Source: Mytilus edulis
Lineage: Eukaryota
Assembly (NCBI RefSeq): GCF_963676685.1
Contig: NC_092355.1
Span: 18,786,001 to 18,850,000, forward strand
Length of the DNA: 64,000 nt
Reading direction: 5' to 3'
The notes under the pieces were generated by a model. The model was not told the DNA's origin. It searched no databases and worked only from the letters and a program-made list of their open reading frames with translations. Shown here in pieces: positions 1 to 64,000 of the stretch. Made by a program: the position numbers and the translations under genes. Position 1 is the stretch's first letter; each line of letters opens with the position of its first letter.

Positions 1-610
1 GTGCTCCGCATGTGATATTCCTCATATTGCTCATGACAAGTACAAAATCGGTCAACTCAGCATTAATACATGTCACATGATTTTGATTTTTGATTTTTGA
101 TTTTTAATATATTTTTATCTTTTCAATAAAATACGGACATACTGTTTTGAATTCAAACTTAAGCACTGATCAAAGGAATATGTAATCTACCAAAACTGAC
201 AGTAATCTTCTTTATAACATCTTGGTTTTACTTTATTGTTTACATTTATTAACGCATGTCATTCATATCTACATTTCTAAACGAAGCGTGTTGTATTTTC
301 ATAAATAAAAAAATGATTATGCAACATTACTACGCACACTAAATTATTGTTTTGTATCGTGGTTATATGCAAAGGTCTTGGTTTGTCAATCCGATTGAAA
401 TACTAATTTTGTATCCACAATGGACTTAACAAGATATATTTGCAGTCATTTTTCGAGATATTCGGTTATTGATACAGTCATGTACAAATTGAAAAGCAGA
501 AATTGCATTGGTTGAAGTAAAAATTAATAGAATAAAAGACAACAGAGCTTTGTCATTTCGATGTAAAATTGCCTTTGCATTACTGTGTAATTTAACTGGT
601 GTTTTCAAAC

Positions 611-2353
611 ATGAGATGCTTATCTCTTTCTCATACCCTTTTGTTAATATCAGCCGCCTCGATACTTATAGCTGTATCTGTGGCTGGTTACACAGTTGCA
701 AAATCAGTGAAATGGACTTTTTATAATGAAGCAATAGACTTTGGATATGCATATATTTTATCTATGTATGCTTACCAAAACTTGTGGACTAGCTACGATA
801 TATGGAAACCCGGTGATATGTTTTACACAAAAGTCTTTATACCAGCCAGGTTCAGAGATGGTAAGATGATAAAATATTGTCTACTTAAATGTGAGGATGA
901 TTGAATTTAATCTGATTTTTTTTTAACTAAGACAGTCAGAAAGAAATGACATAACCTGGTTTTTAACCATGCTTCATTATGATACAGTCATCTTCCGTTA
1001 ATCGACATCGCGTTCATTTAACCTGGCTAAACAAAATTCGATCATACTATCAGTTGTCCATTTAACTAGAAGTTTTCTTATTCGATCAAATTATCTGGAC
1101 GTAAATTAAGTAAATATTTAAGTTCAGTGTTTTTATGTTTTGGACCTTCATCTTACGTTCCACATAAATTGAAAGATGACTTTAGCTGAAATTTAGGGTA
1201 TCAGTAATCATTTTTAAAAGTGTACTTAGCACTTTTTTAAAAACTATTGAGAAACTTTTATCAACAAAGTTAAAGAAAAACAGTTGTTCATAAATATTAA
1301 TTACTAGTAATCCAAAGTATAAAATGACAAATTTGTTCTTGAACAAAGCTAAATTCGTGTTTCTTAGTTTTTAGTTTTCTATGTTGTGTCATATGCACTA
1401 ATACTTGTCTGTCCCCCCTTTTTTTGGCTATGGCGTTGTCAGTTTATTTTCGATCTAAGAGTTTGACTGTCCCTCTGGTATAATTCGCCTCTCTTTCTTT
1501 AAAGATACGATATTTGTTTGAAGAGATGTTGCTCATGACGTAATAAACTGTAAATAATAATCCAAGTTCGGCTATGAACATAAGCCATTTATTATTGTTG
1601 TAATATTATATGAGCCGACATCGATAATACAGTCTTTACACTTCATATTTATCATGTTTATAGAAAATATGTCTTTTTCAGTTAGTGATATTGATGAAAG
1701 AGAAAACAGTTAATTCAATTTGCGTCTTTTTCAGATGCGTGGAAACTTTTATATGAAATAATGTTTTAAGTAAATAAAGTGAACTCACTGTTGAACCAAT
1801 TTACTATACGTTTCCTTTGTTTATACAGGAAGTATTATATTTAAGTGGCATAAGCTACGGTATACACAGTACATCAATATATTTTGTTTTATTTTAAACA
1901 TTTTTAATAGCGGAATACTGCAATAGTAGTTTGATATAAGCAGTCATGTTGTCTGAGTGCTTCCAGTTCAACAACGTTGTATGCTTAGTTGATAGTTCCA
2001 GTTTTTGACATTTGTCTACGAAAATTTGACACATTTTATGCCACAGACAGCCATGGATTCTATTGTCTTTACCTTTACTATCTCAAATGATTGATTTTCC
2101 TGTTGCAGGTGGACTTTTGGTGTCTTCTTTGATCTTCTATCAGAACAAATACAAGTCCATTTTGTCAGTTCTATTCGACGATCCTGCCAATCTATATCCA
2201 GAGAAAGAGAACATTTCAATCGGATTCTACTTGACCGCGTTTGCTAGCGCAATGTTTTTCGCTTCTTCTTTCTTCAATATGGCAAATATATGTATAGATA
2301 AGAAAGCTACTCAAGCCTCTGTCCAACCTTCAAGTGGGCCTCGTCATAAATAA
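611..2353 (+). pseudogene. Claudin-like tetraspan paralog A: exon 1 611-860, exon 2 remnant from 1735, exon 3 2109-2353. Probable pseudogene or exon-2-skipped variant
   Basis: Exon 1 (ATG at 611, donor G|gtaag at 861) is 63/83 aa identical to gene B exon 1. Exon 3 (ttgcag|GTGGA) matches B exon 3. The acceptor at 1734 gives only D-A-W-K-L-L (paralogs DSWRLL), then unrelated sequence and TAA at 1767-1769, so the rest of the 165-nt exon 2 is missing. The terminal TAA (2351-2353) aligns with a GAA in B (K*TKAQTT vs QETKEKTT). Confidence 0.8.
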
Positions 2354-2538
2354 ACAAAGGCACAAACGACTGATATATCAACTGCCACAGGCCTAATTAA
2401 CAATTGCATTTCCTTTAAGAATTTGCTTTCGTTGAAGAGAACTTTTATTAAAGTTTACAATTTACTTACTGACGAAACTGAAGTCTTTTTTTATAATGCT
2501 TTTTTTATGCGGGTATTTACTCTACAGGTGCATTATTC

Positions 2539-2573
2539 GTGTGTGCGTGTGTGTGTGCGTGTATGTATGTGTG
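2539..2573. repeat. (GT)n/(GTAT)n compound microsatellite downstream of gene A
   Basis: gtgtgtgcgtgtgtgtgtgcgtgtatgtatgtgtg. Confidence 0.85.
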
Positions 2574-4156
2574 TTAACCTCTCAATCATTTTCTAACTAT
2601 GTTTTGTTGTACGCGTGAATATTTGTGTTGATTTTTTTTTTATTGAAAGCCACCCATTATAGCTTATATTTTCACTTTGTTTAGAATACACGAACTACAA
2701 ATAAAGCTTTGTGTCTGATGTTCTTTTTTGTAATGTTTTGTTTATTACAAAATTATTTTTATACACCAAAACCAACGCTTGTTACTATATAAGGGACATA
2801 ATTCCGAATTTTATACAACGAATATATGGTTTCAGCATTCCTTATTTCTATAGTTATAACGAACACAGACTTTGAGTTGGCTATCATCATAACGGCTATC
2901 TTCGATACACACTAGTCATTAAAAGATGGTTGATAATTGTGTCAGTATAGTATCACAGTGCTCATAGTAACATGACATGCTGTTCATTTCGTCGGTTATA
3001 TGGTTCATATACTTATTCAGTTTTATTTAGCGTTTTGTATACTCTTATTTGTCTTTTTGGACTATTCTCTTCTTTTTGTCATAGCGTTTTCACTGCTTTT
3101 TCGACATATGAAATGTCTAGCTGATACTTTTCGACATATGGAATGTCCAGTCGGTATCCTTCGCTTACCTTTTACAATACTGGTTTGTTTGGCATGTGTG
3201 TCGCCGAAAGCCGATCTCTTACTCTCAATAGAAGAGCGACTTCTATAAAGAAGAAACTAAACCTTTCCATTTTGGGAAGTTGGTGGCAATACCTAGGATG
3301 GTATAAGGAGTCGTTGTAGCGACAGGCCGGAATTACCTGTTTGTGATGTTAATTTGATTCATATCTCATTAGAGATTTGTTCTAAGAAGAAATAGTTGAT
3401 TGATCATATGCATTTATCTTCTAATGATACAGATAATGTCTTAGAAGATTATTGTGATTAGTATTGACAGTACCCAACTATAATTTGAAGTATTGATATT
3501 GATCCAACGTTAAGTGAAATAAAAGTTTCCAACCTACTTTATAAAAAATTTCGTCACAATATTACCATAAAGTAATTTAAAAGAATATTTGTATATACTG
3601 TCATCGTATTCTAGCAAACAGTTATACTCAAACCGGTGTTGGTGTCACCTTGTTAAAACGTGTCAGGGTTTGAGCTTTTCTGAGGACCTGAATTTTAATA
3701 TGAAAATAACGCTTAACCGCGCTTCATATGTTTTTGTTTTTGACAAGACTTAGTGCTTGTAGTAATTTTGTGTTCTGTCAGCGTAAATTTGATGGTTTTG
3801 GGTTCTCCTTTTCATTTAAGAATTATAGCATATAATATTGCCAATAATGTCCCAATTAAATGTTCCTTTTGTTTTGGTTAATTATCTTAATGCAACTATC
3901 GTAAATAGGAAGATAAAATCCGAGCAAGACATCATAAGTTGAAGACAGGAAGAATATTCAATTACCAAAGACACAACTGCTGGCAAACCACTACAAATTA
4001 AAATCCGGATTGAGTAACACGGACGTTACCATAAACTGAGAGTGCACTATGTTACACCAGACAGATAAGCATGGTCAGTCCTATTTGTATAATCTGTCGT
4101 ATTGCCCTACACTAATGAATATCCGGTGATAAGTACATGTTTTAGTTTTAAACATA

Positions 4157-4495
4157 TTTATTTATAGTGGATTGGGAAACAAGTTTTGCAACTTATATTA
4201 ATCCCTTTCCACTTTGCGGGTGCGAGTGCTGCCTTTTAGCGGCATTAGCCTGCTCTTTTTCGAAATCTACAAGGGTGTCTTTAACGTGCAAGAGATATGG
4301 CTCTCTCTTAACACGGGTCAGCCATTTTTCGTCCCCGTCCGACGGACTATCGCCGTTTCCTCAAGACCATACTCGCAAATGGTGTCAAGGGAGAGCCGAA
4401 AATTAAGTCCCTGAAATTTTCATACCAGATGAGAATCGAACCAGGAACCTTTGTGTTAGTAGTCCTATGCACTAACCACTACATTACGGCTCTCA
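4157..4495 (-). mobile_element. tRNA-derived SINE, probably with a Deu/Nin-type conserved core
   Basis: The minus strand begins with a tRNA-like head (A box TAGTGGTTAG, B box GGTTCGATTC). The body GTCCGTCGGACGGGGACG...GCACGTTAAAGACACCC...TTCGAAAAAGAGCAGG resembles the Deu/Nin domain as recalled. AT-rich tail. A 3' fragment of the same family lies at ~32147-32220. Confidence 0.75.
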
Positions 4496-6650
4496 CAGTC
4501 ATAGACGAGGAAGTGGAAAATACAAAGGTTTTTGTAGCGTCACGTCAAGCACCAACACTTTATCAAATATATCAAGACAACAAATGCAAGAAATAAGATA
4601 TCGTATAGCAATTTGTTACATACAATAGGAAAGTTTATAACCAGACAAATGAAGTCATTGTCTTGTGGTTATGTTTCTGTCTTTCAAAGTCAGTCTTGAT
4701 ATGAAGCAAACCAAAAGTGACGACAGTCACACCATCTATATAGTGGAACGTGAAGTTATTGAATATCGACAGATTGTTTATCTACTTGACCAGACACCGT
4801 ATACACTTGGTCACATTTATTGAGGAACAAACTTGCGATTGTCAGCTGTTTCAAAACACGCCTACCAATATGAACGCAAAAGTTTTCAATAAAATAAATT
4901 CAAAGATCTTGATGATGTCAATATCAGATTGTTTTAGTTCATACTAGTCTTTTGGACATTGGTTTATAACTGTAATCATCTAATAGTTCTAAATTTGTTA
5001 TAACATCATAGCATTGACACAATTATGGACGTAAACATGTATGATAAATCGAAATTTAACGACTTCTTATGAACGCAACACATAGGATACGCAACAATTT
5101 TCAACTCTTTCGTCACATCCTCATGTTGAATTCGTTTTACAAAATACAATAGTAGATCCCAATTAAATCGAAAAGTTTCAGATCACGTGTACATTTTACA
5201 ATTAAAGAATTTCTCGACACTTGCAGTTTTAAATTATCTCTCTCTCTCTCTGAGCAACGATTTTTAACAGTATCAAAAAATGAATTTCAAATTTAAAATC
5301 TGACAAACTTGTCCTGAAACAATCGCCTTCATTATTTTGTCGAATGTGTTGTATGTTTGCATTTTTCGCACTGTGTCGTTGTTACATTATGTTTTCAGGA
5401 AATAAAACACTACAAGCAACATCTTCATTTTGGGTACATAACTGGCAGAAGTCATGCAGATAGAAATATCTTGTGTCGTGGCAACCCAATTTTAATTTCT
5501 TCTGAAATGTCCTGCTCTATCACATTCATAGCATGGTTAATTTCTGCGTGGCACACTTGACTTTGACTATTCATTTAGTCTGCACGTGCTTGTTTGCATG
5601 TGGGTCATCACTGTTTATGATACTCCTTATCATATATATAAATCAGAACATGTGGTTTGAGTGTCAATGTACCATATTACTGGCTTTTGATTTTAAGTTG
5701 CTCTTACTTTGCAGAGCACCAGAATGTCCTGTTACCGAAAAAAGGTCACATGTCAAAAACATATATACTTTGTAGTCAAAAGTCGGTAATGTGAAATTGT
5801 CTATTACTACATGTACTCTATCAGTTGCAAATTAGATTACATAAATTAATGATTGAGTTTTAAAAATAAACAATACTATAATTCATTCCATCCTGTATAT
5901 ATTACATTATGATTCCTAGTACATGCAGTTGGCAAGCGTTCTTTTGATAAGACTATGCTATTTTTCAATGTCCTTTAAAACAAAGATATTTTTCTACAAA
6001 TGCATTCGAGCTCTGTAAAACAAGAGTCAGTCAATATTACCGTGTATGTAAAAAACTATGTATACAACACAATCTCGCTTTGTCTTTTAGACTGTATTTG
6101 CGCTAGGTTCAAGCGTTAGTCCTTATTCCGAAAATGACCTTTCCCTGGTATTTTCATAGGCAATGTTAAGTCTTTAGATAATAATTAGTAATGCACATAC
6201 ATTTACGAATGAACTTAAACAGTTTGAAAGTTTAATTTGCAAACTAGCTGTCAACTTACTAATATCAGTCTATGGAAGAAGCGATTCGATAAAAACTTTT
6301 CTTATATCAACGAGCGATATTGTCTTATATCAACGAGTTGCATTGTGAGAAATTTCAGACGAATGTTAGCATTTGTACGAAGAAAGGCAGATTTCTCGGC
6401 ATAAAGTACTGACTCTTTTCTTAAATCAGGGTGACATTTAACACAACATACGTCTGGTGTATAATTTCCATGAATTATTTATGTAATAACAAGCAAGGTG
6501 TATTTAAACGAGAAAATTGAATTGTTGAATAAATAAAACATAAATGCACGATTTATCATTTGTAGATGTACACATTCTATAAATATCATGTAGCAAATTC
6601 AGTGGAATGCAATTGAGATGAATTCAATTGTTTCCTCAGCCAAAATCACC

Positions 6651-7115
6651 TATAGGTTGCACTTGTGTAAAACCAGCAATGCAGTTTTCCATAAGAACTG
6701 CCTAAATTGCATATGCAGTCACTCTTCATTCAGGAAGTTTTGAGGAGAATGTTATATTTCCCTGGAAAGGAGACATGCACTACTTTTTTTTGCACTAATA
6801 AAAACATATAGCTGTGCGGCATATTTTCAAGTTTTACTGCCCTCCATTTATAAACATTGCAGGTTCGCACTGAATTTTTCCATTAAATTTGACTCAACAC
6901 CCAAATGTCTTCCAGTCCTCCTGAAAAATAAGTTAAATACATAGACATTTTTATTTATATCCATTTAATTCTCCAATCAAGTCTTAATTAAAAAAAAATA
7001 CTTTGCATCCATGGCAACAACTATGTAAACAGTAGCAGTATTTTATGCACATTCAATTTCTCCCCAAAAGAGGCGTGACTTGCAATCACACGTGATTTAC
7101 AAAGTGCAACCTATA
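6651..7115. mobile_element. MITE-like element
   Basis: TATAGGTTGCACTTGTGTAAA ... TTTACAAAGTGCAACCTATA terminal inverted repeats. Confidence 0.75.
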
Positions 7116-10100
7116 AGTAAAAAAATACTGCTATATTTTATTATATCAATGCGATATTTGTCTTATATCATAGCGATGATTTTTTAATATCAAAAATTTA
7201 TGAATGGGATACTTTTCTAATATAACTGCTATAGTTTTCTAATATAAAATGAATACGATGACACGTCACAATGCATGTCAAGAAAACTGCAAACATAATT
7301 CAAAAACTTAGATCATGACCGGTTTAACGTTTTAGGATCAATATCACTAAAATTTCGTAACTGTAACAAAATTAACGCTTACATGAACTTATCATTTCGA
7401 AAATGTTGCTTGACCCTATTGATAGTTGAAAGTGTTAACAACCTGTTCAGTCTATTGTTTTCAATCACATGGTTTAGCCGACTAATTCTATTTGAAGTGA
7501 TGATGCAATGGCGGAATTTAAATGCGGTTGCAAATAGTCTACCGACCTATTAGATTCTAATATACTGGTCACACTGCTATAGCCTATCCATCTTGGTAAT
7601 ATCGAAATAGACAAAAATAAATCATTACTTAAACAGAAACATTCATTCAAACAATCCAATCCAATACAGCTCCAAATTACAATGAATATTCAAATGGTAA
7701 AATAAATAATCCAAACAAATTAAAATGTACAAATGCTGATGTCCCGAACTTTGAAGATACCAACTGAGGTAGTCTCAGACTATAAATTGGACAACTTCAG
7801 ATACAACGAAAATCAAAAATCTTGTCAAACAGAAAATTTATTTATTATTAACATAGAAAAAAATATTAGGAAGGAAAACAGTTCTTTTTGGATATCAAAG
7901 ACTTTTCCCGTTGGTAAATCGTTATCTCTATGAACATAATCAGCTCGCCGCGTAGACGCTCTTTTACATCGCGATGACCGTGAGGGCATTCCGATGTATT
8001 GTTGCCACAGAGATTTGACTTTCGTTTTTGGCTGGTAATCGATCGTATAAATACGCGAACATTGTGTGGTGCAATATAACAATCCGTATCGCTTGTTATA
8101 AATTCATTTCTTCAATGAGTACTAAAAAAAATTGTAAAGAACACAAATACATAAGATGTAAATGTCTTTTGACGTTAGAAATGTGTATATATCTTTTCTA
8201 TATTTGTAAATTTAGATCGTTCAGTTGGAGGACTGGAAAGCAGTTATTTATAAGGGGAGATTTTAAAGATTTATAGATATAAGAAGATGGTGCATGAGTT
8301 CGAATGAGACAACTTTCCATCAAAGTAATAATTTGTTTAAAGTAAACCATTATAGATCAAAGTAGGGCCTTAAATACGAAGCCTTGGCTCACAACAAACA
8401 CCACGCTATATAGGAACAAAAACATTAGTTACTAGTGTTATCCATTCAAACAGGAAAACCAACGGTCTAATTTGTATAAAAAAAGGAGATTCAAAAATAC
8501 AGGTCAGATTTTGTCGAATCAATCTGAACGAGGACAGTATGATTCATCTTTGTCACAAGTTAGTTTCATTGTAATCAATAAAGAAAGTCTTCCACGCGTG
8601 CGTTGCGAGCATATCGGATATATATTATTTCGGTGCGTTCATTATAAAATTTGCTCAATGTTATATATGTGAACAATCATTTTGATACTTAGCTATTTGA
8701 TTACGACATTGTTTATTCAACCCTTATTTGATTAGCTTTGCTTCCAAAACCAATTGAGAAATTTGTAAGATGTTACTAAAAACAATTTGAATTTAAGCAA
8801 ATGTCTTAAAACTGCTTATTTACATACAATACTACTAAGAAATAAATTCACAAAAATACTGAACTCTGTGGAAAATTCAAAACAGAAAGTCCCTTATCAA
8901 ATGGTAAAAACAAATGATAAAACACACCAAACGAATGGATAACAACTGTCATATTTCTGACTCGGTACTGGCATTTTCTAATTTTGAGAATGGTGAATTG
9001 AACCTGGTTTTATAGCGCTTAACCTCTCACGTGTATGACAGTCTCATCAATTTCTGTCATATTTACAATGATGCGTGATCAAAACAGACATAATAGGTGA
9101 AATTGTCAAAATATTGGTACAGCAGTCTAATATTTTAGATTCTAATAAGATACAAAAACACCGCTATGAAATTTTAAAAGTATCGCATTGATATAAGAAA
9201 TAATAGCATTTGTTTATTTATGTATATACATGTAAGCAAAACACAGCACTTCAAATTTTACACGGACATAAACTTTAGCTTCTAACTGACTTCTGAATGT
9301 ATATTTAGACTCAATTGTTGTTTATATTTGAACAATAAGTTTTAAAGTTAGTATTTTCTTAATTTTTCGTTGCCAAAAACAACATTTTCCGCATGGAATG
9401 TCTGCATATTTACAATTGATATTAGACAATATTGCTATGTGATATAAGAAAAGTTTTTATCGATACGCTTCTTCCATAGACTAAATATATATTATGTAAA
9501 AAGTTTTGATTGTACTGGTTGTTCCCTGGGTTAATCAAGTATATTTATTTTCACTTAAACAAAATTCGATGATTAAGAATATTTTTATCAAATCAATTTT
9601 GACAGATTATTATATTAAAGTGAGTGACATTTTTGTTGTAAAATATTTGTCAAAATTCAATAATCTAAAATATTTCATTTCTGCTACTTAATTAAACAGA
9701 CGTCCTATAGAGTTACAGTTTCCATTGTGTAACGGATTTTGCCCTCAAAGGGAAACAATAACTGTTTTGATTTAAACCATGAGGGTATCGAGGGTACATT
9801 TAAATCCATTTTTACACTAAAAAAAACGTTCACTGTTTTACGGCTTTAGAAAAACTTATCCGCTTTATTCAAAGATAATTCATTGGTAAATGATTAAACT
9901 TTGTTAGTCTTGTTAATCTTTTTTTCTTATTTTCTAGAAGAAGTTTGCGTTTATTGGTTGTTTGCCTTTACGTATTTTATGGATGTATTTCTGTAGAGGT
10001 CTTGCATATCTTTTATTTACTGATTTATTCATTTGTTCAGGATAATATGGATATAATAACTATCCTTTTTAATAATTAATTAATTTTATAAATACTAACG

Positions 10101-13100
10101 TTTAGCTATGCTTTAGGTATGTAATTAGACCATGCATCGAATTTTTTTCAGCAATTAATTTTATTGTAAATATAAAAAAAAGTAGCAAATCAAATCAAAT
10201 GAAGAAGAAAAAAACCTTTCCACCCTCAATATTTTTCTAATCTGATCAAGATATCATTGTAAAGTGTCAATCTAAGTAACATAATGAAACCTTAAACAAA
10301 GGGATTTGTCTTTTTATTTCATTGACGCTCGTTCATTGTACTCAGATTAAATATATTTAATAAACAAAATACGGGGGTTCGTTGTGTTCCATAGTATATT
10401 GTATTGTATTATGGCATTTTGTTCAATGTGTATTGGTATATTTAAGTCATTGTAGTAAATTAAATGTATTTGGGCGTACGGATAATCACAATTTTTGTAC
10501 TTGGGTTGTAATTAAAGACTGAATATTTGAAGGTAAGATTTAACGAAAAAAAAATACGGTTTTTGTGTTATTTATTACAAGAATTTAGTTTTGCATCAAA
10601 TGTAAACTTTTAAAACATTCCCCATTCCCTTTCTAAATTTAATTAATTTTACCAAGCTTCCAATTTTTGTGTTGCCCGTCTTGTTTCATTTTACCGAATT
10701 GTCGTATTATCCATGAATTCGTCCTGAACATACATGACATAGTTGCCACTGGACATTAAGCAATCAATAGTCAAACATATTACCCATGAACGTTATTTTT
10801 TTTTATCTTTTAATTACTGTAACTGTAATTCTTTCTCAGATTGATATGTTCGATTTGAGATCAAAATAAATACAATAAAAGAAATGGTCATTCATTTAGC
10901 TTATTTTCTTATCACATTCATAATTCAGAGAGTTGTCAAAATATATATTTTGCAAATCACAATTTATATAAGGTAAACTGTGCAATATTTTCTTATTCTA
11001 ACACAACTGTCAGTAGCCGTACGTATATCTCGCGGCATGTCATATTTGAACAAAAATTCAATTAACTAAACTCTCTTCCTTATTCATATAAGAAGTCCGC
11101 ACCAAACATTATATTGGTTAATCTATATTCTGGTGGAAGGTCGGAGGAGGATCGTTTGCGGATTGACTATTTATTTTAATCTATTGCTACATGTACGCAT
11201 GATTATATTTTACGCGGGAAAACTATTTTTTTGACACAACTGGTTCCTGCATTTTTGTTGTTGCAGAAAATCAATTTTCATCCTGTTTTATGCAGGGGTA
11301 TGTACTTTGAGCTATAACCTGACAATACATGTAACTTGCATTTTCAAGAACCAAAATGAAGTATTGCATTGTTATGGATGTATAGTGAATAAAAGAGAAT
11401 GTATGGTAAAAGGTTAGTCAAAGGTTATGCATCCAAGCACCACAATCTAACTATAAAGAAAACATATGTGAACATATGGTTTTATCAAATTCTTATATAT
11501 ACATAAAAAAAAAAATTTGGAATTTTGGTTGTACCTGTAGCAAATTAACCTGCATGTATTGCAAATGGGATAGCATATCATAATTGTTATGGTGATGTTG
11601 TTTAGCGAGTCCTTAACTTTAGATACGATGAGACTAAACGTATCGATCCTTTCAATACACTTATTCTAAAAGGTTATCAATTCTAAAAATTCTTTGAAAA
11701 TTGTGTTATCGGTACAAATGTTGACTTTATAATCAGTAATAAAACCATACAATCCAACCTCTTTGTGTATGTACATGTCTTAAGTCAGGAGCCTGTAATT
11801 TAATGGTACATGTAGTCGTTTGTTGCTGTATATCATATTTGTTATTCGTTTATTGCTTTGTACATAAGTTATGGAGGCCGTTAAATTTCTTGTTTGAATT
11901 GTTTTACATTCGTCATTTCGAGTCTTTTATTGCTTACTAAAATGAATGGGTTTTGTTCTTTTTGAAGGCCATACGATGACCTATAGTTGCTTATTCCTAC
12001 AATGTCATTTATTCTAAGATGAAAGATTGATAGTTATTAAAATCTATGTTATCTAGTCTCTGGTGGAGGAGAGGTATCTCATTGTCAATCAAATCACATC
12101 TTCTCAGTTTGATACCCTTGCCATTAATCGAAAATGTGCAATATATAAACAAGAACATGTAATTGTATCGTTTTACGATTATTAAACCTTTATGGGGTTA
12201 ACAATTTGAAAAACAACGTGATAGAGCTATATTTCTCTTCTCAACGAGGCCTTTAATAAAAAGCAAATGCCCACTATTCACTGCTACTTCAAGACGGTAC
12301 TAGATCCAGTTAAAGCGGAATTCTTTGCTTGATGTTTAGAAATGTGTTTTCCTTTGTCTAAACGTTTTGTTTCAAGCCTGGTTGTACAAAATGTATATAA
12401 AGGTCAGTTGTTATGAAGTAATAATACAGACAAGACAAATACTTTATTAAAGTCTCACCACTTGTTACATATAAAATATACAGCTTTTTAAAACACAAAT
12501 TAACAACAAGAGCCACTCTATAAAGAGTTATGAGAGACTATAAAACAATTTTTCTTAAATTATAATACAAATACAACTTAAGTCAACTATCATGAATATA
12601 AATTACATTTTCGCTTTATTAAAATTTCATAGCAGATTTTGGCAGTATAAAATACCATATTTTCATTTATAAAAAGAAATATAAATTTCACATTATCAGA
12701 CATACACCTACATGTACAGTGATATGTGATGTCATCAAAGATGATTAACAAAAAATATATGATGAACGTGTAAACATATTTAATTCAGAAACTATTAAAC
12801 TTTGACTAATCTCTAAGGACTTTCTAATTTTATGCTGTGACAATTGAAACAACGATTATAACTAAAGGTTGTACATTCGTACTCAGGTCAGGTTTTGGAT
12901 TTGTTGCATATATAAGGTAAAAGTCGGTGTCGGCTTTTTCTCGTCATCTTGAAAAAAATAAATATCTGGAAAAGAAGTTTTAAAACCTATCAATATTCTA
13001 AGCTTATTTTTTTCTATAACTAATGACATTCTGACTCAAAGTATACATTTTTAAATTCTAGATCTTTTAAGTTTCACCTAAGTACATCCTTTCAGTAAGA

Positions 13101-16100
13101 TTATTTCGAATGAAGCTTTTATGACTATTTGTATAGGAAAATTGAGTGTGTACCCTTCCTGACCAAATACGTACAATCTCAGTAGTGGTTAATTGTTTAT
13201 CATATCTATCAAAACATTATTTTAAGAAGCTTATTAAATAAAATGTATTAAATAAATATTTAACAATTACACACATATATTAACTATTTTATTTGTACAT
13301 TTACTGATATACTTTAAATCTTTATTTACACAAGTTTTCAATCAGGTACCACGATATTTCAATTAGGACTACGAGATTTTAATCAGGTACTACGAGATTC
13401 GAACAATTGTAACCATCTCTTATGTACTCATGCACACCTTATTATTAGTCTCAAATTGAATATTTAATTTGTTCAATTAAAATCTATAAATTTTAACTAA
13501 CCATTTATAACCGGCTTCGAATTACTCGAGGCTTTTTGACTATACAAAGTCTTTAGCGGATCAGATTTTAGAATTAAATATTTAATCTCATTATAATTTA
13601 CTTTACTATACAAAGGAATCGGTTCCTATTACGGTAGGTGGACATTCGGAGATTTAACATATTGGTTCTATCATGATTATTTGAATAATATCACTGTGTA
13701 GAATGTGTTTATCGATCAAATGTCCTTATATCGCGTTTAAGTATGGCACCTTTTCATCACAATTGAGACGACTTCAAGTTCTGTTATTGTCATCCGCAAA
13801 TTGGTATTCAATAATAAATGTATATCGTGACTATTTGAAAAAAATGACAAATTTTCATACTTATTTTACGGAATCCTATTTATTGAGAAAAAACATGCCT
13901 TCTCTTGAATATTGATTTTTGTATCTCATATATTTCAATTTAATGTTTTGATACTGGCTTTTTTATCGTTTCTCTCTTAAGAAGTGCATATTTGTAATGT
14001 ACAATTCAGTACCATCAATTCATTTATTCAATCTTTAAAATGAAGTGTTTATTTTTCTATTAATTTACAGTGCAGCATGACTTAATGTATAATCTGTTAC
14101 TGAAAATGGTCTCATTCTGTTTCTGCAGTAACTCATTTGAAAGTTGTTTTCTCTGATACCGAACAGAAGTATCCATAGAATTATTTCAAGAGGACTAACT
14201 TGAGTGCATGTAAATATGAAAGACATACAAGAAATCATTAGCTTTTAAAGACAAAATCGAAGTGACACACATAAATTAAATCTATTTGAACCAGGATTGG
14301 GCTATTCACCTGACATTCTTAATCTTTTACAATAAGACGATTAAGAAGTTTAATTCTAAACTTTAATCAAAATTATTTCTTACATAAAACTAATTTACAA
14401 AAGTTCCAAGCATGAATACACAAGTCATGTAGATGCTGCTATGGTATATGCAGCGACTATCGTTCTCCCTAAAATGAAATTTGATAAATATCGTTTTAAC
14501 ATCTCAAATGAGTAATACTTTAATTTTATAGATTTTGTTTTAACATTTAATGGAATATCTTTATAAGAACTGTCTTTCGATTCGGCTTAATTAGAAACAT
14601 TGTCACTTTAGTCCTTTTCCGACCGGCAGTAAAACCCCTGACAAATAGGGCGTTCATTTGGTTGTTTGGAATGTATAAATTGTTAGACAAGTTCTGTCAA
14701 GATTAGAACGTTAAATCCGCTAAATTGTGTTGATGAAATGTCAGATTTTCTGCTTGTAAAAACGTTGCATAACCACATTAAGGATTCAGAAGGTGGCCTG
14801 TTGAAAGTGAAAATGCATATCGATATTCAACAATCAATTGTTTTACATTGACAGTAATTTCCCGCCCCTTTTTTTCTGTTGTACTACCTTGCAGAACCTT
14901 CCTGATTAATTGTAGAGAATTCTCGTCCAGAATATATTTGAAATGAATGCCGTTTGACTTCAATCGACCACTTCTCGGTCGAACTATGCAAATGTATGTC
15001 AAATTATCTATGTGCATATTTGCTAGGCCCATTTTTAGTTATAAACCTTAATCGTAACATATCTTTTCTGTTCATATAAGTTGTGAAATATTTATTACAA
15101 TCTAACCTTACAATAGAATTGAGAATTATAGATTAGAAATGGCAATATGTCAAAGAGACAACAACCCTACCAAAAGAGCAGATAACAGCCTTAGGCCATC
15201 AATGGGTCTTCAACGCAAGAAAATCCCGCACACGGAGATTGGCGTCAGTTGGCCCTTAGATAACAATGTGTACTAGTTCAGTGAAATTATTGAGAGTTTG
15301 TGTCGATTAAAAACAAATATATAGTCTTCAATGTTATTTTTCTAGCGATAGGATTGGTTGATGATCACTAATGTTTATTGACTTCAAGATTCTGTATATA
15401 TTTTCAAATTGAGAACAAAAGTTCTTAAATAAATCTAATCGTATTAGAAAATTTGCCATTTTCGTTCAATGGTATTTTTGAACGTTGTGTGCCTTTACAG
15501 AAAGTATGCTTTTCGATAACTATAAAAAAAAGAAGATGTGGTATGATTGCCAATGAGACAACTATCCACAAAAGACCAAAATGACACAGACATTAACAAC
15601 TATAGGTCACCGTACGGCCTTCAATATTGTGTAATGAATTGTTTTCTCCGGTCAATTGTACATGTGACTAAGATTTATTTTCCTACATATATTTCTATTT
15701 TGTTTCAAGACAGAGATAATGCTTTCAATCAGAAGTATTCAAACCAACAGTATATAACAGACATGGAATTCGTAACGGTAAGACAAACTTAGTTGTTAGC
15801 TACGGATGTTTGGACGGAGGTCTCTTTTACTGAACATTGTTTGGCCCTTTTCTCTATCTCATTTGTTTGACTTTTATTTTCTGATATATTTTAGTCCCCA
15901 ATTATCATCTAGGCTTTAAAATGCTGTAATTTTTTCTCCATTCTTTATATTTCCCCCTTTGTTCTCTATATAAGTCTGTAAACCCCACCCAGACCCTTTT
16001 TCCTTAGCTAAATAGGTTTATACTAAGTACAACCGCTTTGTTTTATTGTTTAATATATAAATATTATTTCTGTTCTTTATGGTGCTCTGAAATGCACGAA

Positions 16101-16881
16101 TATCTCACTACTGTACACACGTAAGAGTGGTGATCTTTGAAACAAATAGCATAGAGTCTATATCAAACAACAATGATCAAGTGTTTGAACTTTATCAAAC
16201 GACATACATACTTTAAATTACAACGCACTCCATCTTGCCAGTCGGGTCAAAAATAATAAAGCAACTACCTACTATTGTTTCAATACAAAAGATGTTTTGT
16301 TCTCAAGTACTTGATAATTATGTTGTAAAAATATGGACGAGTTTTAAGATGAACGAACGTTCGTACAGCATCACGCAACAATTTTTGTTAAAAAAATAAT
16401 CCGTTATTCATACAGACGTGGTCTTTTAAATAGTTTTGTAACATTATATAAGGCTTTATTTATTCAAAAGAAGACTCATGTATATTATAATTATTCTTTT
16501 TAAGTTGAACAAACAATGGCTGTATTATGTTGATATCATTAATATTTTAAAGTTTGAAATCTACATTCGAATCAGATTAGAAATTCATATTCTTGACACC
16601 TCTATTTCAGACAGAACTTAAAATGCAGAGAATATATTTCTAAATATGTAAATATTGATACTGTGGAGTATATTAATATGAATTATGTCAATCAGCAACA
16701 CTTTGATAGAAAGACTTAGAACACCTAAGTACCAACGTAACCCGGCTGATCCAGTCGTTTTCTTCCGACTCACTGCCGATCGCTACTGTATGCCAGTAAT
16801 AGGCGCAAAATTAGGGAAGAACGTCGATTTGTAAAAAAAAAATTCAGAAATTTGAAATTTTCTAAAGTGGATGAAGATACA

Positions 16882-18522
16882 ATGTCACAGAATACAACAT
16901 CGAGCTATGCGTTGGAGACACTTAACGATGACATGGCGCATCGATTACTTCCGGTTATAATAATTGTTGGACTATACATGATTGTTGGTTTATTTGGAAA
17001 TCCTCTGGTTGCAATATATTATGGATTATATGCTAAGAACACTCCGTCTCATCATTTTATTCTATCTTTATCTTTATTGGATTTAGTCATGTGTTGTGTC
17101 GATATGCCATTAGAAATCGTTGATCTCCGCCATTATTATAATTTTGAAAGTGTGGCAGCGTGTAAATGTCTGCGATTCATAAGCTATTTTTGCAGTATTG
17201 CGTCAGGTTGTATTTTATTGGCTATTGCTACCGATCGTTACCGAAAGATATGCCAACCGTTTAAAAAGCAGATAACACTAAAAATGACTAAAATCATGAT
17301 AGGAAGTGCTTGTTTGTTTTCGCTGTTTGTGTCGTGGCCGAGTTTAGTATTTTACACAGTAGTCAGGGTAAACGTCACAAGAGTTCCAGCTTTAGAAGGT
17401 TTTGATTGTACTTTGTTGAAAGATGATGAGTATACTGCATTAGTGACTGCTTACAATATATTTCAGTTTGTGTGTTTTATTTTTGCAATTACTAGTCTAA
17501 CTGTTCTGTATACTTTAATTGGAAGAAAACTATATCAACTGCGAAGTTTTAAATTTTACGCGACACAGAATACTGCTAGGAGTGATAAAGGTCAACACAG
17601 CTCCTCGTATACAAGTTACAGTGATAATGAAACACCGCGTTCGACGAATCTACATCGTTTATCATCTCACATGATAGAAATTCCGGACGAAATTGATGAC
17701 AAGCCGCTAGCGACAATAAAAGTGTTAAGCAGCGGAAGTAGCTATTACAATAAAAGTAGACCCACTTCGGCTTCGTCTGGATATAAATCCGCATCGTTTA
17801 GTTCTAGAGGGTCAAAAATTCATCCCGAAAGAAAAGAAAACGAAGAATCATCTTTATCCGAAGCAAGAATATCTCGAACAAAATCAGACGTTGCACCAAA
17901 ACGAACAAAGTCTGACGTAACTAATGGCGTCATCAAAGGTGTATCAATAAGTAGTATAGAAATTCCGGAACGGTTACGGTATAATGGATCTGTTAAATAC
18001 GCATTTTCAGAGAGATCCATTATGAGTAAATTTGGATCTTCAATATCGAAAGTGTCGCATTTAACCGAGTATGACGATGCATATTTTACACCAGAAAATC
18101 AAACTGAGACTCGGGACGCAAATCCAGTTGGAGATATTGATGACAGCGGAAAAAAATTAAAGGCACAAAATATACGCACGACAAAATATACTGTCATTAT
18201 GTTGTCAATTACAATAACATTTGTGCTGACTTATCTCCCCTACCTCGGTCTAATAACATGGCGGACACTGGAAGAGGACAGACTTTCGGAAATCATGACA
18301 AAATCGGAACTTGTCGCGCTTGAGTTATTTCTACGATCATTTTTGATCAGTAGTATAGCGAATCCTTTTATATACGGATTTCTCAATACTGGTTTTAGGA
18401 AGTTCGTGAAAAGTGTATTTAAAAAGAGCTGTTGGTGCTGTCCATGTTTCAAAGAGAAGGTTAACAGATTCTCAGAAACCGACCATTCGTATTCAAATGA
18501 AACAACACATAAGACTACGTAG
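16882..18522 (+). CDS. Orphan class A (rhodopsin-like) GPCR, 546 aa, peptide-receptor-like (the type often auto-annotated as CCK/orexin receptor-like in molluscs)
   Basis: Seven hydrophobic helices. GN in TM1 (GLFGNPLV), LSLLD in TM2, Cys at the top of TM3 plus ECL2 Cys (FDC), DRY (IATDRYRKIC), TYLPY in TM6, NPFIY in TM7, Cys-rich tail (SCWCCPC), N-terminal NTT sequon. First in-frame ATG is at 16882 (the track start at 16852 is TTG). Confidence 0.93.
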   Translation: MSQNTTSSYALETLNDDMAHRLLPVIIIVGLYMIVGLFGNPLVAIYYGLYAKNTPSHHFILSLSLLDLVMCCVDMPLEIVDLRHYYNFESVAACKCLRFISYFCSIASGCILLAIATDRYRKICQPFKKQITLKMTKIMIGSACLFSLFVSWPSLVFYTVVRVNVTRVPALEGFDCTLLKDDEYTALVTAYNIFQFVCFIFAITSLTVLYTLIGRKLYQLRSFKFYATQNTARSDKGQHSSSYTSYSDNETPRSTNLHRLSSHMIEIPDEIDDKPLATIKVLSSGSSYYNKSRPTSASSGYKSASFSSRGSKIHPERKENEESSLSEARISRTKSDVAPKRTKSDVTNGVIKGVSISSIEIPERLRYNGSVKYAFSERSIMSKFGSSISKVSHLTEYDDAYFTPENQTETRDANPVGDIDDSGKKLKAQNIRTTKYTVIMLSITITFVLTYLPYLGLITWRTLEEDRLSEIMTKSELVALELFLRSFLISSIANPFIYGFLNTGFRKFVKSVFKKSCWCCPCFKEKVNRFSETDHSYSNETTHKTT

Positions 18523-20690
18523 TATCTAAGGAAAGACAACTGTCTTTAAATATCATTAAATTGTTAAAAAATCTGTTTTGTAATGTCAAGTCAAAATATT
18601 GCTCCAATAAATAGTATTTCAAGTTAAGGAAGATATCTGCACCATACAAAACTATTATTTCTTGTCCGGCATTAGCTTTTCTGTTTGTTCGTTTTGCTTT
18701 AAATGTTCTTTATTAGTCTTTATAATTTAGAATTTTCATAAATGACATATTTAGGCCTCGAACCTCACGTGAGATACATTAACTGTAGGAGGTGGTCCAC
18801 AGTTGGACCCTAAATAAAATTGTGTACTAGTTCAGTTAAAATGGACGTCACACTTAACTCCAAAACATATTTATGAACTAAAATTAAAAAAACATACAAG
18901 ACTAAGAAAGACCAGAGGCTCCTGACATGGGACATGCGCAAAAACTCGGCGGGGTGAAACACTCATTTACACTGAAAATATACGTCTTCCGATTTATTTG
19001 AAAACTAATACTATTTAACATATTTAAATTTTTTGCTCTATCTATTAATTTCGAACTTGAATCCTACATCTCATACCACTGACGAGATCAGACACATATC
19101 TAAAACCCATTTCCTATTTCCATTCTCAATTTTAATTTTACATAAACATGTTACAAGTATAACGGTATCAGTATGGGATAAAGTTAACAAAATTCTTCAA
19201 TAATTTTTAAGAAAAAAATCATGTTCTAATATGTCGATCTGTGTATTTTGAATGCCATCGTGTTTACTAGAATGTGATGAATGCATGTGAGACATCTATA
19301 ATGCTATCAGTTGTCTAAAATGTGTGATGATAAGAACACCATAGGGATTTAATTAGGAAGTCATATCAATGTAATTTCACACAACATCATACTATGTATA
19401 TGTAAATATCATTTTTTTAAATACGACAAAATATACTGTCATTATGTTGTCAATTACAATAACATTTGTGCTGACTTATCTCCCCTACCTCGGTCTAATA
19501 ACATGGCGGACACTGGAAGAGGACAGACTTTCGGAAATCATGACAAAATCGGAACTTGTCGCTCTTGAGTTATTTCTACGATCATTTTTGATCAGCAGTA
19601 TAGCGAATCCATTTATATACGGATTTCTCAATACTGGTTTTAGGAACTTCGTGAAAAGTGTATTTAAAAAGAGCTGTTGGTGCTGTCCATGTTTCAAAGA
19701 GAAGGTGAACAGATTCTCAGAAACCGACCATTCGTATTCAAATTCAAATGAAACAACAAATAAGACTACGTAGTATCTAAGGAAAGACAACTGTCTTTAA
19801 ATATCATTAAAGATAAATTGTTAAAAAATCTGTTTTATAATGTCAAGTCAACATATTGCTCCAATAAATTGGATTTCAAGTTGAGGATGATATCTGCACC
19901 ATACAAAACTATTATTTCTTGTCCGGCATTAGCTTTTCTGTTTGTCCGTTTTGCTTTAAATGTCCTTTATTAGTCTAATTTTCATAAATGACATATTTAG
20001 GCCTCGAACCTCACTGGAGATACATTAACTGTAGGAGCTGGTCCACAGTTGGTCCCTAAATACAATTGTGTACTAGTTCAGTTAAAATGGACGTCACACT
20101 AAACTCCAAAACATATTTATGAACTAAAATTTAAAAAAACATACAAGACTAAGAAAGACCAGAGGCTCCTGACTTGCATTGTGACATGCGCAAAAACTCG
20201 GCGGGGTGAAACACTCATTTACAAAACTGTACGTCTTCTGATTTATTTGAAAACTAATACTACTTAATATATTTAAATGATTTGCTCTATCTATTAATTT
20301 CGGACCTGAATCCTACATCTCATACCACTGACGAGATCAGACACATATCTACATGTAACTTGAACACATTCCCCCGCCATTTCCATTCTCAATTTTAATT
20401 TTACATAAACATATTACAAGTATAACGGTATCAGTATGGGATAAAGTTAACAAAATCCTTCAATAATTTTTAAGAAAAAAATCATGTTCTAATATGTCGA
20501 TCTGTGTATTTTGAATGCCATCGTGTTTACTAGAATGTGATGAATGCACGTGAGACATCTATAATGCTATCAGTTGTCTAAAAAGTGTGATAATAAGAAC
20601 ACCATAGGGATTTAATTAGGAAGTCAAATCAATGTAATTTCGCACAACATCATACATTGTAGGTATATGTAAATATCATTTTTAAAAATA
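18178..20690 (+). repeat. Direct tandem duplication, units ~18178-19422 and ~19423-20690
   Basis: Both units run from ACGACAAAATATACTGTC through the GPCR stop, the 3' UTR and a repeat fragment to ...GTATATGTAAATATCATTTTT. Small indels distinguish them. Confidence 0.95.
19423..19773 (+). pseudogene. Duplicated 3' fragment of the GPCR (TM6-TM7-C tail, 109-aa ORF 19444-19773)
   Basis: Near-identical to 18178-18522: 6 substitutions and one 6-nt insertion. Lacks TM1-5. Confidence 0.9.
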
Positions 20691-21747
20691 TGGCTTTCAA
20701 TTAAAAAAAAACCACACACACAAATTTTAAGAAACACCTCTAGTGGTAGTTTTTCAATGGAAACGTATATATAGGTAAACGATGCCATTCCAAAATAACC
20801 CTTAAGGCAACACTTATATTTCAAACGTAATTTTGGAAAAAAGTAAAATCACAAAAATACTGAACTCAGAGGAAAATCAATTCGGAAAGTCCATAATCAC
20901 ATGGCAAAATCAAATAACAAAACACATAAAAAACGAATGGACAAGAACTGTCATATTCCTGTTGGAAATTTCTGTTATACTACATTAAAAATTCATTGTT
21001 CATTTACTGTACGTATACTGTGTGTTTGTTTATTCTTCATAAGTTAGAGATATACGGGGAAGGTTGAATCTAACGAAACATGTTTATCCCCGCCGCTTTT
21101 TTGCGTCTGTCCCAAGTCAGAAGCCTCTGGCCTTTGTTTGTCTTGTTTTTTCTTTTTTTATTATTTTACTAGAAGTTCATTTATATGTTTTGGAGTTTAG
21201 TATGACGTCCATTTTCACTGAACAAGTACACATTTTTATTCAGGGGCCAGTTGAAATCTACATCCGGGTGAGGAATGTTCTCAGTGCACTGAAGACCCAT
21301 TGGTGGCATTCGGCTATTACATGTTCTTGCTCTCGGGTATTTGTCTCTTTTACATATTCCCCTTTTCCATTCTCAATTTTATTCAACTTAGTATTTTAAT
21401 TAACTTTAAATTTATATTAATTAAGACAACTACTATATTTTTTATTGGGTTCAACTGAAGGTTTACGAATCCTAGAACAAAATTATAGGTTTTGCTTTGT
21501 TTGTTTCAAAATGTATTATTTGTATAACTACATGTATGTGCCTCACACAAAAATATGAAAAAGAGAAATTACTGATTACATAGTCACTTTTCTAGTTAAA
21601 TGTTTAGATAATTGAAATGCTGTATTCAATGAATACCTAAACTTGATGACTGTCTTAACATCCATCGACAACAACTTAATATAATAGGAGGATGATTGCC
21701 CGTCAATGTATTATGAACATGACTGTTTAGTGGCTTGACTGATCCTA

Positions 21748-22062
21748 TTTTTATGCCCCACCTACGATAGTAGAGGGGCATTATGTTTTCTGGTCTGTGC
21801 GTCCGTTCGTTCGTCCGTCCGTCCGTTCGTTCGTTCGTTCGTTCGTCCGTCTGTCCCGCTTCAGGTTAAAGTTTTTGGTCAAGGTAGTTTTTGATGAAGT
21901 TGAAGTCCAATCGACTTCAAACTTGGTACACATGTTCCCTATGATATGATCTTTCTAATTTTAATGCCAAATTTGAGATTTTACCCCAATTTTAAGGTCC
22001 ACTGAACATAGAAAATGATAGTGCGAGTGGGGCATTCGTGTACTGAGGACACATTCTTGTTT
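21748..22062 (+). mobile_element. Helentron-associated non-autonomous element (HINE / DINE-1 / pearl-like), one core unit
   Basis: TTTTATGCCCC...GGGGCAT 5' palindrome, (CGTT/CGTC)n microsatellite, core, 3' sub-terminal GGGGCAT and a short hairpin, inserted in T runs. Three copies in the window. Confidence 0.75.
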
Positions 22063-25000
22063 CGTGCTATTTCACAAGTCATTTGTCCAGAAGACTACTT
22101 TTCTTTCTGCCAAGCGCATGATTCTGATATAGAACTGACCAATGTGTGTGTTTACTAATAACTTATTGTACTTGGTGTATGGAAAAGAGGCAGTGGCAAA
22201 GTTGCATTATATTTTCTAAAAGTCATCTGTTTTACACGAACTAATGACTTTTCATTCCTCAGAGATATAATTATTACGTAACAAAATAGGGACAGTCAAA
22301 CCCCTAGATCGTAAATAAACTGACAATGCCATGACTAAAATAGAAAGACAAACAGTTTTATAATAGTACAAAGACAAAACATAGAAAACTAAACTAAGCA
22401 ACACGAACTCCACAAAAAACTTGGGGTGATCTCAGGTGCTCCGCAAGGGTATGCAGATCCTGCTCCACATGTGGCAACCGTCGTGTTTCTCATGTTATTA
22501 CATCAAATAGACTTATTCGATATATCACATTCGTCCAAAGGGAAGAGAATTGTAGTTACGACATAATGAACATATCCTATATCATCTGTTTAAACGGTTA
22601 TTCCATAACGGTCAACCAAATAACTCGTGATGGAGTTTGAGAATGATTTCAACTTCACTATTTGAAACTCTTGGTTTAATAGCTTGAAGCGACTACCGAG
22701 ATGAAATTTTGCATACACTCTAAATATTCTTTTATTTTGAACTTAAATACAACTTTAAAACTAACATCATGACCATTACGTCCGTCAATCATTATCAAAC
22801 TTACATTGAAGATTTGGTTGATCGTATTGCAAGACTACGTGCTTGGAGATGACAAAATTGCATGTATAAGGGTATACATTTATATGGGTGTGCAGAATAG
22901 AAAGTAGACATGAGTGGCGATATACAAGGGAAATAAAGGGTGAAACAAATAAAGAATAGAGAAAAACTGGTAAAACATGAAATATTTTTTTTTTTTAAAT
23001 AGCGTAAAAGGGGGTGCTTTAAAATAAAGATTAGTGGAGAAAATACTAAGGAAGAGAAAATGGTCGAACAAATTCAATATTACAGAAATGAACCACCCTC
23101 CAAATCAGGCCATTGTGTATATGAGGATTCATACCAAAGAACCACGCAGACTATTAATGAATTGATACATCGAAACCAAAAAACAAACAATAATAAATCA
23201 GGATATAAGAAGGATTGAGCAAATTTTGGTACTGTATCGATTGATTCAAACAGTACCTATTTATCTCCAATTTATGCAAATTATCAAAAGTATACATGAA
23301 ATATGAATTATTCCCCATTGATCGACGAAATTTGAAGAACATATTTACACATCGACCTACAATCTGTTATGATTCCTTTTACGGATTGTAAAATAAGGAT
23401 CAATGATCAAACAGTTGCAGCACTGGTTAGAAATATTGCTCCGTTCGGAAAGTCACAATGTGTTTGTTTAGCATTAAAAGATCGTATCACCGTGAGAAAC
23501 GTTTAAAAGATGTATACAGGCAACGTATCTAGGTTACTAGCTACTTCAGGAAGCAAAATTCACTTTTTTGTTCTAATGAAAACATTGTTTTCATTTTTTA
23601 AATTTAAGCAAAGCCAAAAACTACGGGTTTATAAATTCACCAGCCTTTAGTATTACTGTTAGAGTTTATGTTGGATTTCCGAGCGTATTGTCGCTGAGGA
23701 GTAACCCTCAATGATTACTTGGGAATATGGACACTCCTGGTATAATGACGACGGTAGTCCAATTCTTGCCTAAGAGAGATGTCCGTTTGGCTATGCGGGA
23801 TGTAGAAGTACTCAGCCACGTCCAGTCAGAATGGGGCGTTTAATCTAATGCCTCGTTTAGAGATTGCTACGCTCTCTGCCCTTTTGCAACAAATCGTTCA
23901 GAGGTGATCTGTTGCAACGCAAAATTTCTGTCTCTATCGAATTTACCTCATTTGCCAGTAGAAGTGAAAATTATCCCTACCTTCATTCCTGAAAAAATAT
24001 ATTACAGGACCTACCAATTATATGTGTTGTGAATTTGATCTCGTCCTGTACATGAAATAGTTGACACTGGACGTTAACAAACCAAAAACGAATTAATCAT
24101 GAAGGAATATTAAACAGTTTTCAACCGGATGCACGTATATATTTGATGTTCTTTTTTATATTATTCTTCAACAAAATCAATAGTATTTGATTGCTGGGGT
24201 CTATGATATTTGAAATATTTAGCTGAAACGAAACACAGTGATTAAACTTGTAAAGTTCGTGACTTGTTATAATATGTTCTGGATCAAAACAAAGAAAAGA
24301 AAAGAGTATAAATCGTCGAAGTAGACCCAAAAAAAAGAATTCCTCGATAGGCGTCATTTAAAGTTATAAGCACGCAAAGATTAAAAAAAATCTACTGAAA
24401 TACGTTTTTATATACAATTTGTGAAAAGAAATTATTAATAAGTCTATGAATGTTTTATTGAGTTTTTCATATAAGGAAAACAATAGTTATTCTATAAATG
24501 CGGCATTAGTTTCAAGGCTTTTTGTATAAAAGATCAATTTCGGGTAACTGCCTTTTGCCAAGAAACAATTCAAAAAGTTAAAAGGAAACTATTTAATACA
24601 ATAAGTGCCATGATCAAATACTAGTACATATCCTGAATGACCGACCATTCGTGCGATGTACAGCCAGTCAAGGTCGTTAATACCGCCCAGCATTATCATA
24701 TCCTGAGGTACTAGCTTTGGATCTCCCCTTTGGCAATCACATGTTTGTATAATACACCCACAGCGTGGGAACGAAAGCGTCTTGATAAACTTCTATACAG
24801 GAATCTGACGTTTAAATCAATGTATTCGATAAATCGATCGCTAGCTGATTCTAATCTTGTTCCTGAACTTTTCACATAAGTAGAAAGATTATAAATGTCC
24901 CATATCTTATCGTTATGGAATATGTAGCACAACGATAAGACAATTACAAACTGTAACTATTAAAACACCATATGTTGCTTTACTGAATTTAACGTACTTT

Positions 25001-25219
25001 CATATTAAACATTTAATATCAGAATAGTTGAAAATTTGAATATTGAGAAATTCTGCGGTCATCTTACTGTGCGTTTACATCTTAAATGTAGATCGATGAA
25101 TACAGTTTAAAAAAAAAATGAAAACAAATATTTACAAGTTGCATGTGTATGAAACGTTTTTTTTTCTGAACTTACCTAAAAAGCCAAACATTTGAAAGCC
25201 AATGAGGTGTACAATGTAA

Positions 25220-25445
25220 GGGACGACATCAAACGATCAATGTAAGATAAAAAAAAACTTAATTCAAATAGTTGGGGGAGGGGGTTGAACTGCTGCAAGA
25301 TGTGGTTATCCGACATTGATTTTTACATATATCTATATGGGTCAATCAATTTTTCCCAAATTAAGTTAAGTAAGAGGGGGTGGGTCAGTGATAAAACTAT
25401 GTGAATTTAGTTTTTTATCCTTCATTGAACTTTTGATGTCGTCTC
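25220..25445. mobile_element. MITE with TAA target duplication (PIF/Harbinger, Tourist-like)
   Basis: TAA-GGGACGACATCAAACGATCAATGTAAGATAAAAAA ... TTTTTTATCCTTCATTGAACTTTTGATGTCGTCTC-TAA, ~35-bp imperfect TIRs. Confidence 0.8.
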
Positions 25446-26321
25446 TAAGAACCGAAACATTTAAAGAGCTGAATGACCAAAAATGACTTATAAATAATAG
25501 GTTCATATTTGACTGGGAGAGTCAGTTTATTTTCAATAATAATTTATTCACATATGATATATAAACAAACACTTTAAAGAAAGGTTTGTTATACATAAAA
25601 TAAAATTGAGAATGGAAATGGGGAATGTGCCAAAAAGACAACAACCCGACCATAGAAAAAAAAAAAAAAAAAAAAACAGTACTGAAATTTTGAGTACTTA
25701 GCTGATGATATCCTAGGGAATTGATCGTTCACCATCAGCTTAAAGTGCATACTGCAAAATTAGGAGTACAAATCCACAGAAAGGGTGTTTCCGACAGTTT
25801 TATTTATAAATAAGGCTGACGTAACAAGTAATCCTTAAGTATGCAATAAAATTACATAAAAATAGACTAGAACCTTTAAAGAAACAAAACAAATCGACAA
25901 TATACAATCAAATAATTATGTATACATTTGAAACTTTACATATAAAATCTTATACTATCTCTTTTAGGGCAAAATTATTCCAAAATCTATTTGTTTATGA
26001 TCCCCGGATTTGACTACATAACCCTTCACAAACTATGGTCGAAAATATCCGTAGGGTCTAATCGATACTACCGATTTTAGATTCACTGTGGTATCCTATC
26101 ATATTTGTTTTATAATATCTCCCTGATTTCATGATTAAATAAACATATCGATGGCTTTGACCGCTAGGTCATAGTTCAGATAAATGTGAAGTAATACACG
26201 GTATATGTATTCCTATCGGGATAATAACGGACTACATAAATATAGAATAACGGATTTTTTACTGACTTTATCAATAAGAATATCGTTTCAGTACGCTAGA
26301 CGAGCCGATGAAGTCAATATC

Positions 26322-26780
26322 AAACAAGAATGTGTCCAAAGTACACGGATGCCCCACTCGCACTATCCTTTTCCATGTTCCATGGACCGTGAAATTGGGT
26401 AATAATCTAATTTGGCATTAAAATTAGAAAGATTATACTATAGGGAACATATGTACTAAGTTTCAAGTTGATTGGACTTCAATTTCATCAAAAACTACCT
26501 TGACCAAAAACTTTAACCTGAAACTCCCACTTTCATTTTCTATGTTCAGTGGACCGTAAAATTTGGGTCAAAAGTCTAATTTGGCTTTAAAATCAGAATG
26601 ATCATATCATAAGCAACAAGTGTACTAAGTTTCAAGTTTATTGGACTTCCGCTTCATCAAAACTACCTTGACCAAAAACCTTTACTTGAACGGACGCACA
26701 GACGAACGGACGGACGAACGAACGGAGCCATAGACCAGAAAACATAATGCCCCTCTACTATCGTAGGTGGGGCATAAAAA
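26322..26780 (-). mobile_element. Same HINE-like family, two tandem ~167-bp core units
   Basis: Reverse complement of the 21748-22062 element. Core anchor GGACCGT recurs at 26384 and 26551. Confidence 0.75.
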
Positions 26781-29295
26781 TGAAATACCATTATAATTCT
26801 TATTACCGGCAATCATTTTTTTTTATTTTTTTTATTGAGAATATATAAAAGTAAAATGAAACATTAAGTAACTACTCTAACGTGTACAAATCGGTTGGAA
26901 TAATTATTCTGTCGTATGAAAGAAGTCGTGTGTACATGTATTTCATTGACAAAAGAACGAGGATCACGTGACGTTGATGCACTGATACCATTCGTCTCAA
27001 CTCGGCCGATTCCGTATCCTCATCAGGAGAGTAGCGGATTCTACCGACGATTACCGAATTGTACTGATACATGCCGCCATTGTCTTATTTTTAAGTATCA
27101 AGTCCTGTCCATGATGGGGGGGGGGGGGGGGGGGGGAAATGAGGCAGTGACATCAAAGGGAACATGTTCAAATACCAACTTTTATGTTACAACAAGGGAA
27201 AAAGGTTAAAGAGTTGCAACATTCCAAGTCGAATAAATAACTTTAAGTGAACTCACATTGAGAAGGGTTATACATAAAGCAGAAAAATATTCGAAGTCGC
27301 TCAAAGTTTTTTCTTCCGGGATGCTGGTTTTGACTCAAAATCTTTTTTTCTTTCTTTCTTTTCTTTGTCTTAATCTTTGCGTTGTCTTATTTGCTCTATG
27401 CGAACAAAATCTATTCAAGTGACCCATTTGTAAATCGTCTGAGATATTCTAATTTCACTAAGACTATTCGTCTTTCCAGAATCTGATGCATTCTGGGTAA
27501 TATTTTCAAAAGCGAACACCAATACGTTGTGATTGGTAAAACGTGATAAACAATAGAAATTCAACTAATGAAATAACGTTATTTTCATATTGATGTACGC
27601 ACAATGAGATTACCCGTAGTCCTCTAGATTCCGAATTACCTGTATTGCTTTTGGGGTATAGGGACAATCAGAAAGAAAACATTGGCCGTATTTAGTAAAC
27701 AAACAATATATATATATAGAAAAAATATCTTCGTAAATTTGGACTACGCTTTTATATTATTTTATCTACAAATATGCATCTATATAAATAAGATGATCTC
27801 CCGTACTTTACTGTGCAGGTGGCTATGAGATCCCAATCAATATAATCAATATAGCTTTAGATAAAGTATGAAACCCATCTATTATACACGCAAAAAGATT
27901 ATCCAAAATATATATACTCGTTATATATTTTGTCCTGGATGCCGACTGCGAATCCAAAACTAAGATTAAGTCATGATTTTTGTGAGGGGTTAAGAACCCG
28001 CGAACTTTGTAGATAAAACAGATACGTTAATATCGACCTCTAAGTCAGAAAAAAAAGTGTTATATTATGGAATGATATAAAAAGGGGAAAGAACATTAAT
28101 ATTGCCGAGCTTTTCTCCGGTTCCGTAGCGAGTACAAATAAATTTGGTATTTTCCAACAATGTACTTAAAATGTATATTGTTTTAATCCCGAAAATCATG
28201 AGAATCGTATGTGAAACTATTGTGAATTTTACCTCGAGCTTATTCGTGAAACTCACGTGAACTCAGTTCATGAATCTCGTGTGAAACTTACGTGAATTTC
28301 ACGTAAAAAACACATGAAGTTTTTTCACGCGAAATCCACGTGAATTTTTTAAATGAATTAATTCAGATTACATACCGCGAATATAGACAATGTCCGTACA
28401 TTGTAGGAAGATATGAAATGAATTTCTACATGCATGTACGAGCTTTAGAAACAGTTAGTAAAAAGAGGCTCCTGTTTTGTAGTTAGTACATTTAATATGA
28501 GAATGGAAACGAGGAATGTGTCAAAGAGACAACAACCCGACTCAAGAGCATAAAACAACTCCAAGGCATCCAATGAGTCTTCAACATAGCTAGGAAATCC
28601 GACACCAGGATGCGGGATTCAGCTGGCTCCTAACAAAAATGTGAACTAGTATAGCGAAAATGTACATTAGAAGGCTATTTCATATTTTCCCACAATATAC
28701 GATAATTGCTTCTATTCCATAATGCAACATTTAAAGTAACAACGCGTAGTTTTCTTTTAAAACATCTCAAATTATCTCAACCATTGTTTTTTTTTTAATG
28801 AACTCAACACGGCTTTAACGCAGACCACGAGGCGGACCCCAACTTGGACTGTGACGTTAATATATAACCGTTCGCTTACAAAAGGAGCGGGATACCAAGA
28901 AACTATATATAAACGTATACTGTATACTTATTGCAGTATGATATCTGTCAACCTGTATTTATACAGTGGAAAAAAAGACAGATTTTTTCTCAGTACCGTT
29001 TAGTTTTTATGAAGCGACGCAACACCACTACTAACCGTGTATGTAATGTCTCCCTTCTTACCTAATATGTAATATAAAGGGACATAAACTCCATTACTAA
29101 CCGCGTATGACATAAGCCTCGCCTCCCTACTAACCTAATATCAAATATACACCATCTCCACGCGGACGCTTTTAACCAATCATATTCCTAGAAATGTATA
29201 GGAGGTAAGATAAATATAAATTCTTATAATATGCACGTTTCTAGACAATACGATATTATATTGATATTTATTTATTTAAATAATATTCCATTTAA

Positions 29296-29683
29296 GGAAG
29301 TTCGCTTGTCATCTTTTGGAATTTTGTCAGATTTTGGGAATCCTCTGGTTTTATCCATTTGAATGCCATAAAATAAAATTTGCCCATTGACCCCCATTTT
29401 CCGTTTTATAAATTTTTTACATGTACAATGATAAGCCATCAGTAAAAATTTAATTATTTTTTTAATATAGTTTTGAGAACTTTAACTTGTCAATGATAAA
29501 GCTATGAAAAGTCAAGAGAGAATATTTTCCCGCCAAAATATCAATGGCTATTATCTCGAAAACAAGCATATTGACCTATTATATTATAATTGTTCGCTCT
29601 TTTGATTCCTTTTATTAATCCCCTATCAATATGAACTAGTGTTTTGGAAAGTTAATTATTTTGAAACTTAGAAGCGAATTTCC
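29296..29683. mobile_element. MITE with TTAA target duplication (Kolobok-like)
   Basis: TTAA-GGAAGTTCGCTT ... AAGCGAATTTCC-TTAA. Confidence 0.75.
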
Positions 29684-32600
29684 TTAATATGCAATCATCA
29701 TATTTGTATACAAATGATATATTGTAAAATACACATATCTAAATAAAGATTTTTACTCTGTATTTTTTTTTATTGTTTATATTTTCTTCAAGAATTCAAA
29801 TTCAAATATTTTCCAATATTTCTTGATCATTTGAATTGAATTTGATGATATCGAGTCAATTACAGAAATATACATTTAAGGAGATCAATTGAACTACACA
29901 TAGAAACTTAACCGGTACTTGCAAAATGGTTGTAAGTTTCAGCATAAAATAAAACACACCAAATTACTGTAGTGAACAATATATTTTTAATCTAAATTGT
30001 GTCAAAATATTTACTTCAAACTCAAATGGTACTTCAAGTTCCATTCATTGTTTCAAAAATGTTCCAACGAAACATTTCACCCTCACTTACAATGGTATAT
30101 ACAGACAAATTCCACTAGCATTAAAAATTTCGTAAAACCAATACGGATGGTATATCGAAAGAGAGCTTAGTGATTAATCAGAATTACTTATACATGTTTG
30201 TTTATCCCAGCAACCCCTCTTCAAAGGGCACTGTGTGTTAAAAGTTGTCATTACAAGATCACTTATTGAATATCAATCTCGCGGGATTACCGTCCAAAGT
30301 TTATTAATTATCTTGCGGTTCATATCGTTGTTTGGTAACCTATACAAAACATCGTGTAATCGATCATTGAGGGGGATTTTAACACACGGATAGTATGGAT
30401 TATCTGATTAAAATCATTTTATTATTATTTTGATGTTTCACCCTTGTGTCTATTTCAATATCATTTATAATTTCAATTTTAATTTATGTGTAGGACAGAA
30501 AATGAGCTGTCATATATTCGGACACCTGCTCAGCTGTGATTTTGATTAAAACTACAAAAGAATTTCACCTATTATACTCGATCTTATTTTTGTTTGTTTA
30601 TAACTCTGATTTATTAACAGATGTTACGTAACGTCCAGTGGCAAGTATTTCAAGTACCCAGAACGTGTTTTTTCATCATTAAAAACTGAATAAAATAACA
30701 AAATCTAGGGTGTAGGAAATTTATGTGTAACGAGTTTTAGACAATGAGGCTCTCGTTAGGAATTGTAATAAAGTAGAATAAAAATTATCTGTAATATATC
30801 ATAGTCTACAAAAAGAATGGCCAATTTAAGAAGAAGTTTTTAATTTATCTAAAATAACCCACAAATCACTGCCAACCTAAAAACTACAGAAACCAAATGA
30901 ATTAATCATTATAAAAAAATGAAAATGCTTTGATCTCCAATGAGACAACTCTTCACCAGAGACGTCTGACGTAATTGTTAGCAACTTTCAGGTGGTATGG
31001 AAGTCTAAATTAGAATGTGTTCATACTTTGCCAAAACGTAGTATTTATTGATATATTTTCAAAAATATAATAGAGATGATAGGTCACCGCGCATTTTCTC
31101 AAGCTACAGGTTGTGAGAAAATGACATTTTTTGTATGGATTATACAGGAAAAAGCATCATTATGTGATTAGAAGCTAAACTAAATGATTGAATTGTTAAA
31201 TAAAATATAAGAAGATAGCTTTCAAAAACTGCTTTCAAAATATCAAAAGAAAAGATAGGGTACCCGTGCGTTTTTTCCGGCTAAAATACAAAATAGCAAA
31301 ATTCCATGTAGATTCCTTACGAAAATGCACTATTTTAGAGTTACCTCCCCTTAAAATGTCAATTCAAACATTAGAAATCAAGAAAAAAAAATCTGCACTT
31401 TTAAAAATATTAATATTGATAAGTTATAATCTAATAAATTTGTTCTTTTAAATGCAAATTATCATTAGTTTGTTGCATTCCTGCATTATAGTTTGCAGAC
31501 TTGATTGTAATCTGGTCCCTTACATTCTCTGTTTTTTACATGCAATCCAAGATACCTGCTTAAGTCATCACATAGCCGTATTAAGGTCGCCTTTAACTTC
31601 TAAGTAGAGCATCTTGGTAATTTTAAGCTATGTTTATAAAGATTTAAGATATACAATGTACGAACTATTTCGAAAATGATAGTTCAAGTATTCAAACTTT
31701 CGATTTGTTTTCTGCACAGTAAATATATCGATTAAACATATTCGTATAAGCATATATTATGTTTCAAGACAGATATTAAGAGACTGAAGTCACTGAACAA
31801 AATTTATGAAAAATTTTCATTTTAAACTTCAATGGATTGTAACATTTGGAATGCATTAAATGAAACTTTTTTTTTAATAGCCGTGAAATATTTTTCTCCA
31901 AATAGGTACATGTATTGTAAGTTTGTTCAATATTGATTCGTTTACTGGTGAATCAGGGATGCATTGACGGAATACTATAGCAGGTCCATCAAGACAACAT
32001 ACGTCTCAAATATTAATTGGTTTACTGTAGGGGAATATAATTTTCAGTAGATATAAGAAGATGTGGTATGAGTGCCGCAATGAGACAACTCTCCATCCAA
32101 GTCATATTTTGTAAAAGTAAACCATTAGTATAAAAATATATACTATTAGTGGACTGGGAAACAAGTTATTGCAACTTATATTAATCCGCGTTTCCATTTT
32201 AGGGTGCGAGTGCTGCCCTGTAAACCATTATAGGCCAAATTACGGTCTTCAACACTGAGCCTTGGCTCACACCGAATAACAAGCTATACAGGGCCACCAA
32301 AAATGACTTATGTAAACCATTCGAACGGGAAGACCAAATATATACATTATCTAGTGTTTAATAGATTTGCCTTAAAAATTTACACACTCATATAACATGT
32401 GCAAATATATTTCTGTTTATAAAAGTGATAATATTACAGTAATCTACGTCATTGTAACTTATATCTACAAACGAAAATATCAGAAAACGATAAATAACTT
32501 TAATAAATAAAACGTAAGTTTAGATTTAATAGATTTTTAATATTAAATGTTTGACAACTATTCCATCGGGACAAAGTGGTATAAATCAAAACTGCAATTT

Positions 32601-35600
32601 TATTATGTTTATACAAATTTTAGTAATAAAGAAAAGTTAATTAAGTTACCGATAAACATCATTATGTTAACAATTATTTACAAGTGGGTGTCCAGAAATG
32701 TCATCTCGTAATCTATAATAAATCTTCCATTCGGAAATTGAAAAATCAGATTTGTTAAGTAAAGTTGGTTCAAAGTACAAAATGTGTCAGTCTAACAGTT
32801 CATTCCGTAAATATATTTTTAAAAGATAGTTCCAAAAGTGTACTTGATAAATGCAAAAAAAACCTTTTAGATTGGAAGACGTGCAGCAGAGACAGTTTTA
32901 GTATATATACAAATGTCTATTATGAAAAGTAATCAGGCTTTTTCTTTACTTCATATAATGAAATTCATATGGCAATAAATGTGGTGTACGCTCATAAATT
33001 TTGGTGTACAGTTTAGAATCTTACTTAGAATACAAATGTAAAATTATGCATAGTATACACAAAGGACGAAAGAAAGACGTAAATCGCCAAAATGTTATTT
33101 TCATTCAAAATACTTTTTCTGGTTGCAAAATCACATAATATGTTCTTTATAAATTTGTATCTTATAAAATGAAAAATAACTGAGTCATTCGTCTTTCGTT
33201 TGTTTTTGTTTTGCTTGTAATATTGATATGTCATGCTTACTTTACAGGATACCTATCATATGATAGATTACAAACCACAGGAAGTAGGAATTCCAGTTTT
33301 AAACCTTGAATTTTGATATTTAAATCTAAACGATTAGATTTGATAAGAAATAGAATCATGAACACGGTAAATAAAGGAGCACATACAAGCAGCTCAATTT
33401 TTTGATGGAGTTCGCGATATTCAGTTTTCAGTTTTCTGTGTTGTGTTTTGCATATTGCTGTTTTTCTTTAATTTCGTCTTGTGTTGGCATCGTCAGTTTA
33501 TTGTCGACTTATTAATTTGAATTTTCCTTTGGTATATTTCGCCTCTTTTCTAAATATGGAGGCATATATATCAATCCACTTCTCCACCTTTTTTTCTTAG
33601 TCTTCTCATATCGAAAGTTATAAAATTACATTGTAATAATTGTCATGTCAGAGAAAAATATAAGAAATACTGTAAGCATACAAATAATTTAAAAGAGGGA
33701 CGAAAGATAGCAAAGGGACAGTCAAACTCATAAATCTAAAACAAACTGACAAACTAAAAATGAAAAAGACAAACAAACAACAGCACACATGACACAAAAT
33801 AGAAAACTAAAGAATAAACTGATATATCAATGAGTGCAGAAAATATAAGTAATAACAAATTTAAGTTACATGCCAACATATAGCTTCATTGACTATAATT
33901 ACCCAAGTATATTTGGGATTGGTTATGTAATTGTCAGTTATTGTAAATTTTACGAGTTCTTTTTATTTGTCTCTCGCGTATAAGAGGTGTTCTTAACTTG
34001 AGAATATTATTAAAGTAAACGTTGATTTACGAACTCCTAGTCACTTTAGCAAAACCTCATAAATAAAGCTATGTAAATTTTAAACAAAAAAGACGTTTTC
34101 AATTATTGATACGCTTTACTTAAACAAAACCTCGTAAATTTATTATTGTGAATTTCTAACAAAAGAAAGGCGTGCTCGACTGACATTGTTCGTAGCTACC
34201 CGATTCCACTGTCTGGGGAGAAACATAACCAAATTACAATGTTATGCTATCAATTCTTTTCTATGTCAATCTACATATTCACAAGATATACTATAATAAT
34301 CTTTCTCATCAATACCAACAAAGTCTTCGGAAATCACGTCAAAAGATTTAATTTGATCATCTATCTAGTATAAATCAATAATTTAAGGAGAATAAAAATT
34401 CCGGACAAATCTTTTAGTAAATAAATATAAGTATAAAGATTAGAAATACGGCATTTACCCCTGTATAGATGGGTATTATTAGTGAATGATTGATGTTCGG
34501 GATGAGCCGAGGGGCATACTTACTGAACTTGATATATTAAGAATTGAGAGATGATTTGTTTATCATGTTTATGGTAAAACAATTCTAATCGTTTAAATAA
34601 CGGAATATGCTTGTAACTGATGATCATAGTGTATTCAAATTACCATTGCATAAGTAATGCTTTAAGTTATCTCCTCTATTCTGGTCTGTAAAACAAAACC
34701 TCACATAAACATAAACCACTGGATTTTAACTGGCCTTCAGCAACGCCTACCGATTCAATTCAAAAATTATATTGTATCAAAAACTAAAACTTGAACGGAC
34801 TTGCTTGATTTGTTTTATTGACATCACATTTGTTTCATCCTTATTTGATACTATATCCCAACAGCATTTAAAGAATGCCAACATTTGAGGGCTCGCGTAA
34901 CCTTTTTTGATTTAATGTGATTTTCTTGATAGATGTTTGCTATAGTCTAAAGTGCGAGGTTTGGCATGCCACAAAACCAGGTTCAACCCACCATTTTTTC
35001 CTTTAAAAATGCCCTGTACCAAGTCAGGAATATGGTCATTGTTATATTATAGTTCGTTTCTGTGTGTATTACATTATAACGTTGTGTCGTTTGTTTTCTC
35101 TTATTTTTGAGTGTAAATTCACATTGCGATAAGACGTGTCACGGTACTTGTCTATCCCAAATTCATGTATTTGGTTTTGATGTTATATATATTATTCTCG
35201 TGGGATTTTGTCTATGTGTGTTACATTTTAGTGTTATGTCGTTGTTCTCCTCTTATATTTAATGCGTTTCCCTCGGTTTTAGTTTGTTATCCCGATTTTG
35301 TTTTTTGTCCATGGATTTATGAGTTTTGAACAGCGGTATACTACTGTTGCCTTATCTATACAAGTAAGCAACATGTGTTGAACCTATGGTTGCTGAATTT
35401 TATTCGACGGTATGCGAGTTGAATAGGGTAACTGATAATGATAATCTGATAGATGATCTAATTTCGGAAGCCACATTATTGTCATCATTTCTTTTTTAGA
35501 TGACAAACTAATTGAGACTAGATTTGTATAAGGAACACATAATTTAACACTTTAAATCATTTTTTTTCTCTGCAAAGCGTTATGTTTTTATCATATTTCA

Positions 35601-36419
35601 TCTAGTCATGTTCTTGTCAGTCATTACATTACTTTAACAGTTTAATGGTTTTGTAGTACTTCTTTGATGTCTTTCGGTATATTTTGAAATGTATAAATAA
35701 ACTCATCATAGATACCAGGACTAGATTTTGTATATAAACGCAGTCAAGTAGAAAAGGGGTAACAACATTCTAAAAAGTAGTATTTTGTTCTACTTATTCA
35801 GCAATAAGAGATCAGCAATGCCCAACTCAGATTTAGGTTTTTATTGATTAATTATATCTTCAGATTCTAAGATATCAATAATTGTTATAAGCAAATAATA
35901 TACTTTGTAAAGATGAATCTAATTTTGAAAATTGATTTAAATATTTTTACAGAAAATGTAAGCGTTTAGTTCAAACTGTTTCCATTATACCTCTTTTGCC
36001 AACAATATGTATGTAAAAGTATTAAATGTAGGTAAGAATTCTAATATACAAATGATCTGGAACTAAACACAATTTTGGAAATAACTTATCGACATAAAGT
36101 CCTACTATGATCATTGATATTTGGTACTTCAGAAATAAAAAAATAACAATGTTAGTGCAAGTATGTATATAGTTGTAAACAAATGGTAAAATACAAGAAT
36201 TGAATACAGGATTTTACAGATGTTTTCTATAAAAATCATGTCGGGATATTTTATATTGAACATTTTTAAATATACATGTATGGAGACACCCAACCTAACA
36301 ATGGGGAAAATCTATAACTGAATGTGCACAAAATTCAAAAGTTTTGAAGACCCTTTGTATATGATCTATGTTGAAAACAAATGTTCCATTGACATTTTTT
36401 TTTAAAGTATCTAAGTTTT

Positions 36420-36780
36420 GTTAATGTGCGTATTGTTATGCGTTTACTTTTCTACATTGGCTAGAGGTATTGAGGGGAGGGTTGAGATCTCATAAACATG
36501 TAACACCGCTGCATTTTTGCACCTGTCCCAAGTCAGGAGCCTCTGGCCTTTGTTAGTCTTGTATTATTTTAATTTTAGTTTCTTGTGTACAATTCGGAAA
36601 TTAGTATGGCGTTCATTATAATAGTGTGTATTTGCTTAGGGGCCAGCTGAAGGACGCCTCCGGGTGCGGGAATTTCTCGCTACATTGAAGACCTGTTGGT
36701 GACCTTCTGCTCTATATATTTTTCTATGGTCGGGTTGTTGTCTCTTTGACACATTCCCCATTTCCATTCTCAATTTTATT
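36420..36780. mobile_element. Abundant ~350-bp interspersed repeat (AAAATTGAGAATGGAAATGGGGAATGTG...AGACAACAACCCGACC family), fullest copy
   Basis: Further copies or fragments at ~15117, 18790, 20040, 21060-21380, 25602, 28497, 46514, 52660 and 61019. Confidence 0.75.
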
Positions 36781-37946
36781 TCAAATTGGGGGAAAATAAA
36801 TAGTTCTGAGTTTCCAAGTTTGATAAAAACTTGGGGAAATAATCCTCAAACAATCCATTAGTAGCCGGTGCACACATTTCAACCTAGCAAAAAAATGCAC
36901 TACCGCTTTGCTTGAAAACCCGACTGTCATATAATATCTAATATATATCCCTAAAGGCTAAAACAATGAATATGTCTATCAGTCAAGATAAAAATTATCT
37001 TTTTAAACCCCCTTTACCACAGAGTTGTCATTTTTTTTTATCCGTATATGACTTTTTCATGTCAACTAGGTATTTGTTCCCCTGCATAATACCCCAAATA
37101 AGAAAGGATCATACGTTTATATTTTTTCAGGAAGTTAAGCTTAGTTATAGAATAAATCATACTATCAATATTCAGAACATCAAAGCAGATGTCTCCTTGT
37201 CACAATGTAAAAGCATCAGATGCCTGTGACAACACATACAATTTATAACTTAAACAGATTTCACTTAGAACAAAACATATAGCTATATATTATAACATTA
37301 ATGAATGCTACACATTGCTTTCTGCGAAATTAGTTTAAATTTGTATAATTATATAGAAATAACAAAAATAATGAACTACAAGGAAAGTTTTAAACAGACA
37401 GACCCTTATGACATGTATCAAATGGCAAAAACCAATATCTTAAACACCTCAAAGGAATGAAAAACAACTGTCATATTCCTGTCTTCCTTTTATAGAATTC
37501 GATTGTCCCTAGTTTAATAGCTATCCAAACCTTTCACTTGTACGACAGTCGTATTGAATTCCAATATATTAACAACAATGTGTGAACGTTAGATAACGTT
37601 ATTCAATCTTCATACATTATTAGTGCATACATAAGTCATGAAGCCATATCAGTTTTAAAACTGTAAATATGAACTGTTTATATGAATCACGGTTAAAACC
37701 ATTCATCTTCAAAATATGAATTGATAGGTTTTAATGCTTTACGAATTATACTAATCTCCTTAAAAATTTAGACAAAAAGATTTTTACTTAAATAGAAAAC
37801 ATTTATTATTTAAACTAGATTTTTATGTTTCACAAAAAAGTTTACTTGCTTCTTAAACAGCACCCCTGTTTGAATTGTATGACATTCATTAATTACACAC
37901 TTGTATGCAGCCAATTTTAACTGACTAATACAAAACAAAATCACGG

Positions 37947-40826
37947 TTAATCTATTGTTTTAGACGTCGTTTTTTCCTTTGTTTCCTGCAGCAATTCAAT
38001 AGGTTTTACTGAGGCTTTGCTTGATTTGATAAGTATAACAACATTCACAATATTGATAATTGAAGATGAAAAAAACATTGCACTTGCAAATGCTGTCAGG
38101 TAGTATCCGACTGAAATGTTCTCTTTGTCCGGGTATTGATTAGCTGGATTGTCAAATAGAACTGACAGAATGGACTTGTAATGTCCCTCGTAGTAGACCA
38201 AACAAGAAACAAGAAGTCCTCCTGAAATAGTTACAATATTTTAAGCATGACACGTTACCATTATACATAATTATGTTTCAAAATATTATTGTTATTATAT
38301 TGCAGACAGTTGTACTCTTGCGTCTTGCGTCGGTAAAAAAGTGTGCTCCTATGTTATAGCAATACGATGAATACACCAGAAATATTCAGTGATTAAAAAG
38401 TTATATCATTTTTTAAGGGAAATTCCGCAAAGTAAAACGTGATAAAATACTAAATAAAAAACTATGACAGCACTTATGATTGCCGTAACTTGAAAACAAA
38501 TAGTGCGTAACTTTTTTTATTGTACCACTTGGTATGTCCGTAACTTTAGTATGAAATACTTTAAAGGAAAGGTTATCATTTTTTTCCGCGTCAACAAACG
38601 CGCTTCATTTTATAAAATTATAAAGATCTTGGTTTACGATCTATTGTACTGGTGGAAGACAAAAATAGGGAACAATTTAAAACAAATTGACGGTAAATCC
38701 GTAACACTTGGGGCTGCTTTTTTTTTTTTTTTTTTTTTTTAATAGCTGTGCTCTTTTTTCTCTTGGTTAGTTTCAGTCATTTCGTTATCAGTCTAGGTAA
38801 TACTTAAGGGCTTTAATAGTGTTTATTGTCCTTTAATTGTTGAATGAAATTGTCAATTTTACAATTTTGAAGAAAAGTTTCCCACATTCGAAATTAAAGT
38901 TACGGACAGTCTGCTTAGCTTTGACTAATAAGTTACGGACATCTAATGCATTTTTTAAAAGTTGGTCTTGCGCTTGAGTGAACTCAAAATTAATAACAAA
39001 TTGATGGTGATACTAAGATTTTCCTTATTCAATAATCCGATCAATATTCAAATAGAGCATGATAAACGTCGCAAAAAGTAGATAGTGTATCAATTATGTA
39101 TCAACGAGTTAAGAGTCCGCCATCTTGGTTACCCACAGTCGTTTAAGCACAGTGTAATACATATATAAAAGAGTACTTTTTATTTTTTTAAAATAGAAAT
39201 GAGAAAAACTATCTTCCGACAAATATGCCACACCAAGGGCATTTTCTATCGGTTTATTTATGGAGTATATTTATCTGTAAACGTATTTACTGTATATAGC
39301 TAGCTAGTCGCAAAGTATTTATACATATAATATGTTTTTCAATGTTTTAACATTAGTTTTAAATATCTGACTAAAAAGATAATTTAATTCTTATTTTTTA
39401 TATCTCTTTTTTACCTGCACATAACGAAATAACCGATGATCCTATCCTCCAGGCATTCAAAACAGCTGGTTTTCTGTTAAAAACTGGCACTAGACTGCCT
39501 ACCAAAAGGACAATAAAGGACAATAGTCCCAATCCAACAGCAGTCAGAATAAGTAGCCGTGGTATGAGTCGCCATGAATCTGCAAATAAAGATAAAATTA
39601 ATTGTTCTATTATAAAGTTTCTAAATCTAAAGTCGATCAACTCGTTAGATATTAGATAAGTATGCAAAGGTCACAAAAAATTTCAGATTCATTGTTTTGT
39701 AAATGAAGGTATTAAAGCAGTTGGATTCATATGCACTTCAGCATGTGATAGCAAATGCATCGAATAGTACAATCTCTGGGAATAATAACCAGTCTGTTCT
39801 TTTGAATATTTTGTCATTATATAAGCTCAATTGATAAATCTCTTTCCAATGCAAATCTTCATCATAGTCATTTATTCATTATTTATTCTCATTAAATCTG
39901 TTTTGTCAACTGAAAGGTTATTACTTTGTTGTTGTTGTTTGCAAAACGCTCAATGGCATAGCTTTTGCGAGAGTAAAGGGATTTTGTTGATGTTTTAAAA
40001 AGTTCAGGTGGTACATAACAATGTAGGGAGATAATCCCGTGTAAATCAGCCGAACAGTTTAATAACGTTCTTTTGTTAAGATAATATCAAGCTTTCCAAA
40101 GTTCAAAATTTGATGTTTGTCAAACTGCTCTATATTCGAATTCAATGACAATCCATCTTTCCGATAATCTTTTAATTTTTTTTTTAAATGATCAAAGAAA
40201 ATATTTTGTAAAAATCTTTTGGAAATTACACGAGCCAAATAAATCTTAGTTCAGGGTGTTTTTGAAAACACCATTTATCTGTATTTTACAGTCTTTTGTA
40301 GAAGAAACGGGCGTCTGGCGCAAATATAAAATGTCAATCCTGATATATATGATGTGTTTGTTTTAATGTAAATACATTGATATCCTCCTTCTAACCATGT
40401 ACTACACGATTGATTTTTTTTAACACAGTAACTGCAATCCGGGTTTCTATGATGAGTTTATTTAAACAACTATATCGTTTGGCTGGGTTCAGATTTAAAA
40501 TTATTTTTTTTTACTCAAAACAATGTCGTTTGAATTGAACAAAGTACATCTAGTAGAACATGTTTAAATATCTCACCGTCTCTAAACTCAGTTGGTATGA
40601 ATACTTTCGTGTACACTTGATCACCGGTTTTCCATATATCATAACTGGTCCACAAGTTTTGGTAGGCATACATATATAAAATATATCCGAATCCATAGTC
40701 TATTGCTTCATTGTAAAAAGTCCACTTAACTGACTTAGCGAGTGTGCCACTAACGACAGATATAGCTATTAATATCAAAGCGGCTGATGTTAACAAAAGT
40801 ATATGCGGTTGCGACAAACATCCCAT
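37947..40826 (-). CDS. Claudin/PMP22-superfamily-like 4-TM protein, paralog B (intact, 229 aa). Exons 40826-40577, 39579-39415, 38221-37947
   Basis: Canonical GT-AG sites, both introns phase 1, 250+165+275=690 nt open frame. Four hydrophobic segments, W...AYQNLWTSYD in loop 1, PRLLIL entering TM2, GYYLTA entering TM4. Confidence 0.88.
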
Positions 40827-40889
40827 GTTGAATAATGTGAATATTTTTTACAGTCACACGTGGTTACTATAAAAAAAAATCAAAAATGC

Positions 40890-41594
40890 TTCTCTGAATA
40901 TGAATTGATATCAGTAGACTTGAATTTAACTAAAACTTTAAAGAAATCACTAAGCAGATAACTTTTTGAATCATTAAAACTTAATCCTAGCACCTATACT
41001 ACATCTTCTAGTAAGTATATGTCTACATTAATAGCACCCTTATTTTTGTCGCAAATTTTTCAATTTCTTTACCTTTTATATACAAACGACTCATCAGGTA
41101 TCAACCTAATCTTCAAGAGAATGATAAGTTATAACGAATCAAATGTCGCTCATCATGAAGACACCGATATGCTGACCATAGTATAACAGTTACTGAGGAC
41201 AATATGTTCGTTAACCTGATGAAAGGGTTTAAGTTCACTGTTTCTACTAATCTTCGATCAATTGACCAAAGGATATAGAATGATTAAACACGATTACCCT
41301 TGACATGAAATGAACATGCTATGTGCTGAAAATAGAGGAATTGACAAAATGTCATCGATCGTCTAAGCATTAGCATTTCCCCATTATCTTTATTATATTG
41401 GATGTATTATCTAAAATAAATTGAAAAATTTGCGACAAAAATAAGATTGCTATTAATGTAGACATATACTTACTAGAAGATGTAGTATAGGTGCTAGTAT
41501 TAAGTTTTAATGATTCAAAAAGCTATCTGCTTAGTGATTTCTTTAAAGTTTTAGTTAAATTCAAGTCTACTGATATCAATTCATATTCAGAGAA
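40890..41594. repeat. Long inverted repeat: 177-bp arms (40890-41066 and 41418-41594), 351-bp spacer
   Basis: Arms are reverse complements with only a few mismatches. No target duplication seen. Confidence 0.95.
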
Positions 41595-43306
41595 CCTGAG
41601 CAGTCATCTTTGAAATTCCTTCTAATACCGAGGACGGAGTAGTACAAATTTGTCAAAGACTTGAATGATTACACATTAGGGCCATTTTCCAGATAACTTT
41701 CAATCTTGACTTAAATGCAAAATATCACTGTCAAGCATGTGCACTTTTAGGTTCTTACGCATATTTTAGCTTATTTGTAAACAGGTCATCAAATACATAA
41801 AGACATTGATAATTCCTTTTATCAAAATATATTTTCTCTGGTAGATAAAGACAATATATTAAAACAAAATATCTTGTTTGAATTCCTTATACAACACAAA
41901 AGAGATTACCAGAGACGAAAGAGTGTTGTAAACCCTACATATATTTTAGTGAACTGCAAAATTTTACAGCTTTAACGAAATACTTTTGAGCCAATTAAAT
42001 TTTCATGGTAAAAAAGTTACATAATCTATTTTTTAGATCTATAACATGAAATCAAACAGACCTTTAGATTTCCAATCGCACGAGGTCGCAACCAATATAT
42101 ATTAATGTTTAAGTTTATATCAGGTTCGACAGTTTTTCGGAGGTCATCTCGATATATAATTAGATGACGTCTAGACTAAAGTACAAACACAATTTTGATA
42201 TATTTTATCCAATACATGCTTTGTTAACAGTTCATTTCAGACTTATTGCAATTTGGATATACTATTTAGTATGTTATAAAAGTAAATATTCGAATATGAC
42301 AATTTTAGTAAAATTGTTGAACATGAATTTGACATCTAGTACCCCATTAATGAAATAAAGAAGTTCCAGTAAATATGAATGCAACAAAAAAAATACAAAA
42401 AACTCAACCTGAATTTAAAATACGATCTCAACCTGAATTGTTCCTGGTAAAAGCACGGGTTGCTTACATTTCTATACAGAAACAAAGAAAAATCATTCCT
42501 CAACAACATATTTATTGATATAGAATAATAAGACAGTAGAAATACAAACAAACATGCATTATATCTTTCATCGAGATACCAGTGTTTAGATAAGAGAGCG
42601 ATCGCATGAATTCTAATAATAGCACTTTCACATTTCTTCACTCGTCCAAAGTGAAATAGTAGCAATTGATTGTGATTGATTGATTTGTGTTTAACGACAC
42701 TTTCAACATGATGTAAAAGTTCGTGCCATTCAGTTTTATTGGAAGAGGAAGCAGGAGTGCCCGTCGGTAGTAAAACTGACAATTTTAGGCAATACATATT
42801 GAAGTCGAGTGCATCTGCTCCGTGCAGCGTTAAGAGTTGACAGGCTAGTCATAAACTGCTTCGACTTCTTAGGTAATTCGGGAAATAGTAAAATATATAT
42901 GTTTATATATAAAAGATTTCACTATTTAAATCATTTAAGAACCTTATGATTATATAAAAGTGACGGAACAGACATTTACTAATGTTTATCTCACGTAAAG
43001 TCATTAAAAATGTACCAATCTAGATAAAAAAAAAAAAAAAACACAATATCGAATGCACTCCAAACAGAGAGATCACGGATGTAACGAACGGCTACGTCGA
43101 CAGATCAAAAGTTCAAGTTTACTGGTATGAATGCTTAGTCCGCCATTCGAATTCATACTGAAAGATTATGTCCAGATGAGTACTATCGGTAAACATAAAG
43201 ACCAGACGACTATTCTAAAAATAGTTAAACTAGTCTAATTAAATCGTTAAATGAAATCATGTGGTTACATCTGATAGTTTTGTTACAATAACAATCTCCT
43301 CTTATA

Positions 43307-45151
43307 TTATGAGACCTCTTCAGGGCCTTGTTCTGAAGGTTTTACAATCATATTTCCAGCTTTGATAAGTATCGCAGCATTTGCGATGTTAACGATGGAA
43401 GAAATAAAGTAAAATGTGCATGCAATGGCTGCAATGTAGTATCCGGTAGATATGTTATCTTTTTCTGGGTATCCAGAACCCGCTTGGTCGAAATTTACTG
43501 CCAAAATCGACTGGTAGTGTTCTGTGAAGTAATGTAAATGTGAAGGCTAAGATTGTACCTGAAAATATTTAAATTTCATTATATTTTCCCATTTCAATAA
43601 TTGACTATACTTAACGTATCGACTTAATGTTTTAATGACACTCATATTTGAAAATATTCATACAAACCGTAATTGTTCATTTATAATACAAAATAAATGA
43701 CAACAAAAACATTTCAGAATTATGTCACAATCTCTAGATATCTTATTCGATATTCTAACTTTTGCTCATTGATAAATGCTTATTCTGTAAAAAGTTACAT
43801 GACAAGAATTAATGTTATAGGGACACCGAAGATAAACAAAGAATAGATATGCATATCCATGAAGCAAAGACAAACTAATAACGCCAGTAAAAAAAACCCG
43901 ACAAAACAAAAAAAAACCAATATCTATAAACAAGATTCAAAGGAAAAACAAAATTTTATTACAATTGATTAACACTAAACCCATTTTGAGGTGGGAAAAG
44001 AGGTCTTTAGTTGCAAACGTTGTATCAAATGATATTAGTATATGAATGGAAATATAGTTATGCAATTTTTTTTTTATTCAAATAGTGTATATTCGTCATA
44101 ATCGGTTAATATAGGACGAAGAGGATGAATCTCTGGAGCTAAATGAAAATAATGTTAATGTTTACCTGCACAAACAGATAGGACTGACGATGTTATCCTA
44201 CAGCCATTCAGAACAATGGACCTCTTCTTCAAGAATGGTACCAGACTTCCGGTTAAAAGTATGCATAACGACACTGTTCCTATTCCTAGGGTGGAAAGTA
44301 TCAGTAGTCTTGGTAGTAGCCTCCATAAATCTGTAAAAATGTATATTTTGAATTGACTATCAATAAATATTAATCCATTTATTGGAGTTTTAAACACATG
44401 CACTGATGTCATCTTTATGTATTGATAGCGCTTCTTAAATTGCATCATAATTAATTTAAAAAAAACTTATTTTGTGTAAAAGTAATAATAGAAAGAGATA
44501 GGTTAACTTTCAAGCTCTAATTTTCCATGAATTCGAATATGAAGATTAATGAATCATATACATGACAAAATTGAAACCGTGCACACATATTTCATCCTGA
44601 TGATTAGCATCTATACTTTCATTTATATTTTAATGTTGCAACAATATTTTTTTATTTTTATTATTTAGATCCTAATCATGTTGTTGTCTATTCGTTACAT
44701 GTGTTTAATCATTTGATTATGCAATTTGATTAGGGATTTTCCGTTTTGAATTTTCCTCGGAGTTTTTGTGATATTACTTTTTAATTGGTTCGTTATGATA
44801 TTTCTTTTTCTTTTTTTCACAACAGTTTAAAATGAATGTTAATTAAGCTTAAAACTTTTAAAATGACAATAAGAATGTACAACACAGTATATGCTTTTTT
44901 TTATCCTTACCGTTCCTGATTGGTTTGAAAGTCTGCATGTGTTCTTGGTCACTATTTCCAGACCATGCATCGTAACTAGTCCAAATAGTCTGATAAGCAT
45001 CCAAGTAATAACTGGTTCCATAGTCTATAGGGTTATCGTAAACATTCCATTTAACTTCTTTGGAAAGGGAAGCACCAGCAAGGCACATGGCTATCAGTAT
45101 TAAAACAGACGATACCATTAGAAGAGTAGTTGATAAAGATAAACACTTCAT
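43307..45151 (-). pseudogene. Claudin-like paralog C. Exons 45151-44911, 44330-44166, 43558-43307, with a +1 frameshift at ~43536-43538
   Basis: Exons 1-2 are open and homologous to D (exon 1 54/80 aa identical). Exon 3 reads TTC ACA TTT ACA instead of TTC ACA TTA CAT TAC, giving a stop at 43457-43455 before TM4. Removing one T restores LHYFTEHYQSILAVNFD...YPEKDNISTGYY (218 aa). Confidence 0.75.
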
Positions 45152-45251
45152 GACTTTTGATTACTTCGGATCTTATTTCGAACATTCAATGCAACATACA
45201 TACGATGAAGTTGGTATAGATTCGGCTATTATGTATACAAGTACGTCTTAA

Positions 45252-45815
45252 GGAGGCTCGCGGGTATAAAAGTTTCAGAAAAAAATTAAACATTTATTTT
45301 TCATTACAAATTTTATTTATTAACTTTAGTAGTTGTTACTTTATCATATGGTACAAAAATCTTTTCAAAAGGTCAATCCATGTTGGACCCAGGTGACTTT
45401 TAAAATGTAGTCATCATTGAAAAAGCTCCAAATTATCTCCCTTTGGTGCAAAAATGCAATTTTTTGGCATTAAAATTGAAATATCTTTTTTTAACTCATC
45501 AGTGACCTATATGTTTATTGTTGTTTTCGAATAAGCTGTTCATCAACTAAAAAATTGTAAAATTTAAGCGATTTCTGTAATTTAGTTCTTTTTTTATTTC
45601 TATATTACCTCTATTTCTCCTATTAGTTCAACAGAAAAAAAGGACAATAAGAAAAAAGTATGCTTCTTTCGATGGCAGATTGTGAGCGTAAATAAACCGT
45701 GACCCCATTTTTTTTATTTCATTTTTTCAATTAAGTATAAGATAAGTTCATTTATAGAAGAATATAAAAAAATCCTATATTAAATAAAAAAATTGATTTA
45801 GTCCCGCGAGCCCCC
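45252..45815. mobile_element. MITE with TTAA target duplication and GG...CC termini (Kolobok-like)
   Basis: TTAA-GGAGGCTCGCGGGTATAAA ... TTTAGTCCCGCGAGCCCCC-TTAA. Confidence 0.85.
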
Positions 45816-46633
45816 TTAAATGCTAGGGGAAAAAATGTATAAAAACTTTGACAATATTTCCAATGAATATCTGTCGATGGTAAATACCACAATATATCAG
45901 GATTTTTTTTCTTTTACAAATAAATTGCAGATAATCTAGTTGGTAAAAATTTACCAAAAAAGTCAATAACCGAAAAATCTGTCCTTAAAACAGAAATATT
46001 GCCATAATAGTAAAACTTATTTATACAAAATAAAGAACGTGCAAACAAATATACTAATACACATGGATTTTCATCAAAGAATCCTATTGGTCTACAGAAT
46101 AAATTTCTTCAATGTTAAATTTCTAAAAACAGTCCAGTAAGATTATCAACAACCCTTTTAAGGTGAAACCTCAGTGACAAGTCGATTATTTAGGGTAAAC
46201 CTCTGTTTGTGTTTATAACATGTGTAAGACTAAGGTTAATTTACATAAGGCTATGAAATGATTAAATACAGAAGTTCAAGCTACGTTTGTAATCTAAAAT
46301 GTATGTGAAATTGCGAAATTTCAAACAGATACAGTTTTCCCAATATTTGAAAAATGATAAATAACCGATATCAAATACACATACTTTCATAAGATTAACC
46401 ATCATGCTGGTAAATCATATGTGCTTCTTTCAATGAAGCCAAAGACAAATTGTGTCGAAATTTGAATATATTTAGTTTATTGAGTATGAAATATAATCTA
46501 TACAAAGTAGTATAAAATTGAAAATAGAAATGGGGAATGTGCCAAAAAGGCAACAACCCGACCAAAGAAATTTTTTTAGAAAATGACAATGACAGGACTA
46601 GATATGGATTTTCGAGCATGTCATATGATATAT

Positions 46634-46794
46634 GGATTCCTACACTGCAACAAGTGTATTACGATATTTTTCCACTCATGACAGTTACATTTTAATAATT
46701 AAAGCGCTAGGCTTGCTGAGCTTTATAAATAATTAAAATTTAACTGGTGAGAGTGGAGAAGTATCGTAATACACGAGTTACAGTGGTTGAATCT
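46634..46794. repeat. Degenerate long hairpin (~70-bp arms) within a repeat element
   Basis: CACTGCAACAAGTGTATTACGATATTTTTCCACTC mirrored by GAGTGGAGAAGTATCGTAATACACGAGTTACAGTG, with a GC-rich centre. Confidence 0.7.
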
Positions 46795-47212
46795 GTTTCT
46801 CTTATTATTTTTATCCTTCCTTTTCAAAGATTTGATGTGACGTCATTAGGCATGGTCGCCTTTTTCGTGACGTCACAATAAAACAATTTAGAAGAAAACA
46901 AGAAAATTTAACGTCACAATTAAATTTCAACCGATCATTTGCCGAGTACAGATTTTTCACTAGTGAGGAGAAATCTTTTTCTCGCACCGGTCAGGAAATG
47001 TGAAAATAAAACAAAAAATAAAGAAATGAATTTAACAAACAAAGTTTTTTTGCCAAATGAAACATATATCTAGTTATCCTTAATCAGATATTCTATGTGG
47101 TAAACCTATTTCTTTTTCTATTTTTACTTAATATTATGTAAATCATAATTCAAAGATAAATGAATCCCTGGTTAAAACAGTCTTAAACGAAGAAACAAAT
47201 ATTTTGATATGA

Positions 47213-47256
47213 GCATCACTGATGAGTCTTATGTAGACGAAACGCGAGTCTGGCGT
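47213..47256 (+). ncRNA. Minimal type I hammerhead ribozyme motif (Penelope-like element / retrozyme associated)
   Basis: Stem I GCATCA (47213-18) / TGGCGT (47251-56, one mismatch). Core CTGATGA (47219-25). Stem II GTCT-tatgt-AGAC. GAAA (47239-42). Minimal stem III AC-GCGA-GT. Predicted cleavage after GTC at 47250. Confidence 0.8.
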
Positions 47257-47511
47257 ACTAAATTATAATCCTGGTACCTTTGATAACTTTTTTTTATTGT
47301 ATCAATATATTTAATTGCCCTACAGAGAACGTAACAACATATCTCTTCACATGCATCGTTTTGGTTAATATATTAATGGATATAATTTTCTTAATAGTAT
47401 AGTATACACTTTAACTGCATGGACTATTGTTTTTCTTAATCAGCCATCTATCGTTAAAGCTATCTACATTTAATGCGTAAATTGATTGCTCAATATATAA
47501 ATTTCTGTAAT

Positions 47512-48498
47512 GCGGGGTTCACACATTGCCGATTATTGCTCCCGTTTGAGATCAGAGAGCGATAAGACACGAAAGGTGAAAAAGTCGGATTACTATCCTC
47601 CATTATCTGGAATGTCCTATCATTGTCTGAACGCAGCCATTAAAGTTCTTAACAGATTCCTACGGGTCGGGAAAGGTTCGAATAGTTCGGCGAAGCACCC
47701 CGACAGTTAGATGCGTCCCGTAACATTCGTGGAAACTCAGCCGATTTTGTCTAGTAGGATTACAAGCGTGACTATGTTATGACAGATTCTGCTGTATCGG
47801 ATCAAAATCCCGACAATGTTCTGTATATTCTGGACACTGTCTTGTGGAACGGGAATGATCTGGAGAATTTTTTATTGCTGTTTTTCTGCCGATTGAGTAC
47901 GTATTGAATTCAGATCTTGTCGATTGCGACCAGTTTTTGCCGAAACCGTTCCGGAACAGTCCCGTTATTAATACGAAATTCGTCAATGATACCCACATCA
48001 GAGTCCCGACAATTACAGAATACAATACGACTGAGACCAGACAAAGCCGTTTGCAATGCGATAGAGCGGACCGTGATAGGATTGCATTCCGATAGTACCT
48101 GATCATCCTATATATGCCGACAGTTTTCAAACGGATCTTCCGTCAACGTCGGTTCACTGTCCGGTCACTGTCTGATCTCTGTCGGATTACATTCGGTAGA
48201 ATTGGGACGCAGTCGTGACAGACTCGGTCAAGTTTTACCATGCAAAAGATACAAATTGGATTAGAATCGGATCGAGAACGGGATTCTCGGGACAAATTCG
48301 CTTGGAAACGGTTGAATATCGACGCTTTCTGAACAATATCTGATTGTTGTCGTGATTTAATGTTTATTTTACAAGTTTTAATTAAAGTTTGAATTTCCAT
48401 CCACGATTCACAGGATATTGATCAGACTTTTGACAAATTTTAATCGGGAATTGCCCTGTCAAGGACGGCAGTAAAAATCGTGAAAGTGTGACCCCAGC
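47512..48498. mobile_element. ~1-kb GC-richer non-autonomous DNA transposon
   Basis: Imperfect TIRs GCGGGGTTCACACATT.. / ..AAAGTGTGACCCCAGC. Sharp GC and CpG increase against the flanks. No coherent protein. Confidence 0.6.
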
Positions 48499-49845
48499 TC
48501 AAAATGCTTGAACAAATTTTCTTATAACTGAAAACGTTGTATACGTTTAACTAGTTATGTACACTTCCAGATAATAGTATGTATACGTCTTACAAATACA
48601 TACGAATGGACGTCAATTTAGACAACAAAATTAATATTTTGGAGATATTATAATGCTTAATAGTAAACAAAATTCTAATACCAAGTATTAAGTTCTCTAT
48701 CGCCTATGGTCTAGACAAGTAAGACAACAGATAAAAAGAGGATATTAAAACTCAGTCGAAAATTAAAGAATAAGCAACACAAATCAAACCCCTTAAAAAT
48801 AGAGGATGATCACAAGTACTTACAAACGGTTAGCAGTGCCTTCTTAACATGTTATACCTGTCGTTTTACTTATATGTATATAAAAAAGACGATGTGGTAG
48901 GATTTCCAATGAGACAACTCTCCACAAGAGACCAAATGACAAAGAAATTAACAACTATAGGTCACCTTACGTTGATAAACATATTAAAGTGATAAAGTAT
49001 ATCGTTCGACTCTTAAAAAACTATAAGACATCACCAAATTAATACACTATCTATTATGTCATTTTTCTAACCCCGAAACTTAACAATGTGAGTCGAGTAA
49101 AAATTCTGAAATCAGAACGTTTTTCATGACAAACGATAGACAAGAACGTTACTGGTATTAATAATACAGATGTTGATAAATTAAAAAAAAAAACCACAAA
49201 GAACAACACATAAAACGGACACTAAATCAGCATGAACCACTTTTCTTTAAAACTAGTAGTGATATGATGTGTTCATGAAGTGTGAACAAATCGTACTCCA
49301 CATGTTGCACTCGTCGTGCTGTTCAAGTAAAAACAAGACCGGTGATACGTTAGACTCTATTGATACGTTCAAGTTAAAGAAGGCAGGATTGTGGTTACGA
49401 CAATTCAGATATTCCGTAATGGTGTACGTAACATTGTTGAAGTAGTGCCAGTCAAGGTCGTTAAAAACTTCCATCATCATGTAATTTTGATAATATTGAA
49501 ATTATTGAACCAATGTATGCATTTATACTAAACTAAGTACTGTCTGCCCTTTTTTATTATTCTATAATGAAACTTTAATGTATTATCGACAAATATCATT
49601 GTACTCAGTAATTGTAGATCGGTAGCGGGTTAGCTTTTGAGTTTGTTACCGAATATCGGATCATGACATTGATTATCTATCTACACAGAATACGTGGAGC
49701 TCTTGACAGATAAGTGAAGTGATAGAGACTTAAACATAGTTCTGGACTGTCCATATGTTCTCATTTGTTAATTTAAATGTTCCTTAAAAGTTGTTAATTA
49801 ATTTGTTGTATTACATTTGTTCTTAAAGAATTATTTATTACTTAA

Positions 49846-50195
49846 TAATTACATTAGATGTATGTCATTATAATACGTTATTTTGATTGGCTAACTAGCA
49901 ATCTCGTGATATTCCTATTACACAATACAACTTTTCATTCATGATGACACGAGGTCCCACAATAAACAGCACAGGTTAATGAAAAGAAAACTTGATAAAA
50001 GGTGTGTTTTCATGATCCTATAGGTAAAAATGTAATTATAAGTATTGAATGCTTTTTTTTTTTGTAACTTTATAGGGTTGTAAAAGCGTTGACCGTGCGC
50101 ACATTTTTAGTATGAAGCGCTTCATACAAAATGTACATCGGTAAACGCTTTTACACCCCAATAAATTAACAAAAAAGAGCATTCAATTCTTAATT
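49846..50195 (+). mobile_element. ~350-bp repeat with a long 3' hairpin, copy 1
   Basis: Starts TAATTACATTAGATGTATG. The 3' half folds GTATTGAATGC...AAAAGCGTTGACCG / CGGTAAACGCTTTT...GCATTCAATTC. Second copy at 56643-57015. Confidence 0.8.
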
Positions 50196-51033
50196 ACTTT
50201 CCAGGGCACGTTTATTTACATTCTTTCATCACGGTATTCCCCTCACACTTGCGCTTTGTGGTGGCCAAGTTTTGACGAGAGGTCTTGGTGTTAAGGTCAC
50301 TGCATATCGGAAGGGAAAGTATCGATAAATTAATGTACGGGGGACAATTATAGTAGTATATTTGTGAAGATTTTGATAACATAAAAGATTTTCTTTTGGA
50401 AGAAAGTTCAAGTATACTTGTTTCATAGTTACACTTAGTCATTCAAGAAAATAAAACATATTCAACTTTCTTTTTCGAATTGAAGTTTCATGATGGCAAC
50501 ACAAACAACGCACAACATCTTACCATACACATTAGTTTCACAATTACTTGTTCTAATAACAAATTCGTAAAACTATATTATATTTTGAGCATATTTACTG
50601 CATAAGGTTCTTTGTAGAAAATATTTACCTTTTGTAGAAGCTAAAACGGGAAAAGACGATGTTTACCTAATTAACAAATTGATGTTGAAATTTACCTTTT
50701 AATGTGTTGTATTGCTGTTGTAAAATGCTATGGTGATAGCAATCGATGCAAAGAAAAATAGTGTTTAACAGAAAAAGATCATATTTTTCGATCTCCAAAA
50801 TACGCCCTAATTGTTGATGAATTTTGTTAGCAATGTCAGACGCACAGAAAGATAATTGTACTAAAAATTATTTCATAAACTAATTTCCGAAATCTGATCG
50901 ATTTTATTAATGTGCATGTAGTTTACCAAAAAAATTCACTATCCGCAATAAAAGTATAACTGTTGTCTTTTTTTTTTTATTAAAATGCTTACAAAATAAA
51001 CTAATCCCGTGTAATACAATCATTAAATGGAAA

Positions 51034-54000
51034 TCATGACCTTGCATCCGGTAGCTCTGTTATTGTTATATTGTCATGTGCCTTCTTTGATGTCCCTTGG
51101 TGTTCATCTATCGTAGGTTTCACAATCGCAGTACCAGTTTTTATAAGTATCACTGCATTTGCGATATTAACACTGGCAGAAATGAAATAAAATGTGCATG
51201 CAATCGCTGCAATGTAGAATCCTGTAGATTTGTTATCTTTATCTGGGTACCCTGAATTAACATCGTCAAAAATATTCGTCAAAATCGACTGATAATGCTC
51301 ATCGAAATATTTTAGAGTGTAGACCAAGAGGCTGCCTGAAATTATATGACATGATATATTTTCACACATTTGTATATAAATGTACTTAAAAATATAATTT
51401 TAACTCAGTGTTCTCTTATTATGCTGTTGTACTAATATCTGTTCCTTTATTTACAATATCACTTTTATTGTACTACTTTAAAGAATAAATATGATAAGAA
51501 TGCCAAGTTTCACTGCCGTTTAATACCTCAATTTGATCAAACTTGGATAGATGCGAAGTTAGGAATTACTGCAATCAAACCTTTTTTGTACTTTTTATTT
51601 ATACAAATGCAGAATATAACATGCTTTAAAATACGTTACGAAACAAGTAGGTCAAATATTTCAAAAGGATAATCAAAGCTTATAAATCGAGGAAATGACA
51701 AATGAGATTACCTTAATCATTAAGTGCCAGTCTGCCTAAGAATCAGGCAATGGTGAAAACATGATAAAAAAAACCACCCTATTTGACATTGATTTCAGTT
51801 AATAATATGTAGTTATGCACAAAAATTACATTCATTTCCATTTTCTGTTCTGGTAATAGAAGATACAATTTGGTTGAAATGCACTAGAAATTTACAAAAA
51901 AAAAGGAGATAACTCTGTAATTTGCTATCATTTTAACCAATTTTCAACCAAGTTATTTGATATTACCAGACACAGACAAACAAAAGACCAATTATCTTTA
52001 ACTCAGGATGATGGTTTGTATTAAATAGCATGATTAGCTCGGTGGGTTTTTTCTAATCATGTTTTAATTTTTACCTAAATTGCCCTATTCTTACAAAGAC
52101 TGGCACTTAATTGTGAGTATCTGCCAGTAGATAATGTTGTAGTTTTACTTGATATATGATTGTCCGTTAAGAAAACCGTTAAAAAATTACTATATATACA
52201 TTGTTATGTAATATATTCAACATGGCGTTCTACAACTAAATGTATAAAATACATCAGAAAACTGAAATGTTATACATATCATAAGCCAATCATATTACGG
52301 TTAAACCTAATTAAACTTAATGTTAAATCTATGTTAACAGTTATCAAAGGTACCAGACTTATAATTTGATAAGCAAATAACAATTTCAAAGTGTAAACAC
52401 AAAAATAGAAAAGAAATTATGTTTGAAGAAAATTATTGTATACCTGCGCATACAGATATGACTGACGATGCTATCCGACCGCCATTCAGAATACATGGCT
52501 TTTTCTTCAAAATTGGCACCAGACTTGCCAGTAAGAGGACACATATGGACAATGTACCTAATCCGAGGGTTGAAAGTATAAGGAGTCTTGGCAACAATCT
52601 CCATGAATCTGAAAAAAAAACCATACATTGAATTAACTGCAAAAACGCATTTTATTTATTTAAAATGGAAAATGGAAAGAGACAACAACCCGACCAAAGA
52701 GCGACAAACAGCCGAAAGCCACCAACAGGCCTTCCATACAAAGGGAAAATCCCGCACCTAGAGGCGTGCTTCAGTTTGGCCCTAAACAAAAATTTGTACT
52801 AGTTCAGTGATAATAGACGTCATATTTAACTCTGCAATATATAAAAGTGCTAAAATTAAAAATCATACAAGACTAACAAAGGGCGGCGGGTTCAAACATG
52901 TTAAAAAAATACATTATTGTTGAATGAAGTACTTATATGAGAATTTACATTACGACGCTTTTTCAAGATCAGACGGATGTGATTTTATTTCTACCCCTAT
53001 CATAAGTGTTATGCATATCCAAATTTATAGAGGAATGCGAAAAATATCAAAAAGGAACATTCAAACTCATAAGTCGAAAACAAACTAATTGGTTAAAAAA
53101 GGAAAAAAGGAAAAGATCAAAAGAAAAACAACAGTACACAAAATATATGTATATGTTTTTGTTAAATCATTAATAAAAGAGAAATAGTGAAATATTATAT
53201 CGCTTTCAGTAGCCAGTATGGTTCAATTTTTGTCAAAATAAGCTAAAAAAACATATATGATGAATTATTCACTTAAGCTTCCAAGTGAATCACTCGACCT
53301 AATTGAATCTATTTTCACGTTATCTTCAATTCAATCCCTAGAGATTGATTACGCATGAAGTATGCGTGTTCAATTGTAAAAAGGAAAAACATGTCAACAT
53401 TGAAAGTAAAACAAAGATAAATCATTTGATTGACTGATTCGATTCAGAAAAACTCATTCTTATCCAGGTAAAAACGATAATTAAATCACTTTTTTTTTTT
53501 TAAATCTAACAGACATAGAAAATCATAATTACCCGAGGTCGCTATCTATTTATATATATATATGACTGTATGTTTCTATCGTTTTATGTGACCTTCGTCA
53601 GTTTTCGGAGGTCATCATTATAGGTAATCAGATGGCGTCTAGACAAAAATACACACGAAATTCTGATCTATATAATCAGGTATATACATTGATAACTGAT
53701 TATATAAGACTTTTTGTTATTTGGATATGTGTTTTGGTATGTTATAAATCAAATATGAGAATAGGTGAACATGACTTTGACAGCTAGGAGTTGTTGCCTC
53801 ATAGTCCTATATTTGCACATAAGTATAAAAAAATAATGGATGGATAGAAATTCTTTCCTGTAAAATTATCTTGCAGAGAAGATTTCCAAAACAGTTTACT
53901 TTAAAAAAAATAAGTTTGTAGCATTTTTTCCAATTCTATGCAAAAATGCAAGGAGAGTAATGCAGAAGTATACATTCCATGTATATGCTTGCTTTAATTA

Positions 54001-54301
54001 CATCTTGAAATGATAATAAAAGTATGTTTTGTTTAATGTTGTCCGAATTTTCGTTCTTACCGTCTTTGATTGGTTTGAAAACCTGCATGTGTGTTGGGTC
54101 TGAGCTCCCAGTCCATGCATCGTAACTGGTCCATAATGTCTGGTAAGCATACAAGTACCAAGGAGTCCCATAGTCTAATTCATAGTTGTAAAAATTCCAT
54201 TTCACGGATTTTGCAAGAGACGCACCGGCAAGAGACAAAGCTATCAGTATTGAAACAGATGAAATCAACAGCAGGGTAGATGGTAATGATAAACGCTTCA
54301 T
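51034..54301 (-). CDS. Claudin/PMP22-superfamily-like 4-TM protein, paralog D (intact, 235 aa). Exons 54301-54061, 52608-52444, 51335-51034
   Basis: GT-AG sites at the same codon positions as in the paralogs. 241+165+302=708 nt open frame. Motifs KW..Y, AYQTLWTSYD, DSWRLLPRLLIL, YPDKDNKSTGFY, IVKP. Confidence 0.88.
51720..52110. mobile_element. MITE-like element in intron 2 of gene D
   Basis: TTAAGTGCCAGTCT...AAGAAT mirrored by ATTCTT...AGACTGGCACTTAA, plus inner inverted AAAACATGAT / ATCATGTTTT. Confidence 0.75.
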
Positions 54302-56642
54302 GCCCTTTGATTACGTTTTATCCGATTCCAATATAGATTTTTTTAGATACAAATATAAAGCAACCAATCAACAATAAAGTTGTAACAAATATATGTACGT
54401 GTTTCCTCTTTCATAAACTAACTCAACATATAAAATCGGAAAAAAATAATTCCTATAGATATTTTCGAATTAATAATTCTTATAGATTTAGTCCTGTTGG
54501 AATTGCTGCACAGTTGCCGAATATATTTATATGTAGAATGTAAAAGTTAGGTTTGCACAGTATAACATTTAATCGAAATATCTTCCCATCAAAAAGGAAA
54601 AACTTTGTTATCCATGTGATTAAACTGCTCACATCCTCTTTTATATATACAACACTTAACGTGCGAAAAAAATGTTAATATATATAGATTAACATCAGCG
54701 AATCACACGGATTGGCATTATAAATTAATGCCAGATTTGCTAACTAAGACAATTCCAGTGATATTAATCCCACCTTCTTAATGTGGACCCTAGCTAACAA
54801 ATTGATAAATGTGAACACCTTTATTTCCGTAAATCTTAGGTCAATTTACATAGGGATATATATTGATAAAAAATACTGCGATCAAAGTTGCTTTTTAACA
54901 CTAAAATGTATGAGAAAATTGTGAATGATAAATATACCCGAGACTTGGTTTTCAAATTAGTTAAATATAGTAATTTATTACGTTCAAATTAATTTATGAG
55001 CATGTGTCGTTTTTGTTTAATGAATAGAAAAAAAACAGGTATTTCAGACAGAAGCTCATGAAACAATAACAACAACGAATATATAAAAGTCAACATAAAA
55101 TACGGTTTCTAAGACGGATAATTGGAAAAATCTCTTTATTTGTTTAAGCTTTAATAAAATTGAACGGAAAATACCAAAGGAACATTTAAAACTCATAAGT
55201 CGAGGAAACGTTTTCAATTCATGACAAAAGACAAAAAACACCCCGACGAAACGACAAGTTTTTACAAATAAATCAAGAGAAAATAACTAAGCTTGTATGA
55301 GTATAAAATTACAACTACCTTGCTCAGCAGAAAAATACTCCTACAATGTTGGTCAATGCTTTAGTTAGAAAGTTACACTTGTGGTGGGATCTTACAAGCC
55401 ATACATTTTGTTCTAAGTTCAATGTCTTCCGACTGAAATTTTGACCAGTCAGTCATTCATTGCTTGGTTGATTGATTGGTAACAGCTATATTTGTCTATA
55501 TGCCTAGCATTTTTGATGAGTTTGTTTTTACATTAAACGGCAAATTAAAAATGTATATTCACGATGGAATAAAAAAATAAAAAATAATAGATGAATTCTT
55601 TTTAGCAAGTTGACCGGGATGAACATTTGGGACTGCTTCATGAAAATGAGGAAGATATGGATACTTTTTATAGGTATATAAATATTGGGGGATGGACTAC
55701 TAGAATTAAATCGACATAATACAACATAATATATAACAACGCATAAAGTATGAAGATAAGATAAAGGTATTTAAATGTATTGATAATGTAGATAAGCTTT
55801 CCACATTATGACATTGATTACATTTTGTATATATTACAATGTAATTTTGACGTTTGAGGTCTTTGATACACACTGTAACAGCTTATGTGAATTTGATTTC
55901 GATCTGACTTTCCAAAATACTTCTGTCTGTATTTTATGCGTAGTCCGTTTGCATTTTTGTACTAAGCATCAACCACACAGGTTTTTGCAATGAGTCTAAT
56001 TCTTCAATTTTTATCTTGTTAGATTTTCAATTAACTCATCAGAATGAAAAATGATATGGCAATTAAAAGCTTAAAAATCAGATTATTACATTTTATTGAC
56101 AAAAGTTGTTGCACAACATTTTTTCAATCATCTATTTAAATAAATCCAGGCTACTAAAATATAAATTATACGAGGTAGGTTTATTAACATCTTACATATA
56201 TTTATCAATTTGATAAAGTTACGTTCATTAAAACACGCCGGTTCATAAGATGTGAGTTTGATCCGTGTTTTAATATCTATCATAATTATACAGAATCACA
56301 GTGATATTTCATGCAATGTCGATTTCTTGGACGTCATTGTGCTGCACAAATTTGTTTAAACATTAAACATACGTTTTATGGTAGTGTGAACATAATAATT
56401 ATGATATATTTAGATTGATCAAATATTTTAGAATTTTGTGACTTGCCACTCCATAAATTTTAAATGTATGTTGAAAAAAAGATATTATGCAAGTCTTCCA
56501 TGATACAAATATTATTATATTAGTAATAAACTATAATGTGCTTAATTCTTTCTGCACCGTTAGGATTTTCCCATCAACTATCTGGTTTTAACTGGGATCA
56601 AATGATAAAAAATCGTGTATTAGATTTTTAATTGTATATACG

Positions 56643-57015
56643 TAATTACATTAGATGTATGTTTCATTATAATACGTTATTCTGATTGGCTAACTGCACA
56701 TCTCGCGTTATTCCTTAATCAATTGCATTACACAATAAAATTTATTATTCATGATGACTCGAGGTCCTACACTCAAGTGCACAGGTAAATTATATAAAAA
56801 CTTAATAAAAATCGTGATTTCATGAGCCTAGCTACAAAATGTAATTATAAGTATTGAATGCTTCTTTTTGTAACTTCATAGGGTTGTAAAAGCGTTGACC
56901 GTGTACACATTTTTAGAATGAAGCGCGTTCGCGTTCGCGCCTCATACAACATGTACTTCGGTCAACGCTTTTACACCCCAATGAAGTTACAAAACGAAGC
57001 ATTCAATTCTTAATT
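56643..57015 (+). mobile_element. ~370-bp repeat with a long 3' hairpin, copy 2
   Basis: Same family and orientation as 49846-50195. Confidence 0.8.
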
Positions 57016-57597
57016 GTTTTCAACATAAAATGTACTCATCCCTCCAAAATAACCGATTATCATTTCGGGATAAGAAAATAAGGGACCTCAATGAACCGTG
57101 AGTCATTTTGAAATAACAAAATATCAGACAAAAAGGAATATAGGAGCATCCGATTTTAATGCAAGGCTACCATCGGTTTCATCTCAAATAGAGTAAGCTT
57201 TAAAATAATCAACAATAAGGTATATAATAGGGTTTTATATAAATATATTATTTACAACATTGCTGCTATCAATGAGTGCTATTTTATGATGTGTTCTTCT
57301 GTACTCAATCGGCTTAACTTGGTCGAATTCGAAAATTAAGCTGCTTTTTTTCGAAACCATTTTCCTTTGGTACACAATAAAAAAAATCATCAAAGATACC
57401 AATCTAAAATTTGTAACACCTCGTCAAATATTTTTTGCCGAGTGACGGAAATCCTATTTCGTAAATAAAAATACAGTTGTACGTAAGTTTTTCAAATTTA
57501 TTTTTACTTCTTGTTAATCTTAATCTGGACAGAAATTGCACTGTTCTTTTCAGGATCTGTTCTGTCAACATCTTCCTCAGTTTCCGCCGGAAGTTCT

Positions 57598-60500
57598 TTA
57601 ATTGGTTTGACAATTGATTTTCCATTTTTTTATGTGGATCACTACATTAACAATGTTGACGATCGTTGAAATAAAGAAAAGTACACAAGCAGTTGCTGCC
57701 ATAAAAAATCCAGTCGATAAATTGTCTTCGTCAGGGTAAAATGACTTCGGATCGTAGAAAACCGGCGCTAACATCAGTTTGTATTTGTTTTTGTAATAGT
57801 TCAAAGTATATCCCAATATTGACCCTGAAATACAAAACAAAAAATGAATATCAATTTAGTTAAGTAACTATGTAACCTGTAAACCCTTTTCCCCTAACTT
57901 TCCTCTATGCGTTCACAACATAATTAAGTTTACAATAGAAAAGTACTAGTAACAATTTAATTTCTTTGTTAAAAGAATTCAAGTGCATGCAATAAGATTA
58001 TAATACGCATTGACTTTTGGTTTTGTAAAATTGTTTACTGGCTTTCGACCATTTGTCAGTTACAAGGAGTATTGTTACGTCGAAACTTTGACTATGTCTG
58101 TATGCCTTTTGGTAGTTGTTTATGGGGTGGGGTATCCATCTAGTTAGTAAAGATCATTTAACTCATTTTTGATAGTTTGTTATTATGTAATTCTTTTACA
58201 CTAATGTCATAGAGAAGCGTTTAACGCTGAAAATTATCTTCAATCCTGTCAAATTATGCATGCATGTCTGTCTTAAGTCTGCCTGTGTTCAAGTGTCAGT
58301 TGTTTTACATTATATTTCAGCTGCTCATTAATCAGTCGCTGTTTTTCCCTGTCTGAATTTCGTTTTCATTTTTTTTATGCATGGGACTTTTACAGCTTGC
58401 TGTGTTGTATGTAGTATGCTCATTATTATAGATACAAATGTCTTGAATGAAAATATCATATGATAAAATACAATACAATATTCTATTTTAAAAACACTCT
58501 GTTGCATTTACATGTGAAACACGAGGTAAACACATACAAAATACAATCACATACGATCTTAGAAAGCAATAAAACAACTCTAAAATATACCAACTATTGC
58601 TCCTGAAGGCCGTATACGGTGACCGATAGTTGATAACATCTACTGTCTATACTATCAATTAATTTTATAACATTTTTAAAAGCCTGCTGGCAATGTAATG
58701 AACAGCCTTAACTTAAAAAAAGTAATTCGTATTGGTAATTGCACTGTGCATCTAATAAAAATGATAACAAGAATGTGTCCGTAATACACGGATGCCCTCA
58801 ATCTAATTAAAAACCGATCTCTCATCGCTCCTGTTTCTGATATGTCGCGTGGGAGATCTAACGAAACCGGCTTTGAAGTCACATGTGAGTGAACTAAAAG
58901 TTATGATTTATAAAGATATGCAAATGAGTTGACGACCTATTAATAAGCCAATCAAAAAAGTTTATGAATTATTTGGACTGACGATTTCGTCGTAAATGAA
59001 ATGAGTTGCATCCCTTTGCCTTACGTTAAACTTCCAAGATCGTAGAAGACTCAATTTCATTGGTCGAAAAAGACACACCTACGAGGTCCCTCACATGTGA
59101 CCTCAAAGCGGGTTTCGTTAGATCTCCCACGCGACATATCAGAAACAGGAGCGATGAGAGATCGGTTTTTAATTAGATTGGGATGCCCCATCTGCACTAT
59201 CATTTTCTATGTTCAGTGGACCGTAAACATGGAATAAAAACTCTAGTTTGGCATTAAAATTAGAAATATCATATCAAAAGAAAAATGTGTACTAAGTTTC
59301 AAATTGATTGGACTTCAACTTCATCAAAAACTACCTCGACCAAAAAATTTAACCTGAAGTGGGACAGACGGACGAACGACGGACAAACGAACAAACGGAC
59401 GGACGGACGGACAAACGAATGAACGGACGGACGGACGGACAAACGAATGCACGGACGTACAACGAATGAATGGACGGACGAACGGATGCATAGACCAGAA
59501 AACATAATGCCTATAAATAGGGCATAAAACAGTTTCGAATGTTTTAGTGTTATCGAACGTTACCTGCAGCTAAGGAAAGTACGGAAGATGTGATTCTACA
59601 AGAATTCAAAACGAAACTTTTCTTTTTCAAATAGGGAACTAGACTGGCCGGTAGAAGAACAACCAAAGAAGTACACCCTATTCCAAGCGTTGCCATTATC
59701 AATATTCTCGGTAAGACTCGCCAGGAATCTGTAAAATATACATGGATTAAAATTCAACTTAATTGATAGTATTTATATTTACATTATACGGATAATCATA
59801 ATAAATGTGACTTATTAGACAATAATGTGGTATCGATGTTTCATAGCAAATACAAAATAGACATGTGAAGGTCAATATGTCATCTTGGACAAGACTTAGT
59901 TGTTTGTTTTAGTATCGTAACACGTAGTTATTAATAACTCGTTTGTAAAAGCTCAATTTTTCATCCCGAATTTTGAATAAGTTCCAGTCACCTAATAACT
60001 AGTTTTCTGTATTGTGTGTTGTTGACAACTGTTTGTCTGTTCGTCTTTCTGTTTATGAAGCATTTCGTCGTGTTCTTCTTTTGAAGTTTGCGCTTTCATT
60101 ATAATGAATAATAGCCTATCAAACATTGATGCGTGGCTATAGCTAGTATTTTGAAAGAACAATATAAATAAAAATGCTATTTCAGTACAACTGTTTCATA
60201 GAGAAACTTATATTTACATTCGTTGTTTTGTGTTTAAGTTTCGTTTCTGTTTTGTACACTGTTTTGGGGTCAGTTCTTTGTAGAAATTTTCTTGTGGAAT
60301 TTATCTTAAGAAATGTATCTTAGGAAATTTATCTTGGGAAATTTATCAGAATAACAGAGCTTGTTTTGTGGATACTCTTGATGTACATATATTATATATG
60401 TCTTTCAAAATATACTATTGACATCTTTAATTTATCAATAAAACGAATTGTCTTATATATGATGATGATTAATATAGAGTATGATGAATTCTAAAAAATT

Positions 60501-61525
60501 CAGTTACAGGTGAAATAACTTAATTGTTCCAATCTCGGGACTTTTCCTTCTTTGATCTGACACTTACTTGAATATTTGCGTCTTGATAACTAAAACTGCT
60601 GGTTATAGACTTAGTTTTTTACTAATCAACAACAACTATGAATAGTCTGGTGTATTACAATTTTTCTTGCTTCGTCAATATCATACAACTAACTTGGGGA
60701 AGCATGATAAAAAACACTATTTGGATTCAACAATAAAACATTAAACTGTCGGGTGTAAATACCAGGATGAATAAAACCTTGCACATTTTCGTAAACTATA
60801 CATTTCACATGTACTAGCTTTAGAAACAGGACGAAAAGAGAAGAGCGCGAAAAACGTGGACTGATGTTAGACAGGAATATATAACCTTATTTATACAAAT
60901 ATCACCAAAGATCGTTCAAGCTCTCTATTTGAAATTTTAAAATGATTTTATTTTTTCATATCCTGTTACACTATTCAACATTTATCAGTTTATATTTCTA
61001 TCAAAATACTATTTTTGAATTGAGAATGCAAATGAGGAGACAACAATCCAACCAAAGAGCAGATAACAGCCCAAGGCCTTCAGTAGGTCTTCAAAACAGC
61101 AAGATGAGAAATCGGTTTTTAATTAGATTGGAAAATCCCCAAAACAAGAGGCGGTCTTCAGCTGGTTCCTAAATGAACATGTGTTCTAGTTCAGTTAAAA
61201 TGGACGTCAGACTTAACTCCAACCCATATAAATGAACTAGAAGTAAAAAAATATACAAGACTACTTTACATATTTTACCTTTCTTGATGAGCTCATAAGC
61301 CTGAGCAGGATCGTTGGTGTTAACATATGCATCAAAACTAGTCCATAGATTCTGATAAGCATAAATACGAAACACAAGTCCATTTGGATCGCCATAGCTA
61401 GTTCCACTATTATATAAATTCCACTTAATTGATTTTGACAGCGATCCCCCAGATAATGAAATTGCCAAAATAATGCACCCTCCTGATGCAATAAGCAGTA
61501 TATTTGGAAGAGTGAAGAATTTCAT
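57598..61525 (-). CDS. Claudin/PMP22-superfamily-like 4-TM protein, paralog E (212 aa as read; 243 aa ending at 57504 if the A7 run is really A6). Exons 61525-61279, 59728-59564, 57824-57598
   Basis: Exon 2 is not in the ORF track but translates openly as DSWRVLPRILIMATLGIGCTSLVVLLPASLVPYLKKKSFVLNSCRITSSVLSLAA, with canonical splice sites. All four TM segments precede the tail frameshift. Confidence 0.82.
58767..59528 (-). mobile_element. Same HINE-like family in intron 2 of gene E, interrupted by a MITE
   Basis: AACAAGAATGTGTCC end at 58767, core, expanded (GACG/AACG)n tract at ~59366-59487, GGGCATAAAA end. Confidence 0.75.
58799..59180. mobile_element. MITE with ~90-bp terminal inverted repeats and a 9-bp target duplication (Mutator-like)
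   Basis: CAATCTAATTAAAAACCGATCTCTCATCGCTCC... mirrored by ...GGAGCGATGAGAGATCGGTTTTTAATTAGATTG. Flanks are GGATGCCCT and GGATGCCCC. Confidence 0.9.
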
Positions 61526-62039
61526 TCTTTCAATTTGCCTTTTCTATGCACGAATCAAACCGTATATCACCGAAAATCGAAAGGAAATTCTTGTTGTTCC
61601 GAAGTTCTGATTTCTATTGACTATGAAAGTAGTATATCATTTTCACATGTGAAAGCTAAGGCACTTGTATGTATTTAAAGTATAGTTGAAATTAAACAAA
61701 TTAGAATCGTTTTCAATTACTAGTTAAAAGTGTTCTGTCTCGAACATATATACATCGGGGCTGTTTTCTAAACTGAAATGTTTTGAAGAAACCTCTTATA
61801 TATGTGGTGAAGTAAAGGACCCATTTCTTCATTGTCTACCCGATTGTTACCATGATGAGTGGTTTTTCGCCGTATCACAGGATAAAGATGTACCTTATCA
61901 GATAGTCATAAATTGTAAACAAACAAATTATTGTGATTATTACCATTTTCTTCAACAGTTCTTGTTCAATGTGTACAATAAAATTTAAAGATTTTGAATA
62001 GACCGTTACCTTACGCGACCTACTTTAAATGTCCATCAT

Positions 62040-62495
62040 AAGTGTGGACATAGATCAATGTCGATATAATGTCGATTAGAGTTAGTATGATTGACAAGTA
62101 TCTCCAGTGACTAAATGCATATTTAAGCAATTGCAGACACAGATCAGAATTGATAGTTATTGTTCGACTTGTGTAAGTATGTTTTTTTTCAAAATATTCT
62201 AAGCGACAATTTGCATTGTTGACCAAGTGTAGACACAGAACAGAAATTGTTCAATTTGTGTAAGTATGTTTGTCATATTTTTCTCTAGCGACTGTATGCA
62301 TGGTGGAGCAAGTGTGGACACAGATAAGTGTGGATAGTAATTGTTCAATGAGTGCAAGTATTTTTCCAAAAATTTCTCAATGACTATATGCATTGATGAC
62401 CAAATGAAGACACAGATCGATGTGAATAGTAATATTGTTCGATTTGGGTAAGTATGTTTGTCAAATTGTCTCTAGTGAGGTCATGCATGGTGAAT
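62040..62495. repeat. Degenerate ~80-94-bp tandem minisatellite, ~5 units
   Basis: Anchor AAGTAT recurs at 62096, 62175, 62262, 62356 and 62450, with shared TGCAT...GACACAGA...TTGTTC blocks. Confidence 0.7.
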
Positions 62496-63466
62496 CCAAA
62501 CCAGATATTTCGGGAACTATTTCTATTTCTATTGCATTGGTATTTATGTTGAACTGTGTTTCCTGTAAGCAACGCTAATGGCGAATGTCACGTTGATATT
62601 AAAGATGTACATTATGCTTATAGATATGGTACATAAGTATACTTGTTACTGATATCTACTTAAAAAAATAATAATAAAGGGAATGGACTTGAGGTGGAGT
62701 TGTTGCTCAAACATGGAGTCGTGTCCGCATTCATCTAAGACCGTGAAACTAAGCAACGAGACTGTCATGAAATTTGTGAAGAAACATCATATACTGGTCT
62801 GTATCAATATGTTCACACCTGAAGTTAAAACTTTTAATCTTACCTACTGAACTATTGAAAAAGAAAAAAAAGGTGTTTTCTCAACAATAAAAGACTTTCG
62901 TGCGGACCATTTGACACAGCAAAGTGAAATTCATTTCCAACTTTATGTAAAATACATAATATTTGAATTATGTGGTCAGTCAGCAATACTATAAATTTAT
63001 CGAAACCATTACAGACAAAATGTGTTTTCCCACTTCTAAATCAAGTCCATCGCTGACATCCAAAACTGTCTCCATCATATCTATGGTCATTCTGTATCGT
63101 GCGCAAAATAAATTATAGTCATACGTTTCTATACTGCAGTAACAGCATCGTAGGTATCGCTGAGGGTATTTAAGCTAATACATTTAATACCAACCCATTC
63201 GAATTGATTTGCTGTCTGATAATGCGATATTAATAAATAAGAAAGATAATGACAATATTTCTGGTTTATGAAAGCAGATATTACGCTTTTGTTGCGCCGC
63301 AGACCCCTTTTTTTTAACGTTATGTACCCTGCTTATGTGTTTGCTGATATCGGTATCGGTAATTCATATATTTTCCCTTTGATCTTACTGCCTTATATTT
63401 TCGAGTATCAACATACTGGCTGTATCACTGAAAATGTTAGGCAATACGTCATAATTACCGATAAAC

Positions 63467-63594
63467 AGAATAATAGGTAGTTCCGTTTTTGATACTGACT
63501 ATATCATGTGGAATATCTAAACTCGCCCTAACGGGCTCGTCTAGATATTCCACATGATATAGTCAGTATCAAAAACGAAACTACCTATTATTCT
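63467..63594. repeat. Near-perfect hairpin: 53-bp arms, 22-nt loop with inner GCCC-TAAC-GGGC stem
   Basis: 63467-63519 is the reverse complement of 63542-63594 with one mismatch. Confidence 0.92.
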
Positions 63595-64000
63595 ATTTTT
63601 ATTATTTACTGTTAAAGAAATGAATTTATTTTTTTCCAAACTGTTTGTAACATCCTTAAATACAGAGTTTTTAAGTGCAATGTAAATATAGATATTTTTC
63701 GTTATCCGTGCACTTTCCTTTAGAGTCAAACTTTGTCATTAAGCCAATCGCACCAAAGTCGTTCGCACCAGCTAGTCTTAAAGTCGTGCGTTTTTGTTTA
63801 AAAGTCGTTTAAAAGTCTTGCCCACCAGTTTTAAAGTTATATGCTGGATTTTTCAAACAGATGCACACCATATTAAATGTACGACGTGCTAAAATATCTA
63901 TAAGTCCATGGCATTAAAGGGGCTCCGTATTTTGTAATGTTTTAATCAATACTTAATGAAGCGATCCGGTAAGATAGTTAGCTTTTTCAGAGGTTGTTTG

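Follow-up and report, generated by a model that had tools for sequence, protein, structure and literature searches.

A Mytilus gene cluster encoding cysteine-free four-transmembrane proteins with a predicted claudin-type fold

Analysis of a 64,000-nucleotide stretch of the Mytilus edulis genome (contig NC_092355.1, positions 18,786,001 to 18,850,000; hereafter the window) indicated, with a probability of roughly 0.7, that its gene cluster is part of an old Mytilus tandem array. On this reading, the array encodes proteins of ~210-240 amino acids with four transmembrane (TM) segments that belong to the claudin/PMP22/MP20/TARP fold superfamily as a divergent branch lacking the loop-1 cysteines. 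An earlier note on this DNA had put the cluster forward as an undescribed system. As the outer loops proved to be conserved rather than diversifying, that description was overstated, and the genes are better regarded as a divergent subfamily within an established superfamily.

Five copies of the gene were identified in the window by a motif scan and tblastn (E 1e-10 to 1e-56). The gene models rebuilt from the sequence confirmed the arrangement described in the earlier note, with genes B to E lying head-to-tail on the minus strand and copy A inverted on the plus strand. The common gene plan consists of three exons separated by GT-AG phase-1 introns, and the rebuilt models reproduced the constant middle exon of B to E and the three lengths of exon 1 previously given for these genes (Table 1). 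The predicted products of genes B, D and E are 229, 235 and 212 amino acids long, respectively, and gene D is intact. The spliced models served only for translation, hydropathy, alignment, dN/dS and the tree, while the searches and folding used exons or the orthologue P0018. The array extends beyond the window on contig 12, where 11 loci belong to this subfamily and seven of these are intact; a further subfamily, which is more divergent, lies nearby. The sole neighbour of the cluster is an intronless gene for a rhodopsin-type GPCR.

Table 1. Exons of the five gene copies, in positions of the window.
Feature	Position	Strand	Remarks
Copy A exon 1	611..860	+	250 nt; TM1 and loop 1; B-type; open reading frame and GT donor; 76% identity to B exon 1
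Copy A possible exon-2 remnant	1735..1769	+	DAWKLL..., stop after 11 codons; no exon-2 match for A
Copy A exon 3	2109..2353	+	End of TM3, loop 2, TM4, tail
Gene B exon 1	40577..40826	-	250 nt
Gene B exon 2	39415..39579	-	165 nt; TM2, inner loop, start of TM3
Gene B exon 3	37947..38221	-	275 nt with stop
Gene C exon 1	44911..45151	-	241 nt
Gene C exon 2	44166..44330	-	165 nt
Gene C exon 3	43307..43558	-	252 nt; 1-nt insertion in T run 43536-43538
Gene D exon 1	54061..54301	-	241 nt
Gene D exon 2	52444..52608	-	165 nt
Gene D exon 3	51034..51335	-	302 nt with stop
Gene E exon 1	61279..61525	-	247 nt
Gene E exon 2	59564..59728	-	165 nt
Gene E exon 3	57598..57824	-	227 nt; surplus A in A7 run 57625-57631

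Three defects that had been missed in the earlier note were found in these copies. Copy A has no usable exon 2, only a degenerate remnant, and is a pseudogene or partial copy. In gene C, a surplus T in exon 3 shifts the reading frame; the M. edulis gene model for this locus (P0006) omits the frameshifted stretch, and the intact orthologue is present in M. trossulus (P0011). Gene C is probably a pseudogene. In gene E, a surplus A truncates the tail, although ~40 codons of the ancestral tail remain legible in the next frame and the M. coruscus orthologue (P0020) carries the long tail. The surplus A is due either to an error of assembly in the homopolymer or to a frameshift of recent origin. The decaying copies in the M. 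edulis genome comprise A and C, together with two loci outside the window (L030 and L031).

Hydropathy analysis showed four hydrophobic segments, a loop 1 of ~50-55 amino acids and a short loop 2, and the alignments contained the loop-1 motifs that had been described for the cluster, in agreement with the four TM segments and ~55-residue first loop reported previously. The inner loop is short and rich in K/R, an Arg leads into TM2, and loop 2 contains an N-x-S sequon that is mostly conserved. We infer that both termini are cytoplasmic; a cleaved signal peptide is a conceivable alternative for the hydrophobic segment at the N-terminus. The absence of cysteine from loop 1, originally noted for the five paralogues, held in all five window copies and in 30 of the 31 rows of the wider family alignment. 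When the claudin signature was tested, the W and the [NT][LI]W were found to be kept and both cysteines to be missing in those 30 of 31 rows. The third residue past the conserved LW is a Tyr or Phe, at a site which we take to be that of the first cysteine in the PROSITE claudin pattern. The tails end in -KTID, -DARS and -CQTN, which bears out the previously reported lack of the claudin YV PDZ motif, and the orthologue tails are likewise without YV. In classical claudins, loop 1 carries a W-GLW-C-C signature with the two cysteines in a disulfide (PMC11275452).

The Pfam comparison suggested by the earlier note gave a divided result. P0018, an M. edulis protein that is 99% identical to the B protein (a difference of two amino acids), matched PF00822 over nearly its full length (residues 9-191, profile positions 4-157 of 161; E 9.2e-5); however, the score of 22.9 bits is below the gathering cut-off of 26.7 bits, and the suggested PF13903 match was not obtained. 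Sub-threshold PF00822 matches were present in five of 15 members, and the other ten had no Pfam match of any kind. Whole-Pfam scans of six full-length orthologues returned no match, those with single exons nothing relevant, and PF13903 (Claudin_2), PF10242, PF07062 and PF25807 were unmatched at E <=10. A sequence-profile search of the PDB also gave no match. Scans of the M. edulis genome with PF00822 and PF13903 found other claudin-like genes and left the cluster unmatched at E <=1, and a scan with the family profile of the cluster gave no bridge to these genes. The alignment of that profile to the Claudin_2 alignment of TMEM178-like proteins by hhalign had a probability of 2.7%.

AlphaFold2 was used to model P0018 from a 46-row alignment (pLDDT 79.5, pTM 0.77). 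In loop 1 the model has strands at residues 36-43, 49-56 and 61-64, with a pLDDT of about 50 for residues 61-80, and loop 2 contributes a bridge. The Foldseek matches listed (ranks 1-50) were exclusively claudins, TARPs, GSG1L or MP20. Claudin-3 headed the list (E 2.2e-5, TMt 0.74), and claudin-4, -9 and -15 were also matched at E 2e-5. In the VIA comparison, the Z-scores were 17.1 for MP20, 17.0 for claudin-15, 16.6 for TARP gamma-7, and 14.1 for both LHFPL4 and Cav gamma-1. An earlier model from a shallower alignment had ranked the structural matches identically, and the ESM features placed the protein with the claudin_2, PMP22, clarin and LHFPL clusters (0.90-0.93). The predicted fold is that of claudins, with the four TM helices in a left-handed bundle and an extracellular beta-sheet to which loops 1 and 2 both contribute. 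The claudin-like assignment of the earlier note, and the AlphaFold and Foldseek test proposed with it, were thus supported by claudin-type matches and loop-1 strands in a model with no disulfide.

It is highly improbable that the cluster encodes an unrelated orphan four-TM family, in which the likeness to claudins would be convergent or an artefact of predicting helical bundles. The lack of a Pfam match at the cut-off and the hhalign result are consistent with such an origin, as is the shallow alignment from a single genus, and the Z-score expected by chance for helical bundles in VIA reaches ~13. Against this, the top 13 VIA rows were all claudin-fold entries (Z 17.1-12.9) with 160-179 aligned residues including the sheet, while unrelated bundles reached Z <=12.2, mostly over shorter alignments, leaving the claudin-fold entries 4-5 Z higher. 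The exclusively claudin-superfamily content of the Foldseek ranks, the full-length PF00822 match and the agreement of the W ... [NT][LI]W spacing with the claudin signature also argue against an unrelated family.

The position of the cluster within the superfamily was considered by comparison with its known members. Like the classical claudins (claudin-3, -4, -9, -15 and -19; PF00822), the cluster proteins have four TM helices, a first loop of ~50 amino acids that is predicted to form a beta-sheet, a short second loop, the W ... [GN]LW spacing and the Arg entering TM2, with VIA Z-scores of 15.5-17. They differ from them in lacking both loop-1 cysteines and the C-terminal YV motif, in scoring under the PF00822 cut-off, in an identity of about 13-18% in structural alignments, in their three-exon genes and in occurring only in Mytilus. 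The PMP22/EMP/MP20 branch supplied the top VIA match (human MP20/LIM2, PDB 9cbv; rmsd 3.1, 162/166 residues) and has the same small size and short tails without a PDZ motif. The identity is 15%, and MP20 belongs to the adhesion-type membrane proteins. Canonical claudin-superfamily members in the M. edulis genome (for example TMEM178-like, L019) are also four-TM proteins, but their PF00822 or PF13903 scores exceed the cut-off and they carry a W ... GLF-x-x-C ... C pattern, unlike the cluster. MP20 retains its loop-1 cysteines, and TARPs retain the loop-1 disulfide.

The TARP, Cav gamma, GSG1L and LHFPL auxiliary subunits share the fold of the cluster (Z 14-16.6), and its proteins may, like them, use this fold to bind another membrane protein. 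We consider it possible, although unlikely, that the cluster proteins are themselves auxiliary subunits of a channel or receptor, like TARPs, GSG1L, Cav gamma and LHFPL4/5, with the TM3/TM4 face and outer sheet docking on a partner to tune its trafficking or gating. TARP gamma-7, -8 and -3, Cav gamma-1 and GARLH4/LHFPL4 match as well as claudins do in both VIA and Foldseek, a conserved outer face suits a fixed partner, and the tails have no PDZ-binding YV end. However, the fold scores leave the subfamilies unseparated, with MP20, claudin-15 and TARP no more than 1 Z apart. TARPs have a longer and more complex loop 1, and their long cytoplasmic tail with its PDZ ligand has no counterpart in the cluster proteins. 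No partner gene is evident, and the neighbouring GPCR is outside the known partner classes.

The earlier note had envisaged a fixed membrane scaffold with diversifying loops, and had named an absence of excess loop divergence over the TM segments as evidence against that picture. No loop excess was found. Among the paralogues, the mean identity was 0.52 for loop 1 and 0.45-0.52 for the TM segments; dN was 0.37 for the loops relative to 0.46 for the TM segments, and omega was 0.22 and 0.31, respectively. In close pairs, the dN of loop 1 was 0.04-0.12 compared with 0.23-0.25 for the TM segments. Between species, 7.2% of loop-1 sites differed, as against 7-13% elsewhere, and the two outer loops account for 15 of the 28 invariant columns. 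Omega was <1 in every region, and the coding sequences are under purifying selection. Only a 15-residue insert of loop 1 (residues 39-53 in B) is variable, with an identity of 0.37 and an omega of 0.68; the outer loops are otherwise conserved and are not rapidly diversifying.

These values bear on a reading that follows the earlier note, in which a surface family with diversifying loops would recognise microbes or self, or escape a toxin that uses it as a receptor; we consider this reading very unlikely. Two short loop-1 inserts do vary in length and sequence, including the insert at residues 39-53; gene C departs from its orthologues chiefly in loop 1 (8/51 and 12/50 sites); and, from the titles of structure entries, classical claudins serve as receptors for C. 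perfringens enterotoxin. Nevertheless, loop 1 as a whole is at least as conserved as the TM segments in both paralogues and orthologues, the orthologues are 1:1 and stable, and the gene C lineage with the loop excess is frameshifted in this genome. Codon reading of B exon 1 in a second sample gave three silent changes, one replacement and one compensated indel pair. The outer face thus does not resemble a surface that is diversifying for recognition.

All of the named homologues are uncharacterised Mytilus proteins and, judged by detectable sequence similarity, the family appears to be restricted to Mytilus, in line with the lineage-specific family first proposed. The window genes each have a 1:1 orthologue in other Mytilus species, stable across species, with P0012 and P0013 being those of gene D. 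As each window gene has its own orthologue, the tandem and inverted duplications that gave rise to the array are older than the split of the sampled Mytilus species. A literature search for claudin and Mytilus returned nothing on the family of this cluster. Three RNA-seq runs labelled as a related species, of which 6-33% each was read at an identity of at least 90%, gave zero reads on the B exons and C exon 3 and coverage on intronic repeats only, which does not imply that the genes are silent. The protein searches returned no full-length spliced product from a transcriptome assembly.

If the cluster is a divergent claudin-fold branch, TM1 to TM4 would form the left-handed bundle, with loop 1 and a contribution from loop 2 forming a claudin-like sheet, and an aromatic-rich core (W35, Y38, Y55, W59 and Y62 in B) may substitute for the disulfide. 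The conserved outer face could then bind a fixed partner, the likeliest being an identical or related protein on that cell or an adjacent one, which would point to a junction or adhesion role of the claudin or MP20 type.

The findings give no support for a new recognition or immune system; with the outer loops being the best-conserved part of the proteins, a fixed binding partner or junctional role is the more appropriate one to seek. Mytilus "uncharacterized proteins" that carry no domain annotation above threshold gain a fold and a superfamily, and the model suggests that a claudin-type outer sheet can apparently form without the signature disulfide. A more specific proposal, which we regard as distinctly doubtful, is that this is a mussel-restricted claudin-fold branch in which the aromatic core takes the place of the loop-1 disulfide, the proteins still acting in junctions or adhesion or as dedicated partners of a mussel-specific surface protein. 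If this were true, the otherwise near-universal disulfide would be dispensable for the claudin fold, and the family would mark a lineage-specific cell-contact structure.

Five related copies (A to E) were identified in the window by a motif scan and by tblastn with the first gene model (E-values 1e-10 to 1e-56). The models read from the sequence gave four genes with clean GT-AG introns in phase 1, B to E, and the inverted copy A. Hydropathy analysis showed four transmembrane (TM) segments, the first (TM1) being followed by a loop of 50-55 residues (loop 1, the site of the claudin disulfide). The motifs K-W, YG and AYQ[NT][LI]WTS[YF]D, the R entering TM2 and the G[FY][YF] preceding TM4 were all found in the family. 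Cysteine was absent from loop 1 in every window copy, and 30 of the 31 family rows likewise lacked it there. The copies, exon plan, motifs and cysteine-free loop described from sequence alone in an earlier note were thus correct when models, hydropathy and motifs were re-read.

Gene models of the window copies (window coordinates) and one related locus outside the window
Feature	Locus	Strand	Exon 1	Exon 2	Exon 3	Exon lengths (nt)	Product or remark
Copy A		plus	611-860		2109-2353		inverted relative to B-E
Gene B		minus	40826-40577	39579-39415	38221-37947	250/165/275	229 aa
Gene C		minus	45151-44911	44330-44166	43558-43307	241/165/252	frameshifted
Gene D		minus	54301-54061	52608-52444	51335-51034	241/165/302	235 aa
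Gene E		minus	61525-61279	59728-59564	57824-57598	247/165/227	212 aa
L031	G000:C12:18918100-18924200						exon 3 carries T10-run frameshift

The gene structure of the cluster had been described correctly, but defects in A, C and E had been overlooked. Exon searches found no exon-2 match for copy A, and only a decayed remnant was present (~1735-1769), interrupted by a stop once 11 codons have been read. In gene C, one surplus T at 43536-43538 shifts the frame inside TM3. As an independent M. edulis gene model (P0006) leaves out exactly this stretch, and the M. trossulus orthologue of C (P0011) is intact, the frameshift is probably real. Gene E has one A too many in an A7 run (57625-57631), and its next frame offers ~40 readable codons matching the tail of the M. 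coruscus orthologue (P0020); the extra base could be a homopolymer error, the alternative being a frameshift of very recent origin. Single-base length changes in homopolymers were observed in three family copies (L031 exon 3, T10; E, A7; C, T3), a pattern that assembly error might explain as well as genuine decay would.

The window occupies 18.786-18.850 Mb of contig 12 of the 1.37 Gb genome (G000). Exon-wise whole-genome searches identified 11 loci of this subfamily, ten at 18.75-18.92 Mb and one at 53.57 Mb, all with the 165-nt middle exon and phase-1 introns. The reading was intact in seven (B, D, E, L027, L028, L029 and L032) and broken in A, C, L030 (a stop and a deletion) and L031. A second, more divergent tetraspan subfamily of at least three, possibly eight, loci lies nearby on the plus strand at 18.898-19.178 Mb (L033-L035 and further places). 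Its exon 1 (...NPGVKWNEY..FYVYYFHTLWTSLDA) has the same phase-1 donor, and its loop 1 is also without cysteine.

Between A and B, an intronless 556-aa ORF (16852-18522, plus strand) encodes a rhodopsin-type GPCR with a long third inner loop (Pfam 7tm_1, E 6.7e-31). Between C and D, a 701-nt search gave a sub-threshold Rfam Hammerhead_1 match at 47213-47256 (plus strand; 23.9 bits against a gathering score of 34, E 0.0025), and this stretch may belong to a repeat element. The Rfam gathering score was reached nowhere in the whole window.

The sequence methods gave some, though weak, indications of a claudin relationship. Pfam showed no match for single exons or for six orthologues, and a PDB profile search with the family found nothing. 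When all 15 full-length members were scanned, PF00822 (PMP22_Claudin) matched five below threshold; on the Mytilus database protein P0018 it covered residues 9-191 and profile positions 4-157 of 161 (E-value 9.2e-5, 22.9 bits; cut-off 26.7). The hhalign comparison with a TMEM178-like Claudin_2 alignment, seeded with a gene of the same genome, gave 2.7%. The neighbours of P0018 by ESM features were the claudin_2, PMP22, clarin and LHFPL clusters (0.90-0.93).

Structure prediction was clearer on the fold. A model from a 15-sequence alignment had confident helices and a poor loop 1, and its top Foldseek and VIA matches were claudin-fold proteins only. The alignment was enlarged to 46 rows with exon-level rows from the window and other genome copies. 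The resulting model (pLDDT 79.5, pTM 0.77) placed strands at residues 36-43, 49-56 and 61-64, and loop 2 (the outer loop before TM4) contributed a bridge residue. Its best Foldseek match was claudin-3 (E 2.2e-5, TMt 0.74), followed by claudin-4, -9, -19 and -15, then TARPs, GSG1L and MP20; the matches listed (ranks 1-50) were superfamily members without exception. VIA-align gave Z 17.1 for MP20, 17.0 for claudin-15, 16.6 for TARP gamma-7, 16.3 for a designed claudin fold, 14.1 for LHFPL4 and Cav gamma-1, and 12.9 for DUOXA1, against Z of at most 12.2, mostly over shorter alignments, for unrelated helical bundles. The predicted model, Foldseek and VIA-align thus agree on the claudin-like fold that had been proposed, with PF00822 sub-threshold, and we conclude that the window proteins probably represent a divergent branch of the claudin fold superfamily. 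They are not classical claudins: tests showed that they lack the two loop-1 cysteines and the PDZ tail and score below the Pfam threshold. Under the PROSITE claudin pattern, [GN]-L-W-x(2)-C, NLW would be permitted, and the Tyr/Phe of NLWTS[YF]D would presumably occupy the first-cysteine position, which we regard as a lead only.

To compare regions, codon alignments of nine copies were analysed with Nei-Gojobori distances. Mean amino-acid identity was 0.52 in loop 1 and 0.45-0.52 in the TM segments. The dN was 0.37 in the loops and 0.46 in the TM segments, with median omega of 0.22 and 0.31, respectively; dS between subfamilies is saturated, so region distances and omega are rough. For close pairs (B-L029, B-L028 and D-L031), dN was 0.04-0.12 in loop 1 and 0.23-0.25 in the TM segments. 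The two outer loops together account for 15 of the 28 invariant columns, and TM1 for none. The diversifying loops expected in the earlier note are not supported by these values. Compared with other-species orthologues, 7.2% of loop 1 sites differ, and 7-13% in other regions. Loop 1 variation was limited to two short inserts, residues 39-53 (identity 0.37, omega 0.68) and 64-84 (identity 0.38, omega 0.34). The coding sequences are under purifying selection. A further DNA sample of this organism yielded contigs over B, which in exon 1, as we read the codons, carry three synonymous changes, a single replacement (T73A) and a compensated pair of indels.

Searches were queried with exon sequences or with P0018 (M. 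edulis CAG2246429.1), which is 99% identical to gene B. The exon 1 profile matched only 10 of 1.84 billion representative proteins, and full-length protein searches gave 8 and 13 matches. The named matches were all uncharacterised proteins of M. edulis, M. galloprovincialis, M. coruscus and M. trossulus, so that named homologues were restricted to Mytilus in the protein collections searched; the unnamed ones came from genomic or environmental contigs and consisted of one exon each, read through into the intron. In a maximum-likelihood tree, B paired with P0018 and P0035, C with P0011 and P0006, D with P0013 and P0012, and E with P0020, with mostly strong support. As each window gene groups with its own orthologue, the duplications are older than the split of the sampled Mytilus species.

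At 90% identity or more, the 6-33% sampled from each of three RNA-seq runs under a related species label yielded no reads on B exons or C exon 3, only intronic repeats being covered, and the protein collections searched held no spliced product from a transcriptome assembly. The only RNA reads found fall on 40100-40500 and 42100-42700, in introns and spacer of B and C, where contig depth in a DNA run was very high; given this depth and these reads, the two stretches are dispersed repeats, of which some genomic copies are transcribed.

The intact copies are likely functional, judging by purifying selection and by the conservation of their orthologues. The K/R-rich inner loop and a mostly conserved N-x-S sequon in loop 2 would place both termini in the cytoplasm. 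An aromatic core may take the place of the loop-1 disulfide, and the conserved outer face may bind a fixed partner. This could be a like protein, bound in cis or trans in a junction or adhesion role, as for claudins and MP20, or another membrane protein, as for TARP, LHFPL and Cav gamma. These two options cannot be told apart by fold scores, and we weakly favour the junction or adhesion role. The cluster is real and was correctly described, and it probably adds a cysteine-free form to a known superfamily.
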